Source: Candidatus Poribacteria bacterium
Lineage (GTDB): Bacteria; Poribacteria; WGA-4E; PCPOR2b
Assembly (NCBI GenBank): GCA_965116925.1
Contig: OZ220744.1
Location: forward strand, 1,280,001 to 1,344,000
DNA: 64,000 bases
Reading direction: 5' to 3'
How positions within the stretch are numbered: the stretch's first letter is position 1; the number at the start of each line of letters is the position of its first letter. This document shows, piece after piece, positions 1 to 64,000 of this stretch. The translations under genes and the position numbers were made by a program. The notes below the pieces were generated by a model. That model made no database searches. It saw nothing but the letters and a program-made list of their open reading frames with translations, and was not told the DNA's origin.

Positions 1-396
1 ATGTAGTCACCGATACCATTGGCATCCCATTGGGAGTCAAGGTCACCGATGCCAATGTCAGTGATAATCAAGTCGCAATAGAGTTACTCAAAGAGGTCTT
101 TAATTGGCACATAACGATTCAATTAGTCTGTGCTGATGCTGGTTATCGTGGAGAATTAGGTGACTGGTTATATATGGCGCATCAGTGTCGATTGGACATT
201 GCGCCATCTGTTAAGCAATCAGGATTTACAGGGGTCCCATTGCGATGGATTGTGGAGCGCACCTTTTCTTGGTTCGCTTGGTTTCGCCGATTGACTGTGG
301 ACTATGAACGGTCTGCTCAGACTGCTGAAGCTATGGTGTATATTGCTTCCATTTACTTGATGCAAAACCATATCAAATGAATTTTAAAACAGGCTC
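1..396 (+). mobile_element. Right end of IS5-family element (IS1031-like)
   Basis: ATTTTAAAACAGGCTC (381-396; reverse complement GAGCCTGTTTT) follows the transposase stop and is followed by TAA, matching a GAG end and TNA target. Confidence 0.7.
3..380 (+). CDS. IS5-family transposase, C-terminal part (truncated by window edge)
   Basis: Frame is open from nt 3 (VVTDTIGIPLGV..). Carries ADAGYRG and RWIVERTFSW..RRL..DYE motifs of IS5 DDE transposases. Confidence 0.9.
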   Translation, partial: VVTDTIGIPLGVKVTDANVSDNQVAIELLKEVFNWHITIQLVCADAGYRGELGDWLYMAHQCRLDIAPSVKQSGFTGVPLRWIVERTFSWFAWFRRLTVDYERSAQTAEAMVYIASIYLMQNHIK

Positions 397-465
397 TAAA
401 CAACCTGAACTCTATTACCCCTAAAAGAAAAATAAACCGATTTGAAAATAGAGGAGGAAAGACAG

Positions 466-1536
466 ATGCAACGGAGAGAGAATCTCACCCATTTGATTTT
501 AACTAACGTAGTAGTCTTGGTACTAGCACCGCTGATGGGAGTCGTAGACGCACAGGCACGGATTGTCTTCCAGTCTAATAGGGATGGGCATGTCCACCCT
601 AGACTCGGTTGGCCCACTTCTGAAATCTATGTGATGGACACCGATGGGAGCAATCCGCGTAGACTCACCAATCATCCCAATTTTGACACAGGTCCCTCAT
701 GGTCCCCGGACGGCAAACGGATTGCCTTCTCGTCTGATAGGGATGAGCACGTTATAGAGAATGACCCCGGAGGACTACCCAATTATGAAATCTATGTGAT
801 GGACGCCGATGGGGGCAATCCGCGAAACCTCACTAACAATCCCAATGATGATTCGGTTCCCTCATGGTCTCCGGATGGTAAACGGATTGCCTTCGTGTCT
901 GATAGGGATGGGAATAGGGATGGGAACCGGAACAACTATGAAATCTACGTGATGGACACCGATGGGAACAATCAGCAAAGACTCACTGACAACGGTTTTT
1001 ATGACATCGGTCCCTCATGGTCTCCGGACGGTAAACGGATTGCATTCATGTCTCGGCGGGATGGGCACTTTATAGGCGAATTTGGACTCACTTATGAAAT
1101 CTACGTGATGGACGCCGATGGGGGGAATGAACAGAGACTCACCAATAATCGCAAGACTGATTCGTCTCCCTCATGGTCTCCTGACAGCAAACAGATTGTC
1201 TTCTCGTCTGATAGGAAGGGAGACGATGTAAACTTTGAAATCTACGTGATGGACGCCGATGGGGAGAATACGCGTAGACTCACCAATAATCGCGTATATG
1301 ATTCGGTTCCCTCATGGTCTCCGGATGGTAAACGGATTGTCTTCGTGTCTAATCCGGATGGGAAACATGAAAACTATGAAATCTACGTGATGGACAATGA
1401 TGGAGGAAATCAACAAAAACTCACTAATAATCCACACCGTGACAGTGCTCCTGAGTGGTTGAACTCTCCTTTTTCGGTTTCTCCCGCCGGCAAAAAATTT
1501 ACAATGTGGGGATGGCTCAAACAGCTCGACCGATAA
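466..1536 (+). CDS. TolB-like / PD40-repeat six-bladed beta-propeller, exported
   Basis: GAGGAGG RBS before ATG 466; signal-like N-terminus; six EIYVMDxDG..LT..PxW blades, five with PSWSPD. Confidence 0.9.
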   Translation: MQRRENLTHLILTNVVVLVLAPLMGVVDAQARIVFQSNRDGHVHPRLGWPTSEIYVMDTDGSNPRRLTNHPNFDTGPSWSPDGKRIAFSSDRDEHVIENDPGGLPNYEIYVMDADGGNPRNLTNNPNDDSVPSWSPDGKRIAFVSDRDGNRDGNRNNYEIYVMDTDGNNQQRLTDNGFYDIGPSWSPDGKRIAFMSRRDGHFIGEFGLTYEIYVMDADGGNEQRLTNNRKTDSSPSWSPDSKQIVFSSDRKGDDVNFEIYVMDADGENTRRLTNNRVYDSVPSWSPDGKRIVFVSNPDGKHENYEIYVMDNDGGNQQKLTNNPHRDSAPEWLNSPFSVSPAGKKFTMWGWLKQLDR

Positions 1537-1562
1537 CTGCCACTCTTGAGAAGATTCATATA

Positions 1563-1793
1563 ATAACGCAAGTTGCTAGTTGATAAACCAAGCACTATAA
1601 ACCGAGTTTTTTCTTCAAAACTCGGTTTCTTTCTGATTCTAACCACTTGGGTTATGTTATAGAATCCTAGTAGGAGTGTAAATGTTGTCAATCGTGGCGC
1701 AGATTGCCTAATCTGCGATCTTTCGCATTACGTATTACGCTTCGTTTCACGATTTAGACAAACACCAGAACAACAACTAGCAACTTAGGTTAT
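1563..1793. mobile_element. MITE-like shell family C with nested hairpins
   Basis: ATAACGCAAGTTGCTAGTTG and CAACTAGCAACTTAGGTTAT are 18/20 inverted; second copy at ~15043-15201. Confidence 0.7.
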
Positions 1794-1846
1794 AATAGGT
1801 CGAGTTTTCATACCTAACATCTATCGCCCCTCCCTGATCCCCTCTT

Positions 1847-1940
1847 GCAAGCTAACAGTTTGCGTTACATTTGTCAGACTGCCCGGTGATTACAACCTTT
1901 GCCGACTCAGCAACACCAAAATGCCAGCACGTCCTAGTTA
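1847..1940. repeat. Dispersed repeat family D (REP hairpin plus IS-like end)
   Basis: Similar to 12775-12865 (GCAAxCTAACAGTTTGCG..GGTGATTACA..CAAAATGxCAxCACGxCCTA). Confidence 0.65.
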
Positions 1941-2080
1941 AGCACAAATCTCCATTCCCCAATCATCCCTATATTTCCGCTTTGCACAACTGCACCATGT
2001 CGGTTATAATAATCACTAGACAGAGGGCAAAAATTTCCGTTTGAGTTTCTGAGAGAACCCCCGACAGAAAGGACAAAGGG

Positions 2081-3157
2081 ATGAAAATCACAAAAATCGA
2101 GACAATTCAAATCGAAACACCACGTTATACCGGTCAGATATCGGGACATGTCATTGTCAAAGTGCATGTAGACGACGGACCAATAGGTCTTGGAGAAGCC
2201 TCGGATAGCAGAGCCGACGATCTCGGCGCGATAACCCGACGCTACAACGAGCTATTGGTGGGACGTGACGCCACCCGTATCACGGAGATTAACGAGTTCC
2301 TACGAACACAGGACTTCGGCAGCACTGTTACCAATCTACACCTCGCCTCCGCCATCGACTTGGCACTCTACGACCTCAACGGCAAGGTACAGGGAGTGCC
2401 CCTCTACCAAATGCTGGGCGGCAAAATGCGTGATAGCGTCTACTGTTGTTATCCAACCTGGGGCGTACAGGTGCGCGAGGACTTTGAGAGGACCGCAGGC
2501 TACCTGCAACGGTTGGTGGATTTGGGTCATCATCTCTTTCGTTACTACGTGTCGGGCGACAGCACATTGGATAACGACTTCTTGACGGAGATGAAGGCGA
2601 GATTTGGCGATCAGATTCGTCTCAAGCAACTCGATTTCTCCGGTCGCTTCAACGACTGGGAGACCGCTCTACGCTACGCCGATGTGCTTCGGCATCACGC
2701 ACCGTTCCACTTTGAGCAGCCCTCGCGCGACCTACGGGTATGCGCGGAATTTACCAAACGGATGGATTTGCCAGTAAGCCTTCACATCAACGATTTGGCA
2801 CTTGGCTACGAAGCAGCCGAGCGCGGTGCCTGCACGGTCTTCAATGTGGCGTGTGTGTCAGGAGGACCCACCCATATCCGCCGCCTGTTTGCCTTAGCAG
2901 AATCGGCGGGGCTCAGGTGTCTGATTGGTACAGATCAGGAATCGACGCTTGGTACATCCGCACAGGTCCAACTAGGCGTTTCGATGCCAAATCTCACCTT
3001 CCCCTGTGATCCGATGGGCCCCGTACTTTACACGGCATCACCGGCGAAGGAGCGCGTCCGAGCGGAAGGCAGCCACCTCTATCCGCCCGAAGGACCGGGG
3101 CTTGGCGTTGAGTTAGATCCGGACAAACTGAGCGAATTGACCGTCGCATCGGCATAA
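2081..3157 (+). CDS. Mandelate racemase/muconate lactonizing (enolase superfamily) enzyme
   Basis: MKITKIET start, GLGE, SAIDLALYDLNGK..GVPLYQMLGG, EQP and PEGPGLGVELD motifs. Confidence 0.9.
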   Translation: MKITKIETIQIETPRYTGQISGHVIVKVHVDDGPIGLGEASDSRADDLGAITRRYNELLVGRDATRITEINEFLRTQDFGSTVTNLHLASAIDLALYDLNGKVQGVPLYQMLGGKMRDSVYCCYPTWGVQVREDFERTAGYLQRLVDLGHHLFRYYVSGDSTLDNDFLTEMKARFGDQIRLKQLDFSGRFNDWETALRYADVLRHHAPFHFEQPSRDLRVCAEFTKRMDLPVSLHINDLALGYEAAERGACTVFNVACVSGGPTHIRRLFALAESAGLRCLIGTDQESTLGTSAQVQLGVSMPNLTFPCDPMGPVLYTASPAKERVRAEGSHLYPPEGPGLGVELDPDKLSELTVASA

Positions 3158-3182
3158 GGCGAGCAGCGAGGAGGATATCCCA

Positions 3183-4280
3183 ATGAGGACAGGACAAGTT
3201 GCTATTTTTACGGAGCCACAAGCACCAATGGAGTTCCGTGAGTATCCCGTACCATCAACAGAGCCAGACGATCTCTTGGTCAAAATGAGCATGGCGAATA
3301 TCTGCGGCTCAGACCTACACTTTTGGCGGGGGCACGGACCTAAAATTCCGAGTGGTGTTCCTCAAGTGTTGGGGCATGAGATGATCGGCACCATCGAAGA
3401 ACTTGGCAAAAATATCCAGACCGATAGCATGGGACAGCCGTTGGAAGAGGGAGATCGAATCACCTACTCCTATTTCAAGCCGTGCAACTGTTGTTGGATG
3501 TGCCTCAATGGTAAGCCGGGTTGTCCGAACCGCTATCGAGATTGGCTCGGTGTGCCGAGCGATCAATCTCCGCATTTTCACGGGGCTTACGGCGAATACT
3601 ACTACATGAAACCGGGACACTGGATCTTCAAAGTTCCCGATGAACTACCTGACGCGCTCGTTTCGCCAGTCAACTGTGCGTTGTCGGAGGTCATCTACGG
3701 GCTTAACCAGATCGGTATTACACTTGGCGATACGGTTGTGATTCAAGGTGCTGGCGGACTTGGGCTTTATGCGACGGCTGTGGCAAAGGAGATGGGGGCT
3801 GGACAAATCATCGTCTTGGATCGGTTGCCGGCACGGCTGGAGCTCGCACGCGAGTTTGGGGCCGACCATCTCATCAACGTCGATGAACTTTCGGTGAAAG
3901 ACCGTGTTGAATATGTGCTTGACCACACGCGAGGAGTCGGGGCAGATCTAGTCGCTGAGTTTGTCGGTTCGCCGCGTGTCCTATCCGAAGGGGTTGAGAT
4001 GCTCCGTTGGGGCGGCCGTTACCTCTGGATCGGGAACATCAATCTCGGTATGCCCACCGAAATTGATCCGGGCAGTATTGTCCGATGCAGCAGAACGATC
4101 CGAGGGGTGATAGTATATGAAGGTTGGGTTATTGCACGGGCACTGGATTTGCTGCTACGGACACAGGAAAAATATCCGTTCCACAAGATTATGTCCCACA
4201 CCTTCCCCTTCGATCAGATTAACGAAGCGTTTGAATTCGCCGAGGAGGGCGGGGCAATTCGTGTTGGGTTGACGTTCTAA
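3183..4280 (+). CDS. Zinc-binding alcohol dehydrogenase (MDR)
   Basis: ICGSDLH, GHE, CxxCxxC..C and GAGGLG motifs. Confidence 0.92.
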   Translation: MRTGQVAIFTEPQAPMEFREYPVPSTEPDDLLVKMSMANICGSDLHFWRGHGPKIPSGVPQVLGHEMIGTIEELGKNIQTDSMGQPLEEGDRITYSYFKPCNCCWMCLNGKPGCPNRYRDWLGVPSDQSPHFHGAYGEYYYMKPGHWIFKVPDELPDALVSPVNCALSEVIYGLNQIGITLGDTVVIQGAGGLGLYATAVAKEMGAGQIIVLDRLPARLELAREFGADHLINVDELSVKDRVEYVLDHTRGVGADLVAEFVGSPRVLSEGVEMLRWGGRYLWIGNINLGMPTEIDPGSIVRCSRTIRGVIVYEGWVIARALDLLLRTQEKYPFHKIMSHTFPFDQINEAFEFAEEGGAIRVGLTF

Positions 4281-4295
4281 CATGAAGGTTTAAAT

Positions 4296-5690
4296 ATGAT
4301 CTACCATCATCTGTTTGACCAAATTAAAGAGAGGCGAACCGTCCGCGCCGGACTGATTGGCAGCGGACACTACGGCACAGCGGTTATCACCCAAGCGCGT
4401 TATATACCCCTTCTGGAGATTCCGATTATTGCGGATGTCGATCCCCAAGCCGCACGGCTCGCCTATCATCGTGCTGGCATCACCGACGATGAAATTGTTG
4501 TGTGCGACAGTCGTGCTGCTGCAATGCGCGCCATGGAAGCCGGGAAATTTGTGATCACGGAAGATCCGATACTCCTGATGGATATACCGATAGATGTTGT
4601 TGTCGAATCCACAGGTGTTCCAGAGGCCGGTGCCCGCCACGCCTATAAAGCCATCCAGCACGGAAAGCATGTCGCCATGATTAACAAGGAGACAGATGCG
4701 GTTATCGGACCAATCCTCAAGCATTTGGCAGACACCGCAGGGGTTGTTTATACCCCTGTGGATGGCGATCAACATGGGTTGTTAATCGGCTTGGTTCTGT
4801 GGGCACGGAGTCTGGGGTTAGAGGTGCTTTCCGGTGGCAAGGCGCGGAACAATGAATGTATCTATGACTCGGAAGCGAAGACAGTATCCTGTGCGCGTTC
4901 TACGGTCTCCATAAATGAATCAGAGGCATGGGCACTCAATCGCATTCCTGATGGAGAGGCTAACCGATACATCTCTGCCCGCCGTGAAATTCTAGCCGCC
5001 CTTCCCAAAACCTCTAACTCAGATCTGGGAGAAATGACAGTAGCAGCAAATGCCACAGGACTGATGCCCGATATTCCTGAATTGCACCTGCCCGTTGTTC
5101 GGACCTCTGAGATTCCTGAGGTGCTCTGTCCGGTAGAGGAAGGCGGCATTCTAGAAACAAAAGGTGCGATCGAAATCGTCACCTGCTTGAGGGGTGCTGA
5201 CGACGCTGGCTTGGGCGGTGGCGTATTCATTGTGGTTTCGTGCGAAAACGAATACTCCCGCACGATTCTCACCACCAAAGGGCTAATACCTAACAGTCGT
5301 GGCTCGACGGCGGTAATTTATCGTCCTTACCACCTCTGTGGTGTGGAAACCCCAATCTCCATCCTCTCCGCAGTGCTCCTGAATGTTCCCACCGGTGCCG
5401 CTACAGTCAAGCCACATGTAGATCTCGTCGCAAAATCAAACTGTGAACTAAAGACAGGTACAATCTTAGGCGGCGGCCATAGCAACGATATTGACGCAGC
5501 TATCCTCCCCGCGTCTCCCATTGCCAAAGGCAACCCTCTGCCGCTTTATCTCTTGACTAGTAATCGTTTGTCCAGAGATGTGGCAGCGGAAACACTAATC
5601 ACGCAAGAGATGGTTGACCCACCAGCAGATTCGCTGCTTTGGTCACTCAGACAGCAACAGGACGCACATTTCGGACTCAAAGAAGCCTGA
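4296..5690 (+). CDS. Homoserine-dehydrogenase-like NAD(P) oxidoreductase with C-terminal SAF domain
   Basis: GLIGSGHYG, VVVESTG, NKETD..IGP, DGDQHG and YRPYHLCGVE motifs; SAF-like tail. Confidence 0.85.
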   Translation: MIYHHLFDQIKERRTVRAGLIGSGHYGTAVITQARYIPLLEIPIIADVDPQAARLAYHRAGITDDEIVVCDSRAAAMRAMEAGKFVITEDPILLMDIPIDVVVESTGVPEAGARHAYKAIQHGKHVAMINKETDAVIGPILKHLADTAGVVYTPVDGDQHGLLIGLVLWARSLGLEVLSGGKARNNECIYDSEAKTVSCARSTVSINESEAWALNRIPDGEANRYISARREILAALPKTSNSDLGEMTVAANATGLMPDIPELHLPVVRTSEIPEVLCPVEEGGILETKGAIEIVTCLRGADDAGLGGGVFIVVSCENEYSRTILTTKGLIPNSRGSTAVIYRPYHLCGVETPISILSAVLLNVPTGAATVKPHVDLVAKSNCELKTGTILGGGHSNDIDAAILPASPIAKGNPLPLYLLTSNRLSRDVAAETLITQEMVDPPADSLLWSLRQQQDAHFGLKEA

Positions 5691-5714
5691 GGGGGTGGAG
5701 CTCCAACCTGAAAT

Positions 5715-7529
5715 ATGATGACAAAAGCAAGTAAGTGGCGCATTGCTCTGGCGCGTAGAATCATGCCAATCTATGCAAACCATCCGAAAGTTAAAGTTGT
5801 AATTGTCGGTGGCTCGGTGGGACGCGGAATTGCCGACCAATATTCGGATCTTGAAATCGGCGTTTTCTGGACTGAACCACCTTCTGAGGCAGAGCGCGAG
5901 ACGCTCGCAGAACAGGTTGGTGTCGTTTATAGAGAGCGAATGAGCTCCTATAAATTTGACCCCCGCCAGCCGGGTGAAGAAGAAGCTGACGAGGATATCT
6001 ACATTGGTGGCGATAAAGATTGTGGCTTCAATGTTGACATCAAGCACAAAACGATTGTGGCAGTAGAACAATACTTGGTAGAGATGTTTGATCGCTGTCG
6101 CCCTCATGACAACCGACTCGCCGAAGTCCTATCTCATTCAATTCCGTTATACGGTCAGGCATTGGTTGAACAGTGGCGTAGGAAAGTTGCAACGTATCCA
6201 ACCGAGCTTGCACAAAAACTTGTCCAAACTCAATTACAGTTTGAGCAATGGTGGCTTTGCGAACAATTTGCTAAAGAAGAAGATATGATCCTTGTGCAAG
6301 AGCAATTTAGTGAATGCTTGACGAAAATCATCTCGGTGCTCGCTGCACTTAATCGTGTCTACGTACTGGAAATAAAATGGACTAACTGGTCAATCGATCG
6401 GTTGAAAATTGCTCCGTCGAATCTGCTACACCGAGCGCGGCGGATGTTTGGACAGTCGCCCCAAGTTGCAGCCCAACAACTCCGCGAACTGATTGAGGAG
6501 ACATATGATTTAGTGAAGCTACATTTGCCAGATATTGACATCGAATCGCAGCGGCAGAAAGCGTTTGAAAGAGTTCCCAAATGGGTCATTCGGTCTAAGG
6601 TAGACCTTGCAAACTTAGAAAGTTGGCAGCACGAATTACTACAGAAGGTTAAACAAGCCTATGTTTCCAATCCTAATGTCAAGGCAATGATGCTCAGTGG
6701 ACTTGCTTCTCAGCGGCATATCAGTGGGCTTACCTCTCGGCAGCGCGCTAGCAGCAACTACGGCGATCTTGAATTTACGGTCTTCTGGGCGGAGGCTCCT
6801 TCTGAAACGGAAAGAAGACAGGCAATCCATGCTGTCTGTGGAGCGCTGAAGTCTATCGAATCTTTCGACGATAAGCAGGAAGGCGGAAGAGACAACTACA
6901 GCGTTTTTGGTGTGAACCTTGAGGTCCGGCATGTAACAGTTGGACAAATAATGAGTATATTGACATCGGTTCTTAAACAATTTGACCCGAGCATGAACAA
7001 GCAGGCAATGCTAGCAACACTAGTACATGGGATTCCCTTGCACAATGAAAATCTGATTCAGCAATGGCAAGAGAAATCCACTTTATATCCTGATGAGTTG
7101 ATGCAGTCAACCGTGAGCCAGATCTTGTCTGACTTTAAGTGGGCATGGAGCAATCGTGTAAAGATCTACGCACAGCGCGATGGATCTCTATTTTTCCGTG
7201 GACTATTTACCTATCAAGTTCAGGAAATGTTAAAGATTCTACTCAGCCTTAATCGCATGTACGTCCCCAAATACGGGAATCACCTTAATCCCTTCATTGA
7301 AGCATTACAGTTCGCGCCTCCGGATTTCGCCTTTCGGTTCAAGAGGATGTTTCAATTGCCTCCGGCAAGTGCGGTTGATGAATTATGGTGTCTTATTGAG
7401 GAGACGTTTTCGCTAATCACTACGAACTTTCCAGCGATAGACACCAAGGGAGCACAGGAAAAGTTCAAACTCGAGCGTCGCAAATCTTGGAATGAATCAC
7501 CCGAAAGCATATTGTCTGGAGGATTGTAA
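5715..7529 (+). CDS. Tandemly duplicated Pol-beta-type nucleotidyltransferase (DUF4037-like)
   Basis: GGSVGRGIADQYSDLE motif; second half repeats the first (VFWxExPSExER, IPL, YPxEL, LNRxY, LIEET). Confidence 0.75.
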   Translation: MMTKASKWRIALARRIMPIYANHPKVKVVIVGGSVGRGIADQYSDLEIGVFWTEPPSEAERETLAEQVGVVYRERMSSYKFDPRQPGEEEADEDIYIGGDKDCGFNVDIKHKTIVAVEQYLVEMFDRCRPHDNRLAEVLSHSIPLYGQALVEQWRRKVATYPTELAQKLVQTQLQFEQWWLCEQFAKEEDMILVQEQFSECLTKIISVLAALNRVYVLEIKWTNWSIDRLKIAPSNLLHRARRMFGQSPQVAAQQLRELIEETYDLVKLHLPDIDIESQRQKAFERVPKWVIRSKVDLANLESWQHELLQKVKQAYVSNPNVKAMMLSGLASQRHISGLTSRQRASSNYGDLEFTVFWAEAPSETERRQAIHAVCGALKSIESFDDKQEGGRDNYSVFGVNLEVRHVTVGQIMSILTSVLKQFDPSMNKQAMLATLVHGIPLHNENLIQQWQEKSTLYPDELMQSTVSQILSDFKWAWSNRVKIYAQRDGSLFFRGLFTYQVQEMLKILLSLNRMYVPKYGNHLNPFIEALQFAPPDFAFRFKRMFQLPPASAVDELWCLIEETFSLITTNFPAIDTKGAQEKFKLERRKSWNESPESILSGGL

Positions 7530-7697
7530 ACAGTTACAGAAGATGTCTATAACGCTTCACATTTAACACTCTCTACGGAACAATCCTTGATTTGCACAAT
7601 TCCTGCAGCTCCAACTAACCCTTGATTTCAATTCAACTTGGTGTTACACTGAAACGCATGTACGATTGAAAGTTTCAATTTGAATATAGATTAGTAG

Positions 7698-7893
7698 ATT
7701 TCGCGGATTTGGGAGTTACACACTTCAGTAGGGAACAACGATCGTTGTTCCCTACGGGATTCTTGGTGGTGCTCCTGCTGTAGTTGCCCGATTTATCGGG
7801 CGTTGGAAATTGTGTCCTATTGCTTTGAATCCTGATTTATCGGGGCAATAATCCGCGCAATCCGTGTCATCAGTTTAATCCGCGATTCAGACA
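7698..7893. repeat. Cluster of GTAG-headed REP-like hairpins
   Basis: GTAGGGAACAACGATCGTTGTTCCCTAC and GTAGTTGCCCGATTTATCGGGC hairpins; AATCCGCG repeats. Confidence 0.65.
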
Positions 7894-7934
7894 ATAATTA
7901 TCCATATCCCTCATATACAGAGGTGTAACCATCT

Positions 7935-9005
7935 ATGCGCCACAAAAACGAGCTGCAAAGTCAAGTTCCCTCAACAATGAAAGCCAGTGTGTACCGAGAA
8001 TTTGGCGGCCCCGAGGTACTGCGCTACGAAGATATACCAACACCAGAACCATCAGAGGGCGAAGTACTCGTCAAGGTGCTCGCTGTCGCCATTGATTACA
8101 TTCAACTCCACATCCGACACGGTGGCAGCGGTCGCATCGGATCTTCGCAGGAAACGCATTACGGCATCACAGATCCGCCTCACATTCCCGGCGGCATGGC
8201 GTGCGTGGAAGTGGTAGGGCTTGGACCCAATACCGAAGGAGTCGAAATTGGTTCACGCCATCTAGTTGGTGGGCTGCGACCGGGATCATATGTCGAATAC
8301 GGGGTAGTTGATGCAAAAAGTCTACAACCCCGGCCGGATGGGCAGCCCAGTCCCACGGCTTATCCATCATCATTTACGCCAGAGCAGGCAGCCGCTTTTG
8401 ACTATGCTCCCGTAGCGTATCATACGTTGAAAATTGCCGCAGGTTTGCAGTCAGGGGAGACGATCCTGATTCACGCTGCGGCAGGTGGCACAGGTGTCCT
8501 TGCCGTTCAACTCGCCAAATATTTCGGCGCGAAGGTCATCGCAACGGCGGGTAGCGAAGCAAAACTTCAACTAGTCCGAGAACTTGGTGCCGATATGGCG
8601 ATTAACTACCGAACAGATGACTTTGTAGCGATGACGTTAGAAGCTACAAGCGGACGCGGTGTGGATGTTGTGTGGGAGTCAATCGGCGGTGAAGTCTTCA
8701 CGCGAAACCTCGATTGCATGGCAGAAGCCGGGCGAATGGTGAGTTTTGGATCAAACTCTTTCACAGGAATAGGACAGGTCGATTTCTGGCCCTTCTGGAT
8801 GAAAAACCTAAAGCTGATTGGATGGGGCGGCGTGAGCAATACACAATCTCGCGCTCCTGAGATTATGGAGGAACTGATTGACCTTGCCCAAGCTGGCAAA
8901 CTCAAGCCGGTGGTGCGGCATGTATACCGATTCGCAGAGGCATCTGAGGCACACCGCTTAATCGAGGAACGGGGTTCAATTGGGAAAGTAGTGTTAACGC
9001 CGTGA
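7935..9005 (+). CDS. NADPH:quinone oxidoreductase (MDR family)
   Basis: FGGPEVL, IHAAAGGTG, GRGVDVV and GKVVL motifs. Confidence 0.9.
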   Translation: MRHKNELQSQVPSTMKASVYREFGGPEVLRYEDIPTPEPSEGEVLVKVLAVAIDYIQLHIRHGGSGRIGSSQETHYGITDPPHIPGGMACVEVVGLGPNTEGVEIGSRHLVGGLRPGSYVEYGVVDAKSLQPRPDGQPSPTAYPSSFTPEQAAAFDYAPVAYHTLKIAAGLQSGETILIHAAAGGTGVLAVQLAKYFGAKVIATAGSEAKLQLVRELGADMAINYRTDDFVAMTLEATSGRGVDVVWESIGGEVFTRNLDCMAEAGRMVSFGSNSFTGIGQVDFWPFWMKNLKLIGWGGVSNTQSRAPEIMEELIDLAQAGKLKPVVRHVYRFAEASEAHRLIEERGSIGKVVLTP

Positions 9006-9051
9006 GGATTTCCGGTAGGCTGTGAGAGACACGTTCAAGTCGCCGACAGAT

Positions 9052-9738
9052 ATGAAAAAAGTGGCAGCAACTGTTACGACTCTGCTGTTGATAACCGGTA
9101 TAGCGAAAGCGCATGCCCAACTCTACGAACATCCTTTCAACCTCCATCAATTAAAGATGGGACAGGTAAGCGTTGCGGTCGGAGCAGAGTTTGTTAACGA
9201 ACGGATCGCCGCCGTTGGCAATCTTGAATACGGTTTGTTACCGACTATTGAAGGGTATGTGAAAGCGGGACAGCTTTATTTCGATGACGAACACTCAACC
9301 ACGCAGTCACCAATTTCGTTCTTTTATTCTGGGCTTAGTTCGATCCAACCGCTAATCAGAAGCGATTGGGAGTGTTTGGCGAGTGCGAGTTTCTTCGGAA
9401 GTTTTGCAGATGAGAGAACAGGTGCCGAGAACAGTACGCTAGGGTTTTCCATTGGATTCGGATTCTTCCATAAAATCGTCGGAGATTCGGTGCTGTCCGT
9501 TGCACCGTACGCCCTCGCATCTTATGACATGAGTTGGTGGACTCTGGGGGAGGAAACCTCACGCGGCGGTGCCTTCTCTGGACAGATCGGCTTAGAGGTT
9601 GACCTGTCACCAAATATGAGTTTGCTGGGAAGCATTATCTATCCCCTTAAAGCAGATAGAGGAACGTTATATGGCATTTTTTTCTCCTTTCATCCCAGCG
9701 TCACGCGCAGTGATATAGCCCAAGCTGCTAGGTATTGA
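9052..9738 (+). CDS. Exported hypothetical protein, probable outer-membrane beta-barrel
   Basis: Signal peptide MKKVAA..AHA; alternating Gly/aromatic beta-strand pattern. Confidence 0.55.
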   Translation: MKKVAATVTTLLLITGIAKAHAQLYEHPFNLHQLKMGQVSVAVGAEFVNERIAAVGNLEYGLLPTIEGYVKAGQLYFDDEHSTTQSPISFFYSGLSSIQPLIRSDWECLASASFFGSFADERTGAENSTLGFSIGFGFFHKIVGDSVLSVAPYALASYDMSWWTLGEETSRGGAFSGQIGLEVDLSPNMSLLGSIIYPLKADRGTLYGIFFSFHPSVTRSDIAQAARY

Positions 9739-9776
9739 GTTCCATCGATTTTCTGTTAAAATTGATGGGGCCTATC

Positions 9777-9895
9777 TTTCGCTCCAGAGGAGCGATATGT
9801 TTATAGAGTGTTGATGCTCTAATGCCTGCACTCCAGAGGAGTGCAATATGTATAGAAATACCGAAACCATGCATCTCAAAGCCCCAAAGGGGCAA
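9777..9895. repeat. GCTCCAGAGGAGC hairpin repeat family
   Basis: Paired hairpins at 9781-9793 and 9828-9844; same arrangement at 12508-12572. Confidence 0.7.
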
Positions 9896-9950
9896 TAAGT
9901 GGCAGCTTGTGCTATCATAATTCATCGACATTACGCAAAATGAGGATTAA

Positions 9951-10943
9951 ATGAAAAAAACAGTAACAGTCATCTGCCATCACGAGCACGGCATTCCCGA
10001 AGAAGTCGCCCAAGTTGAAGCGTGGGACACCCCCGTCATCGCTCCCAACCAAGTTCTAGTTGAGATGAAAGCTTCACCGATTAATCCCGCCGACATCAAC
10101 AGACTTGAGGGGAAGTATCCGATTCGCTCCCCGCTACCGGCAATTGCGGGAAACGAAGGCGTTGGTATCATTGCAAAAACAGGCAGTGCCGTTTCCAATC
10201 TGCGTGTCGGTCAACCCGTGATCTCGCTAGACCGAGTGGGTCACTGGTGCGATGCGTATGCCTCAGACGCCCAAAGCCTGATTCCCCTGCCAGATGATAT
10301 TCCGCTGGAGCAAGCAGCAATGCTATCGGTCAACCCGCCAACCGCTTGGCGGATGCTTGAAGGGTTCGTTGACCTCAAACCCGGCGATTGGGTGATTCAG
10401 AACGCCGCCAACTCCGGCGTCGGTCGGGCTGTGATTCAGATTGCACGGCTCCGCGGCTTGAGAACCATTAATGTCGTGCGCCGAAAAGATCTGATCCCCG
10501 AACTTGAGGCGGAAGGTGCCGATATCGTCGTCACCGATGAGATTCCACTATCGAAACAAATTCGGGACTTGACCGGTAACGCTGATGTGCCACTTGGATT
10601 GAACGCTGTCGGTGGGGAGAGTGCACGGGAGATAGCCAAATCACTCAGCGATCACGGCACATTGGTCACCTACGGTGCGATGGGACTCCAGCCACTGCAA
10701 ATGAGCAATAGCCTGTTGATCTTCAAAGACCTCTGTTTCCGTGGCTTTTGGATTAATGCTTGGTATAAACGCGCTGATACTAAGGACATTCATGATATGT
10801 TCAATCAATTAATCCCTCTCATAACGTCAGGAAAATTGACAGTGCCGGTTGAGAAGGTCTATCCACTCACCGATGCCAAGACGGCTCTAGCCCATGCGTG
10901 TCAGAACGCTCGGAAAGGAAAAATCCTGTTCGTGATGAATTGA
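9951..10943 (+). CDS. 2-enoyl thioester reductase (MECR/Etr1-like)
   Basis: SPINPADIN..EGKY, GNEGVG, VNPPTAW, QNAANSGVG and VTYGAM motifs. Confidence 0.9.
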   Translation: MKKTVTVICHHEHGIPEEVAQVEAWDTPVIAPNQVLVEMKASPINPADINRLEGKYPIRSPLPAIAGNEGVGIIAKTGSAVSNLRVGQPVISLDRVGHWCDAYASDAQSLIPLPDDIPLEQAAMLSVNPPTAWRMLEGFVDLKPGDWVIQNAANSGVGRAVIQIARLRGLRTINVVRRKDLIPELEAEGADIVVTDEIPLSKQIRDLTGNADVPLGLNAVGGESAREIAKSLSDHGTLVTYGAMGLQPLQMSNSLLIFKDLCFRGFWINAWYKRADTKDIHDMFNQLIPLITSGKLTVPVEKVYPLTDAKTALAHACQNARKGKILFVMN

Positions 10944-11130
10944 GACGTGATGCGTGAAATGAAGTTGTTGTATCTGTCCCTTTGATATTACCTTTACGAC
11001 TTACGCAGCTAGCTCATAAGTCCCTCTGATTTTTCCAAGTCTCCCTGACAAGGGGGATTTAGGGGGTTAAAAAATCGAGTGCCTTGGGTAGATTATCTCC
11101 TTAACCTGTGGGAGGATTGTGCCGTAAGAA

Positions 11131-12441
11131 ATGGAAGTATCCCATAGTCGCCTTGTTAGTAAATCGCCGATTTTCTACGGCTGGATTATCATGTTGATCG
11201 GGACGCTGGGAATGATTATGAGCAGTCCCGGTCAGACCTATGTGGTATCGATCTTTATTGAGTCCTTCATCACGGACCTAGGGATTAGTCGGTCGCTTGT
11301 CAGTACGCTCTACACACTGGGCACACTTGTGGGAAGTTTCGTCTTGCCGATTGTGGGATACCAAATCGATCGGCATGGTGCCCGGTTAATAGTGGTGCTG
11401 ATTACCGCGCTTTTCGGATTTGCTTGCGTCTACATGGGCTACGTGCAGAATGCCTTCATGCTCGGTTTAGGGTTCATCGCACTCCGCATGCTCGGTCAAG
11501 GAAGTTTGGGATTGGTCTGCACGAACATTATTAATCAGTGGTGGGTGCGTCGGCGGGGCATGGTGATGGGGATTTCCGGTATGGCAGGCTCCCTTATCAG
11601 TTTGGGCGGTTTTCCAAATCTTGTCAACTGGTTAATTCCTACCTACGGTTGGAGGTCCACTTATATATTCCTTGGGATAATACTTACGTTTGTGATGGCG
11701 CCGGTGGCGTTTATATTTTTTCGTAACCATCCGGAGGATTATGGACTCCAACCAGATGGAGGGGAATCAAGTACATTCAGGTTTCGCAAAAGAAAACAGG
11801 GGACTACGAGATTAACGGAGGTGAACTGGACGCTAGGAGAAGCGATGTGCACAGCCGCTTTCTGGATTTTGGTGGCAAGTCTTTCTGCGATCAGTATGCT
11901 GTCCACCGGTCTATTTTTCCATATGGTCAGCATCTTTACCGATAACGGATTGACACGCAATCTCGCCGCAGCAGTTTTTGTGCCTATCGCTGTGACCACT
12001 GCGGTCGTTAACTGGGGCAGCGGTCTTCTCGTAGATCGAGTCCCGGTGCGTATATTGCTGGCTACTGGTCTGTTCTTCCAAGCACTGTCGCTGTTGATGG
12101 CATGCTCGCTTGCCGACATTACCCTTGCATTGCTGTTTGGCGTTGTCCTCGGAATTTCCAGCGGGCTCATTCGTATCTTGGGCAGCGTAGTCTGGGCGAT
12201 GTACTTCGGACGGCGCCACCTAGGCAGTATCACAGGACTCACCTCAATGGTTACGATTATCGGCTCTGCGCTGGGACCGATGCCCTTGGGAATTGGTCGA
12301 GACCTGTTGGGAAGTTATAATCTTGCGTTAATAATTTCGGCGGCCATTCCACTTCTGCTAGGGATTCTTGCCCTCTTTATTGCTGATCCCGTCCGTTTGA
12401 CGGGGCAGCTGCAAAAGCACAAACAAGAAACAGACGAATAA
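11131..12441 (+). CDS. MFS transporter
   Basis: About 12 hydrophobic segments; G..IDRHGAR motif A; YFGRRHLGSI. Confidence 0.9.
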   Translation: MEVSHSRLVSKSPIFYGWIIMLIGTLGMIMSSPGQTYVVSIFIESFITDLGISRSLVSTLYTLGTLVGSFVLPIVGYQIDRHGARLIVVLITALFGFACVYMGYVQNAFMLGLGFIALRMLGQGSLGLVCTNIINQWWVRRRGMVMGISGMAGSLISLGGFPNLVNWLIPTYGWRSTYIFLGIILTFVMAPVAFIFFRNHPEDYGLQPDGGESSTFRFRKRKQGTTRLTEVNWTLGEAMCTAAFWILVASLSAISMLSTGLFFHMVSIFTDNGLTRNLAAAVFVPIAVTTAVVNWGSGLLVDRVPVRILLATGLFFQALSLLMACSLADITLALLFGVVLGISSGLIRILGSVVWAMYFGRRHLGSITGLTSMVTIIGSALGPMPLGIGRDLLGSYNLALIISAAIPLLLGILALFIADPVRLTGQLQKHKQETDE

Positions 12442-12931
12442 ACGAGCCGAACCCCTTTGTTTTCTAGTAAGTCGATTTTCCAAGAGCACCATTCTAGTTT
12501 GCTTTTCGCTCCAGAGGAGCGATATGTCTATAGAACGGCGATATGTCCAATACCTGCGCTCCAAAGGAGCGCACAAACGCATGGTTCTTCGTAGGGATTG
12601 GGTCTCCCAACCCGTTGTTCACCCGTCATAGACGATTTCGGACTTCTGTAGGTCGATTTTCCAAAATCGACACTCCCTAGCACATAGCGCAATGTTCCAG
12701 TATTTTGTCGAGATATGAATCTTGACCTACAATCTCCTTTTGTACCACGATCTGTTAGATTGTGATCTTAGTCTGCAAACTAACAGTTTGCGCTACTTAT
12801 GGCAGATTGCCTGGTGATTACAGCGTTTACCGAATGAGCAGCTTCAAAATGTCAACACGCCCTAACAACTTACGTTATAATATGTGGATTTTCCAAGACG
12901 TAATATTTTCAATATAAAGGGAGAAAGCTAT

Positions 12932-13906
12932 ATGCCGACAGAAACCTCAACCCGAGCCAAAATTGTCGTTCCCGGCGACAACCCACCACAGATACAAGGT
13001 TCCCCACATCTAGAGCGACTCGAGCCCTACGGCGATGTCACTTTGTACACAGATCGTCCAGAGTCACTTGAGGAACAGATTGACCGCACAAAAGACGCAG
13101 ATGTTATCATGAACACACGCGGCATTGTGACGTGGTACGCCGAAGCCTTACACCAAGTCCCGAAACTACGGCTAATTGCGACCTGCTCAATCGGGACAGA
13201 CAATATCGATCTGGACACAGCAAGGGAGCTTGGTGTTGTAATTTGCAATCAACCCGGCAGGACAGCCCCCGTTGTCGCTGAACACGGGTTTGGATTGATG
13301 TTCGCTGCAGCCAAACGTGCTGCCTTCATGACGGCAGCCGTGAAGGAAGGCGGTTGGCCCCGAATGGACAACATTTATCTGCAAGACAAAACACTGGGGA
13401 TTGTCGGCACAGGGCACATCGGGGCAGAGATGGCAAGACTTGGTCGCGCCATCGGGATGAACGTAATCGCATGGACTTTCAATCCTTCACCCGAACGGGC
13501 AGCGCAACTCGGAGTCCAGTACGTCGAATTGGATGAACTATTGCAAACGTCGGATGTTGTCAGTCTCCATGTCAAGCTGACCGATGATAGCCGCGAAATG
13601 ATTGGGCAACGGGAGCTCGAACTGATGAAGTCCAACGCTCTGTTGATTAATGTTGCACGTGGTGATATAGTGAATACAGACGCACTCATCGAAGTACTAA
13701 ATGCTGGGCATCTCGGCGGTGCTGGAATTGATGTCTACGATGAGGAACCACCGCCTGCCAACCATCCGCTCCTCGCTTGTGAACAGGTTATTCTGTCGCC
13801 CCATTGTGCGGATATGACACCAGAGGGCGTTAATCTGCTAAATGAGGGAATTGTGGATAACGTCATCGCCTTCCTGGAAGGCAAACCGCAAAATGTAGTG
13901 GTATAA
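12932..13906 (+). CDS. D-isomer-specific 2-hydroxyacid dehydrogenase
   Basis: GIVGTGHIG, INVARG, DVYDEEP and SPH motifs; RBS before ATG 12932. Confidence 0.92.
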   Translation: MPTETSTRAKIVVPGDNPPQIQGSPHLERLEPYGDVTLYTDRPESLEEQIDRTKDADVIMNTRGIVTWYAEALHQVPKLRLIATCSIGTDNIDLDTARELGVVICNQPGRTAPVVAEHGFGLMFAAAKRAAFMTAAVKEGGWPRMDNIYLQDKTLGIVGTGHIGAEMARLGRAIGMNVIAWTFNPSPERAAQLGVQYVELDELLQTSDVVSLHVKLTDDSREMIGQRELELMKSNALLINVARGDIVNTDALIEVLNAGHLGGAGIDVYDEEPPPANHPLLACEQVILSPHCADMTPEGVNLLNEGIVDNVIAFLEGKPQNVVV

Positions 13907-13921
13907 TGCGTAAAATGTAGT

Positions 13922-14126
13922 TATAGTGAATTAGAGAAATAAGTAGACATTTACCAATAACTTCAACCTACTCGAAATTGTCAAAGTCCCCCTGAACCCC
14001 TCTGATAAGAGGGGAAAGACAAGGGAGAAGATCCTCTCTTATCTTCTCCCCTTGTCAGGGGAGTTGGGGGATTTAGGGGGTTAGCTGTACGTTGGGAGTG
14101 TCTAAATAATGCTAAAATCTACTATA
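13922..14126. mobile_element. MITE shell family A (TATAGT...ACTATA), CCCCCT/AGGGGG cargo
   Basis: Ends shared with copies at 17908, 22269, 44878, 47395, 47539 and 56024. Confidence 0.75.
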
Positions 14127-14176
14127 CTTGACACTGGTCAAACTCCACTAATTTATGCCAATGGGGTAGAGGTATC

Positions 14177-14986
14177 ATGATGACAACTTCTGAACGGGAA
14201 GAACTCCGACGGTTAATGCAGGCATCGGGCACACTGTATGCCGACGAGATGCCACTCGCTCATACAAGCTGGAATGAATTGGATCTGTGGCGATTTAGGG
14301 ATTTCTACAGGCAGCAATACGATCAGGAAATTGACCAACTTAACACTCTCACTGAACGCAGTCTATCAAATCTAAAACTCCTTAAATCAGGACATCTGAC
14401 ATTAGCAGGACTTCTCCTTTTTGGCAAAGAACCGCAACAGATTCGACCACAATTCATGGTCAAATCGGTCGCATTTATCGGCAACCGCTTGGAGGGAACA
14501 GAATATCTGGACAGCGAGGACATCGGATCAACCTTAGCCGAACAGTTCAAAGGGACGATGGGATTTCTCAAACGTAATCTACGAAAGCAACAAAACGGTC
14601 AGAACTTTAATTTTCCCGGTATAATGGAAATTCCCCAAATTGCCTTGGAAGAAGCAGTCGTCAACGCGCTTGTTCACCGGGACTACCTGATCAGCAGTAG
14701 CGTCCGCGTCTTTATCTTCGATAATCGTATCGAAATCATCAGCCCCGGCAAGCTGCCTAATACAGCGACGGTCGAGTCGATCCGAGCGGGAATACAGATT
14801 GTCAGGAATCCTGTCTTAATCTCATTTGTCCCGAAGCTAGGAATTCCTTATCGCGGTTTAGGTTCTGGAGTTCCCCGCATGATCGAGGAATGTCGCAAAG
14901 CCAATCTCCCTGAACCTCAATTCATTGAAGATAAGGCTGCTGAAACATTTACAGTTGTCTTTGATAGACCATCAAACACCCATTAA
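14177..14986 (+). CDS. HATPase_c_4 ('RecG C-terminal') protein lacking the usual N-terminal AlbA_2/Schlafen domain; possibly truncated
   Basis: TLAGLLLFGK, EAVVNALVHRDY, RIEIISPG, RNP and GSG motifs. Confidence 0.75.
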   Translation: MMTTSEREELRRLMQASGTLYADEMPLAHTSWNELDLWRFRDFYRQQYDQEIDQLNTLTERSLSNLKLLKSGHLTLAGLLLFGKEPQQIRPQFMVKSVAFIGNRLEGTEYLDSEDIGSTLAEQFKGTMGFLKRNLRKQQNGQNFNFPGIMEIPQIALEEAVVNALVHRDYLISSSVRVFIFDNRIEIISPGKLPNTATVESIRAGIQIVRNPVLISFVPKLGIPYRGLGSGVPRMIEECRKANLPEPQFIEDKAAETFTVVFDRPSNTH

Positions 14987-15289
14987 GAAGCAATTTTTGT
15001 ATTCCTAATAGAACTTACACACATGGTCAGAAAATAGTTATCATCCTAAGTTGCTAGTTATTGGAAATCCATCTGTAGGTCGAGATTCACATCTCGACAC
15101 CCCACCGTCGATTTTGGAAAATCGACCTACAGAAATGATACAATTTGCACAGAGATTAGGGGCTATTGGTTTGAATATGCCGGCTACTAGCAACTTGCGT
15201 TGTAATACTCAACGGTTTGCCACAAGAGCTAATCAAGACAACCGACTCTTTAATCTTAACGATAGCTGAAAGGAGTTCTAAAGAGGATT

Positions 15290-15907
15290 ATGAGACCAAA
15301 ATTGCCACTCTTTTCCCTATCTGTTGTCAAGATAGCAACTTGGGTTCTTTTGCTTACACTCTCCAATCCCGCTTTCTGTGAGAGACGTGGAATTATATTT
15401 GCCTTTAATATAGGCTGGCCCTCAAGCGGCCTGATACTGGGTTACGGCTTGACAGACAAACTCGCGATTGAAGCCCATCTTGCTGCAAACGCTTGTCCCA
15501 CCGCGTCTTGGGGTACAACGGTAGGCATTTCTATGAAATATCGACCCATCCCTGATAATGAAAAGTTCTATCTCTTGGCGGGTTGGTCAAAAATTGCGGA
15601 TGAATCACGGTCGCCCCACTTCCGCCCTAGAACAGACGACCAAGGGAATAAATATGTAACAGCAGGTTACAGTGCTGGATTGAAGTTCGGACTCGGACAC
15701 GAGTTTAGTATTAATCAAGAAAGAGGTCTCGCGGAAAATGTCTTCTGGGCGGTTGAAGGTGGGCTTTATCTGGCGCTGAAAGATGAGAACTGGCGAATTA
15801 CACTCAAGGACGGAGAGCAGGTAATCTCCGAGGAGGAAGAGGACTTTTTTTGGCGTAAATCCCCGTTTTTTCACTCGGGGCCGATCTTCTATTCCAAACG
15901 AGAGTGA
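15290..15907 (+). CDS. Exported hypothetical protein, possible beta-barrel
   Basis: Signal peptide; GAGGA RBS; beta-strand-like Gly/aromatic pattern. Confidence 0.6.
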   Translation: MRPKLPLFSLSVVKIATWVLLLTLSNPAFCERRGIIFAFNIGWPSSGLILGYGLTDKLAIEAHLAANACPTASWGTTVGISMKYRPIPDNEKFYLLAGWSKIADESRSPHFRPRTDDQGNKYVTAGYSAGLKFGLGHEFSINQERGLAENVFWAVEGGLYLALKDENWRITLKDGEQVISEEEEDFFWRKSPFFHSGPIFYSKRE

Positions 15908-15996
15908 TTTGTAAAATCTTGCGGGTGAAACCCCACACCGGCGGATATGTCGCCAATCGAGTCGAACGGACTGCGGCACTGACTCCTGCCCATAAA

Positions 15997-16032
15997 AAAA
16001 CATAACCTTTCGTGTGTGAAAGATTATGTTTT
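15997..16032. terminator. AT-flanked hairpin, possible terminator
   Basis: AAAACATAACCTTTC-GTGTGT-GAAAGATTATGTTTT downstream of the passenger gene. Confidence 0.45.
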
Positions 16033-16087
16033 AGGCCTTACACAACTGATGTGCATAAGTTCTACCTAATTATTGAAGTACCGGAAA

Positions 16088-17932
16088 ATGAACCAACAGA
16101 TTAGCGATAAACTCTCAAACCTACCTGCCGGTCCCGGTGTCTATCTGATGAAAGACGCAGCGGAAAAAGTGCTATACGTCGGCAAGGCAACCTCCTTGCG
16201 CCAGCGGGTCAGATCCTACTTCCAAAATGCTGCCACCCCACACGCCTTGACCAAACCAATGCTGCGCTATGTCGCCGATATCGACGCCATCCTTACTGCA
16301 AGCGATGTTGAGGCGTTAATCCTTGAAAATAACCTCATTAAGGAGTATCAGCCACGCTACAACATTAGACTCAAGGACGACAAACGCTATCCGTATCTAA
16401 AAGTGACCGTCAATGAACCGTTTCCGGGGCTTTACATTACGCGTCAAAAAGAGAATGATGGCGCAAAATATTTTGGTCCCTTTGTACATACCCGTGCGAC
16501 GCGGCAGACCATCAAGCAGCTGACAAAGGTCTTCCCTATCCGCACCTGTAATTTGGAATTGAAAGCATCAGGAAATCCACACCGTGTGTGCTTAGATTAT
16601 CACATTCAACGTTGTCCCGGTCCCTGTGCAGATCTCACCACCGTTGAGGATTACGATCAGATTGTGAAGAGTGTCCGCCGGTTTTTGAGCGGGGACACAG
16701 CGACGGTTCTAAAAGATCTGAAAGAAAAAATGCAGTCCGCTGCAACCGCACTCGATTTTGAAAGTGCCGCGAAATATCGAGACCAGATCGAGAATGTCAA
16801 GGACGCGATTGCCAAGCAGAACCTCGACAACGCGTCCGCAGAAAATGAGGACGTGATTGGTGTAGCGCGAGCGGGAGATGAAGCGTGTGCACAGGTGTTG
16901 ATGATACGCGATGGGAAGCTGATCGAACGCGAGCACTACTTCCTGAAGAATTCGTCTGACTCCATCATTGAGACGCTGACTGCATTTGTTCAGCAGTACT
17001 ATCAAGATGCCTCATTCATTCCGAAAACCATTTTGTTGCCTGACGACATCGAGATGCCGGGAGCCATCCAGCGTTGGCTATCCGAGAAGCGTGGTAGTCA
17101 GGTCACATTGTACATCCCACAGCGGGGGCGTAAACGTCAGTTAGTAGAGATGGCAGCGAAGAATGCGAGTATCATCCTTGAGCAGAAGGAACAGAACGTC
17201 GTCTTCAAAGCCGATGACAACCCCGCCCTGATTGAGTTACAAGAGTTGTTGAACCTACCTCACCCGCCAGCCCGTATTGAGGGGTTTGATATCTCCAATC
17301 TGGGAGATCGATTCCCTGTCGCCTCGATGGTGGTGATGGAAGATGCACAACCCGCGAAATCTGAGTATCGACGCTTTAAGATTCGTACCGTTGAAGGGCA
17401 GAATGACTATGCAATGATGCAGGAGGTCGTCACCCGTCGATTTCGTCGTGCTATTGACGAAAATCGTTTCCCAGATCTGATATTAATCGATGGAGGTAAG
17501 GGACAGTTAAGTGCCGCATACGAAATACTGCAAACACTGGATTTAAGCCATCTTCCAATTATTGGGCTTGCCAAGCGGTTCGAGCATATCTTTCTTCCCG
17601 GCAGATCTGATCCAATCGTGCTCCGGCGCGACAATCCGACACTTCACCTAATCCAGCGGTTGCGCGACGAAGCGCATAGATTCGCTATCACGTATCACCG
17701 AAAACGCCGCAGCCGCGCACTCAGTCACTCAATCCTTGATGAAATTCCGAATGTTGGTGTCAAGCGAAAACAGGCACTGCTTCAACATTTTGGGGCAATT
17801 GAAAAGATTCGTCAGGCCAGCCTTGATGAGCTGCTATCTGTGAAAGGGATACCGCACGGTGTTGCGGCAACTATTCACAAACACTTGAGGGAACAAGAAG
17901 GACAAACTATAGTGAATTCAAAAAATAAATGA
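16088..17932 (+). CDS. uvrC: Excinuclease ABC subunit C
   Basis: PGVYLMK..LYVGKA..LRQRVRSYF, DDKRYPY, RIEGFDIS, DGGKGQL, RDEAHRFA motifs and HhH tail. Confidence 0.97.
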   Translation: MNQQISDKLSNLPAGPGVYLMKDAAEKVLYVGKATSLRQRVRSYFQNAATPHALTKPMLRYVADIDAILTASDVEALILENNLIKEYQPRYNIRLKDDKRYPYLKVTVNEPFPGLYITRQKENDGAKYFGPFVHTRATRQTIKQLTKVFPIRTCNLELKASGNPHRVCLDYHIQRCPGPCADLTTVEDYDQIVKSVRRFLSGDTATVLKDLKEKMQSAATALDFESAAKYRDQIENVKDAIAKQNLDNASAENEDVIGVARAGDEACAQVLMIRDGKLIEREHYFLKNSSDSIIETLTAFVQQYYQDASFIPKTILLPDDIEMPGAIQRWLSEKRGSQVTLYIPQRGRKRQLVEMAAKNASIILEQKEQNVVFKADDNPALIELQELLNLPHPPARIEGFDISNLGDRFPVASMVVMEDAQPAKSEYRRFKIRTVEGQNDYAMMQEVVTRRFRRAIDENRFPDLILIDGGKGQLSAAYEILQTLDLSHLPIIGLAKRFEHIFLPGRSDPIVLRRDNPTLHLIQRLRDEAHRFAITYHRKRRSRALSHSILDEIPNVGVKRKQALLQHFGAIEKIRQASLDELLSVKGIPHGVAATIHKHLREQEGQTIVNSKNK

Positions 17933-18074
17933 ACACTTTCGCTCCTCGGTTTCGATCTCCCCGATAAATCCCCGATGCTCGGGGTAAACTTGTAAACTTA
18001 TTATCGGGACTTGGTAGGCGCTGTTTGTAACTGCGCCGATTTGGAGTGTCTCATTAATTCTAAAATCTACTATA
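17908..18074. mobile_element. MITE shell family A overlapping uvrC 3' end
   Basis: TATAGTGAATTCAAAAAATAAA...ATTAATTCTAAAATCTACTATA. Confidence 0.8.
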
Positions 18075-18352
18075 GTAACAAATTATCGCCATAAATCAGA
18101 AAAAACAAAATTGGAAATATCTGCTTCTGCCAATCTGCTATCAGGTATGAAAATTGCGCTTATTGAGTATATCCTAAACTTGCTGGGAGGGATTACCTGT
18201 CAATTAAGGATAAAGGTCCAGTTTGGTTCCATTACACTCTGTGCTGCCGCACCGAGATGGGCAATCAAACTGTACCAAGTAGTGCAAATCTGAGAAATCT
18301 CAGAGACAGAAAGAAGGAAAACTATTGGTCAATAGGGAGAAGGAAAATTGCA

Positions 18353-20962
18353 ATGAATGAAAGAAATCTAAAAATCCTCGGGATACTGGCAATTCTCGTC
18401 ATCGTCCTGGTGCTGCACATCAAACTGTTCCAATTTAATGAAATCGTCCAACACGGTAACCTGCAAACGCTAGTCTGCCTCGGACGGGTGACAAAGATAG
18501 ACACGAGTGAAGAGGTCGATCAGATTATAACCTTCCGCGTGATTTCCGGGAGATTTCGCGGCGAAACTGTTCAGGTCAATAACATCTGGACAGGACGCGC
18601 ATTCGGTGATCGGGTGATACGAAAAAAGGACGTGCTTTTCCTTGAGATGCCCCTCAGACGCCAAGCGAAAACGACCCTGAGCGAAATACGTGACAACGTA
18701 CGAATGCTTGAATATTTCCGAACACCTTTTCTGCTCTATCTTGCGGGGATGTTGGGCATCCTAATAATTATGGTCGCTGGTATGAAGGGTATACGTGCAA
18801 TTTTGACGTTGTTCGTCACTGCCTTTGGCATTTTATACATTCTAGTGCCCTTAATGCTTAAAGGCTTCAATCCGATTGCCGCTGCCCTGCTTGTTGCAGC
18901 TTTGCTGACTGTCTCAACCTTTGTGCTGATTGCCGGGTTCAGTTTTAAGGTGATTCCCGGCGTGCTAGGCACCCTCGGTGGATTGGTCGCCGTTGGCCTC
19001 CTATCAGTCATCAGCCAAAAGGCAATGCTCTTCACCGGATTGGCACAAGAATTCGGATTTCTTGAACTCGGTATTGCCCTTTGGCGGACACCAGCTTCAC
19101 ACGGTTGGGATTTCAAGGGAATCCTTGCAGCGGGGATGATTCTGGGAGCCGTTGGTGCCATGATGGATGTCGGTATGTCTATCTCCTCCTCTGTCTATGA
19201 AGTCAAACAGGTCAACCCAAACGTCACTGTACGGCAAGCTATCCGTGCCGGGCTTAACGTAGGTCGGGACATCATGGGGACAATGGCGGACACCCTCATT
19301 TTTGCCTATCTTGGCGCGTACATGATCACGATGCTACTCCCTCGTATTGAATTTCCCGAAGTCGGATACCTCTACCCATTCCTCCGTCTGGCGAATGATG
19401 AAACAACCGCCGTCGCTATCACACAAGCGATCGTCGGAACCATCGGGTTGGTTTTGACTGTTCCAATCGCTGCGGTCATCGCCGGTGTCCTTACCAAATA
19501 TCGAAAAATCGCCCCTTCCGAGATTGATGAAGACCTGCCTTCAGAGGAAGAACTTGAAGAGCTTTTCCGCACTGATGACCCAAAAAGCAAAGCGCGTTTG
19601 GCCGTGCCGATAGCATTAATCGTCGTGCTTGTAGGCACACAATACTTCTACCATCGAATCAACCGCGCTTCAGCGGTCATTGTCGAGCATCATGACGCAA
19701 ACGGTAATCTCACCTCTAGATCGGAATATGCCAAGGGCAAGGTGATTAGTCTCCTTGAATCCAACGCTCCCCTCCTGTTTAGTGTGGACGTAACGGAGAA
19801 AGATAGTTTGGAACGTCGGCAGATTTCCGACGACCTACGGCGAGCATTTGAGCGTCATAACGTGCCACTATCAGAAGACCTCACTGTGTCAATCAAGGAA
19901 TGGAGAGATACCAAATGGCTCATTAGGGATGAGAAGAACGAGGTCACGTTTTCTGTTGGCGAGACGGAGGGGAAACTCAACGTTTACGACGCGACAACAG
20001 AACATCACATCCTAAAAATCGAGATGCTGTCAGGACTCTACAAAGGACAAACAGTCATCCTGCGGAACATTCTCAACCATAAAGTCGATCTACTGAGTAT
20101 CCCCGCCGAACCCGGAGATGTGATCTTATGTCGTATGGGCGGAACGCCGGATCAGGTCAGTCTAGTCAATCTCGTTCAAGAGTATGGGCGAGATCAGTTT
20201 CTAATTTGGATGTTTGGGTTGATGTTGGTGGTGATTATCATCGTGGGACGAAACGAGGGGGTGCGTACCGCCTGTGCGATGATTGGTTCAGGCTTAATCC
20301 TTTACTTTTTCATGATCCCGTTGATCTCGCGTGGCGAAAACGCTGTGTTGATTGTCACCCTGAGCTCCGGCATGATTGCTTTTGTATCCCTTGTATTCGT
20401 TATTGGTCCCAGTCGAAAGACCTTTTCCGCTGTGCTTGGCACGATGGGAGGTATCCTTGTCGCTGGGCTGCTTGTCATGTTCGCCCAAAATTACCTCCGT
20501 TTTTCAGGCTTGGAGAATGCGGTCTCGGCGGACATCATAGAAGCCACCCGCACACCGCCTTTCGATTTCCGACAGGTGCTGCTCGCAGGGATGTTAATGG
20601 GAGTGCTCGGTGTGGCTGTTGATGGTGCGATTGAGGTCGCATCCTCAATGGAGGAGATTCGACGAGCAAATCCAAACATGCCGACGTGGAGATTAATCAC
20701 TTCCGGGATGAACGTCGGCACCGATATCCTTGGGACCATGGTTAATACATTGGTGTTCGCTTATCTGGGTGTGGAATTCCTGTTTATCATGGCAGTCGCG
20801 ACACCCAATCTTGATCTCTTCCAATCTCCTACAATAGAGCTTTTGAGCGTCGGCATTGCATCCTCCGAAATTGTGCGCTTACTCGCTGGCACACTCGGAC
20901 TCGTCCTCACCATCCCGATGACCGCCACAATTTCAGCCATCTGGAATCGGCGTAGAAACTAG
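18353..20962 (+). CDS. Membrane protein with two YibE/F domains
   Basis: AG..LGA..DV..SI.S...E and G.NVG.DI.GTM..TL.FAY.G motifs each occur twice. Confidence 0.85.
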   Translation: MNERNLKILGILAILVIVLVLHIKLFQFNEIVQHGNLQTLVCLGRVTKIDTSEEVDQIITFRVISGRFRGETVQVNNIWTGRAFGDRVIRKKDVLFLEMPLRRQAKTTLSEIRDNVRMLEYFRTPFLLYLAGMLGILIIMVAGMKGIRAILTLFVTAFGILYILVPLMLKGFNPIAAALLVAALLTVSTFVLIAGFSFKVIPGVLGTLGGLVAVGLLSVISQKAMLFTGLAQEFGFLELGIALWRTPASHGWDFKGILAAGMILGAVGAMMDVGMSISSSVYEVKQVNPNVTVRQAIRAGLNVGRDIMGTMADTLIFAYLGAYMITMLLPRIEFPEVGYLYPFLRLANDETTAVAITQAIVGTIGLVLTVPIAAVIAGVLTKYRKIAPSEIDEDLPSEEELEELFRTDDPKSKARLAVPIALIVVLVGTQYFYHRINRASAVIVEHHDANGNLTSRSEYAKGKVISLLESNAPLLFSVDVTEKDSLERRQISDDLRRAFERHNVPLSEDLTVSIKEWRDTKWLIRDEKNEVTFSVGETEGKLNVYDATTEHHILKIEMLSGLYKGQTVILRNILNHKVDLLSIPAEPGDVILCRMGGTPDQVSLVNLVQEYGRDQFLIWMFGLMLVVIIIVGRNEGVRTACAMIGSGLILYFFMIPLISRGENAVLIVTLSSGMIAFVSLVFVIGPSRKTFSAVLGTMGGILVAGLLVMFAQNYLRFSGLENAVSADIIEATRTPPFDFRQVLLAGMLMGVLGVAVDGAIEVASSMEEIRRANPNMPTWRLITSGMNVGTDILGTMVNTLVFAYLGVEFLFIMAVATPNLDLFQSPTIELLSVGIASSEIVRLLAGTLGLVLTIPMTATISAIWNRRRN

Positions 20963-21077
20963 TGCTCTGTCAGGCAAATTATGCTTGTCTATATGGATTG
21001 AGACTCATAATACTTCGTAGGGGTCGGGTCACCCGACCCCCTTGTTGATATGCAAAACTTATATGACTGAGTACTAG
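20959..21077. mobile_element. MITE shell with CTAG flanks and GTAG-REP cargo
   Basis: CTAG-TGCTCTGTCA...TGACTGAGTA-CTAG; internal GTAGGGGTCGGGTCACCCGACCCC. Confidence 0.6.
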
Positions 21078-21098
21078 CACCAAAGGTTCATAGTTGGA

Positions 21099-21944
21099 TC
21101 AATACTCAACCCGTGGACGGACGACTGTCTCTCCATCTTCTTCAAGCAGTGGACGATTATAGATGTACGGCGGTTCCAAAAGCGCGCGTTGCGCCTCGGT
21201 CAACTCATCAGCCCATTCGGGAAATGTCACATCATAGTATCCCCCGGCATAGTGCAGGTACTTTGGCGAATAACGGACAAGCAGCGAACGGCGTTCGCGC
21301 TCGTGGTTTTTCCAAGGGAGTGTCCCGTGGATTGTCGCCTCGTTGAAGATAATCATATCGCCTGCTTTCGCGGGAACATTATAAACAATCTCCTGATTGG
21401 CTTCCCACTCCCTGATCTCCTTTGGACAGGGGAAATTTGCCTTGTGGCTCCCCGGAACGACACACAGTCCGCCATCTCCCTCCTCGACATCTACAAGCTG
21501 ATACTGAAGTACCACCATCCCGCAACGCATCTGTCCGTTGGTGTAAATATAGTAAGCCGCGCCAAAAAAGTGGTGGTTAGTCGCACCGTGAAGGAGCAAG
21601 CCCTCGGTGCCGGGATCAGACGTTAAGATGAAAGGGGAGTGGTCCAACCGCCAGCCTCTTCCATGGATAGCATCTAGATAGGGAATCGCCTTCTTATGGA
21701 CAATGATCTCTCGAAATGGTTGGCACCACGGCTTGGGCCACGACAACATGCCGGTGAACATACCGCGTTTGTGTGTGCCGGCAAGCGTTTTGGATTCACC
21801 GACAGCCGAGTTATCGTCGTCAACCTGTTTATCGAGATTGGCGTCAACAGCGGCGTTGAGAGCATCAACTTCCTCTGGTGCCAGGACATCTTTCACCACA
21901 AGAAAGCCCTGTAAATCAAATAAGAATTTTTCGCGTTCGTTCAT
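21099..21944 (-). CDS. Phytanoyl-CoA dioxygenase (PhyH) family Fe/2OG enzyme with HxA motif
   Basis: FDLQGFLVV, DGGLCVVPGSH, KAGDMIIF..TIHG and RRSLL motifs; LHGA in place of HxD. Confidence 0.88.
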   Translation of the reverse strand: MNEREKFLFDLQGFLVVKDVLAPEEVDALNAAVDANLDKQVDDDNSAVGESKTLAGTHKRGMFTGMLSWPKPWCQPFREIIVHKKAIPYLDAIHGRGWRLDHSPFILTSDPGTEGLLLHGATNHHFFGAAYYIYTNGQMRCGMVVLQYQLVDVEEGDGGLCVVPGSHKANFPCPKEIREWEANQEIVYNVPAKAGDMIIFNEATIHGTLPWKNHERERRSLLVRYSPKYLHYAGGYYDVTFPEWADELTEAQRALLEPPYIYNRPLLEEDGETVVRPRVEY

Positions 21945-22215
21945 TTTTCTCCTTCCAATACCGAACATAGTTGTAGCTGAAGTGTAAGTCATAATGATAG
22001 ACGTTTTGTCCTTGTCGTCATCATACAGAAAAGCACTACATCTGTCAATTCCTTTTCGCTCATATGATACTCCAACTCCTCTCGTGGGTACAGGTTTCTA
22101 ACCTGTACGAGCCCGGAAGTCAGCCAATCTGCGCGACGCCAAGGATTCACCCAGTGTTCTGATTGCTCAACTGCCTGATTCCTATAACAGATGCGATTGC
22201 CATTGAAAAAAGCCG

Positions 22216-22244
22216 TTGACTCACCAATCAATCTGATGTAGAAT
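22216..22244 (+). promoter_or_regulatory. Sigma70-type promoter
   Basis: TTGACT-17bp-TAGAAT. Confidence 0.65.
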
Positions 22245-22268
22245 GAGACGATGGATTATCCATTAATT

Positions 22269-22372
22269 TATAGTGAATTCAAAAAACAAATGGACACTTC
22301 CCCCAGACCCGGTAGGTGCGGTTTTCAACCGCACCGGTTTGGTGTGTCTCATTAATTCTAAGATCTACTATA
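22269..22372. mobile_element. MITE shell family A, GGTAGGTGCGG..CCGCACC cargo
   Basis: Family A ends; lies between the promoter and the start codon. Confidence 0.8.
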
Positions 22373-22428
22373 AATTTGTCTATTTTCAAAAGCGGGCTTG
22401 TCCCATTCCACAACAAAGGAGCATACAG

Positions 22429-23460
22429 ATGAGCAACGATACAATTCGTGTAGGTGTTGTCGGTGCTGGTGCGAACACAAGAACACACCATATTCCAAAA
22501 CTCCAAGCCATTGACGGCGTCGAAGTTATCAGTGTTTGCAACCGGAGCCGCGAATCCTCAGAGCGGGTCGCGCAGGAATTCGGTATTCCGACAATCTACG
22601 AAAACTGGCAGGAGTTGGTTGCCGCTTCAGATACCAATGCAATCGTTATCGGCACCTGGCCCTATATGCACTGTCGCGTCACATTGGCAGGGCTAACAGC
22701 AAACAAGCACGTGATGTGTGAAGCGCGGATGGCGATGAATGCACAGGAAGCACACGCGATGCGAAATGCTTCCCGTGAAAACACACATCTGATCGCGCAA
22801 ATCGTCCCTTCTCCGTTCTCGCTGCGCGTGGATAACACCATCAAACGTCTCCTCGCTGACGGTTATATCGGTGATGTCTATGCGGTTGAAGTCCGTGCCG
22901 GCGGCACGTTCTTGGACCCTGACGAACCCATGCACTGGCGCGATGACTTCAACCTGAGTGGGTTCAATATCATGAGCATGGGAATCTGGTACGAGGCACT
23001 GTTGCGTTGGGTCGGTGAGGCGACCGAGATCATGGCAAAGGGGAAAACCTATGTCAGGATGCGCAAGGATGACGACGGTATCATGCGTCCTATCAGGATT
23101 CCACAGCATATCGACATTGTAGGGGACATGGCGTGTGGCGCACAGCTTCACATACAGATTTCCAACGTCGCCGGTTTGGTTGACGGTCCCGAAGCGTTCA
23201 TCTTTGGCAGTGAAGGCACCTTGCGGTTTGCCAATAACAGCCTCTACGGTGGACAGAGGAGTGACGACGCACTTGCTGAAATCCCCATCCCTGCTGATGA
23301 GGAAGGTGGTTGGCGGGTGGAAGAGGAGTTTGTCAGCGCGATTCGTGGGCATGAAGGCATCACCCATACGAACTTTGAAGATGGCGTGAAATATATGGAA
23401 TTTACCGAAGCCGTTACGCGCAGCATGACGAGCGGCAAAGCGATTTCGCTACCGTTGTAG
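22429..23460 (+). CDS. Gfo/Idh/MocA oxidoreductase
   Basis: RVGVVGAG and KHVMCEARMA motifs; AAGGAG RBS before ATG 22429. Confidence 0.9.
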   Translation: MSNDTIRVGVVGAGANTRTHHIPKLQAIDGVEVISVCNRSRESSERVAQEFGIPTIYENWQELVAASDTNAIVIGTWPYMHCRVTLAGLTANKHVMCEARMAMNAQEAHAMRNASRENTHLIAQIVPSPFSLRVDNTIKRLLADGYIGDVYAVEVRAGGTFLDPDEPMHWRDDFNLSGFNIMSMGIWYEALLRWVGEATEIMAKGKTYVRMRKDDDGIMRPIRIPQHIDIVGDMACGAQLHIQISNVAGLVDGPEAFIFGSEGTLRFANNSLYGGQRSDDALAEIPIPADEEGGWRVEEEFVSAIRGHEGITHTNFEDGVKYMEFTEAVTRSMTSGKAISLPL

Positions 23461-23540
23461 TTTGAAGTCGTAAAAAGCGATAGGTTCGTATATTCTTTCC
23501 GTGAGGCGTTGAACAAACAATCTTTAGAGAGGGGGAACCG

Positions 23541-24383
23541 ATGAATATCGTGAAAACCGATTGGCGTACGCTGTCGCTGCCTGAACAGATTCGTCACCTT
23601 GAGGTCGAGGGCTATGTGGTGCTCCCTGATGCGCTTACGCCGGAGAAGGTGGAGCAGCTGCGAGTGGAAACTGCCCATCTTCCTACCGAGCGCAGCAGCT
23701 ACCATGACCGACAGGGCAACGCTACCTGTCAACCCCAGTGGCATGGACTAGGCTTGGGCGAACTGATCGCCAATCCACCGGTCATTGAATTCCTTGAGCA
23801 AGTGATCGGGACTGATATAATCTTCTTCAGCGGTGGCTACCGATACTACGAACCGGGTGCGATTGGTGTCGCTATGCACACCGACGGCTACCCTTACGGC
23901 TCAAATCTCGGTGGTTACCTCTGGACAGCCCCGGTAATCGTCAGGGTTTCATACTATCTGGATGATCTCACGCCGGAGAACGGTCCTTTCCGCATCCTCC
24001 CACGTTCACACCTCTGCCTTCATCCCGATGCACAACCTTATATCCGGTACGACGCCCATCCCGAAGAGGTCGCGCTCCCGGCGAAGGCGGGTGACGCGGT
24101 GCTTTTTGGTCCCCGTATCTTCCACGGTGCCCATCCGTACAAGGGAGCAACTGGTATACGTCGAGTGTTGCTCTACGGCTATCGTCCCGCGTGGGCATCA
24201 CCCGTTCAACCTGTGGACGAGTGGGATGCGGAGGATTTAGCGGAAGCTCCCGATGTTGCACGTCGTTTCCTTCAACCGCTTAACACCAAAGGTTGGAGTT
24301 GGGACCTTGACCATCGTCCTGAGGACATGTTCGGGCGCGACGGTGCCGGTGTAAACCCAAGTCGGTGGGGGAACGTCGATTAA
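23541..24383 (+). CDS. PhyH family Fe/2OG dioxygenase (canonical HxD)
   Basis: EGYVVL, MHTDG, ENGPFRILPRSH, KAGDAVLF..FHGA and RR motifs. Confidence 0.9.
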   Translation: MNIVKTDWRTLSLPEQIRHLEVEGYVVLPDALTPEKVEQLRVETAHLPTERSSYHDRQGNATCQPQWHGLGLGELIANPPVIEFLEQVIGTDIIFFSGGYRYYEPGAIGVAMHTDGYPYGSNLGGYLWTAPVIVRVSYYLDDLTPENGPFRILPRSHLCLHPDAQPYIRYDAHPEEVALPAKAGDAVLFGPRIFHGAHPYKGATGIRRVLLYGYRPAWASPVQPVDEWDAEDLAEAPDVARRFLQPLNTKGWSWDLDHRPEDMFGRDGAGVNPSRWGNVD

Positions 24384-24401
24384 TTACTAACACGTCATTA
24401 T

Positions 24402-24671
24402 CAGGACTAACGCCTTTCATCTTATAGTTGTCCGGTTCATCAGGTGTTTCGGCGCATGGTCAAAATCCACAGCCATCGTAGGCGGGGCATCATGGGTTTT
24501 AAGAAATTAAACGGGTAATTTTATATTTCCCTAGACCCGGTAGGTGCGGTTTCCAACCGCACCGGACATCGCTCGGAAATTACCCAATTAATAAATTAAT
24601 CTTCATCTTGCCCTGCATTGGCACGGAAGCATTGAAATATAAAACCTCAGCATTCAACTGCGTAGGTCCTA
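24402..24671. mobile_element. MITE shell family E with nested elements
   Basis: CAGGACTAACGC...GCGTAGGTCCTA; flanks ATTAT/ATTGT (4/5). Confidence 0.65.
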
Positions 24672-24708
24672 ATTGTATCGAATCTCCTAAAGGAGGTGGC
24701 ATCACGTA

Positions 24709-26736
24709 ATGAGAACTATACGGTTTAGATGCCTCAGCTTGGGTCAGGGAAGTAGTGCTGCTCACCCGAATCAATGTATGTGGCAGGCACTAAAGATACT
24801 GATTCTAGTCGTCGCGGTAGGAATTACGCAGAATGCTTGCCTTTCAACAAACACCTACAGACTAGCGGAACAACGTGTCCAAGAGAAGGACTATCAAGGC
24901 GCGATTGATATCTACCAAACGGTAATTGACGAAAAGCCGAGCACATCCGACGCACGCAAAGCACAACTAGCCATTGCCGAATTACACATTGATAAAATAG
25001 ATCAGCCAGAAGTAGGAGTGCGCATGTATCAAGAGCTGATCGCCGCCGCCCCTGACAGTGACGAGACCGTAGAAGCACACTATCGTTTAGGGATTTACTA
25101 TTTCAGTACGATGGACTATGAATCGGCACAGAAATCCTTTGACACTATCGTCAACCAATTTCCACACCTTGAGCGCAGCCATAACGCACAACTGATGCTT
25201 GCAAAGAGCCACGAAAAGGCGCAAAACTTTGAGAAAGCAGTGGAGATCTACGACAATGTCGCATATCGCCATCCGAATACAAAGCGCGCGAGTCAAGCAC
25301 TCATCAATAAAGCGCGTATTCAGAAGGACTTTCTAAAAGACAAAAACGAAGCAAAGCGAACCTATCAATCGCTGGTCAAACGGTACGGAAGAATCAAAGA
25401 AGCGGGTGAAGCAATTGAACAGGCAAAACAGGAACTCCGATTCATGGGGGCAAGTATCCCTGAACCGGATTCGTTGTTAACGACAAAATATGAACGCCTA
25501 TCAGAACAGCGAAAAGAACGTCGTGAACAAGACCGTCTGAAGAATAGAGTTACTCGTAGTCCGGTAATGGATGATGCAAACTTAGCTATAGAATCCGCTT
25601 TTGGCGTAAATCTTCAGGAAGTCATACAAGGTGTAGGACCAATTCGATTGGATGAGCAGGGTACGCATTATAATGCCATGCTGATGATTGCTACTGCTAT
25701 GTTCCAAGCCGAGAATTATCGGGAGGCAGGTGCATTATACCACCGAGGAATCAAGATTGCAGTGCAGAATGAGGCAAGGGTGGATCCATATCACTACGTG
25801 TCCCTGTCCGTCTGCTACCGCAAGATTGGATTACATCAGCGGGCGCGTCAAGTGTTGAAAGAAGCGCTGAAAAAAGACAAGAAGATTCTTGATTCCATCA
25901 TACTATCGGGGTCAAACCACTATGTCAATGGGGAGTACAAAAAAGCAATTGAGGTCTATAGTTCTGTCTTAGGACTGAGTCCTACCAAGACACCAGGACT
26001 TTACTGGAGACTTGGTTTAGTTTACCAAAAGATGGGGGAAGTGGAAAAGGAGCGGGAGTACTTTGAACGTGCTATCGCCGCCGACACGGACCACACCGAC
26101 GCGCTGCAAAGCCTTGCTGAAGTGCTTCACTATCGCCTGAACGATACAGCAAGTGCTGAAATCTTCCAAAATCTTGTTGATGCACAAAACGGCAGTGCCC
26201 TGTCCGTCGAAACAACCTACGCCGGCGAAAAAGCATTGGCGGATATCTGTTACAAGTATGGTAATTATCCCCGTGCAAAATCGAAATACGAGGCTGCCGC
26301 ACGTATCAACCAGCGCGAAAAAGGAAACGTTACCAGCAAAGTCAAAGAGCGAATACTTAATAACCAGAGCATTTACGCGATCGTTCATGCTGCGATGGCC
26401 GCATACAAGAGTGAAATGGAAGATGCAGCACAAGCCATGATAGATGCACTTATCACCGAGTATCCTGAACACTCCCTGATACCATACGGACAGGGACAAC
26501 TTGCTCTGCTAAAAGGAGAAATGGGAACCGCACTTGCCGCCTTTAAGGCATCTATGGAGAAAGACCCGCATTCGGATATCGTACCTCTCGCGCTTGGTGA
26601 ATACTACCTGTCGCAAGGATTTGCGGATGATGCCGTAGCGTTATGGGAGGAATTCATCAAAACCAATCCCAATCCGAATCACCATCATCGTGTGCAGCGT
26701 CATCTCAAAGCGGCAAAGACTCAGATAGCGCATTAA
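24709..26736 (+). CDS. Tetratricopeptide-repeat protein, possible lipoprotein (BamD/CpoB-like N-half)
   Basis: Many TPR helices; hydrophobic stretch ending QNAC; alternative start at 24778. Confidence 0.85.
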   Translation: MRTIRFRCLSLGQGSSAAHPNQCMWQALKILILVVAVGITQNACLSTNTYRLAEQRVQEKDYQGAIDIYQTVIDEKPSTSDARKAQLAIAELHIDKIDQPEVGVRMYQELIAAAPDSDETVEAHYRLGIYYFSTMDYESAQKSFDTIVNQFPHLERSHNAQLMLAKSHEKAQNFEKAVEIYDNVAYRHPNTKRASQALINKARIQKDFLKDKNEAKRTYQSLVKRYGRIKEAGEAIEQAKQELRFMGASIPEPDSLLTTKYERLSEQRKERREQDRLKNRVTRSPVMDDANLAIESAFGVNLQEVIQGVGPIRLDEQGTHYNAMLMIATAMFQAENYREAGALYHRGIKIAVQNEARVDPYHYVSLSVCYRKIGLHQRARQVLKEALKKDKKILDSIILSGSNHYVNGEYKKAIEVYSSVLGLSPTKTPGLYWRLGLVYQKMGEVEKEREYFERAIAADTDHTDALQSLAEVLHYRLNDTASAEIFQNLVDAQNGSALSVETTYAGEKALADICYKYGNYPRAKSKYEAAARINQREKGNVTSKVKERILNNQSIYAIVHAAMAAYKSEMEDAAQAMIDALITEYPEHSLIPYGQGQLALLKGEMGTALAAFKASMEKDPHSDIVPLALGEYYLSQGFADDAVALWEEFIKTNPNPNHHHRVQRHLKAAKTQIAH

Positions 26737-26742
26737 CGTATT

Positions 26743-26833
26743 GGCTTATGTTAAGAAATAGTGCAAAGAAACCGAGTTTTTTCTTGAAAACTCGGTTTCT
26801 CTTTGCATTTTGCACTTTCTTTTGATATGAACC
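26743..26833. mobile_element. MITE shell family B (GGCTCAT ends, 8-bp TSD)
   Basis: Flanks AACGTATT/AACGTACT; GAAACCGAG..CTCGGTTTC hairpin; lies between convergent genes. Confidence 0.8.
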
Positions 26834-26901
26834 AACGTACTTAAGTCCATTCTTTAAGAATAGTGCGTAATGCGTAAAATCTTTTCTTTATGTATCACAC
26901 A

Positions 26902-28176
26902 TCACAAACGCATATCCTCCGGCAAGTCACACATCTCCGCCATCGGACCGAAAATCCCGGTGACATCCTTTCGATATACATTCCCGCTGAGGATGTCAAC
27001 AATACCCTGTTGGCATTCTGGAAAGCGTTTCAAAAATCTTGCGAAACTGAAATCTTTGGTATAGAAGGCGTAAACCAGTTTACGGATAGCTTCCATTCCC
27101 GCCACAAATTCAGCACCGAAACTTCCCAACTGATCCGCTGAAAAATTCTCCTTTTCCAACGCTTCATTGATGGTATCCGCTGCCATTTCGCCGGATTTAA
27201 GCGCGAGAAATAATCCAGAAGAGTAGACGGGATCCAGAAATCCGAAGGCATCTCCCACTAACACCCAGCCGTCTCCAGCCATACGGTTGGCGCGATACGA
27301 AAAATCCGTTGTGACCTTGACCGGGAACAGTTGCTTGGCATCAGCAAGACGTGGTCTCAAGGCAGGACACTTCGCGAGTTCTTCGTCAAAAATCGCTTGG
27401 TGGGATAGGGTGCCATCACTCCTCCTTCGGTCTTGCAGGAGATACCCAAGATCGCCCACGACACCCACACTCACACGATCATAGGGGAGCGGAATAGACC
27501 AGAACCAGGAATCCTTGCTCTCTGTGTGGAGAATTAATGTCGCCCCCTCATCAATTCCTTCGTCCCGAATCCCGCCCTCAAAATGGGTGAAGATCGACGC
27601 TTTTTTCAGTGTTGGTTCTATAGTGTTTATCTTCAACTTCCGTGAAATCAAGGCACTCTGACCTGTCGAATCCACCACCACCTTTGCCGAAAGCTCTTCC
27701 ACCCTTCCGTCCGCAAGTTTCGCTCGGACACCAACAGCCCTCTCTCCGTCAAACAACACCTCATGCACACTGACACCGCGCCGAACTTCCGCCCCTTTTT
27801 TCTCTGCGTTTTCGAGCAGCATCTGGTCAAACTCACTCCGCAACACCTGCCAAGTCATAGAGGATTCGTGGGGATCATTTCGGTAAAAATAGAAGGGCGC
27901 AGACGCTTTACCAGAGCTCGAATAAAATTGGACACTATACTTTTCAGGAAAGTGACTATCTTTCAATTTTTCTAGAACCCCCAATCGCTGAAATGTCCAG
28001 TAAGTCGCTGGCATTAGCGATTCGCCTACTTTGAATTGGGGAGACTTATCACGTTCCAAAAGCAGCACCCGATGACCTTTTTCTCCCACTAACGTCGCAG
28101 CGGTACTTCCCCCGGGCCCACCACCAATAACGATTACATCGTAATTTTCATTCTGAATTGCGTCTGCTTTTTTCAT
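26902..28176 (-). CDS. Flavin-dependent halogenase-like oxidoreductase
   Basis: GGGPGG, KVGESL, FPEKY, WFWSIP and GDAFGFLDPVYSSG motifs. Confidence 0.8.
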   Translation of the reverse strand: MKKADAIQNENYDVIVIGGGPGGSTAATLVGEKGHRVLLLERDKSPQFKVGESLMPATYWTFQRLGVLEKLKDSHFPEKYSVQFYSSSGKASAPFYFYRNDPHESSMTWQVLRSEFDQMLLENAEKKGAEVRRGVSVHEVLFDGERAVGVRAKLADGRVEELSAKVVVDSTGQSALISRKLKINTIEPTLKKASIFTHFEGGIRDEGIDEGATLILHTESKDSWFWSIPLPYDRVSVGVVGDLGYLLQDRRRSDGTLSHQAIFDEELAKCPALRPRLADAKQLFPVKVTTDFSYRANRMAGDGWVLVGDAFGFLDPVYSSGLFLALKSGEMAADTINEALEKENFSADQLGSFGAEFVAGMEAIRKLVYAFYTKDFSFARFLKRFPECQQGIVDILSGNVYRKDVTGIFGPMAEMCDLPEDMRL

Positions 28177-28232
28177 AGTTCAAATAGCTGTTGTGTCTCA
28201 TGCCAGCTAAACAGTTCGGAATAGACATTATA

Positions 28233-31200
28233 TCATTTCTCCGATGGCTGTTTGTCATCTTCCGGGTTCTGACCATTCAAACGCCACTCCTCAGATTGCC
28301 GCTCTAGTCTCCCATAATCCTCTGGATTCTGAATATCAATGATATGCGGTGTGATAATGATGACAACCTCAGAATTTTCTGCTACGGTTTCCGTCTTTTT
28401 GAAGATACTACCGATAAAGGGAAGATCTCCTAGAATAGGCAGCTTGCTTTCGATTTGCTGGCGTTTCTCCTTTATCATGCCTCCCACCACGATCTGTTGT
28501 CCATCTTCTACATCAATGAAGGCACTGATTGAGCTGTCCTCCGTGATAGGCGCGTTGAAATCGGTGAACTCTACAAAATTGCTTAAAGTGATCTGGTCGA
28601 TGTCTAAGCCGATAGTGCGTTTTTTGGTATCTGCTGTCTGTGATTTCGCGATATGCGGCGTAAGCGTGATAGTGACCCCAACCGGTGGGTCAATGAAGTC
28701 GTAGTTGAACAGCGGCTGCGTCAGATTATCAGCCAGACTCGTAACATCTGCGCTTTGCAGAAACGGGACGCGTCTGCCAGAACTCCATGTTGCCTCACGA
28801 TTATCGCGTGTGAGCAGTGCCGGCGTTGATATGGTCTGCACCTTATTTTCGCGTATCAACGTGTGGAGCAAAGCCATATATTCCTTTGTTGCCAAGCTAA
28901 TGTTGAAGCCGCTGATTTCCTGATTCAATCCAAGTTCTGCTCCGAACTCTCCGACGAGCGGGTTGCGATTTCGGACCTCTGCACCGAACAAGCCACGTTC
29001 TCGTGCTGTCAACTCCACCCCAAGTTTCGTGCTCTCATCAAGGGTCACTTCGAGGATCTGTATATCAATCCAAACCTGTCCCCGCACAAAGTCAAGTTCA
29101 CGGATCATAGCTTCTACCTGCTCCATGTACCGTTGCGCCGTCGTCACGAGCACCGAATTGGTTTGGTTGTCCGCCTCGACTTGGACCTGACCCCGCAGCG
29201 AGTTGATGTCATTCTGTTCGAGCGTCCCGCCGCGTGCAAGGAAACGCCCAAAATTGAACCCACCACGGTCGTCTCCTGACTCTTCGCCCCACACATCTTC
29301 GAGCAGATCTTCAGTATCTTCGGCGTTTGCGTATTCGAGGCGAATCAGTTTGGTAACTTCTCGTTGTTCTTCAGGAGTTGGCGTGTCGAGCTCTTCGACA
29401 AATTGCGTAATGAGTGTAAAATTTCGTTGCGTCGCGGTGGAGATAATTATGGCGTTGAGTGTCGGGTAAGCCTCTGCGGTTACATTTCCAGCGAGGGATC
29501 CTTGGTTCTGATTCCGCGCCCGTCCGGGCACAAAAAAGAAGAAGCCACCACTTCTATTGTTCGAGCCTTGATAGACATTGTTAATAATATTGGCGACATT
29601 TTCTGCGTCCGCATATCGTAGCTTATAAATGCGAGTTCCCCACTCCTGATCGGGCATATTGACATCGAGACGGTTAATCAAGCTGTCAATCGTCTCAAAG
29701 TTTTGGGAAGCTGTCGAGACTAGCAGGGCGTTCAAGCGGGTATCCGGCACAAGGTGAACCTCCCCTTGGACCCCAAATCCGCCCTCGCTTCCACCCCGAT
29801 CCTCATTCCGACGACGCCACCACCACGGCATGTCGTCATCCCGACCGGAATCGCCGCCTTCAAAGAGATCGCGCAGGTTGTCGGATAGGCTTTGCGATTC
29901 GGCAAATTGAAGGAAGTAAATCCGGATCTCCTCTTGTGGATCCGCCTGATCGAGTTGTGCGATAATTTTCTCAATAATAGGAAAGTTTCGCGGATCGGAT
30001 GATACAAGCACAGCGTTCAAGCGATCGCTCGATGAGATATTTACCGCGCCGACGATACTTTGATAATCTTGATCGCCTTCAGCCCGCCTTCGCATCAGAT
30101 TTTGGCGACTTCGTTGCCACTCCCGCCGTTCCCACCATTCCGAATTGCTCCCAGGCCGCCTGCCGGCGCTCACGCCTGTGATCAACTCCTCAAGTACCTG
30201 TGCCACATCTTGAGCAATTGCATAATTTAGCCGAAAGATCCGAATCTCCGTTTGAATGCTCGGTGCCGTGTCGAGTTGTCTAATCAAATCTCTCAACACA
30301 ACGAGGTTGGCTTCGGAGGCTTTGACAACCAGCGAGTTTGAGCTCTCGTCCGCAGAAATCTGGATCCGCCCACGAATCATGTCGATGCCGCCGCCCTCCT
30401 CTCTCACACGCTCCATCATCTCCTGCATCTCTTCAGGCTTGCTCGTTGAACCCATCTTTCGCAAGAGGTTCGCAACCTCGCCTTCCTGCTGGAACACATT
30501 ATTCAAGGTCTGCGCAAGTGATGCCGCAGTGGCGTTCTGCAGCGGAATGATCTCCACTTTGAGCGGGGCTTCCGGTGCCTCATCCGTTACCTGCAAAATA
30601 GTTGCAATTCGATGAATATTGGAAGCGACGTCGGTAATAATCAACGAGTTACTATTACCATCCGCGAAAATATTCGCCGCTTTGCTCAACAGTGGTTTGA
30701 GACTATTCACTAGCTCCGATGCGACAGCACTGTTCAGTTGAATCATATATGTCTGGATCTCGTCGGTCTGTTCAATCAGACTTGGATCTGCCGTAATTCG
30801 CTTCACTGGCACTTTCATTCTGACTGCCTTCTCGAATGTCGTAATCAGCAAGGTATTATTCGTCCGAATCATGGTCAGATCGTATTGAGCAAGAACCGTT
30901 TTAATCTCTTCTAATGTTTCGTCGATTGTTACATTCTTGAGGTTAGTCAGTGCAAACTTCTTGTCCTTGATTTCGTTTTCGGAGGCAATAATCGTCAGAT
31001 TCGTCTCTGCGCTGATGAATTTAATTAAACTTTGCAGATTCCCGCTTGGAAAGTCAAAGTTAAATCGAATCGCTTGACCGGCTTCGTCGCGTTCAGCAAC
31101 TTCCATCCCTCTCTGATCAGCCTCCTGTGCCAACACTGATGCAGTAAAAAATCCGGCAATGCAACCAATGGATATTGATAACATAACAAAGATAAGTGCC

Positions 31201-31295
31201 CGCGCGGCAGTTGGAAAACGGGAGTGCTTGTTTTCCCGCTGTCTCGTTTTCTCGTTGGTCAGGTACTTATAACATCTGAATTGTCGTAAACACAT
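28233..31295 (-). CDS. gspD: Type II secretion secretin with six Secretin_N repeats
   Basis: N0 domain, repeated 'I..L.YA.A' N domains, QVWIDIQILEV and KLPILGDLPFIG..IITPHII. Confidence 0.9.
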   Translation of the reverse strand: MCLRQFRCYKYLTNEKTRQRENKHSRFPTAARALIFVMLSISIGCIAGFFTASVLAQEADQRGMEVAERDEAGQAIRFNFDFPSGNLQSLIKFISAETNLTIIASENEIKDKKFALTNLKNVTIDETLEEIKTVLAQYDLTMIRTNNTLLITTFEKAVRMKVPVKRITADPSLIEQTDEIQTYMIQLNSAVASELVNSLKPLLSKAANIFADGNSNSLIITDVASNIHRIATILQVTDEAPEAPLKVEIIPLQNATAASLAQTLNNVFQQEGEVANLLRKMGSTSKPEEMQEMMERVREEGGGIDMIRGRIQISADESSNSLVVKASEANLVVLRDLIRQLDTAPSIQTEIRIFRLNYAIAQDVAQVLEELITGVSAGRRPGSNSEWWERREWQRSRQNLMRRRAEGDQDYQSIVGAVNISSSDRLNAVLVSSDPRNFPIIEKIIAQLDQADPQEEIRIYFLQFAESQSLSDNLRDLFEGGDSGRDDDMPWWWRRRNEDRGGSEGGFGVQGEVHLVPDTRLNALLVSTASQNFETIDSLINRLDVNMPDQEWGTRIYKLRYADAENVANIINNVYQGSNNRSGGFFFFVPGRARNQNQGSLAGNVTAEAYPTLNAIIISTATQRNFTLITQFVEELDTPTPEEQREVTKLIRLEYANAEDTEDLLEDVWGEESGDDRGGFNFGRFLARGGTLEQNDINSLRGQVQVEADNQTNSVLVTTAQRYMEQVEAMIRELDFVRGQVWIDIQILEVTLDESTKLGVELTARERGLFGAEVRNRNPLVGEFGAELGLNQEISGFNISLATKEYMALLHTLIRENKVQTISTPALLTRDNREATWSSGRRVPFLQSADVTSLADNLTQPLFNYDFIDPPVGVTITLTPHIAKSQTADTKKRTIGLDIDQITLSNFVEFTDFNAPITEDSSISAFIDVEDGQQIVVGGMIKEKRQQIESKLPILGDLPFIGSIFKKTETVAENSEVVIIITPHIIDIQNPEDYGRLERQSEEWRLNGQNPEDDKQPSEK

Positions 31296-31445
31296 TGTCA
31301 AAACCTTCCTTTAAACATTTGGAGAAAATAGAACGCTAGAACACAGAGAAACAAAGAAAAAAACTCGCCCCTTTGGGTTTCATCACGTCTCACGAGCACA
31401 TCACGAAAGGCAGAAACCTTCTCACATTTTACGTTTCACGTTTCA

Positions 31446-32897
31446 TTATAGCACCCTAGCGATCATTGAGAGATTTGCACTGATGGTCGTTTCCTTTTTG
31501 TCCGCTATAGTGATTTGCAGATCTCTGACCTGCAACCATTTCGAGCTTGATTCAATTGCGTAAATGAGTCGAACCACGCGCTCAATCCTGTTACTAAAGC
31601 GCATATCAACGATGTAAGTCTCAGGCTGATGGGTAGAGGGAACAGAGGCAAGCCAACTGTGCAGTTGATCTTCTCGTTCCAAAATCTGATCAACGTATTG
31701 GGTGAGCGCACGGAGTTGCCGGTCGTAATCCAACGTCCTTTCAGTATCTTCTGCATAATATTTCTCATAGCGATTAATTAATGTCTCGAATTTCGACAGT
31801 AGGACACTGTTAGGCTTGAACTTAATAGCCGTTGTCTGCTTTCTGGCACCGATGCCCAAAAATCCACCACTCGCTTCGTCGGTTTCTGCAGCGATTTGAG
31901 CCGCAAGAAATCCCCCCCTAAATTCAACTGTACCAGCCAGTTGTTGTTCCAGGTTTGATTGGATGAACTGTAGCAATTCGATTCGCAGCGTTAAAGGGAT
32001 TACCTCTGGTAGCGATATGAATTGCCGATTAGCTGCTCGATCCAGCGATTGCGGCGTTGATGGCTTATCCTTCGTTAGTGTGGAATCGACTTCCGAATCA
32101 GGCTCTTCAACTGTATCATCATCGACTGCCCGCTCTTCGGATTCGATTTCTGTTACGCCTTCCTGACCCTCATCTTCTGTATCATCTTTCCCCCACCAAG
32201 CATCGAACATGGCTTCCATCGTCGCTTCTTCAGTTTCGATTTGTCGCTGCTCCTCTTTTTCCTCTATGGCACTTTGTTGTGATTCTAACTGTTGGAGCTC
32301 GTTCGCTAGCTCGCCTAAATAAAGATGGTACACTAGATTTTTCTTCGCTTGCAATGGGAGATTCTCAGATTTTGCACCCGGCATTGGCCTAATATTGAGT
32401 TGATAATTGGGGCGCAACCCTGCTTTGCGCGCAAGATCGGAGATTCGTCTTGAAATTACCGCTTGAGCCTGCTCCCCCTCGAAGATAGGCCCTCGTATCT
32501 CCTTTAGCTTGGCTAAACTTTCAAATTCGCCGTAATGCTTCTTATAGGCGAGCAGGGAATCTGCTTTATTTTCAAGGGCAGGGTGCAGTACCGCCAGGGC
32601 GGCTGCGCGGTTTGCTCGGTTGAGGGCTTTCAAATCAACCCGATTTACAATCTCTTTAAACAGAGAATCAGAGATAATCTGACCTTCTAAACCGACCTGC
32701 GCTTGAATCTCCCGGTCAATTTGCTGCGTGACTTGAGCAAGTTGGACCAAGTTCTGTGCTGTTTCCAATTTCTCTTGTTTAGCAGCGAGTTCATCGCCCG
32801 GAAACCATTGCCGAATTATCGGCTCGATAAGAAGAATCAAGAGCACAAGACCAACGACAGCAAGTAAAACGATTTCACGCCGTGTAAGTTTTCTCAT
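31446..32897 (-). CDS. GspM/PilO-like inner-membrane protein with large insertions
   Basis: MRKLTRRE plus TM start; C-terminal 'LIYAIESS..LQVRDLQI' ferredoxin-like fold; position in operon. Confidence 0.65.
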   Translation of the reverse strand: MRKLTRREIVLLAVVGLVLLILLIEPIIRQWFPGDELAAKQEKLETAQNLVQLAQVTQQIDREIQAQVGLEGQIISDSLFKEIVNRVDLKALNRANRAAALAVLHPALENKADSLLAYKKHYGEFESLAKLKEIRGPIFEGEQAQAVISRRISDLARKAGLRPNYQLNIRPMPGAKSENLPLQAKKNLVYHLYLGELANELQQLESQQSAIEEKEEQRQIETEEATMEAMFDAWWGKDDTEDEGQEGVTEIESEERAVDDDTVEEPDSEVDSTLTKDKPSTPQSLDRAANRQFISLPEVIPLTLRIELLQFIQSNLEQQLAGTVEFRGGFLAAQIAAETDEASGGFLGIGARKQTTAIKFKPNSVLLSKFETLINRYEKYYAEDTERTLDYDRQLRALTQYVDQILEREDQLHSWLASVPSTHQPETYIVDMRFSNRIERVVRLIYAIESSSKWLQVRDLQITIADKKETTISANLSMIARVL

Positions 32898-34597
32898 TTG
32901 CCGACCTTCTTTTTTTCTAGGACATCGCTTTTCTGATTACTACTTTCGGATCTGCTAGGCACATTGTGATTGAGGTTACGGGTTTGGGCAAACTGATGTA
33001 TCGCATCTTTTGATAGATTGCAGGTAATCTGCGCCTGAAAAATTGGCGTCTTATCGCGTTCAATGCTCGTAACCTGACCAGATTTGATATTCGTAAATGC
33101 CCCTGATTGTGCCATAGTGCTTATTGTCTGACTCACATCTTGGTGCGATTGGGCTTCGATGTTAAAAGTAATCTTCGCTCTTTCAAGGTCATCTAATCTA
33201 GTGATGTTAAGTGTTGTCCAAGCGACTTTTGTACGGTCAGAAAACCGTACGCTCAATTCACGCACTATATCGAGTGGGGAAACACGAGGTGCTAAAAGAT
33301 TTACGATGGCTAAATCTTTGGTCAATGTTCTTTTTGCGTTGGATTCGGCTTGGCTGATGTTTCTGATCGCTCCATCCAGAGCAACAATTTTCGCCTGATG
33401 GATTCTGCTCTGCGTCAGTCCGCCCAACCCAAGCCCTACTAGCAGCACCAATCCAGCTGCAACAGCCATTAGCGTCCGCTTCCGCTGTTGGGCTTGTGTC
33501 AGTTTCATCTTCTCTTCTGAAGGAAGCAGGTCCAAGGAGATCTGGGAGGTCAACGCATTAACGCCTAGCCCCAATGCAACAGCAAGTGTATCGCTGAAAC
33601 CGTCAACAGATTGAGCGTCGGAGCGTTGTTCGTCCCACACTTCTTTGAACGCATCAAGTGGATTCCAGAGCAGGACTGGTACTTCTAACCGATCCGCGAT
33701 ATAGCCTGTTAGTCCAGAAATCCGCGCACCACCGCCACACAGCCAGATTTCACGAACGATACTATCCCCATTAATGTTGAGTTCCCGTTTCGCCCCGTTG
33801 ATAGAACGCTTCAACTCTGCGACCAGTCCATCCGCCCAGGCGTACGACGGATTGGTGGCTTGAAGGTGCTGATTCAGCACAGCATCCATAATTTTTCGAC
33901 GTTCAGCAATCTCAAAATCGCTCCCCGTTTCTTGCTGATAGAGATGCGTCAGATGATTTCCACCAATGGGAAAACTCCGTGAGAACCGTAGGGCATCTCC
34001 AGCTAGCAAGCAGAGGTCTGTCCGCCCCGCACCAATATCCACAATCATTGTCATTTCAGTTGATGAATCATCTTTGTGGCTTGCTATACCCGCCAACACA
34101 CTCGTTGCCAGTATCGAAGGCATCACACCTTTAGGTGTAATACCGAGTGGTTTCAGATAATCGATCTGCTGTTGTACCGTCTCACGCCGTGCAGCGATCA
34201 GTTCAACGGAAATACCATCCTCCGAGCGATGCACGTCATGGTGGTCATAGATAGCACCTTCCACCCGGAAGGGGAGTTCCGTCTCTGCTTGCATGGCAAC
34301 TAGACTAGCGAGTTGGTCATCTGTTGCAGCAGCAGGCAGGTTTGTCAGGCGACGCGACGTAACCAATAAGCGGGGAATTGATAACACCACTGAAGCACTA
34401 CGACCACCCACGCGTCTCCAGAGACGCTGTAAGGTTTCGGAGATCACTTCAGTCGGGATTTCCGCCGTTGGGTTGGTATGGGGATAGGGTTCCACCTCCG
34501 CGTTCACGAGGCGAATTCCGGCCGCAGTCTGTTCTAGCTGCACCAACTTAATCGCGCTTGTCCCAATATCAATGGATACGATTTGATTCTTCGCCAT
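32894..34597 (-). CDS. PilM-PilN fusion (GspL equivalent)
   Basis: SIDIGTSAIKLV, VDIGAGRT, LCGGGA, LDLLP, a TM segment and a PilN-like periplasmic domain. Confidence 0.85.
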   Translation of the reverse strand: MAKNQIVSIDIGTSAIKLVQLEQTAAGIRLVNAEVEPYPHTNPTAEIPTEVISETLQRLWRRVGGRSASVVLSIPRLLVTSRRLTNLPAAATDDQLASLVAMQAETELPFRVEGAIYDHHDVHRSEDGISVELIAARRETVQQQIDYLKPLGITPKGVMPSILATSVLAGIASHKDDSSTEMTMIVDIGAGRTDLCLLAGDALRFSRSFPIGGNHLTHLYQQETGSDFEIAERRKIMDAVLNQHLQATNPSYAWADGLVAELKRSINGAKRELNINGDSIVREIWLCGGGARISGLTGYIADRLEVPVLLWNPLDAFKEVWDEQRSDAQSVDGFSDTLAVALGLGVNALTSQISLDLLPSEEKMKLTQAQQRKRTLMAVAAGLVLLVGLGLGGLTQSRIHQAKIVALDGAIRNISQAESNAKRTLTKDLAIVNLLAPRVSPLDIVRELSVRFSDRTKVAWTTLNITRLDDLERAKITFNIEAQSHQDVSQTISTMAQSGAFTNIKSGQVTSIERDKTPIFQAQITCNLSKDAIHQFAQTRNLNHNVPSRSESSNQKSDVLEKKKVGK

Positions 34598-34695
34598 GTC
34601 TCCCTCTACGGCAGATTAAAGTGTCTGAAATTCCAACTGCTTTTTCTTCATATCCCAGCAATGTATTTCTCTCCCAGAAAGTTCCATCGGCGCAC

Positions 34696-36243
34696 CTAAT
34701 TCTGTCTCCAATACTTGGTCACAATCTGTTCCCCAGTGCGATCAAGGGCACCAACACAAGAGGCAACCGTTTTGCCGAGATTGTCAACCCCTTCAGTTTC
34801 AATCAGAAAACCGTGTGACCGATAGGTAACCAACTCTGCGATCTGACGGAAAGTCCCCATATCAATCCCCTCAACCTCAAGCAGCTGATTGATGCGCTCA
34901 AAAGGATTTCCCTCAACCCCAGCTGCTTCCAATGCTTCAGCCCGCTCACTGTCTTCAGGTTGTGATTCGCGACGACTAATAATTGCACCCGCTTTGTCCA
35001 CGTCCATGCCCGGCAAAAGTTGTAATATCTCCTGCGGTGCCGTGTTGATGTTAATGAACCCGTTGACTATTGCGTCATCCTTTGTGGTAATTCGATCGAC
35101 TATGCTACCAAACTCATCCTCCGTTATCAGCTTTACCTCTTTGAGTTGATCAACATTTTGGAAGTTACCTTGACTGTTACGGTGGTCGACAATCCGTTCA
35201 GCGATACCCTCATCAATACCATCTAACGTCTGCAACTCTCCAGCATCGGCGGTGTTGATATTGACGATATCCTCCTCTTCGTCATTGCTTTCTATACTGA
35301 TCCGCTCGCGGATATTGTTAAAAACCTGCTCCGTGACCGCCGTTGCATCAATCAGATCGCCGATACTATCGAACTCACGCTGTTGAACCAATGCGTCCTT
35401 TTCCCCTTGGGAGAAAACGGGCTGATTGTTGTTCCCTCGGATCTGGGTCAGCTGCTGTCCGTCCGCGTTGTTAATGTTGACACGTGCATTGCCATTTGCA
35501 TCCGTATTTTTGTCGATCGAATAGACTGTCACCAGATCGACCAATCCGGGAACGTTTTGCTGCGTCCCTGTCGCGTCCATTCCTATATTACTACCTGTGC
35601 CCTCGACTGCATTTGGGGCTGCAGCAACCTGTTGCCCATAGAGCAGTGCCGATGTCATACCTTCGACTCGCGCTAAGTCCCGCACAGTGCGGTAGGGTCT
35701 TCCCTGCTCAATCACTTCAGCAAGTGATTGTTCCGTTGCTCCAACCTCTTGATAGCCCATCAGGGTCAATAGCCCTTGAATCATACTCACATCTGCCGTA
35801 TTGATGTTAATCTTGGCACCTTCATCGGTGATTTTAACGCGATAGATGAGGGGACGTGCAGCTTCAATACCCTCTCCTATCTGTTCTTCTAACCCCTCCG
35901 CCCAATTTTCTCCAAGTGAATCGTAAGGGGTTTCATCCCCACGAAGCATCACAACTGCTCGCTCAAACCCCGCCTTTGCGGCATAGTGGAACTTGGTTCG
36001 ATCCGCGAAATTTGCCTGCGCTCGCTGCTCTAGACGAATCGAATACAGAAAGTGCGTTGCAAGGACCGAAAGAACTGTCAGCAACCAGAGTGTCGAGATA
36101 AGAGAAAGTCCACACTCGCAGCGGACCAAAAAACGGGCAAATTGACTTTCCCGTTTTCTGGTTTTCTGGTTTTCTCGTTTTCGGGATGGCTCTGTACCTT
36201 TTGCGTCTTTGCGGTAAAAATCCGATTTATCCGCGATCGACAT
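34696..36243 (-). CDS. gspK: GspK minor pseudopilin with extra HhH repeats
   Basis: G|LSLISTLWLL, DSLGENW and DEGAKININ motifs; four NIN(T/N)A repeats. Confidence 0.85.
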   Translation of the reverse strand: MSIADKSDFYRKDAKGTEPSRKRENQKTRKRESQFARFLVRCECGLSLISTLWLLTVLSVLATHFLYSIRLEQRAQANFADRTKFHYAAKAGFERAVVMLRGDETPYDSLGENWAEGLEEQIGEGIEAARPLIYRVKITDEGAKININTADVSMIQGLLTLMGYQEVGATEQSLAEVIEQGRPYRTVRDLARVEGMTSALLYGQQVAAAPNAVEGTGSNIGMDATGTQQNVPGLVDLVTVYSIDKNTDANGNARVNINNADGQQLTQIRGNNNQPVFSQGEKDALVQQREFDSIGDLIDATAVTEQVFNNIRERISIESNDEEEDIVNINTADAGELQTLDGIDEGIAERIVDHRNSQGNFQNVDQLKEVKLITEDEFGSIVDRITTKDDAIVNGFININTAPQEILQLLPGMDVDKAGAIISRRESQPEDSERAEALEAAGVEGNPFERINQLLEVEGIDMGTFRQIAELVTYRSHGFLIETEGVDNLGKTVASCVGALDRTGEQIVTKYWRQN

Positions 36244-36261
36244 TACATATTATTCCTTTCT

Positions 36262-36371
36262 GGCTCATATAAAAAGAAAGTGCAAAATACCGAAAGAAAT
36301 CGTAGGCGGGGCATCTTGCCCCGCCCGTGCCAAAAACTTAATTTCTATTGCACGCTTTCTTAACATGAGCT
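36262..36371. mobile_element. MITE shell family B with GTAG-REP cargo
   Basis: Perfect 8-bp TSD TCCTTTCT (36254-36261, 36372-36379). Confidence 0.85.
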
Positions 36372-36383
36372 TCCTTTCTTTCC

Positions 36384-37292
36384 TCATCCACCCGGTCCTG
36401 CTGCACCGGTTCCACCGGCCGGTTGTTCACTGAAGTTCGCACTCATAGGCAGATAAACCATTGTCGATTGGGTTCTGGTATTAGTGCCGGTATTCTGACG
36501 CTGCCGACCGCTTTCACCCGCGACTGTTACCCAGACGACAACGGATGCCGGAATCATTTCGGTGTCGTCCCACGACTCATACCACTCCTCGCCATCGTAG
36601 TATCTCAAATCAAAAGAGGTAATCTGATCGATGATTGGAACAATATTTACATAGATTGGATTCCCCGCTTCATCTTCAGTGGGAAGTGTGTCTGATTCGA
36701 GCAGCGGTTGGATAACGGTTTCCACATCCAAAGCTGTTGTTGACAATCGGTAAAGTGCTAATCCGCCCTCCGCTTCGCTGTCTGCCGTCAATAACCCTCC
36801 ACCCATATCCATCCGGTCCGCTTGCTCGTTTTCCAGTTGCCAAGCACTATCTTCTCCAATATAGTAAGCGATTCGCTGGACATCGCTTACAAGTTCCTCC
36901 TGACTGAAATCTTCATCTGTGATGACCGTTTGATTTCCCGCATTCAGTTGAGCGAGAAATGGATCGGGATCGGTATGAATCAACGTCACGAAACTGATTA
37001 AATCTCGGTCAATTCCTTCCTCGATCGGATTATCCTGCGACACAATGACGAGAGACTCATCGCCCTGTACAGCTTGCAGGTTGCTCAAGTCGGCGGCAAC
37101 TTGCTCTAATGCGATTCGACATTTCTGCGTCATCACGATCCGTGATTCAGACTTCTGGTAAACATCTAACGCAACATTGAACGCCGTGTAGGAGGCACCT
37201 CCAATAATGACCAGAATGCTGACAGCGACAAGCAATTCAAGCAAGGTAAAACCGTGGGCGTTGGATATAGACCGTGAAATGTGAGACCTCAT
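36384..37292 (-). CDS. gspJ: Minor pseudopilin GspJ
   Basis: HG|FTLLELLVA; FDLRYYDG..W..SWD; ATG overlaps the gspI stop. Confidence 0.8.
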   Translation of the reverse strand: MRSHISRSISNAHGFTLLELLVAVSILVIIGGASYTAFNVALDVYQKSESRIVMTQKCRIALEQVAADLSNLQAVQGDESLVIVSQDNPIEEGIDRDLISFVTLIHTDPDPFLAQLNAGNQTVITDEDFSQEELVSDVQRIAYYIGEDSAWQLENEQADRMDMGGGLLTADSEAEGGLALYRLSTTALDVETVIQPLLESDTLPTEDEAGNPIYVNIVPIIDQITSFDLRYYDGEEWYESWDDTEMIPASVVVWVTVAGESGRQRQNTGTNTRTQSTMVYLPMSANFSEQPAGGTGAAGPGG

Positions 37293-37852
37293 CCGCCACC
37301 CCCTTGTCCCTGTTGACCGCCCTGCGTCTGCTGCTGCGGCATCTGACGGTCTGCGAGATAGGTACTCGTTGAAATTAACCTTTCTTTGCCGCGCTCTTGC
37401 CACGTGACGGTAATGGTTACTAAGCGCAGCCCTTCAATCTCATCCGATTCCACATCTTGGACATCCGAATGCCAACGGAATCGTGAATCCTCTCCAAATT
37501 CACCCTCCTCTTCGCCTATATCCGGATACCCTTCAGATTCAATTGCCGCCATCCGAAATTTAAGGAGATACAGCGCGGTTGTTCTGTTTTCTGCCAATGC
37601 TTGCCCCTTTGCCGCTTCCGTAAAGGAACGCAGCAACGCCGGCAGAGCTAATGACAAAATGGCTAGCGTGACGACAATTTCGATTAGGGTAAAGCCGTTT
37701 TTGTCGTCTGCTGATCGGCGGAAAAATGAGAGGTTCTTGTTAAGAAAGCGTCCGACAGAAACCGTAGGGGCGGGGTTCCCCCGCCCGTGTTTCGCATCTT
37801 GCGCTTCCTTTTTATATGAGCCAAATGAGATTAGGTTATTCAGGGGGTTCAT
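37289..37852 (-). CDS. gspI: Minor pseudopilin GspI
   Basis: NG|FTLIEIVV, FRW and VTITVTW motifs. Confidence 0.82.
   Translation of the reverse strand: MNPLNNLISFGSYKKEAQDAKHGRGNPAPTVSVGRFLNKNLSFFRRSADDKNGFTLIEIVVTLAILSLALPALLRSFTEAAKGQALAENRTTALYLLKFRMAAIESEGYPDIGEEEGEFGEDSRFRWHSDVQDVESDEIEGLRLVTITVTWQERGKERLISTSTYLADRQMPQQQTQGGQQGQGGGG
37732..37822. mobile_element. MITE shell family B inside the gspI coding sequence
   Basis: Perfect 8-bp TSD AAATGAGA (37724-37731, 37823-37830). Confidence 0.88.
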
Positions 37853-38567
37853 CTGTCAACTCCAACGCCTCAAGTTGCTGCGAGTTAATTTTCTGAAGAC
37901 GCACCCGGCCCGCTGCGTTTTCGACCGTTATGGACATCGCTTTACCGCGCCCATCTTGAATATATAGCACTGTGTCCTCCGACGAGCCCGTTGGAGAAAA
38001 GTAGATATAATCCACACCGGTATCTATTTGAATAGTCTGAAAATTATGATTCGTTATCATGCGTGCTAAACTCACATTATGCCCCGGTTTCTGTGGTATT
38101 CCAAGGATTGCATTTGTTCGTGAAGGGGGTGGTTGCTGCAATACTGCCATTCCTTGATCTGCGGTTGGTTGTTGAGCGGGTAGCGAACTTGGGGGACTCG
38201 CGGTTACAGGCGTGGACAGGGCTCCGAGATTGAAAGTTTCGTTAGAGGCAAGCCAGTAGCGGTTTGTCGTCAAATCAAACACAACGAGGTAAGCTGCCCG
38301 CTCAGTAATTGCCATATCACGCGCAAAATTGAGCATATCTCGGATGGCATGGGCGGTGGATTTCAAGCGCGTCGATGCGGCGAAGCCGCGTAGAGAGGGC
38401 ATCGCAATAGAGGAGAGAATTGCGATTAACGCAAGCACGATCATGACCTCGATTAGCGTAAACCCTTTCGAGGTCAGCAGATATAAACCTCTTTTACTAT
38501 GTAGGGTGCAACTATCGCATCGGGATGAACCCCTTTCTGAACACAAAATCCATCTGGGCAGGTGCAT
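37836..38567 (-). CDS. gspH: Minor pseudopilin GspH/FimT-like
   Basis: KG|FTLIEVMIV, FARDMAI and IYFSPTG motifs. Confidence 0.82.
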   Translation of the reverse strand: MHLPRWILCSERGSSRCDSCTLHSKRGLYLLTSKGFTLIEVMIVLALIAILSSIAMPSLRGFAASTRLKSTAHAIRDMLNFARDMAITERAAYLVVFDLTTNRYWLASNETFNLGALSTPVTASPPSSLPAQQPTADQGMAVLQQPPPSRTNAILGIPQKPGHNVSLARMITNHNFQTIQIDTGVDYIYFSPTGSSEDTVLYIQDGRGKAMSITVENAAGRVRLQKINSQQLEALELTDEPPE

Positions 38568-38634
38568 GTCTTTACCTTACGGGGTGAGACAAATGTTTGA
38601 TGCAATAAAGAACAGCAATGGGCGTTAATTTACC

Positions 38635-39084
38635 TCACTGATCTATCGCCTGAATCCAGTTTGTGATGTCAGCGTTGAAGTCTGTGCCTCCTTCCTTGCC
38701 ATCCTTACCAAACGAGTAGAGGTCGTAACTGTAACCTTCGTGAAGACCAGGATAGACATAGATGTAATTGTTGCCCCATGGATCTGTGAAAATTGGCTTG
38801 TTAATATAAGGACCGCTCCAATTTTCGGGTGGCGGGTTGGGTATTTGCCACAGTGCCTGTAAATTCTGTTCCACCGTTGGATAGTCCCCGACCTCTATCG
38901 CATACATTTCTAACGCGGTTTCCAAAGCACTAATGTCCATCTTGGTCGTAGCGACCTTTGCCTTATCCGGTGCATTCAAGACCCGTGGGGCAATAAAACT
39001 TGCCAACAGACCGAGAATAACGACAACAATCATAATTTCAATAAGTGTCAGACCTGATTCATCTGATTTTAACCGTTTGAACAC
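38635..39084 (-). CDS. gspG: Major pseudopilin GspG
   Basis: G|LTLIEIMIVV, YPT..Q.L, W.GPY, DPWG..Y.Y and SFGKDG..GG...DITNW motifs. Confidence 0.95.
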   Translation of the reverse strand: MFKRLKSDESGLTLIEIMIVVVILGLLASFIAPRVLNAPDKAKVATTKMDISALETALEMYAIEVGDYPTVEQNLQALWQIPNPPPENWSGPYINKPIFTDPWGNNYIYVYPGLHEGYSYDLYSFGKDGKEGGTDFNADITNWIQAIDQ

Positions 39085-39120
39085 GTTTTGCCTCCTATGC
39101 TGATAGCGATAAGATGACGG

Positions 39121-40344
39121 CTATCCACCGAGTGCTGTGCTGGCTTCAAAGATTGGAAGTATCATTGCGACTGCAATAAATCCAATCAGTAACCCCATCA
39201 ATAAAATCACTAACGGACCAATTGAGTTGGTAAGCCGTTCTAGGTTTTTCTTGATTTCCAAATCGTAATATACTGATAGTTTCGTCAGCATCTGTTCAGG
39301 GTCACCGGATTCCTCACCAATCGCGACCATGTGAGTCAGTAGCGGCGGGAAGACAGCACTTCTCTCCAACTCTCGTGACAAAGTCGATCCCCGTTCTATT
39401 TCTTGTTCCGCACTTGCGACTGCATTTCCGTAAACCAAATTACCCATGGTATCCTTGACAACACGAAGTGCCGGCAGCAATATAACGCCATTCTCAAGCA
39501 GTGTTGCCATTGTTCGCGTAAACCGTACCAGCGCAAAGTTGCTAAAGATTACCCCAATGACTGGAAGCTTGAGTTTTACGCGATCAAAAGTCAGTCGTCC
39601 ACTTTCCGTCCGAATATATTGCCTGAGCACCGCTACACCGCCAATTACTGCAATTGAGATTATCCACCAGTAAACACTCAAGAAGTCGGTAATACCGATA
39701 AGAAACCGCGTCGGACCAGGTAATGCTACATCCAACTCAGCGAACATACCGGTGAATTTGGGGATAACAAAGGTCATCAAGACCGCTACCGCACCGATGC
39801 TTAACGCTAACAGAATTGCGGGGTAGAATAGTGCAGAGGTCACTTCAGTTTTAAGAATCCGTTGTCTTTCAGCAAACTCAGCGAGACGTTCCAAAACGAC
39901 ACCGAGAACACCGCCCGCTTCGCCCGCTCTTACCATATTGACATACAAATCAGAAAACACCTTCGGATGCTGTGCGAGCGCATCGTTGAGCGGTGAGCCG
40001 TGTTCGACATCATATTTGACCTGTTCGACTACCCGCTTGAGTTCGACGCTCGTAATCTGTTCGAGGGTCACCCCCAGAGAGCGGGATAATGGAACATGGG
40101 CGTTAATCAACGTTGCCATCTGATAGGTGAAGAACTCAACCTCTGCCGGCTTAATCCGAGCGGACAAGAAGGGAATCTGAATCCCTTTTCGATCTTCAGT
40201 TTCCGCGCTATCCTCGACGATACTTGTGGGCCAATATCCCATCACCTTCAGTTTAGACACAAGTTCAGCCTTACTGCTCGCCTCTTGTGTGTTGGTAACC
40301 ACCGCTCCTGTAGTCGTCAGTGCTTCGTAACGGAATCTTGGCAT
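39121..40344 (-). CDS. gspF: T2SS inner-membrane platform protein
   Basis: MPRFRYEA, VRAGEAGG, GEESG and AMILPIF motifs. Confidence 0.93.
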   Translation of the reverse strand: MPRFRYEALTTTGAVVTNTQEASSKAELVSKLKVMGYWPTSIVEDSAETEDRKGIQIPFLSARIKPAEVEFFTYQMATLINAHVPLSRSLGVTLEQITSVELKRVVEQVKYDVEHGSPLNDALAQHPKVFSDLYVNMVRAGEAGGVLGVVLERLAEFAERQRILKTEVTSALFYPAILLALSIGAVAVLMTFVIPKFTGMFAELDVALPGPTRFLIGITDFLSVYWWIISIAVIGGVAVLRQYIRTESGRLTFDRVKLKLPVIGVIFSNFALVRFTRTMATLLENGVILLPALRVVKDTMGNLVYGNAVASAEQEIERGSTLSRELERSAVFPPLLTHMVAIGEESGDPEQMLTKLSVYYDLEIKKNLERLTNSIGPLVILLMGLLIGFIAVAMILPIFEASTALGG

Positions 40345-40403
40345 TAGAAACTCTCTCTTGCAATACGTAATCCTTTTACGCATTACGTTTCACGTTTCAG
40401 ACC

Positions 40404-42167
40404 TCATACCACTTCGCCGATGTCAAACTCATCCTCTTGTGTGAGCCGCACAATTTCCTCGATGGTTGTGTAGCCAGCGACCACTTTTCGCCAACCATCC
40501 TCCCGCAACGTTTTCATCCCCAGTCGCATTGCAGCACGTTTCAGTTGGCTAGCAGACGCGCTTTGAATGGTCATCTCGCGCAATTCCTCACTCATCAGGA
40601 TGACCTCAAAGAGGCCAATGCGTCCCTTATAACCACGACCTCGACACTCTTTGCAACCGACCGCACGAGGGATTAGCAGATCCGAAGTAATTATCCCAGC
40701 TTGACTGCCGAGCAAATCTTGGACACGCTCCGGTTCCGGCATATACATCTCATAGCAATGCGGACAAACCCGACGCGCAAGCCGTTGGGCAATAATCCCC
40801 TCTAGCGTTGAAGCAACTAAATACGGCTCTACCCCCATATCTACCAAGCGAGTAATCGCACTGGACGCGTCGTTTGTGTGTAGTGAGCTAAAGACAAGGT
40901 GCCCTGTCAAAGAGGTATGGATCCCCATCTCTGCTGTTTCATAGTCTCGGATTTCACCGACTAGCACTTTATCCGGGTCTTGACGGAGGATGTGTCTCAA
41001 CCCCGCTGCGAAGGTCACATTTATGTCTGGGTTCACCTGAATCTGGTTTATCCCTTCCAATTCATACTCAACCGGATCTTCTATCGTGATAATCTTGACC
41101 TCCGGGGTATTGATCTCCTTCAAACAGGCATACAGTGTTGTCGTTTTGCCGCTGCCCGTTGGTCCCGTTGCCAAGATAATACCGTGCGGTTTCTGAATCA
41201 TACGGAAAAACTGATCTAGATTATCCTCCAACAAGCCGAGCTGCTCTAAACCGAATGAGATGGATTGCCTGTCAAGGATTCGCAGGACGACACTTTCGCC
41301 ATGCACTGTGGGCACGGTCGAAACACGCAAGTCGATCTGGCGGTTGCCAACGCTCTGAACGGTCACGCCGATCTTTCCGTCTAAGGGACGACGCCGTTCC
41401 GCCACGTTCATACTTGCCATGATCTTGATTCGGGAGGTAATTGCAGATTGGAGATGGGGAGGTGGGTTGGGCTGGTCTTCTAAAACACCGTCAATGCGGT
41501 AACGAATTTTGAGCTCTCCGGGGAAGGGTTCTATATGAATATCACTGGCACCGAGACGAACCGCGTCAATAATAATCTGATCTACGGCATTGATAACCGT
41601 CGGATCTTGGCTCAAGTCCTGCTCGCTGATGCCGAAATCGTCGATCGTTTCGCGTTCAAGCGTGGCGACAGCGCCAACGGGGCCCTTGATTCCTTCGCTG
41701 AGTATGGCGGCGGCGGTCTTGCCGTAGGCACGGATAATGGCTGCTTCGATGTCCCCTTCGTCCGCGAGCACCGGTTCAATTTCGCATTCCGTAACCAACC
41801 GCATCTCATCAATCAATCGAACATCCAACGCATCCGCCATTGCGACCGTAAGTATTCCTTCACTCAGGCGAATTGGCAGGACCTTGTTCCGGTAAGCGAA
41901 ACTCGCTGAAACACGCTCAGTGACTTCATTCTCCGGAGTAACATCTTCAAGCAGAGTGCACGGTACACCGTACTCAAGGGCCTGTTTGGCGAGCGCAAGA
42001 GACTTGGCGTCCACAAACTTTGAGAGTGCTTGGGTATGGGTAACACCTGTTGTTTCGACTTCCTCAAGAACCTGCTGATGTTCATCTTCGGAGATTATAT
42101 CTGAATCCAGCATCAGTTGTACTAATGATTTCCCCACCGCATTGTGCATTGTTTGATACCCCTTCAT
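40404..42167 (-). CDS. gspE: T2SS ATPase
   Basis: ASDIHIEP, GPTGSGKTTTLY, EDPVE, LRQDPD and LHTND motifs; two CxxC. Confidence 0.95.
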   Translation of the reverse strand: MKGYQTMHNAVGKSLVQLMLDSDIISEDEHQQVLEEVETTGVTHTQALSKFVDAKSLALAKQALEYGVPCTLLEDVTPENEVTERVSASFAYRNKVLPIRLSEGILTVAMADALDVRLIDEMRLVTECEIEPVLADEGDIEAAIIRAYGKTAAAILSEGIKGPVGAVATLERETIDDFGISEQDLSQDPTVINAVDQIIIDAVRLGASDIHIEPFPGELKIRYRIDGVLEDQPNPPPHLQSAITSRIKIMASMNVAERRRPLDGKIGVTVQSVGNRQIDLRVSTVPTVHGESVVLRILDRQSISFGLEQLGLLEDNLDQFFRMIQKPHGIILATGPTGSGKTTTLYACLKEINTPEVKIITIEDPVEYELEGINQIQVNPDINVTFAAGLRHILRQDPDKVLVGEIRDYETAEMGIHTSLTGHLVFSSLHTNDASSAITRLVDMGVEPYLVASTLEGIIAQRLARRVCPHCYEMYMPEPERVQDLLGSQAGIITSDLLIPRAVGCKECRGRGYKGRIGLFEVILMSEELREMTIQSASASQLKRAAMRLGMKTLREDGWRKVVAGYTTIEEIVRLTQEDEFDIGEVV

Positions 42168-42294
42168 CCTCCCAGCTTTCTACTGGAAAGTTGTTGTGTG
42201 CATAGGTAGACGCAGAGGGGTGGGTGAGGTTTAGAGATCTAATGACTATAAGCCTCTCTTAATACAATCGTAATAAAAATTCAATTTTTCTGGT

Positions 42295-42984
42295 TCAATT
42301 CTCCGACTCCAAAAACTTCGTGAGTTCCTGAAGGGTTGTAAGTCGAACATCGACGATTGACGCATCGGGACACGCCTTGTCTTCCGCACCGACTAGCCAA
42401 GCAGTCCACATCCCCACCCCCTTTGCGCCAACCACGTCGTCGGAATATGTATCTCCGACATAGATTGCCTCTTCAGGGGAGGTACTTATTCCTGTCAATG
42501 CCGCGTGGAATATGCCCGCCTCCGGTTTCGATACGCCAACAACGGTTGAATCGACTACTATATCAAGTAAGGGTGAGAGGTTATACTCGTCACACCACCC
42601 TCGTGTGTTTCCGAAATTGTTGCTGATAACGCCGAGCCGGTATTGTTCTCGAAGGGGTGCGAGCCATCCCCGGTTTCGGTCAAGGTGTTCCTTCGCACCT
42701 TCGCAGAAAAAGTCAACATACCGGTCTTTGACCTGTGGATCTAAACCGAGGGCTTCGTAAATGCCGGTAGCGATGACATCCATCGTTTCGCGCAGTGAGA
42801 GTTGGGGACCGCTCCCACCTTTAATAAGTTTGTCAACAGCGGCACGATCCACCCGATCAAACGTTTCCCGGTCAACTTCTGGATACGCCTGCTGGAGGAA
42901 GCGGTATGTTCGATCTCGCCAATGGACGCCATTGCCATCAAGTGTGCCGCCAAAATCGAACAACAAGGCACGAATTTTCGTCAT
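42295..42984 (-). CDS. HAD-superfamily hydrolase
   Basis: FDFGGTL, ISN, KP and VGD...D motifs. Confidence 0.9.
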   Translation of the reverse strand: MTKIRALLFDFGGTLDGNGVHWRDRTYRFLQQAYPEVDRETFDRVDRAAVDKLIKGGSGPQLSLRETMDVIATGIYEALGLDPQVKDRYVDFFCEGAKEHLDRNRGWLAPLREQYRLGVISNNFGNTRGWCDEYNLSPLLDIVVDSTVVGVSKPEAGIFHAALTGISTSPEEAIYVGDTYSDDVVGAKGVGMWTAWLVGAEDKACPDASIVDVRLTTLQELTKFLESEN

Positions 42985-43204
42985 TGCTCAAAACCTCATA
43001 GTAATAGGCATACTCCGTATGCCGTAACCTCTATTGACTTAACGCAAATTACTAGGGCATGTTAGCAGTTTGTTATCCCCAAGCGAGCTACTAAAAGTAG
43101 GTCGAGATTCACATCTCGACAAAATGCTGTGAGTTATCGTGGGTACAGGTTTCCTAACCTGTACACGCTTATGGAACCCTGAATCCACGCTTCACGCATC
43201 AGTC

Positions 43205-44839
43205 TCATCCTCTACGCAGAGGATCCGTCTGCAGCCAACCGATCATACCAATAATCTCATCCTGCCGATCTTCCATTGATACTTCGATAAGAGCAGGTCG
43301 GTCTGCGGCGAGTGCGTCTTGTAGTACGCCCTTGAAGTCTGCTAGTTCATCAACCCGCACAGCATAAGCCCCGAAGGATTTGGCAAACTGAATGAAATCC
43401 GGGTTGCTCAAGTCGGTATCAATGGTACGTCCATTACAGCCCTTCTGCTGCGATCCTTTGATCGCGCTCAATGCGCCATCGTTCACAACGATCGTTACAA
43501 CGTTGATACCGTACATCATCGCGGTAGCTAATTCAGGGGAGCCCATCATGAATCCGCCATCTCCACTGAAGCACACAACTGGCTTGTCCGGATTCGCGAC
43601 CTTTGCACCGAGTGCCGCAGGGAAAGCATATCCGAGCGCAACACCGATATTCGGATAGAGAAAGGTTTTCGGATCTAACACCGGATACTCAGCGAACGAA
43701 GCATAGCCAATGCCATGAACATCAACCGAGAGGATTCCATCATCTGGAAGCACCTCTCGTATCTCCGGCAACAGGGGTAGGGGTGGTTGAGCAGCAAATC
43801 TTTCCCGAATTCGCTCCAACGGCTGCGTCCATGAATCTTTGCTTCCATCGACTTCTTCAATCAACGCTTGCAGAGTCAATTTAAGATCGCCGACTACACC
43901 AAAATCACACGGATACTCTCTCCCAATTTCCCCTTCGTCCTCATCCAGCTGAATCAGTGGACGTGGCGGTTGGAGACTCCAAGTCCGTGTATCAATTGAT
44001 GTGAAACGGGGACCGATGGCAAGCGTACAATCCGCAATCTGCATCGCCTGATAACCCGGATAACCGTAAACAATCTGCAACGCGAGTGGATGATCTTCGG
44101 GCAAAGCACCCTTTGCACATCGCGCCACAACAACCGGAGCGTTGAGCTTCTCAGCGAGTTGCTGCAACTCCTCACGGGCATCAGAATGAATGACCGCCGA
44201 TCCCGCAAACAGGACCGGTCTCTCTGCTATTCTGAGAGCCTCTGCTGCAGATTGGAGGTCAGCAGAATTAGGGACAGCAGCCGGCTGTCTTTCGACGCGC
44301 GGCGGGATGGAAACTTCTCCCTCCCCGGTAACCACATCCATCGGAAATTCCAACACGACAGGTCCGGGCCGTCCCGACCGCATAGCGCGGAACGCGTTTT
44401 CGACAACTTTGGGTATATCTTCTATCGTCTGCGCGATTGCACAATACTTCGTGACCGATTCAAAGAAACTCATCTGATCCAAGCCGTGAAACATCTTGCT
44501 CGGATCTCGTGCGTAAAATTCGGAGTCGCTTTGCCCAGTGATTAGCAACACAGGCACACAATCTGTGAATGCCTCCAAAATCCCTGTCGATGCGTTGCTC
44601 GCACCGGGTCCCGGAACCGTCAGCGCGACACCGACCTCCCCGGTAGAACGCGCGTAGCCATCCGCCATCTGCGTCGAAGCATATTCATGGCGGACGAGAT
44701 AATGATCAATAGCACCTACTCCACGACGAAGAAGCGAGTCGTAAATCTGTATGTTCTGTGTTCCAGGCATACCAAAAACGCAACGTACCCCTTGTTCTTT
44801 CAAACACTCAATAAGAATATCTCCACCTTGCATAGGCAT
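43205..44839 (-). CDS. Thiamine-diphosphate enzyme (acetolactate synthase large-subunit-like)
   Basis: FGMPG, RHE, ADGYAR, GPG and GDGG...ND motifs. Confidence 0.92.
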   Translation of the reverse strand: MPMQGGDILIECLKEQGVRCVFGMPGTQNIQIYDSLLRRGVGAIDHYLVRHEYASTQMADGYARSTGEVGVALTVPGPGASNASTGILEAFTDCVPVLLITGQSDSEFYARDPSKMFHGLDQMSFFESVTKYCAIAQTIEDIPKVVENAFRAMRSGRPGPVVLEFPMDVVTGEGEVSIPPRVERQPAAVPNSADLQSAAEALRIAERPVLFAGSAVIHSDAREELQQLAEKLNAPVVVARCAKGALPEDHPLALQIVYGYPGYQAMQIADCTLAIGPRFTSIDTRTWSLQPPRPLIQLDEDEGEIGREYPCDFGVVGDLKLTLQALIEEVDGSKDSWTQPLERIRERFAAQPPLPLLPEIREVLPDDGILSVDVHGIGYASFAEYPVLDPKTFLYPNIGVALGYAFPAALGAKVANPDKPVVCFSGDGGFMMGSPELATAMMYGINVVTIVVNDGALSAIKGSQQKGCNGRTIDTDLSNPDFIQFAKSFGAYAVRVDELADFKGVLQDALAADRPALIEVSMEDRQDEIIGMIGWLQTDPLRRG

Positions 44840-44877
44840 ATTCTCCTTATGTTAATCCAAGTTGCCAGCCAATAAAC

Positions 44878-45234
44878 TATAGTGATAGGAGTTACGCACT
44901 TCAGTTTGTAGTAGCGCAATTCATTGCGCGTTCTTCCCTCCCCTTGCTTGCGGGGGATAGAGGGGGGACGGGCGATGAATCACCGAACTACAAGGCTTTG
45001 ACCATTCAGCTGCGTAAGTCCTAAGTGAATTCAAAAAATAAATAGACATTGTTTGGTAGGCGCTGTTTCCAACTGCGCCGATTTGGAGTGTCTCACACTT
45101 TCGCTCCTCATCTGGTAGGCGCTGTTTCCAACTGCGCCGATTTGGAGTGTCTCACACTTTCGCTCCTCATCTGGTAGGCGCTGTTTCCAACTGCGCCGAT
45201 TTGGAGTGTCTCGTTAATTCTAAAATCTACTATA
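44878..45234. mobile_element. Family A MITE with internal 59-bp tandem amplification and nested family E element (44886-45023)
   Basis: AGTGA duplicated at 44881-44885 and 45024-45028; repeat units start at 45055, 45114 and 45173. Confidence 0.85.
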
Positions 45235-45784
45235 AGCACAAGGAACCGGTGCAATAGTCAGGAATTAAAATTCCCTCCTACAAAAAACGGACTGTAGGGG
45301 GCGTACCCTCCGAATCGCGACTAGCTTGACCTGTTTTCACGTTTTACGTTTCACGCTTCACTTTTAATGATGACTTCAAGAATTGCTATTATAACCTATC
45401 TTTGAAAAGAAATCTATGCTTTCGTTAGGGGCATTTAGTTTTTGGTTTTTGACTGATTTTGGAATGACTCGAACCCGGTAGGCGGGGCATCTGGTCTCCC
45501 CGCCGTTTGTCGTAGCGCGTTCATTGTGCTTTCTTTTACCAGTTGAACGTCAGCGAAATCTGCGGCCCTATCCGCTCTCAGAACTGAGGTACGTGTTTAA
45601 CTGCGTTCATGTAGTCAAGGGGCGATCGGCATGAACTAACTCAATAAGGTTACGGAATTCCGTGACTATTTCAAATTTAGAATTGACCGATTGATTCGCA
45701 AACTTTGTTTAATCCCAGTATTGATGCGGGATGAAGCGGAAAAAGGTTACGGGCTTTGCAGACAGCCATCTGTCAGATTTTTTG

Positions 45785-45813
45785 TTGCAAATAATCTCGA
45801 TCTGATATATAAT
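45785..45813 (+). promoter_or_regulatory. Sigma70-type promoter of nuo operon
   Basis: TTGCAA-17bp-TATAAT. Confidence 0.7.
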
Positions 45814-45893
45814 AAATATGCTTTGGGTGTAGGTGCTATTATTGTGTGGTTACATTGATTGCACGGTTTGGCACGTTTTTTTTAGCCTTCAGT

Positions 45894-45911
45894 TTGTGAG
45901 AAATTTCACAA
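45894..45911. promoter_or_regulatory. Rex-type operator
   Basis: TTGTGAG-AAAT-TTCACAA, 13/14 to TTGTGAA-N4-TTCACAA. Confidence 0.7.
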
Positions 45912-45973
45912 CCCCCTCGAAAGGATGAGGCAAATTTTCGACTTAACTATAAAGATACAATAGAATTTGCCCT

Positions 45974-46375
45974 GTGGAACAAATGCTTTTTAATTTCGCG
46001 AATGTATTGCTTTTTCTAGTTGTTGGGTGTCTGTTTGTCACACTTAATCTCGTCATGTCTCGCCTGCTCCAGACCCGACTTTTCACCGACGAAAAGTATA
46101 TGCCCTACGAGTGCGGTGAGGATCCTATTGGTGATACTCGCATTAAGTTTAATGCCCGGTTCTATGTCATTGCACTTATTTTCTTAATCTTTGATGTCGA
46201 GATTGTATTTCTATTTCCATGGGGCGTTGTTTTCCGTGAGATCGGGCTGCTCGCATTTGTCGAAATGCTGATTTTCATCTTTATACTGTTGGTCGGTCTC
46301 GCCTATGTGTGGGTAAAAGGGGACCTCCAATGGATCCGCTCGATTCAGTCTGTAAGGGAGGAAGTTGAACAATGA
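45974..46375 (+). CDS. nuoA: NADH-quinone oxidoreductase subunit A
   Basis: PYECG and FLIFDVE..FLFPW motifs. Confidence 0.96.
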
Positions 46376-46974
46376 TAATCGAGGAGAAGCTGGACAAGAA
46401 CATCATCGTTACCTCTATTGATGCTGTTGCCAATTGGGCGCGCGCATCCTCTTTATGGCCCATGACCTTTGGGCTCGCTTGCTGTGCCATTGAGTTCATG
46501 GCAACCGCTGCCTCAAATTATGATTTAGACCGCTTTGGTGCGGGAGTGCCACGCGCAACACCCCGTCAATCCGATCTGATCATTGTTTCGGGGACAGTCA
46601 CGCTAAAAATGGCGACCCGGATTAAACGGCTCTATGAACAGATGCCCGAACCGAAATATGTCATCTCTATGGGAAGTTGTGCCACGAGCGGTGGTCCCTA
46701 CTGGCAGCACGGTTATCACGTCCTTAAGGGCGTAGACCGAATTATTCCCGTTGATGTCTACGTTCCCGGTTGTCCGCCACGTCCAGAGGCTGTGCTTGAA
46801 GGCTTGATGAAGTTGCAGGAAAAAATTAAAACGCAGACGGTTGCAAAACGAACAAGTGTGCCTTTCCTGAAGAAACTCTTCACCAAGACAGACTTGGACA
46901 ATAATGCAGAGGCGATGGCTGAAGCCCAAGCAGCACAGGCAGAACACGAAGAAGAGGAAGAAGCCGCCGGTTAA
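46372..46974 (+). CDS. nuoB: NADH-quinone oxidoreductase subunit B
   Basis: FGLACCAIE and PGCPPRPE motifs. Confidence 0.97.
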
Positions 46975-47394
46975 ATGTAGAAGGCTCATGTTAAGAAATC
47001 GTGCAATAGAAACCGATTCATGGTGACTTCTGCAAAACATACGCCAGAATTTAGACCTGTCAGTGCCCTGCCAAATCCCTGCCATTCGGCTTGGTTATGG
47101 TGCCATTTGAGTGAAAAACGGTTCATAAATACCGCGTATTTGGCAGGTCAAAAAGCCGTCTGGGCGCACCTTCTGTTGCGTGGTACAAATTTACAAACGC
47201 CCTGAAGCTAGGCCCCATCGGGGTTCAAAGAGACATCCGCCAAAGATGAACCCCCGATATGAGGTTGAATTTTTTTTGGACCTGCCAGTGCCCTGCCAAA
47301 TTGCCGAATCGTGTCGGTGGCGCATTGAAACGAAGGTGTAGGTTCCGTGTAGCGGCAGGGGTTGGATTTTACCGTTCAACTGCGTAAGTCCTAT

Positions 47395-47646
47395 TATAGT
47401 AAACACGAGAAATAAGGATACATTTACTAATAATTTCAACCGGCGCGCAATCTTCAAAGTCCCCCTGATAAGGGGGATTTAGGGGATTGGTTGTGTGTCG
47501 AGAGTGTCTCATTAATTCTAAAATCTACTATAGTTGATTATAGTGAATTCAAAAAATAAAGAAACACTTGCGCCCCCCATGTTTGGTAGGCGCTGTTTTC
47601 AACTGCGCCGATTTGGAATGTCTCATTAATTCTAAAATCTACTATA
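47395..47646. mobile_element. Two tandem family A MITEs (47395-47532, 47539-47646) with different cargo
   Basis: Both end ..TAAAATCTACTATA and are each followed by GTTGATTA. Confidence 0.8.
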
Positions 47647-47745
47647 GTTGATTAAATGAACCTAATGAACTAAAACAGGTTCAAATTTTAAGAAGGGGGA
47701 ATTGCAACGCTGTTGCTAGTTATCCAAAAGCGTTGATACTTTTCC

Positions 47746-48231
47746 GTGACACCACAAGAAATTTACGAAAACCTAAAAGATAAATTTGGAGAATCAATCG
47801 TCTCGTTTGAAGAAGACATTGCGGATCCCTTCATTATCATTGCCACCGAGTCGATTGCCGATGTCGCACAATACCTCACCGAAGATGAGGGATTGGCTTT
47901 CGATTTCTTGATGTGTTTGAGCGGAGTAGATCTCGGCGCGAAAGATCCCAACTATTACGTCGTATACCACCTATCCTCAATGACCCACCGACACAAGTTG
48001 GTCCTGAAAGTTGTCCTCCCCAAAGAAGATGACCCCCACGTTCCCACCGTTGAGCATATCTGGCGAACCGCCAACTGGCACGAGCGGGAGACATACGATC
48101 TGTTCGGGGTAATCTTTGATGGTCACAGTGATTTGCGACGAATCCTACTTCCAGACGATTGGGAAGGCTACCCGATGCGTAAGGACTATACAGAGCCTGA
48201 GTTCTATCGCGGGATGCGAGTGCCTTATTAA
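47746..48231 (+). CDS. nuoC: NADH-quinone oxidoreductase subunit C
   Basis: ANWHERETYDLFG..F.GH.DLRRIL motif. Confidence 0.96.
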   Translation: MTPQEIYENLKDKFGESIVSFEEDIADPFIIIATESIADVAQYLTEDEGLAFDFLMCLSGVDLGAKDPNYYVVYHLSSMTHRHKLVLKVVLPKEDDPHVPTVEHIWRTANWHERETYDLFGVIFDGHSDLRRILLPDDWEGYPMRKDYTEPEFYRGMRVPY

Positions 48232-48251
48232 TATTGCAGAGGAAATCCATC

Positions 48252-49430
48252 ATGGCAGCACCACAACAAGACAGCAAATTTATTGAACTAAAGCCATTTA
48301 CAGATGAGATGGTTGTTAGCATGGGACCGCAGCACCCAAGCACCCATGGCGTACTAAGGCTTGAGTTGAAACTGGACGGAGAAATCGTCCGGGATGCAAT
48401 CCCACATATCGGGTATCTACACCGCTGCTTTGAAAAACATTCCGAGAATCTGAATTATCAACAAATTATCCCGTTTACCGACCGGATGGATTATATCGCA
48501 GCGATGAATATGAACTGGGGATTTTGTCTGGCGGTTGAGGAACTAATGATGGCGGATGAGAAGAAATTTCCCGGCGTTCCTGAACGGGGAGAATACCTGC
48601 GTATCCTCATCGGTGAGCTGAATCGAATCGGGAGCCATCTTCTGTCTTTTGGCACCTACGGCATGGACATCGGTGCTTTTACCCCGTTCCTTTACGCCTT
48701 TAGGGATCGCGAGAAAATCCTCCTGCTTTTTGAAAAGATTTGCGGCGCGCGATTGACGTACAATTATATCCGCGTCGGTGGCGTTTCAAGGGATACACCC
48801 CCCGGATTTATGGATGAAGTTAAGGAATTTATCGATTATTTTGAGCCGCAGATCGATGTGTACAACTCACTACTCACCGCCAACCGCATCTTCATTGAGC
48901 GTACCGCAGATGTCGCTGTAATGGATGCGGACATGGCGATTAACTACGGCATTACGGGCCCCAATCTCCGCGGAGCGGGGTTACAATGGGATCTGCGCAA
49001 AGATGAGCCATACTCCATCTATGACCGATTTGACTTTGATGTTCCAGTAGGCAGAGACATCCCCGAACTTGGCGTAGTCGCCGGCGATTGCTGGAATCGT
49101 TATAAAGTCCGGATGGATGAGATGAAAGAATCGGTACGGATCATCCGGCAGATTCTTGATTCCGGCCTGCCCGATGGTCCCGTTCAGGCGGAGTTGAAAG
49201 CGGTGCGTCCCCCCAAAGGCGAAATCTTTCACCGAAGCGAAGCCCCCCGCGGTGAACTAGGATTTTATATTGTGAGCGATGGGACACCGAAGCCGGTGCG
49301 AGTAAAAGCCAAATCCCCCTGCTTCACGGCGTTGAGTGCGTTACAAGAGTTGAGTCGCGGATTGATGGTCGCGGATATTATCGCCATCATTGGGAGCATT
49401 GATATTGTCATGGGAGAGGTCGATCGCTAG
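48252..49430 (+). CDS. nuoD: NADH-quinone oxidoreductase subunit D
   Basis: GPQHPSTHGVLRL and GYLHR motifs; GEVDR terminus. Confidence 0.97.
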   Translation: MAAPQQDSKFIELKPFTDEMVVSMGPQHPSTHGVLRLELKLDGEIVRDAIPHIGYLHRCFEKHSENLNYQQIIPFTDRMDYIAAMNMNWGFCLAVEELMMADEKKFPGVPERGEYLRILIGELNRIGSHLLSFGTYGMDIGAFTPFLYAFRDREKILLLFEKICGARLTYNYIRVGGVSRDTPPGFMDEVKEFIDYFEPQIDVYNSLLTANRIFIERTADVAVMDADMAINYGITGPNLRGAGLQWDLRKDEPYSIYDRFDFDVPVGRDIPELGVVAGDCWNRYKVRMDEMKESVRIIRQILDSGLPDGPVQAELKAVRPPKGEIFHRSEAPRGELGFYIVSDGTPKPVRVKAKSPCFTALSALQELSRGLMVADIIAIIGSIDIVMGEVDR

Positions 49431-49440
49431 ATTCGATGTT

Positions 49441-49532
49441 GGCTCATGTAAAAACGGAGTGTAAAGCGCGAAGAGAAACCGAGTTTTTTCTTGAAAACTC
49501 GGTTTCTGTTGCACTATTTCTTAGCATGAGCC
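49441..49532. mobile_element. MITE shell family B
   Basis: Flanks TCGATGTT/CCGATGTT (7/8). Confidence 0.8.
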
Positions 49533-49592
49533 CCGATGTTTATCTTCGCGAATCACGTTTCACGAATCACGTTTCACGTATAAGGAGTTTGA

Positions 49593-50879
49593 ATGCCACT
49601 CGGTCTACAGTTTGAAAACCTACATCAATTTTTCGTCCAATCCTCCGAGAGTTGGGCGCAAAGGTTCGTCCAAGAGCACGCGCCAGTTTTAACACATCTC
49701 CCCACACCGCTCGGCGAATTGGTGATTATGCTCGCATGTTGCGTCATTTTTGTCGCCGTTGTTCCCCTACTCCCGCTCGGTCTTGTCTTAGCAGAACGAA
49801 AAGTTTCCGCCCATATCCAAGATCGGGTCGGACCGATGCGAGTCGGACCGCACGGTATCCTTCAGACTCTAGCCGACGGAGTCAAGCTCATCTTCAAAGA
49901 AGACCACATTCCGCGAGAGGGAGATAAATTTCTCTTTGTGGTTTCTCCATATATTATCTTCGCCTGTTCCTTCGCCGTATTTGCTGCGATTCCGTTTGAC
50001 AAATCTATTCTTGTCAGTGAATTAAATATCGGTATCTTTTATATCATGGCAATCTCCTCCGTCATTGTGATGGGCGTGATTATGGCGGGGTGGGCTTCCA
50101 ATAGCAAATGGTCCCTGCTTGGAGCGATGCGATCTGCCGCCCAAATCGTCAGCTATGAAATTCCGCTGGGGCTCTGTATTTTGACCGTTGTAATGCTGGT
50201 GCAAAGCCTAAATATGCAGGATATTGTTACAGGACAAGACGGGATAGCGAACTGGTTAATTTTTCGGACACCGTTCACCTTTGTGGCGTTCTTCGTTTTC
50301 TTCATTTCGGCGATTGCCGAAGTCAACCGTACCCCGTTTGACCTGCCCGAAGCAGAATCCGAACTGGTCGCTGGCTTCCATACCGAGTATAGCGGTATGC
50401 GTTTTGCACTGTTTTTCATCGCGGAATATGCAAATATGTTCGCCGTCAGTGCAATTGCTGCTACCCTGTTCCTCGGCGGTTGGCACGGGATTGTTCCCGC
50501 AGAGATGTTGCCTCAAGCCGGCATCCTCGGCTTTGTTCTGAAAACGCTGACCCTCGGTGGACTCTTAGGTGTCGCTATCAAAACGTTGTTATTAGTGTTC
50601 GTTATGATGTGGCTGCGCTGGACGCTACCGCGCCTGCGCGTGGATCAGTTGATGAACCTATGTTGGAAGTATTTTATACCGATCTCATTCTTCAATATTC
50701 TGGGCGTCGGAATCTGGGGATTGATTTTCCCGAAAGATTCGATGTTAAGCATTATTATCAGTATCGCTGTTATTATACTTGGACTCATTTTTACCTTCGG
50801 TGTGCTAGGTAAGAGTTTATCTAAGGGACCTGAACCACCGCCCAGTTCGGCGGAGAGGCGAATTTCTGCGACAACCTAA
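49593..50879 (+). CDS. nuoH: NADH-quinone oxidoreductase subunit H
   Basis: ERK..A..Q.R.GP and NRTPFDLPEAESELV motifs. Confidence 0.97.
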   Translation: MPLGLQFENLHQFFVQSSESWAQRFVQEHAPVLTHLPTPLGELVIMLACCVIFVAVVPLLPLGLVLAERKVSAHIQDRVGPMRVGPHGILQTLADGVKLIFKEDHIPREGDKFLFVVSPYIIFACSFAVFAAIPFDKSILVSELNIGIFYIMAISSVIVMGVIMAGWASNSKWSLLGAMRSAAQIVSYEIPLGLCILTVVMLVQSLNMQDIVTGQDGIANWLIFRTPFTFVAFFVFFISAIAEVNRTPFDLPEAESELVAGFHTEYSGMRFALFFIAEYANMFAVSAIAATLFLGGWHGIVPAEMLPQAGILGFVLKTLTLGGLLGVAIKTLLLVFVMMWLRWTLPRLRVDQLMNLCWKYFIPISFFNILGVGIWGLIFPKDSMLSIIISIAVIILGLIFTFGVLGKSLSKGPEPPPSSAERRISATT

Positions 50880-50923
50880 AAAAAGCTAAAGGAACACAAA
50901 TTTACCTCTAAGGAGGTTTCGTC

Positions 50924-51595
50924 ATGCGTCACTATTTCTCAAATATCTATTTAGGGGTTTACACAGCCCTCGTTGGTATGCGTATCACCTTCAAACAGTT
51001 TTTGCAACCCTCCGTCACCCACCAATACCCTTATGACCGCTCCTTTGAGCAGAAGAAAAATATACGCGAAATTCCCAAGGGGTATCGAGGCAAGCTACAC
51101 AACCGCATTGAGGACTGTATCGGCTGTAAAAAATGTGAGATGATCTGTCCCGTCGATTGCATTACCATCACCACCCAAAAACTCCCCAAAGGTGAACGAC
51201 TTTGGGATAGTATGAACGTGGTCCATCTCAAAGATAGAACAGAGATTGTCGGTAATATTGAGGGAGACGAGAAACCAGGACCCAGTACAACGGTTACAAT
51301 TCAGACTCGTGAAGATGGAACCGTTAATGTTTCAAGCGAGGAAATCGCTAACATCGTTGAGCGGAAACCGGTAATCTTTTACCTCGATCAGTTTGACATC
51401 GATATGTCGCTCTGTATGTACTGTGGTCTTTGCACCGAGGTTTGTCCAACAGAGTGCCTGATTATGTATGATAATCTTAGCGACGGGATTGAATATTCAA
51501 CCTTCGATAGGACAGACCTGATTTACGAATTTGCGAAACCAGAAATGTACGATCAACCAGATGATGAATCCACTGAGGCAGAAGCCGCAGACTAA
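50924..51595 (+). CDS. nuoI: NADH-quinone oxidoreductase subunit I with inserted domain
   Basis: CIGCKKCEMICP and CMYCGLCTEVCP motifs. Confidence 0.93.
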   Translation: MRHYFSNIYLGVYTALVGMRITFKQFLQPSVTHQYPYDRSFEQKKNIREIPKGYRGKLHNRIEDCIGCKKCEMICPVDCITITTQKLPKGERLWDSMNVVHLKDRTEIVGNIEGDEKPGPSTTVTIQTREDGTVNVSSEEIANIVERKPVIFYLDQFDIDMSLCMYCGLCTEVCPTECLIMYDNLSDGIEYSTFDRTDLIYEFAKPEMYDQPDDESTEAEAAD

Positions 51596-51626
51596 TGGGG
51601 TGAAATCTCAAACCCAAAAACTGAGA

Positions 51627-51719
51627 CGCTCATATAAAAAGTAAAGTGCAAAACACTAAGAGAAACCGAGTTTTTTCGGCAAAACTCGGTTTCTGTTGCA
51701 CCATTTCTTGACATGAGCC
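51627..51719. mobile_element. MITE shell family B
   Basis: CGCTCATAT...CATGAGCC with GAAACCGAG hairpin; TSD degenerate. Confidence 0.75.
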
Positions 51720-51741
51720 GACCAAGAAATTGAGCTAACTC

Positions 51742-52260
51742 ATGGAATTGAATCCTCAACAATTGGTTTTCTATCTTTTTGCCCTGCTGACCATCGGATC
51801 GGCAGTGATCGTTGTCACGATAAAAAATATCGTCTACGCCGCCTTTTCACTGATGGTTACCCTTTTTAGTGTTGCAGGGCTTTATGTTTTTTTGCAGGCA
51901 GATTTCCTTGCCGCTACCCAAGTGATAGTCTATGTCGGCGGTATTCTCGTACTGATCCTATTTGGGGTTATGATGACAAGTGGGCGCTTGGACCTGAAGC
52001 TAAAACTTGAGCGCGGACAGATGTTCTGGGGAGCGGTTGTATCGCTGATCCTCTTTGGATTGCTTCTGAGTGTCATCACAAATACCCCACAATGGGAAAA
52101 CGTGGACGTAGGGGCATCGCAGGAGCCAACAACTCGCAGGATTGGTGAGATGATTATGCAGGAAGAGTACTTATTGCCATTTGAGATTGCGTCGATTCTT
52201 TTACTAGTTGCATTGATTGGAGCAGCACTCATTTCTCGTAAGGAGGTCAGAGACGAGTGA
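51742..52260 (+). CDS. nuoJ: NADH-quinone oxidoreductase subunit J
   Basis: QVIVYVGGILVL and LLPFE motifs. Confidence 0.95.
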   Translation: MELNPQQLVFYLFALLTIGSAVIVVTIKNIVYAAFSLMVTLFSVAGLYVFLQADFLAATQVIVYVGGILVLILFGVMMTSGRLDLKLKLERGQMFWGAVVSLILFGLLLSVITNTPQWENVDVGASQEPTTRRIGEMIMQEEYLLPFEIASILLLVALIGAALISRKEVRDE

Positions 52261-52565
52261 GTTTACAGAGTTACCTTGTCATCAGCATTATACTGTTCTG
52301 TCTCGGAATCTTTTGTGTTTTGACGCGCAGGAACGCTATCAGCATCCTGATGGGAATCGAATTGATCCTCAATTCCTGCAACCTCAACTTTGCTGCCTTT
52401 TCTCGCTATGTGACGCCACCTGATGACATTAGCGGTCAGATCATCGCACTTTTTGGAATCGTCCTAGCTGCCGCCGAAGCCGCCGTCTTTTTAGCCATTA
52501 TTTTGGCGATTTATAGAGAGTTCAGCACCATCAGCCCCGACGAGACCGACACCTTGAAAGGATAA
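52257..52565 (+). CDS. nuoK: NADH-quinone oxidoreductase subunit K
   Basis: RRN..LMGIELILN and AAAEAA motifs. Confidence 0.96.
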   Translation: MSLQSYLVISIILFCLGIFCVLTRRNAISILMGIELILNSCNLNFAAFSRYVTPPDDISGQIIALFGIVLAAAEAAVFLAIILAIYREFSTISPDETDTLKG

Positions 52566-52571
52566 ACCGTT

Positions 52572-52636
52572 TAGGATTACGTACTTCGGTTTGTAGTAGC
52601 GCAGTTTATTGCGCATCATAAACGGCGCAAATCCTA
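52572..52636. mobile_element. Short family E element
   Basis: TAGGATTACG..GCAAATCCTA; flanks CCGTT/TCGTT; same cargo as 44886. Confidence 0.6.
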
Positions 52637-52887
52637 TCGTTATTGTTTTCTTGATCGAATAGTACGTAGGTTGGGTTGAACGGAACTAATTAAAAATACC
52701 AACCATCACAACTGAATTTCGGAGTCCAATTCTGCTGGAAATTGCTCTAATCTAGTGAAACCCAACATTAAACTAATGGCTCCATGAGCAAATGGTTTTC
52801 ACGTTTCACGCATCACGTTTCACGTTCGGTCTCTGAGGAATGGGCGTATCAATGGTTGCAAACTACTAGTTGTCAGGAGATAACAAA

Positions 52888-53298
52888 ATGGGACCTTTCG
52901 TGGAACTCAAGTTAGCAAATAGTATTGATGCTGCGCTTGTGCACCGTGGTTTTCTCGCGCCCAATCAGGTACGTCAAACCGAAATTCGGGGTGTAGTGGA
53001 TACAGGGGCAGTGCGACTGGTAATCCCCGAACATGTGGCAACGGAATTAGGCGGGCGTGAAGTTGATGAAATACAGGTCCGCTATGCTGATGGACGCATA
53101 GCCACACGAAAGCTAGTGACTGATGTTCTGGTAGAACTTTTGGGACGTGAAGCAACTTTTCGCGCAAGTGTTGAGCCTGACCGAGATTCGGCACTCATCG
53201 GAGCAATTGTCCTTGAAGATCTTGATCTCCTTGTAGATTGTACCACAGAAAGATTACGCCCCCGCGATCCCAATCATATTATTTCAGAAATAGAGTAA
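52888..53298 (+). CDS. Clan AA (retropepsin-like) aspartic protease
   Basis: VVDTGA, YADGR and LIGAIVLEDLDL.VD motifs; AGGAGA RBS. Confidence 0.9.
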   Translation: MGPFVELKLANSIDAALVHRGFLAPNQVRQTEIRGVVDTGAVRLVIPEHVATELGGREVDEIQVRYADGRIATRKLVTDVLVELLGREATFRASVEPDRDSALIGAIVLEDLDLLVDCTTERLRPRDPNHIISEIE

Positions 53299-53322
53299 GT
53301 AACTCCATGAGGAGATTATTAT

Positions 53323-55539
53323 ATGCCTGTTGTACCTCTTATTAGCATCATCTTACTTGCCCCCCTCGCAGCATTCGCGTTTTTCGGGCTCCTATCGCTG
53401 ACCGGACGCAATTACCGCCGCCAAGATCTGGTTTCAACCGCAGCAATGATTGTGGCATTTGTCTGCTCCGTCCTCCTGTTTACAAACGTTATCAATGATC
53501 CAGATAAATTTTCGCACGATGGCGCAGAGATATACTCACTCACGTGGCTCCCGCTTGGCTCAGTCAACTTTTCAATGGGCTTCCTCTTTGACAGCGTGAC
53601 CGCCGTCATGCTCCTCGTTGTCACGATTGTCAGTAGCCTTGTGCATATCTTTTCAATCGGATACATGCACGGCGACCCCCGCTATCCCCGATTTTTTGCC
53701 TTTCTATCGTTGTTCTCATTCTCGATGCTCTTCTTGGTTGTTTCCGACAACCTACTCGGTATCTATATCGGTTGGGAGCTTGTTGGTGTCTGCTCTTATC
53801 TACTCATCGGATTCTGGTTTGAACAAGATGCCCCAGCAAATGCGTGTAAAAAAGCGTTCATGACAACCCGCGTCGGTGATGTCGGGATGTTCATCGGCAT
53901 GATGATGCTTTTCGCCAAGTTCCGCACGTTATCACTTTACGGCGATGAAGGCATATTTGCACTCGCCAGTAACCTGACCACCGGCGATATAACTTGGCTG
54001 TCAATTGCCGGGGTGCTAATCTTCTGCGGTGCTGTCGGCAAGTCAGCACAAATCCCCCTGCATACATGGCTTCCCGATGCGATGGAAGGTCCCACACCTG
54101 TCAGTGCCTTGATTCACGCCGCGACAATGGTCGCCGCAGGGGTTTATCTTACTGCACGAATGTTCCCAATCCTCACCGCGGATTCATCACTAGTTATTGC
54201 GTATGTCGGGGGGATCACGGCGTTAGTCGCAGCAACAATTGCCATTGTTCGATTCGACATCAAGCGAGTCCTTGCCTATTCGACTATCAGCCAACTTGGT
54301 TATATGATGTTGGCGATTGGGGCAGGAAGTTATATCGCAGGACTTTTCCATCTCACAACACACGCATTTTTCAAAGCCCTACTCTTCCTCGGCTCCGGCA
54401 GCGTCATCCACGCCTTCCACGCCGCTCACCATGCTCACGGCGGCGACCATGACCACGCACACGATGACGACCATGGGCATACCGACGATCACGACGCAGC
54501 TTTCGATAGTCACGGCATTGACCCTGCACAAGACATGCGCCACATGGGGGGGCTACGCCATAAGATGCCCATCACCTTTGTAACAATGTTGATTGCGACG
54601 CTGTCAATCGCTGGTGTGCCATATATCTTCTCAGGCTTCTGGAGTAAAGATGCAGTCCTCGTTGAAGTGCTTTACCGGGCAATCTCTTGGAATTCGGTTC
54701 ATCACTATATTCTGTTTGGCATGGCCGCGCTCGCAGCTGTCATCACCGCATTTTATATGTTCCGCCTCATCTTCATGACCTTTACCGGGGAGCCGCGCAA
54801 TCAAGAAATGTACGACGGTGCACACGAATCGCCTCTGAAGATGGCGATTCCACTAATTATTTTAGCGGTTCTCAGCTTTCCAATCGTCAACAAATGGTCA
54901 TTTGAAAAATATGTGAAACAACCAGAGCAACCCCACATCCACGCGCCGAAACATGCAATGCACAATTCAGATCAAGGTCTCTTACATGCACAGTTGGGGC
55001 TTTCCGATGCACACGCTGCCGGAGAGGATACGCACAGTGACGATGCAGCAGCACACCATAACCCAGACCACGATAAGGCGCATAATATCGTAGTGCCACT
55101 GTCGTTCGTTATCGTCATTATCGGTATCGGGTTATCTGCGCTTTTCTATTACTGGAGGAAGTTTTCTGCCGAAGCTGTTGCAGCGAGGCTGCGACCGATT
55201 TACACGCTGCTATGGAACAAATACTATTTTGATGAACTTTACGACGGTGTGCTCGTCGCACTTACCGTCGCAGGTTCAAAAGTGCTCGGACTCTTTGATT
55301 TGCGTTTCATCGATGGAATTGTCAACGGGGTCGGTATCGCTGTACAGGCAGGATGTTCTCGACTCGCAGGGTGGTTTGACAACACCTTTGTCGATGGACT
55401 AGTCAATTTAGTCGCCCGAATTACTTGGTCAATCGGTGGCAGGGTCAGACGGGTTCAAACGGGCATGATCCAAAATTATCTGCTAGCGGTTTTGGGCGGT
55501 GTTGTGCTATTAATTCTGATTTTCCGTGCTTTATTCTAG
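53323..55539 (+). CDS. nuoL: NADH-quinone oxidoreductase subunit L
   Basis: WLPDAMEGPTPVSALIHAATMV and HAFFKALLFL motifs. Confidence 0.97.
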   Translation: MPVVPLISIILLAPLAAFAFFGLLSLTGRNYRRQDLVSTAAMIVAFVCSVLLFTNVINDPDKFSHDGAEIYSLTWLPLGSVNFSMGFLFDSVTAVMLLVVTIVSSLVHIFSIGYMHGDPRYPRFFAFLSLFSFSMLFLVVSDNLLGIYIGWELVGVCSYLLIGFWFEQDAPANACKKAFMTTRVGDVGMFIGMMMLFAKFRTLSLYGDEGIFALASNLTTGDITWLSIAGVLIFCGAVGKSAQIPLHTWLPDAMEGPTPVSALIHAATMVAAGVYLTARMFPILTADSSLVIAYVGGITALVAATIAIVRFDIKRVLAYSTISQLGYMMLAIGAGSYIAGLFHLTTHAFFKALLFLGSGSVIHAFHAAHHAHGGDHDHAHDDDHGHTDDHDAAFDSHGIDPAQDMRHMGGLRHKMPITFVTMLIATLSIAGVPYIFSGFWSKDAVLVEVLYRAISWNSVHHYILFGMAALAAVITAFYMFRLIFMTFTGEPRNQEMYDGAHESPLKMAIPLIILAVLSFPIVNKWSFEKYVKQPEQPHIHAPKHAMHNSDQGLLHAQLGLSDAHAAGEDTHSDDAAAHHNPDHDKAHNIVVPLSFVIVIIGIGLSALFYYWRKFSAEAVAARLRPIYTLLWNKYYFDELYDGVLVALTVAGSKVLGLFDLRFIDGIVNGVGIAVQAGCSRLAGWFDNTFVDGLVNLVARITWSIGGRVRRVQTGMIQNYLLAVLGGVVLLILIFRALF

Positions 55540-55605
55540 TAGCACTTACGGAGTCAACTGTAGGCGGGGTATCTGGTTTCCCCGCGCTGAAACGCGTAAG
55601 TCCTA
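55540..55605. mobile_element. Family E element at the nuoL stop
   Basis: Perfect 5-bp TSD TCTAG (55535-55539, 55606-55610). Confidence 0.8.
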
Positions 55606-55642
55606 TCTAGGGTGTCTTCTATTCAAAAGTGAGGTGAAAATC

Positions 55643-55951
55643 ATGGCATTTCCACTTCCGCCGATTGATGATCCGGCGTTACAAAAATTCTGCAAAACGC
55701 ATAATCTGTATGAGGCGGTCGCTGCCGGTTGCCATTACGCACACAAGTTCTTTCCAGCAGCGGAAACGATTGAGATTGATTTCCACCCACCTCATCGGGA
55801 CGATGAGCCAGAGGAGGCAGACATTGCATTCGTGATTAAGTCAAATATGACAGTCAACGAAACGCTTGAGGCTCAAGATCGATTCATCAAAGCCATGAGG
55901 GATGTGCCGGGGGCTTTCTATATCATCCCTCTGCATAGGTTCATCGGATGA
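55643..55951 (+). CDS. Small hypothetical protein, possible antitoxin
   Basis: GAGGTG RBS; stop overlaps the next ATG (ATGA). Confidence 0.6.
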   Translation: MAFPLPPIDDPALQKFCKTHNLYEAVAAGCHYAHKFFPAAETIEIDFHPPHRDDEPEEADIAFVIKSNMTVNETLEAQDRFIKAMRDVPGAFYIIPLHRFIG

Positions 55952-56028
55952 ATCATCTTGATTTCCTAGATACAGCAGCCGCTTTTGATCGACTTGATAA
56001 AACAACCCTTTCCGAAGGGATCTTATAG
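55948..56028 (+). pseudogene. Truncated gene remnant, HEPN-protein-like N-terminus
   Basis: MNHLDFLDTA..SEG ends at a TAG supplied by the family A MITE. Confidence 0.4.
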
Positions 56029-56131
56029 TGAATTCAAAAAATAAATGAACACTTTCGCTCCCCATGTTTGGTAGGCGCTGTTTGTAACTGCGCCGATTTG
56101 GAGTGTTTCATTAATTCTAAAATCTACTATA
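56024..56131. mobile_element. MITE shell family A
   Basis: Near-identical to 47539-47646. Confidence 0.82.
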
Positions 56132-56262
56132 AACTATCTTCAAAGAACAAATCAGATCTGACGTAAAAAATGAATAATTTGGCGCATCACGCCATAAATA
56201 GTAGGAGTAGGTTTCAAATCTGCACTACCTATGGACGCTTTTAACGAGGAGGATTTCACTGG

Positions 56263-57747
56263 ATGTTATCGTTGATGATTTTTATCCCTCTGCTAGGGAT
56301 GCTTGTGGTTCTGTTTGCTATTCGGCGAGAACAGGAGGAACTCGCCAAGCGTGTGACGTTTATTGTCACGCTGATCCCGCTGCTGATTGCAGTCTTTCTT
56401 TTTGTAGATTATGATCGATCCATGTCGGGACATCAGTATGAAGAAGACATGATGTGGATTCAGGCATTCAATATCCGCTACCACGTCGGGATCGATGGAT
56501 TAAGCGTTACACTGGTGCTTTTGACAGCGCTGCTGGGACCGATATGTGTCCTTGCATCGTGGAAAATCGACAAAGGAATCAAAGCCTACCTCGCGCTGTT
56601 TCTGCTTTTGGAAACAGGTATGATCGGTTTCTTCTGCGCCCTGGATATGTTCCTATTCTATGTCTTCTTTGAGGTTACGTTGCTCCCAATGTATTTCCTG
56701 ATCGGGATATGGGGTGGAGAGAGGCGCGAGTATGCAGCAATTAAGTTTTTCCTGTATACGCTCTTCGGCAGCGTGCTGATGCTTATCGCCATGATCGCCG
56801 TTTATCTGAAGGGCGGCACCTTTGATATTCCAACGCTGATCGAACTTGCGAAGACCCCGGGCCACGCACTCGCAGATCCCACATTCCAGGTATGGGCGTT
56901 TCTCGGTTTCTTCATCGGCTTTGCGGTCAAAGTGCCTATTTTCCCCTTCCACACGTGGTTACCCGATGCTCATGTAGAGGCACCAACTGCGATCAGCGTC
57001 ATCCTTGCAGGAATCCTTTTGAAGATGGGGACGTATGGACTGGTTCGCATCAACTTTGCGATGCTGCCTGAAGGGATGGACTTCTTCTGCAACGGCGTAG
57101 GAACGTGGGGCAATTCGTTGGCGATTCTCGGCTTCATCAATATCGTTTACGGTTCACTCTGTGCGTTGGCACAGACCGACTTTAAGAAACTTGTTGCCTA
57201 CTCCAGTATTGGTCACATGGGATTTGTCCTGATAGGTCTTGCGGCACGGAATGAGAGCGGATTAACCGGTGCTATCCTTCAGATGTTCAACCACGGCGTC
57301 ATTAGCGCGATGCTGTTTCTCCTAGTGGGCGTTGTGTATGACCGAGCACACCACCGCGAAATCAACGGTTTCGGTGGACTCGGTAGCAAAATGCCGATAT
57401 ACACCGGCATAACGACACTGGCGTTTATGGCGTCCTTGGGGCTGCCGGGACTCAGCGGTTTTGTTGGGGAAGCGTTGTCTCTGCTGGGGGCATATAGTAA
57501 GTTCAAAGTGTTGACAATCCTTTCAACCGCCGGTATTGTTGTCGGTGCAGCTTACTTCCTCTGGACGTTACAGCGTGTCTTTCTAGGAGAGTTGAATCCG
57601 AAATACGAAAGTATCACCGAAATCAATGGGCGCGAAATCGCAACGTTGGTCCCGTTAGGCATCCTTACGATTGTGCTGGGTATTTGGCCCTCAATCGCCA
57701 TTGATATGTTTAGAGAAGCCGTGAGTATATTGCCGCTTGTACAATAA
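56263..57747 (+). CDS. nuoM: NADH-quinone oxidoreductase subunit M
   Basis: PFHTWLPDAHVEAPT and LLKMG motifs. Confidence 0.97.
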   Translation: MLSLMIFIPLLGMLVVLFAIRREQEELAKRVTFIVTLIPLLIAVFLFVDYDRSMSGHQYEEDMMWIQAFNIRYHVGIDGLSVTLVLLTALLGPICVLASWKIDKGIKAYLALFLLLETGMIGFFCALDMFLFYVFFEVTLLPMYFLIGIWGGERREYAAIKFFLYTLFGSVLMLIAMIAVYLKGGTFDIPTLIELAKTPGHALADPTFQVWAFLGFFIGFAVKVPIFPFHTWLPDAHVEAPTAISVILAGILLKMGTYGLVRINFAMLPEGMDFFCNGVGTWGNSLAILGFINIVYGSLCALAQTDFKKLVAYSSIGHMGFVLIGLAARNESGLTGAILQMFNHGVISAMLFLLVGVVYDRAHHREINGFGGLGSKMPIYTGITTLAFMASLGLPGLSGFVGEALSLLGAYSKFKVLTILSTAGIVVGAAYFLWTLQRVFLGELNPKYESITEINGREIATLVPLGILTIVLGIWPSIAIDMFREAVSILPLVQ

Positions 57748-57759
57748 AGGGAGAGTTCA

Positions 57760-59217
57760 TTGCCAAACATTGCAAGTATTCCTTACTTTATACCAGAAAT
57801 TGTTTTAGTTGCCTTCGCGGTGACTGTCATTTTATACGATCTAGCATCGAAAAAGAGAGGGGGCGATGGCGCTGCCTATCTATCGCTTGTCGGCCTTGTA
57901 GTAGCGGTGATCATCGCAATTGTGATTGGATCCGAAGACCGATCCCTGTTCCTCGGCATGGTTCGACTCGATAGTTTCGCCATGTTCTTCAAAGTTATTA
58001 TCTCCGTTGCTACCGCTGCAACGATTCTATTTTCCGTCCGTTCTGCTGAACTCGATCCGGAGACAAAGGGCGAATACTACGCGCTCCTGCTTGCGGTAAC
58101 GCTGGGCATGTATCTGATGGCATCGTCGACCCATCTCCTGATGATCTACCTCTCGTTGGAAACTGTCAGCCTGACCTCCTACATCCTCGCTGGATTCCTG
58201 ACGCATAGCCCGCGTTCAAGCGAAGCGGCGTTCAAATACATCACCTTTGGCGCGATATCGTCAGGAACCATGCTATTTGGTATCTCCCTCCTATTTGGTA
58301 TGACCGGTACAGGGGATATTGTGCTAATTAGCAGCAGGCTTGGAGAGATGTTCAGTCAAGGCGATGTCTATCCACTGGCGGTCCTATTGTCGATTACGTT
58401 TATCCTTGCGGGCGTTGGCTACAAAATCGCCTCTGTACCCTTCCACATGTGGTCTCCCGACGTCTACGAGGGTGCCCCAATTCCAATAACAGCATTTCTA
58501 TCCGTTGCATCCAAATCAGCCGGCTTCGCGCTATTTATTCGCCTATTCTATTCAGGTCTCAAATCAGCAGATGCCTCCATTGATTGGTCCCTGATGCTGG
58601 CAGTCGTCTCTGCCTTAACCATGACTGTCGGTAACCTGGCCGCGCTCCCGCAGCAAAATGTCAAACGACTCCTCGCTTACTCAAGTATCTCGCACGGTGG
58701 CTTCCTGCTCATGGGAGGTGTCTTGCTGACAAGCGAAGGGCTTCAGGCGATCCTGATCTACCTAATTATCTATCTGTTTATGAATCTGGGAGCATTCTTT
58801 GTTGTTATCCTCATCGCAAACGAGGTCGGCAGTGAAACAATTGACGGCTACCGGGGACTAGTTTCCCGCGCGCCGCTCATTGCAGTGTCAATGGCAATCT
58901 TCCTATTTTCTTTGACCGGGCTGCCTCCCCTCGCCGGATTCGCCGGGAAATGGATTCTTTTTGCCGCTGTTATCAAAGAGCAGCTCTACTGGCTGGCAAT
59001 CATCGGCTTGCTCAATAGTGTCGTGGCACTTTACTACTATGTGCGAATCGTCAAGGCGATGTTCCTTGAAACAGCCGATGACACCGAATCCCTCTCTTTC
59101 TCACCCGGCAGTCTTGTCCTGCTCCTTGTTTTTGTTGTACCGACCCTATTGCTCGGTATCTATTGGAACCCCCTATACGAACTATCCAGAGCCTCCCTCG
59201 GTAAATTGATGGGCTAA
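57760..59217 (+). CDS. nuoN: NADH-quinone oxidoreductase subunit N
   Basis: PFHMWSPDVYEGAP and KRLLAYSSISH motifs. Confidence 0.97.
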   Translation: MPNIASIPYFIPEIVLVAFAVTVILYDLASKKRGGDGAAYLSLVGLVVAVIIAIVIGSEDRSLFLGMVRLDSFAMFFKVIISVATAATILFSVRSAELDPETKGEYYALLLAVTLGMYLMASSTHLLMIYLSLETVSLTSYILAGFLTHSPRSSEAAFKYITFGAISSGTMLFGISLLFGMTGTGDIVLISSRLGEMFSQGDVYPLAVLLSITFILAGVGYKIASVPFHMWSPDVYEGAPIPITAFLSVASKSAGFALFIRLFYSGLKSADASIDWSLMLAVVSALTMTVGNLAALPQQNVKRLLAYSSISHGGFLLMGGVLLTSEGLQAILIYLIIYLFMNLGAFFVVILIANEVGSETIDGYRGLVSRAPLIAVSMAIFLFSLTGLPPLAGFAGKWILFAAVIKEQLYWLAIIGLLNSVVALYYYVRIVKAMFLETADDTESLSFSPGSLVLLLVFVVPTLLLGIYWNPLYELSRASLGKLMG

Positions 59218-59256
59218 GAGGAATTATTTCCTACGTTTTTACCCAAATATCAAACG

Positions 59257-59289
59257 AAAAAGGGCAACCACAAGAGGTTGCCCTTTTTT
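59257..59289. terminator. Intrinsic (bidirectional) terminator of nuo operon
   Basis: AAAAAGGGCAACC-ACAAGA-GGTTGCCCTTTTTT. Confidence 0.85.
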
Positions 59290-59533
59290 GTTCAAGCCGT
59301 ACTTTTTCCACTTGGCTCTACGGTTGTCTACCACGAATTATTTGAATCATCTTCCCAAGCCATCATGATGTGCAGCGAGCCACAATCAAGATAACTTAAG
59401 AAATTTCTGGTTGATACACCATGCTTTTTTTGATAAACTGTTGGAAATGAAGGGCAGACTTTCGTACCTTGTTCTTTATTGGATATGTACTACAATTTTG
59501 TCTGTCACAGATTCCTTTCTTTGAGGAGAAAAC

Positions 59534-60490
59534 ATGAAAGTAAAACTCGGTTTTATTGGAACAGGCGGCATGGCGGGGGCTCACATGAGAAACCTGCAAA
59601 CCTTCGATGATATAGAATTTACCGCTATGTGCGATGTTTCGGAAGAACGTGCACAGAGGTCAGCGGAGGAGTATGGGGGCAACGTCTACACAGACTTCCG
59701 CGAGATGTACCACAAAGAAGACCTCGACGCCGTTTATATCTGTACCCCACCCTTTGCACACGGCGAACAGGAACGAATCGCATGTGAACAAGGCATTCCA
59801 ATGTTCATTGAGAAGCCGATCGCTGCGGACCTAGAACAGGCAGTCATCATCAATGAGGATGTCCGCCGAAGCGGTGTTATCACCAGTGTTGGATACCACT
59901 GGCGCTATGGCGGCAATGCCCAACATGCGAAGTCATTGCTCGAAAACGAATCACCAGTTCTCGGCGCGTTGGGATACTGGATGGGCGGATTGCCCGGTAC
60001 GCTCTGGTGGAGAATCCGCGCCCAATCCGGCGGGCAGCATGTCGAACAAACAACGCATATCTTCGATCTGGCGCGTTTTCTGTTGGGTGACGCCAAGGCG
60101 GTGCACGGCGTTGCCACCCGTGGAAGTATGACAGACGTGCCCCAGTACGATGTCGATGACCTTAGCATGGTCAACATTGAGTTCGAGAGCGGTGCGATCG
60201 CCAATATCGCATCGTGCTGTGCGATGGAGGGTTGGAATCGAGTACAACTTGAAGTCTTCTGTCGCGGCCTGGTGGTAACTGTTGGCGGACCTAACACCGT
60301 TAATAGGAAAGGTGAAGAGGAATCACTGCCCGAAGACGGTGGTCAAGATCGAGACCGGGTGTTTATCGATGCGGTAAAGACCGGCGATTCATCGAAGATC
60401 CTTTCACCCTACAGCGATGCGTTGAAGACCCTCAGGATTATGATGGCAGCGAGCACTTCGTTTGAAACGGGCAAAGCGGTAGATCTATAA
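59534..60490 (+). CDS. Gfo/Idh/MocA oxidoreductase
   Basis: GFIGTGG, ICTPP, EKP and EQTTHIFD motifs. Confidence 0.92.
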   Translation: MKVKLGFIGTGGMAGAHMRNLQTFDDIEFTAMCDVSEERAQRSAEEYGGNVYTDFREMYHKEDLDAVYICTPPFAHGEQERIACEQGIPMFIEKPIAADLEQAVIINEDVRRSGVITSVGYHWRYGGNAQHAKSLLENESPVLGALGYWMGGLPGTLWWRIRAQSGGQHVEQTTHIFDLARFLLGDAKAVHGVATRGSMTDVPQYDVDDLSMVNIEFESGAIANIASCCAMEGWNRVQLEVFCRGLVVTVGGPNTVNRKGEEESLPEDGGQDRDRVFIDAVKTGDSSKILSPYSDALKTLRIMMAASTSFETGKAVDL

Positions 60491-60577
60491 AAAGGTGCTT
60501 GTTAGGTACAAGATCTGTTTTCAAATCGCCCTCAGATCTGTTCTTGACTGTAGTCGGAAACATAAAAGGAGAAAAGA

Positions 60578-61345
60578 ATGGGTTCAATTAATCAATCAAT
60601 CTGTTACGGCTGTTTCACGCGGGACGATGCCTCTCCGGAACAGGTCATCCGAGAAGCAGCGAAAATCGGTTATAAATCCGTAGAAATGGCACCGCCAGAA
60701 TATTGGTCCCTCGTCCGCGAAAATGGGATGCGCGTTGCGATTATTGTTGGACATCAGTCCCTACCTGATGGCCTCAACAAGCGTGAAAATCACGACCGCA
60801 TTGAGGGGGAGATTCTGGAAAATCTCGAAGTTGCTGCCGCAAATGACATCCCCGGCCTCATCTGTTTTTCAGGCAACCGAGAAGGGAAATCAGAGGAGGA
60901 GGGGCGGGATAATACCATCGAAGGACTTTTGCGCGTTGCCAAGGCAGCCGAGGATAAAGGTGTCAACCTTTGCGTAGAACTACTCAACAGCAAAGTAAAT
61001 CACCCCGACTATCAGTGCGATCGGACACCTTGGGGCGTGGAGGTTTGCAAAGGCGTCAATTCGCCGTATGTCCAGCTGCTTTACGACATTTACCACATGC
61101 AGATTATGGAAGGGGACCTTGTCCGAACGATTCAGGAGAGTATTGATTACATCGGGCATTTCCACACCGCGGGCAATCCGGGACGCAAAGACCTCGACGA
61201 TGAACAGGAAATCTACTATCCGCCTGTTATGCGCGCTATCGCTGAGACGGACTATGATCTTTACGTCGGACACGAATTTGTGCCGAAAGGCGATCCACTT
61301 GCTGCAATGCAAGCCGCCTTTGATACCTGCAACGTTACCGTTTAG
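60578..61345 (+). CDS. Hydroxypyruvate isomerase family TIM-barrel
   Basis: ELLN, YDIYHMQIMEG, HFHTAGNPGR and GHEF motifs. Confidence 0.92.
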   Translation: MGSINQSICYGCFTRDDASPEQVIREAAKIGYKSVEMAPPEYWSLVRENGMRVAIIVGHQSLPDGLNKRENHDRIEGEILENLEVAAANDIPGLICFSGNREGKSEEEGRDNTIEGLLRVAKAAEDKGVNLCVELLNSKVNHPDYQCDRTPWGVEVCKGVNSPYVQLLYDIYHMQIMEGDLVRTIQESIDYIGHFHTAGNPGRKDLDDEQEIYYPPVMRAIAETDYDLYVGHEFVPKGDPLAAMQAAFDTCNVTV

Positions 61346-61355
61346 CAAATCAATT

Positions 61356-61437
61356 CGCTTATGTTAAGATTTAGTGCAAAGGAACCGAGCTTTTTCTTCA
61401 AAACTCGGTTCCTTTGCACTTTCTTTTGACATGAGCC
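61356..61437. mobile_element. MITE shell family B between convergent genes
   Basis: CGCTTATGTTAAG...CATGAGCC with GAACCGAG hairpin. Confidence 0.78.
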
Positions 61438-61460
61438 AATCTGGTTATAATGGTTCCTTA

Positions 61461-62456
61461 TCACAGAATGAACCAATCGCGTAGTGTGTCTCCCTCCGCT
61501 ATCGGCTCTTGTAAATACCTACCCAACTGATTCAGCCAATACATCCAGTAATCGTAAGCATAATCGATTACCGCCTCCGTTGCCCGATGGGTTTCCAAAT
61601 ATTCGAGCAGCCATGCAAGCAGCTTCTCCTCAACTGGTTCAGAGATCTCATCTGCCGTGACACACGCCTCGCGGAAACTGCGAACTCTGTCAAGGGTTAC
61701 GCAGAAATGCTTTCCGCTATCCATTGCCAGATTTACTATCATTCCGCACGTAATCTTCCTAGCCAGATCTTCCGACGATTCCATACCCTCTACATATCGG
61801 AAGTCTTTCTCTCTTGCTATTAGATAAAGGGGAAGCGTTTGGAAATAATCCAGCCGTAAACCTATATTTTTCAACATCCTATCAGCAATCTCAACCTGGC
61901 TGAGTTGTTCAATCGGCTGCTCCCGTTCAACCCTTGATTTGATGACTACAGCAACTTCACCTATTATCAGGGTCCCATCTATCACCGCTGATAGAAAATC
62001 TTCCTCGAGTTGATTTAGCAGCGGTATTTCCATCACTGCTTCAGGATGCCCTCCGACCTGCACCATTCCCGATTCGGCGATGGTCAATCGCGCACGTTGT
62101 CGAAGGGTTTCGGCATCACGCTTCAACTTGGTCATCAATGTGTTACCGATCTGGTAGAAGCGGATCATGTCGTTACGGACCAGCAGGTGTCTCGCACGGC
62201 TGAGATCAAGCTTACTCCCATGCTCAAGTCCAAGGTTGAGTCGGAGCACGACATCTCTTGCGACCCCTCGCAGTTCGGATAGCTTAGAGATGTCAACCGG
62301 CTCCATAACCGAGCGTTTATTCATTATTGCAACGATTTGGCGATTCAGTTCGTCAATCCGCTCAACCGGAACATTCTCCAGTTCCCCAAGCTCAGATAAT
62401 ACTCTAAACAGGAACAATCGTGAATCATATTCGATAAGAGAGTTTGTGTTTTCCAT
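61461..62456 (-). CDS. Hypothetical protein resembling the C-terminal half of DUF6178 proteins
   Basis: LNLGLEH..D..RA..LL....RFYQIG pattern (recognised from memory, not searched). Confidence 0.55.
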   Translation of the reverse strand: MENTNSLIEYDSRLFLFRVLSELGELENVPVERIDELNRQIVAIMNKRSVMEPVDISKLSELRGVARDVVLRLNLGLEHGSKLDLSRARHLLVRNDMIRFYQIGNTLMTKLKRDAETLRQRARLTIAESGMVQVGGHPEAVMEIPLLNQLEEDFLSAVIDGTLIIGEVAVVIKSRVEREQPIEQLSQVEIADRMLKNIGLRLDYFQTLPLYLIAREKDFRYVEGMESSEDLARKITCGMIVNLAMDSGKHFCVTLDRVRSFREACVTADEISEPVEEKLLAWLLEYLETHRATEAVIDYAYDYWMYWLNQLGRYLQEPIAEGDTLRDWFIL

Positions 62457-62475
62457 GATGTGTAACGTAGTTTGC

Positions 62476-63351
62476 CTATTCGTCTAACTGTGGGTTATCA
62501 AGGTCAACTAACTTTTCCAAATCATCTTCGGTGGGACCATCTTTGGCAGACCTTTGGGGTGATTGTCCCTCGCCCAGTTGAGTATTGTCAAGATCTACCA
62601 GCTTTTCCAAGTCTTCTTCAGTTACACCTTTTTCTCGATCCCGTTCCTCGATTCGGGCTTTGGCAGCCTCTCGCGTTGCCCGCGCTTTGATTTCCCTAGC
62701 GTAACCATCTAGCGCAGTTGCTTCTTCGAGGAATATATACTCCATCAGAGATTGGAACAGATTGCCATCCGCGGCGTAGAGCATTTCAATTAGCAGTTCG
62801 GTATCCTCCGTGTCACAACTTAAATCCTCTGGGCTAACGAGGGCTTCCTCCACTAGAAAGGCGGGATAAGGAATTCCATCAGATTTTCTGGGGGTAAGCT
62901 CTAGCCGATCCCAGAAAAATTCGCCGAACAGCTGTGGGTCGACGGACCGCAACAGATTTTCAAAAACCTCTTCTCCTGCGTGTAACATCTCCATCAGCCA
63001 TGCCTCAAATCGTGTATCATCTATTTTGTTATTTTGGTAAGCAATCAGATCGACAATATCTGAAAGCTGCTCGGAGGACGCTGCGGATAGAATACCAGCA
63101 GATTGTCCGGTTCCAAGATGGGCGAGTGCCATTTGCATCACATTCTCAGTTGGGCTCTGTTGAACGAGTTCCGTGCAATCAGGAACGAGGTAATACAACT
63201 CCTCGCGGCTTTTCGCATCAGAAACCGTCTCAATGATTGATAGCTGTTCCTCTGTGGTATACTGTTGGAATTGGATGGAGGCTTGCTTAGTATCCATCTC
63301 AAGCAATGCTTTTGCTTCTGCCTGCGGATTACGAATCCTGATTTCTTTCAT
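62476..63351 (-). CDS. Hypothetical protein resembling the N-terminal half of DUF6178 proteins
   Basis: LVQ..P.E..ASSEQL..IVDL..D..R...WL pattern; acidic duplicated tail. Confidence 0.55.
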   Translation of the reverse strand: MKEIRIRNPQAEAKALLEMDTKQASIQFQQYTTEEQLSIIETVSDAKSREELYYLVPDCTELVQQSPTENVMQMALAHLGTGQSAGILSAASSEQLSDIVDLIAYQNNKIDDTRFEAWLMEMLHAGEEVFENLLRSVDPQLFGEFFWDRLELTPRKSDGIPYPAFLVEEALVSPEDLSCDTEDTELLIEMLYAADGNLFQSLMEYIFLEEATALDGYAREIKARATREAAKARIEERDREKGVTEEDLEKLVDLDNTQLGEGQSPQRSAKDGPTEDDLEKLVDLDNPQLDE

Positions 63352-63606
63352 CCGAATCTCCCTAGTTGTGGTTGGACATATCCGTTAGGAAAAATCAGTC
63401 GTATCGAAAAGCGCATTATGTTATCATAACGCTTTATTGGATTGCAAAGAATTCTCAATGAAATCCTCTGCACCTTCCGGGGGGTGATGATGGACAGCGT
63501 TATTTGTTGTATAAGCATACCATTCAGCTTCAGATTTTCTGTTATTTCCTTTATTCCATAGGACTCGAAGTGAATTCGAGATTAATATCTACACTTAAAA
63601 AGCCAA

Positions 63607-63635
63607 TTGCACGTCTAACCGTAACAGTTTATAAT
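63607..63635 (+). promoter_or_regulatory. Sigma70-type promoter upstream of htpX
   Basis: TTGCAC-17bp-TATAAT. Confidence 0.6.
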
Positions 63636-63792
63636 TTATAAGCAAGATCTCATTTTTGGTGTGTTTAAGCAAAAAATCGTGGGAGATAGCAGATTACTTC
63701 ATCGTCGAATAAATTAGTTTTACCAGACAAGGTGAATAGACTGCTCGTTATACCTAATACACAGTTAAATTAATCTAAGGAGGTTACTCAAA

Positions 63793-64000
63793 ATGAATAT
63801 CTTCAAAACTGGAATACTCTTGATTGCGTTGACAGCTCTGCTAATGTTCATTGGCAACATATTAGGGGGCGAGGTTGGAATGGCAATCGCTCTGATCTTT
63901 GCAGCGATTATGAACTTCGGTTCCTACTGGTTCAGCGATAAAATTGTCTTGTCGATGTACAGAGCGCAGGAAGTCAGTCCCAATAGTGAATTATATCAGA
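63793..64000 (+). CDS. htpX: Zinc metalloprotease HtpX, N-terminal part (runs off window)
   Basis: Manual translation [46 protein letters not shown]. Confidence 0.9.

Follow-up and report, generated by a model that had tools for sequence, protein, structure and literature searches.

Four groups of mobile systems come closest to the elements analysed here, the fourth, cyanobacterial small dispersed repeats, being taken up further below. Bacterial MITEs such as Correia/NEMIS, RUP, ERIC and Nezha (PMC3184786, PMC3733652) are non-coding, intergenic, 70-300 bp long and bounded by terminal inverted repeats (TIRs) of 15-30 bp, with target duplications and matching transposases that act in trans; our elements are alike in these respects, action in trans being likely for them, and the duplication is TA for the types we call shells A, D and G. 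REPs, REPINs and REPtrons (PMC3733652, PMC8266576, PMC3116915, PMC3337134) have GTAG 0-3 nt before a short stem, fall into several families each with its own RAYT, and occur as free copies near gene ends that change without duplications, all of which recurs here; in other species, RAYT cleaves and rejoins REP DNA (PMC8266576). REP-targeting insertion sequences (IS1397, IS621, ISPpu9/10, ISPa11 and ISRm19/22; PMC1525189, PMC3184786) enter REP hairpins, as do our shell F and its IS630. The nearest printed case in these sources is in Pseudomonas, where REP units are joined to unrelated stem-loops as long inverted repeats (PMC3733652).

The present system differs from each of these as far as those accounts go. 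In contrast to bacterial MITEs, the interior here is the REP of another mobile system and not an IS remnant, and eight shell types (end pairs) drawing on at least five DDE families share one build in one genome. In contrast to REP/RAYT systems, of the 2,120 catalogued hairpins 931 are enclosed by DDE-type shells, which spread them. The Pseudomonas fusions, unlike our elements, are not MITEs with duplications (PMC3733652), and whereas the REP-targeting IS enter REPs, our other shells reverse the nesting and hold the REP inside the element, shell F both targeting and carrying REPs. A literature search confined largely to the main texts of open papers turned up no description of MITEs with REP cargo. 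We consider it probable that the elements are mini-transposons of bare IS ends around RAYT-type REPs, moved whole, with cores founded and occasionally replaced by a separate, duplication-free process.

The window, a 64-kb stretch of the studied genome (G000, likely that of a sponge symbiont), contains the following elements, given with their hairpin families (R and P numbers) and the state of the orthologous sites in related genomes (other G numbers).

1566..1790, shell C MITE with IS982-type ends, AAACCGAG hairpin (P1) at 1599, 7-bp duplication TATAATA
10995..11075, plus strand, shell E remnant, left end only, then CCCCCT hairpin (P2) at 11041; shell complete in G005 and G007, site empty in G001 and G014
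13922..14126, shell A MITE, IS630-type, TA target, expanded P2 core; one TA at the empty site in G005, G001, G014 and G018
15009..15202, lone decayed E end (15009), then decayed shell C (~15043-15202) with GTAGGTCGA REP pair (R6); no orthologous site could be anchored in relatives
17908..18074, shell A MITE with GTAGGCGCTG REP (R1b) and short CCCGAT..ATCGGG inserts; one TA at the G005 empty site
20959..21077, shell D MITE, CTAG-targeting IS630-type, GTAGGGGTCGGG REP (R3); single CTAG in G005, G001 and G007
22269..22372, shell A MITE with GTAGGTGCGG REP (R1a); empty in G005 and G018
24402..24671, shell E MITE with IS701-type ends, 5-bp duplication ATTAT/ATTGT, GTAGGCGGGG REP (R5) split by a nested F; empty in G005, G018 and G007
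24492..24606, shell F MITE, IS630-type, targeting hairpin tips with a 1-bp duplication and carrying R1a
26743..26833, shell B MITE with IS1595-type ends and P1 hairpin; empty in G005 and G018
36262..36371, shell B MITE with R5 REP; empty, with one 8-bp target copy, in G005, G018 and G014
37732..37822, shell B MITE with GTAGGGGCGGGG REP (R4), left end decayed; empty in 5/5 relatives
44878..45234, shell A MITE, three R1b units in tandem, left end interrupted by a nested E; one TA at the G005 empty site
44886..45023, shell E MITE with GTAGTAGCGC REP pair (R8) and CCCC..GGGG hairpin, nested in shell A
46983..47393, lone B end (46983), ~350-bp repeat and E right end (47393), of a 345-366-bp E class
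47395..47532, shell A MITE with P2 hairpin
47539..47646, shell A MITE with R1b REP
49441..49532, shell B MITE with P1 hairpin; empty in G018, G001, G007 and G014, filled in G005
51627..51719, shell B MITE with P1 hairpin; common to G005, nearly unchanged
52572..52620, plus strand, lone decayed E end with R8 REP
55540..55605, shell E MITE with R5-type REP, 5-bp duplication TCTAG; empty in G005
56024..56131, shell A MITE with R1b REP, a recent polymorphic insertion; empty in G005 and G001
61356..61437, shell B MITE with P1 hairpin

Every end and hairpin listed in the first-pass annotation is present at its given position, and they occur well in excess of chance expectation; several corrections concern how they are assembled. 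Among its E pairs, 15009 and 52572 are lone decayed ends, while 24402 and 55540 are paired with one end decayed. Its C element at 1563 exists but runs from 1566 to 1790, and its shell A at 44878 is present but interrupted by the E element. The CCCCCT hairpin at 11037, listed as lying outside shell A, is not shell-less but is preceded by the truncated E end at 10995, and the hairpin at 24533, placed in another shell, does belong to one, of a sixth type (F), which is nested within E at the GTAGGCGGGG hairpin loop. The list of shells was incomplete by at least three (F, G and H). Rfam gave no match in the window, nor in 46950-47420, and a tRNA search of the window found none.

Across G000 we counted 900 paired shells of eight types, 40-700 bp in size, taking up 2.0% of the genome and ~13% of its non-coding DNA. 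These 900 pairs are what is expected of MITEs, i.e., short non-coding sequences with terminal inverted repeats in many copies, and target-site duplications and empty orthologous sites accompany them. A catalogued hairpin lies inside 725 of the 900, and almost all shells hold a hairpin or the remains of one. Exact long target duplications flank 100/192 copies of shell B, 74/144 of E, 26/50 of C and 15/31 of H, against 0-1 in shuffled-flank controls, and every common cargo class of these four shells includes copies with exact duplications. The TA duplications of shells A, D and G cannot be judged against shuffled flanks because TA belongs to the end pattern, and their support comes from orthologous empty sites. 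For shell F, the landing site is the centre of a hairpin in 91/98 copies, with a 1-bp duplication in 76/98; as this shell carries REPs and inserts into REPs, Russian-doll stacks result. Hybrid elements with one E end and one A end also exist, as does a 345-366-bp class within shell E.

For seven of the eight shells there are full insertion sequences with matching ends, belonging to five DDE families (IS630 three times, IS1595, IS982, IS701 and ISAs1). The cognates of shells A (IS630), C (IS982), F (a 391-aa IS630) and H (ISAs1) are in G000 itself; that of shell B (IS1595) is in G017 and G006, that of shell D (a CTAG-targeting IS630) in G007, G008 and G017, with 1,256-bp elements L161 and L163, and that of shell E (IS701) in G015, as element L201. 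Identity between MITE and IS drops to background past ~17-33 nt, and the shells are bare IS ends from which the IS interior is absent. Mobilization in trans by the matching DDE transposases is likely, judging from the matching ends and duplication lengths. This supports the earlier reading of TIRs with target duplications as a mark of DDE transposition, the shells being DDE-type MITE ends with cognate transposases. No IS1595 was found in G000; among G000 end pairs up to 3.5 kb none with D or E ends was a full element, and shell G had no autonomous partner in any genome examined. A PF13359 search gave no partner for shells E or G, and a PF13546 search at E 1e-20 carries no information, with zero matches everywhere, controls included. 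ISAs1 was considered as the partner of shell E and rejected, with differing ends and a duplication of ~10 bp; it pairs with shell H.

Shell A had also been likened to Correia ends in Neisseria. Both have a TA duplication and IS630-like ends, and the likeness is one of target and end type; for shell A, empty sites keep one TA and the ends match IS630. Shell A works like Correia/NEMIS, and we do not file it as a member.

The composites were inserted as whole units with target duplications. Orthologous empty sites retain one copy of the duplication, which bears out the idea that REPs hitch-hike in MITEs and supplies the empty sites in relatives on which that idea had been staked. The bulk comparison covered 2.05 of 6.8 Mb of one relative. 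Of 92 elements mapped in G005, 49 had an empty site, and at 34 of these 49 the junction was exactly as expected; a second piece gave 12/20. Most insertions are species-specific and one is polymorphic within the species: the 56024..56131 insertion is absent from same-species contigs (runs X2, X3 and X4), which have one TA left.

GTAG hairpins number 1,713. When 4,000 sites were sampled, GTAG was followed by a hairpin in 5.3%, and the seven tetramers used as controls gave 0.4-0.8%; P1-P4 lack the tag. The cargo consists mostly of REPs that in this genus are also found flanking RAYT genes, as anticipated in the first-pass annotation. R1, R3/R4, R5, R6, R8, R9/R12 and P1 flank RAYT genes with HUH and catalytic Tyr motifs, R10 and P3/P4 adjoin weaker Y1 matches, and R2, R7, R11 and P2 were not seen beside a RAYT among 37 loci examined. 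Three G000 RAYTs score above the NCBIfam cut-off and one just below. Many B, E and C cores are REP doublets, and most A, D and F cores are singlets.

The same REPs also occur free, outside shells, where they are gained and lost by replacement without target duplication; in three such cases, within DNA that appears to be coding, the length difference is a multiple of three. By crude gene calls, free REPs are enriched between convergent genes (58/231 vs 286/2,675 in the background), and shell-borne REPs (36/396) and shells (58/588) are not. Free REPs also show a sense bias of 105:47, which is weaker for shell-borne REPs (174:133). A leading/lagging-strand test by GC skew found no clean origin. 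These placements bear on a very improbable reading, that hairpins are retained for host use as terminators or mRNA stabilizers and the shells are delivery vehicles filtered by selection. It would fit the near-universal presence of a hairpin or its remains, the mild sense bias of shell-borne REPs and the folding of six window elements, which is better than that of shuffles (z -2.5 to -6.3). Against it, shells are not enriched between convergent genes, insertions are mostly species-specific or, in one case, polymorphic, and one composite interrupts a Y1 transposase gene.

Shell and cargo are tightly linked, as ~30 amplified combinations. In G000 their association gives a Cramer's V of 0.73 (chi-square 3,215, 119 d.f.); since copies are not independent these values overstate the linkage, but empty cells still remain, with only 30 of 144 shell-by-hairpin cells holding at least 3 copies where 71 are expected. 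Of the 18 hairpin families, any one shell holds 2-6; R1 is restricted to shells A and F, and R8 almost restricted to E and H. We give almost no credence to free combination, with active homing letting every shell acquire every hairpin, a reading that these figures largely refute in G000, even though E-shell cargo varies widely among phyla. The description of the system as combinatorial was overstated. Nevertheless, its underlying observation stands genome-wide: 9/18 hairpin families occur in at least 2 shells at 3 or more copies each, one shell holds different hairpins, and shell and cargo do not always co-segregate.

Core changes in place were sought among 21 hand-picked orthologous pairs, two of which clearly, and a third probably, have had the core replaced. 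The insertion at 49441 is shared with G005, where the 10-nt loop is exchanged for a 35-nt CCCC..GGGG hairpin; the arms are 50/56 identical to G005, a closeness matched by 0/191 other B copies. The hairpin gained has no GTAG tag, and no RAYT partner was found for it. At G000:1872481, the orthologues share a broken end and a rare arm variant (1/42), the arm score including flank because the end is broken, and the switch begins at GTAGGG. The shell A swap at G000:6459471 has arms 52/56 identical (as close in 6/301). In at least five cases identified by eye, one site had received separate insertions, of different shells or in opposite orientations, so a same-site difference can mean two insertions; G000:769828, 1275856, 1847251, 334640, 6015060 and 6193757 were rejected as core swaps and are probable independent insertions. 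G000:786285, 1244333, 337140 and 6083733 mapped poorly in the arm comparison and were left out of the swap count.

RAYT may perform the core swapping, but gene conversion or template switching explains the in-place replacements equally well, and these lend weak support to the earlier suggestion that REPs home to MITE centres. The preference of the small hairpin inserts for host stems is near background (10/115 vs 3 in the control for G000, 11/112 vs 7 for the G005 piece), and no weight was placed on it.

Inserts of 18-35 nt, some hairpin-shaped, also lie within existing repeats at orthologous sites. Elhai (2008) is said to have described cyanobacterial small dispersed repeats (SDR), likewise 18-35-nt, partly hairpin-shaped inserts in existing repeats; the likeness is one of description only.

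A single chemistry, in which each combination was founded once and spread by DDE transposition, later changes being ordinary recombination with RAYT inactive after founding, is an unlikely but serious alternative. Loop flips and paired stem changes, which are typical of palindrome repair, occur at shared sites (G000:337140, 5612478), the swap at 6459471 is compatible with conversion between arms held in common, and the strong shell-cargo linkage and the E/A hybrids are also in keeping with it. On the other hand, shell-less REPs are polymorphic by replacement and differ in placement from those in shells, RAYTs that are intact, with HUH and Tyr motifs, lie among the same REPs, and one swap starts at the GTAG tag.

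The two-process reading that we favour retains from the first-pass annotation two layered chemistries, with DDE shells, RAYT-associated REPs and hitch-hiking, but neither free combinatorics nor more than a weak case for homing. A combination would be founded rarely, when REP-bearing DNA comes between two IS ends, perhaps by a REP landing inside an IS or MITE whose interior is then lost, or by template-switch repair, and would then be amplified by the DDE enzyme. Ongoing core editing could proceed by RAYT-type single-strand cut-and-join, by conversion between copies with common arms, by shell F inserting at hairpin tips, and by tiny inserts. Candidate reasons for hairpin retention are a formation bias, easier pairing of close ends and a lower host cost.

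The system bears on the spread of REPs and on the origin of bacterial MITEs, and the parts for direct tests are available: IS ends with transposases, REPs with RAYTs, empty and filled sites, and changed-core sites. More speculatively, and with considerable doubt on our part, a two-enzyme relay may operate across phyla, RAYT writing or rewriting REPs between IS ends and so making MITEs, and DDE movement of short elements requiring the hairpin. If true, this would be a general route of MITE birth in REP-rich bacteria and would let REPs spread without RAYT at each step. GTAG cargo in an IS701-type shell is also seen in cyanobacteria, Armatimonadota and Chloroflexota; the repetition of the build in five unrelated DDE families, together with its cyanobacterial occurrence, suggests that the process is general rather than peculiar to one genome, and the cyanobacteria with this build include culturable ones.

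The ends and hairpins that the first-pass annotation listed for the window were all found there, with corrections needed in detail, and the arrangement that it described, paired MITE ends ("shells") enclosing hairpins, is real. The genome under study (G000), a single 6.47-Mb contig and the source of the window, contains 900 shell pairs, i.e., inward-facing ends no more than 700 bp apart; because the hand-made end patterns allow 0-3 mismatches, decayed copies escape this census. Hairpins from one or more of 18 catalogued families (GTAG-tagged REP families R1-R12, with R1 subtypes R1a and R1b, and families P1-P4 without the tag) lie inside 725 of the 900. The remaining 175 hold a nested shell (46), an uncatalogued or decayed stem of at least 7 bp (91) or no stem by that rule (38); by eye, short tandem repeats or decayed REPs account for most of those 38, and IS-interior remnants are suggested in only about two C copies. 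Shells make up 2.0% of all genomic DNA and roughly 13% of crude non-coding DNA, and despite that coverage contain 931 of 2,120 hairpin instances. Searching 31 genomes with a 108-bp A element gave matches in 23, among them 16 of the 18 that belong to the genus.

Shell types in G000, with pairs counted, the IS sharing their ends (G006, G007, G008, G015 and G017 are other genomes compared) and exact target duplications where scored
A: 302 pairs; two G000 IS630 elements, ~910 bp, 3 and 4 copies
B: 192 pairs; IS1595 elements from G017 and G006 (none found in a search of G000); duplications 100/192
C: 50 pairs; 943-bp IS982, 7 copies in G000; duplications 26/50
D: 50 pairs; 1,256-bp IS630 elements from G007, G008 and G017
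E: 144 pairs; 1,045-bp IS701 in G015 (NF049921, 395 bits against a cut-off of 250); duplications 74/144
F: 98 pairs; IS630 encoding 391 aa, both copies in REP loops within F MITEs
G: 33 pairs; no IS partner found so far
H: 31 pairs; ISAs1, 3 copies in G000; duplications 15/31

Autonomous IS with matching terminal repeats, which the first-pass annotation had anticipated, are thus in hand for every shell but G. MITE-IS identity drops to background beyond ~17-33 nt, and the IS interior is therefore absent from the MITEs; judged by sequence, the shells are bare IS ends.

The composites moved as whole units. Shuffled controls gave 0-1 exact target duplications, against the counts listed for B, C, E and H, where they occur in all common cargo classes. 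For most window elements the syntenic regions of five relatives include empty sites, with the target in one copy, in keeping with the empty sites that had been foreseen. When 92 of 796 outermost elements were mapped against 1.67 Mb of the relative G005, 49 sites were empty, 34 of them with exactly the expected junction (our own count), and 43 were filled or mis-mapped; in a further 0.38 Mb, 12 of 20 mapped sites were empty. The element at window 56024-56129 is skipped by contigs of three sequencing runs (X2, X3 and X4), leaving one TA, and since the X2 sequence is otherwise near-identical, this site is polymorphic within the species.

Most of the cargo hairpins are REP DNA of resident RAYTs, the genes with which the first-pass annotation had associated them. 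G000 has five Y1 transposase matches: three of them (L002, L003 and L005) score above the RAYT cut-off, L004 falls just below it, and L001 is an IS200-like-scoring fragment whose gene is broken at TA by an A shell bearing an R1b REP. All 20 genus genomes have RAYT-model matches, 15 of them above the cut-off. At 37 loci examined, R1, R3/R4, R5, R6, R8, R9/R12 and P1 each lie beside their own RAYT and R10 and P3/P4 beside weaker matches, while R2, R7, R11 and P2 did not turn up in a flanking position. L004 (G000:5955053-5955448) lies between cas1 and cas2 with a P1 hairpin, lacking the GTAG tag, on both sides; a 30-nt repeat with ~108 copies in a k-mer census of G000 is probably the CRISPR array near this gene. 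At window 52636-52770, GTAGGTTGGGTT arms of R9 type enclose a long loop.

Shell and cargo had been proposed to combine independently. Nine hairpin families do cross shells (R1a in A and F; R3 and R4 in B, D and G; R5 in B, E and H; R6 in C and G; R8 in C, E and H; R10 in A and G; P1 in B and C; P2 in A and E), but the system is not freely combinatorial. The table of 18 families by 8 shells (860 entries) gives a chi-square of 3,215 with 119 d.f. and a Cramer's V of 0.73, which measures linkage and not independent events because element copies are relatives. Only 30 of 144 cells hold at least three copies, against 71 expected, and each shell carries 2-6 families.

Shell cores nevertheless change in place. 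Twelve of 21 hand-picked same-site pairs were usable, their arms being closer than is the case for 95% of other copies. The core was unchanged in five of these pairs and the hairpin differed in three; F sat in the REP loop of one, short inserts were present in two, and the last combined an altered loop with a paired change in the stem. At window 49441, a 35-nt CCCC..GGGG hairpin replaces a 10-nt loop. At G000:1872481, R4 faces R2 with the switch point at GTAGGG, and a broken end and rare arm variant are common to both; at G000:6459471, P2 faces R1, a swap that is only probable because 6 of 301 copies are equally close. Other shared elements, by eye, are about half changed and half unchanged, and at least five sites hit by different shells or in opposite orientation counsel caution over same-site differences.

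A second process, without target duplication, also exists. The 1,350 recurrent GTAG hairpins divide into 580 within shells A-G, 366 close to a lone end and 404 free copies. Of the free loci, 39 could be mapped in G005 (two proved to be H elements), and several of them show a short stretch replaced without duplication. At G000:696689, 1575994 and 6087809, GTAGGGAAC REPs replace short, apparently coding stretches and alter the length by +12, +6 and +12, all multiples of three. Free REPs are sense-oriented and commoner between convergent genes, whereas shell-borne REPs are at background. According to PMC8266576, RAYT cuts REP DNA in its single-stranded form and rejoins it, with the GTAG tag selecting the dinucleotides used; RAYT is therefore the likely agent of these replacements.

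E-shell composites also occur in other phyla. A query for an E end followed by GTAGGG at most 32 nt away returned at least 119 stretches, 80 of them listed, a count of occurrence and not frequency because the pattern required GTAGGG. The same composites are present in records titled Candidatus Poribacteria, and sponge metagenome runs contain the window; both point to that taxon as the source of G000. Among the matches listed, 73 lie outside Poribacteria, mostly in cyanobacteria, with Armatimonadota and Chloroflexota, and of these 54 have both ends, 30 of the 54 a short GTAG hairpin and 16 a 5-bp duplication as well. Bacterial MITEs (PMC3184786, PMC3733652), REP/RAYT systems (PMC3733652, PMC8266576, PMC3116915, PMC3337134) and IS elements targeting REPs (PMC1525189, PMC3184786) are already known. 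Our literature search turned up no publication describing MITEs with a REP core, and in a 2024 MITE review (PMC10969869) the searched terms occur only in the abbreviations and reference list. The present analysis adds the near-complete cognate transposase set, a measure of the linkage, core swaps in place at orthologous sites and the spread across phyla.

Shell F and its IS630 occupy a hairpin centre in 91 of 98 cases, with a 1-bp duplication, not TA, in 76 of 98. Full IS and MITEs often land in AT-rich ends of other shells, producing stacks, and several species show independent insertions at some common intergenic sites. Other repeats also contain tiny inserts (18-70 nt), commonly CCCGAT-NN-ATCGGG with a short tail; their density in the G005 piece is 67 per Mb, about four times the 18 per Mb of G000, and they resemble cyanobacterial SDRs. 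An E-shell class of 345-366 bp has a long conserved core, is abundant in relatives and had no match in an Rfam search.

Nested and other repeats
Window 24492-24606: F example
G000:1430426-1431666 and 4122147-4123527: full F-type IS, three levels deep within own MITEs
G000:1746008, 1884300, 2658298, 5709940, 5899568 and 3913348; window 44878: stacked insertions
Window 17960-18010; G014 ortholog of window 9790; many shared sites: tiny inserts
Window 47045-47393; G000:2118118, 2276816, 3171998, 4793631 and 5730094: 345-366-bp E class
Window 31230-31450, 36145-36190, 45333, 49542 and 52795: 7-8-nt tandem repeats (CACGTTT and AATGAACC types) at gene ends, also within some B shells
Window 442-1536: gene with ~150-nt tandem repeats and many genomic paralogues, separate from the shell system

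Follow-up and report, generated by a model that had tools for sequence, protein, structure and literature searches.

An IS1595-family MITE in frame in the prepilin leader of gspI in Candidatus Poribacteria, and enrichment of in-frame copies in predicted export leaders of the genus

The gspI locus

The DNA analysed here (the window) is a stretch of 64,000 nucleotides from contig OZ220744.1 of a Candidatus Poribacteria bacterium. The genome of the window is termed G000, and G001, G005, G017 and so on denote its congeners. The minus strand of the window carries a type II secretion operon consisting of gspE, gspF, gspG, gspH, gspI, gspJ, gspK, a PilM-like gene, a further gene and the secretin gene. 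In G000, each of the ten operon genes queried has an intact ORF. The gene for the minor pseudopilin GspI, which is single-copy in this genome, is flanked by gspH and gspJ.

37289..37852, minus strand: gspI, minor pseudopilin; ORF of 187 aa with a 53-residue leader and predicted G/F cleavage between 37694 and 37693
37850..37863, minus strand: gspI start codon ATG (37852-37850), a GGAG lying 7 bases upstream of it; overlaps the gspH end; ATG conserved in 19 of 19 congeners
37836..38567, minus strand: gspH; leader of 35 residues in the window, 27-72 residues in the genus

The Pfam model N_methyl matched residues 51-69 of the gspI product with 26.6 bits, above the cut-off of 21.2, and the G/F-x-x-x-E motif and the hydrophobic helix are present. 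The match to T2SSI (PF02501) remained under its cut-off of 25 (17.8 bits, E 0.0035); some homologues carry the source name 'type II secretion system protein I'. N_methyl matched four genes in G000, which has one prepilin peptidase gene, intact and with both domains.

Several neighbouring genes were inspected as well. The product encoded at the gspL position (32894-34597) matches PilM_2/FtsA, not a GspL family, and the gene next to this PilM-like gene (31446-32897) had no match in a Pfam search. In several congeners, gspK and the PilM-like gene are separated by extra DNA. The gspH leaders (window 38463-38567; L142-L159) come in nine lengths of 27-72 residues, and in 18 of 19 genus genomes the leader stays in frame with a conserved start ATG. 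Relics of a GTAG hairpin repeat were seen in some gspH leaders and in the secretin n-regions of several congeners.

The insertion in the gspI leader

The gspI leader is interrupted by a short element lying between two copies of the octamer AAATGAGA, at 37724-37731 and 37823-37830, with 91 bp between them.

37732..37822, minus strand: MITE of an IS1595-derived family with imperfect terminal inverted repeats; 91 bp, giving 30 codons and 1 further base in the gspI frame
37823..37830: copy of the target-site duplication on the side of the gspI start, 8/8 identical to its partner
37724..37731: copy of the target-site duplication on the side of the cleavage site, 8/8 identical to its partner
37764..37787, plus strand: GTAG-tagged G+C-rich hairpin at the element centre; the same short stretch is matched many times in the genome

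The target site is an A+T-rich octamer covering codons 8-10. Together with one octamer copy the element amounts to 99 bp, that is 33 stop-free codons after codon 10, so that the first-pass annotation of this DNA was correct in claiming a 91-bp MITE with a perfect 8-bp duplication and an uninterrupted 33-codon addition. In silico removal of the element and one octamer gave a 154-aa protein with a 20-residue leader, the same leader before FTLIE as had been predicted there.

The lengthened leader of 53 residues has a net charge of +5, and its highest hydropathy over 11 residues is 0.65. Neither the element nor the stretch from it to the cleavage site contains an in-frame ATG, GTG or TTG; the first one downstream lies 22 codons beyond the element, within the hydrophobic helix. 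Both in-frame starts of the element are gone in the gspI copy (GTG to GCG; terminal ATG to AAG), and read-through is therefore the only canonical route there. Compared with its nearest sister, this copy differs at 12 of 91 bases, mostly altering residues, and it is the second most diverged of the 34 copies of 91 bp. The central GTAG hairpin, which we take to be REP-like, is the inner stem within a long hairpin predicted over the element in an mRNA folding model, with the region folding no better than shuffled sequences (z -1.42). An Rfam search with the element matched no family.

Orthologues without the insert

A gspI match was found in 59 of 61 related genomes. The insert is absent from all 28 aligned orthologous loci (29 fetched), and in 19 of 19 congeners a 20-residue leader begins at the same ATG. 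Leader lengths were compared among the 133 of 134 homologues that have the cleavage motif: 73 have 20 residues, the range is 5-73, and only two have 53 residues, namely the GspI of the window and P0133. The leader of about 20 residues without the insert that had been expected from an orthologue alignment is thus what the congeners show. Neither of two observations that would have spoken against an insertion was made: the only in-frame start before the cleavage site precedes the element, and none of the aligned loci without terminal inverted repeats encodes the 33 residues.

The element family and its IS1595 partner

In G000, 70 of 159 terminal-repeat pairs spaced by up to 300 bp had an exact 8-bp duplication, versus 6 with one of 7 bp and 4 with one of 9 bp. 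Profiles of the element ends detected 199 short pairs in this genome, 126 of them matching at 7 or 8 of 8 duplicated positions, with a target A+T content of 78%; the reversed genome, used as a control, gave 0 matches. A duplication of at least 6/8 was present for 138 copies. The element centres differ and contain several hairpins. Loci with the exact 19-base element end come almost all from Candidatus Poribacteria records, and the best-matching sequencing runs with a named source are sponge metagenomes. A second copy of the family lies close to gspI.

36262..36371: same-family MITE copy of 110 bp with an 8-bp duplication, in the gspJ-gspK spacer, non-coding

No IS1595 transposase was matched in G000 (99% complete), and one is present in 16 of 19 congeners. 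In G005, a 985-bp element (L212:1418-2402) combines the same ends and an 8-bp duplication with a zinc-ribbon/HTH ORF and a DDE_Tnp_IS1595 ORF, for which PF12762 scored above its cut-off. Like ends on either side of the transposase were also found in L194, L196 and L205, in total 4 of the 51 IS1595 loci scanned. Judged from the ends it shares with the full-length G005 partner, the 91-bp element is a MITE of an IS1595-family transposon, and such a transposase probably mobilised the gspI copy.

Two other candidates for a partner were rejected. ISL3 was dismissed as PF01610 had no match in G000. Two 981-bp elements of G000 with MITE ends (G000:C1:5709940-5710920 and 5899568-5900548; L036 and L037) each consist of a MITE in which an unrelated transposase gene is nested. 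Both contain the same 267-codon transposase gene, presumably IS5/IS1031-like, at the same spot in one terminal repeat. Their MITE parts are unlike and their nested parts match, which points either to two separate insertions at a favoured site or to movement of a composite. A further arrangement in G000 (G000:C1:5431687-5433696) consists of a 430-codon lipoprotein-like gene between two MITE copies with a perfect 8-bp duplication outside the pair, possibly a composite transposon made by MITEs.

The frame used in gspI is also open in sister copies, and its openness is therefore a property of the family, not a result of selection at gspI. Among the copy-by-phase combinations in G000, 52 of 828 are both a multiple of three and open. 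The main length classes are 91, 109, 115, 118, 121 and 133 bp, each of which adds whole codons once the 8-bp duplication is included. Translated in its open phase, the element gives basic residues and, after them, a mildly hydrophobic stretch. An outward terminal ATG is kept at 246 of 276 element ends in G000, and in the gspI phase it is in frame with the downstream gene. Outside the genus, the peptide profile matched only 1 of 31 genomes, all 31 from the same order.

Persistence of the gspI insertion

Contigs from other studies span the junctions of the insert, and a second insert-bearing protein of 187 aa, P0133, was found; the insert is therefore not an assembly error. Contigs of runs X3 and X2 are identical to the window where they matched, one X3 contig spanning the upstream junction, and X2 additionally contains a relative with an empty gspI site. 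In the RNA run X6, two contigs with 96-98% identity extend into the element from its two sides, and no indel is listed for them; as these are contigs and the run may contain DNA, they are evidence for the presence of the insert, not for its transcription. Among the differences listed between X6 and the window (24 of 31 on one contig, whose 3' part may be recombinant), 13 are synonymous and 7 non-synonymous in mature gspI, and 10 and 3, respectively, in gspH. The raw reads of run X21 gave 0 reads on the stretch and hence no test; runs with a small share were left out.

P0133, the third insert-bearing allele, has 1 change in the insert and 5 in the mature part, and the frame is kept in all three alleles (window, X6 strain, P0133). 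Mature gspI shows a dN/dS of 0.045-0.15 against nine congeners. A rough three-way split assigned about 6 non-synonymous and 11.5 synonymous changes to the G000 branch, slightly higher than the 3 to 11 between G005 and G001. Protein searches with the insert peptide (residues 1-55 against near lengths, 6 candidates; residues 8-47 against longer proteins, 1 candidate) found nothing, weak negatives because P0133 was missed as well. A scan of metagenome contigs gave one distant locus. In summary of these data, the gspI insertion is a real, recent-to-moderately-old IS1595-type MITE insertion and most likely a harmless one. It belongs to a set found across the genus and concentrated in export leaders.

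In-frame copies in G000 and in the genus

All 138 G000 copies with a duplication of at least 6/8 were removed in silico and the frame was checked. Although 53 of them add whole codons, the gspI copy is the only one inside a gene with the frame open. A home-made caller gave 5255 genes, of which 1004 had a signal-like N-terminus, and these calls were combined with a target model. Under this model leaders make up 4.1% of coding targets, and 1.7% without target preference. The expectation for G000 without selection is 15-48 open in-frame insertions in genes, with 0.6-0.8 falling in leaders. The single surviving copy in a leader, with none in other parts of genes, fits near-neutral leaders and purged gene bodies. 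One further G000 copy (C1:668253) was considered as a frameshifting N-terminal insertion rescued by restart and rejected: its upstream frame is unconserved in 16 orthologues, which makes it an untranslated leader.

The survey was extended to 19 congeners with peptide profiles of both open phases, scoring the best 150 candidates per genome. This yielded 416 matches for one phase, ranking above 522 weaker ones, and 249 for the other, with many copies found in both phases. We examined 45 stop-free sites at any position in an open frame of at least about 125 codons, setting aside antisense readings of examined sites and one G000 site. Signal peptides and gene starts were called by heuristics and by eye, short proteins were missed and the events are few. 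Among the matches listed, seven sites, representing six independent events, lie in Sec or lipoprotein signal peptides.

L235: di-haem oxidoreductase lipoprotein
L237, L254: lipoprotein of unknown function, two species; empty alleles with the same start in 8 of 10 orthologues
L243: giant Ig/cadherin protein; empty allele with the same start in G017
L245: esterase with dockerin and FlgD domains
L247: lipoprotein
L255 (G005:C1:2213245-2213335): Ig-domain protein; insertion late in the hydrophobic region, cleavage less certain

For four of the six events G000 has empty alleles with the same upstream start. Two leader insertions are each common to two species, with frame-keeping indels between them (L295/L300; L305/L307). 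In the opposite orientation the L255 element encodes a Met followed by a basic and a hydrophobic stretch, which is itself signal-peptide-like. A further event (L233 and L246, two sites representing one event) is a probable insertion in the n-region of an S58 peptidase. In nine readable congener loci an in-frame ATG lies five codons upstream in five and a TTG in three, and a second ATG follows the element; the pattern used for this check left 10 of 20 loci unmatched and gave one spurious match.

Three internal in-frame events were found among the matches listed, in a HEPN_RiboL-PSP gene (L244, shortly before the RxxxxH motif of the HEPN domain), a TPR gene (L262) and a gene of unknown function (L256). 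Another TPR gene (L280) has an internal copy with stops. Probably these four insertions are knock-outs of dispensable genes. The remaining 33 of the 45 sites lie before a native start, in a non-coding or antisense frame or beside a truncated gene, as judged by codon score, by eye and from G000 orthologues where present.

Counting gspI, 7 of 10 independent in-frame events among the matches listed are located in export leaders, compared with about 2-4% expected (binomial P 2e-8 at a share of 4.1%). If gspI is omitted (6 of 9), P is 3.6e-7 at 4.1% and 6e-4 at a generous share of 15%; with L255 counted out as well, it is 1.3e-5. The enrichment of in-frame copies in export leaders is the pattern shown by these counts, for which the removal of leaders is the presumed cause. 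The first-pass annotation had put forward cleaved leaders as coding 'safe havens'. Its positional part gains support from these events, and read-through and removal by the peptidase are what we infer to lie behind it. Taken together, the data suggest that disposable leaders shelter selfish DNA.

A probable tolerated passenger in the gspI leader

We consider it likely that the gspI insert is a tolerated passenger which is read through and then removed by prepilin peptidase. According to this model, an IS1595-family transposase acting in trans would have moved the 91-bp MITE into the gspI octamer. Ribosomes would start at the native ATG coupled to gspH and read through the MITE, as its 91 bases and the 8 duplicated ones make 33 codons in a phase that is open by design. 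The leader would thereby be lengthened from 20 to 53 hydrophilic, net basic residues and would remain cytoplasmic. Prepilin peptidase would cut at the unchanged G/F site, which, from the known processing of class III signals, should leave mature GspI normal. The insertion would thus be near-neutral and could have persisted. Across the genus the same filter would leave in-frame copies mainly in cleaved export leaders and purge them elsewhere in needed genes. The varied in-frame lengths of the gspH leaders also speak for this model, and the three stop-free internal copies and the slightly raised non-synonymous share of the G000 branch speak against it.

Three other explanations were weighed against this one. 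The insertion might damage gspI, by poor targeting or processing or through an mRNA hairpin that lowers output, in a gene or secretion system that is slowly decaying. Copies of the family do persist in dispensable-looking genes (L280 TPR with stops; L244 HEPN), a long hairpin is predicted over the element and the non-synonymous share on the G000 branch is slightly raised. However, none of the ten operon genes queried is broken, the dN/dS of gspI stays at 0.045-0.15, three insert-bearing alleles have kept the frame and the predicted fold is no better than that of shuffles (z -1.42), so that decay appears improbable. Co-option of the insert, with its hairpin or the lengthened leader tuning the level or processing rate of GspI or the released basic peptide of 53 residues having a function, is more improbable still. 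The copy is old, common to diverged strains and has lost both internal in-frame starts, but the loss of both among 12 changes is within reach of chance. These 12 substitutions from the nearest sister are mostly residue-changing and give no sign that the peptide is constrained, and the insert is absent from 19 of 19 congeners.

The copies in leaders might also be protected by their N-terminal position or by restart at the terminal ATG of the element rather than by leader cleavage. Restart is made plausible by the retention of this ATG at 246 of 276 element ends in G000 and by its being in frame in five of the six other leader events, all except L255, where an ATG at the beginning of the element is in frame and offers a restart alternative too. 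Moreover, in G005 the element ATG occupies the native start position of a small protein (L286:1587-1676; native start seen in G000), probably with an adjacent deletion, as no duplication is present. N-termini are in addition A+T-rich and favoured targets. Yet the gspI copy itself has no terminal ATG, and all seven N-terminal events concern proteins with export signals, which account for 20-30% of N-terminal targets (P 2e-4 at 30%). Restart requires neither a multiple of three nor an open frame, and still 0 of the 137 other G000 copies lies in a leader where 3-4 would be expected (P 0.02-0.04). Of 13 stop-carrying congener copies and four G000 site-frames beside long frames, likewise, none occurs in a leader, and a TPR gene contains one of them. 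We therefore regard position or restart as an unlikely source of the protection and retain the passenger model for gspI.

A broader reading goes beyond this locus. Cleaved export leaders of the prepilin, Sec and lipoprotein types may constitute a general coding niche for miniature transposons, in which a pre-adapted MITE keeps remodelling the leaders of secreted proteins of this genus; we advance this only tentatively. If it holds, host signal peptidases would take the role that self-splicing has for inteins and introns. In-frame bacterial repeats are usually seen as new protein sequence, and here selfish DNA would be translated and then discarded by host peptidases. This would explain part of the length variation in signal and prepilin leaders. 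The natural allele pairs, with leaders of 20 and 53 residues and the same mature protein, offer a test of the leader length that prepilin peptidase accepts. For annotation, a long and odd N-terminus ahead of a cleavage motif need not indicate a wrong start call.

Comparison with known systems

In the available portions of PMC10191384 and PMC6497953, class III leaders are described as hydrophilic, variable in length, cytoplasmic and cut after their final Gly or Ala by the peptidase alone. Like these signal peptides, the gspI leader ends in Gly and is followed by a hydrophobic helix with Glu at +5; it differs from them in its 53 residues, 33 of which are transposon-derived. Variable leaders are documented in these portions, and a processed leader of 53 residues does not appear in them.

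Rickettsia palindromic elements lie in ORFs in nearly half of the cases and modify the protein product, according to the accessible part of PMC10969869. They share with the gspI MITE that they are short hairpin-forming repeats with a built-in open frame, located in frame in coding genes. Unlike these elements, only 1 of 138 G000 MITE copies is in a gene, and the copies found in genes are concentrated in leaders whose removal is predicted. An IS1595 partner was moreover identified for the gspI MITE, which has terminal repeats and an 8-bp duplication. Since no high proportion of its family lies in genes with the peptide retained in the product, the gspI MITE is not classed as a Rickettsia palindromic element. 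The analogy drawn in the first-pass annotation accordingly holds for in-frame placement in coding genes (gspI, 6-7 leader and 3 internal events) and fails for the large share in ORFs.

The enterobacterial repeats RU-1/ERIC, RU-2 and RU-3 are likewise MITE-like repeats with open frames in annotated genes; in the part of Delihas 2007 (PMC2759123) available, RU-2 makes up residues 1-30 of the signal peptide predicted for YPO1552. There the repeats supply the N-terminus and are proposed to create new proteins, whereas the gspI MITE interrupts an existing leader past a conserved start. For the gspI MITE, moreover, empty orthologues are at hand and the leader enrichment was counted against a null. 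It has the matching ends and the 8-bp duplication of IS1595 elements and differs from them in being non-autonomous with a hairpin as cargo. The available text of PMC3119063 contains nothing on leaders. Intragenic in-frame repeats are thus already known, and a search mainly of openly accessible papers found none that reports MITEs to be enriched in cleaved leaders.

Other repeats in the window

Short purine-rich repeats found genome-wide are present in frame in the gspK leader (36145-36187) and in the secretin n-region (31230-31256), with copy numbers that vary among congeners. As candidates for insertions of the gspI MITE they were rejected, being other short repeats that some congeners share. 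Positions 558-1430 contain a tandem array of five to six coding repeats, each 141-165 bp long, resembling those of a beta-propeller repeat protein. A second interspersed family, whose members are about 109 bp long and have a GTAG hairpin, is located at 17908-18074, 22269-22372, 45021-45234, 47538-47646 and 56023-56131, and one of its copies has a 59-bp triplication.
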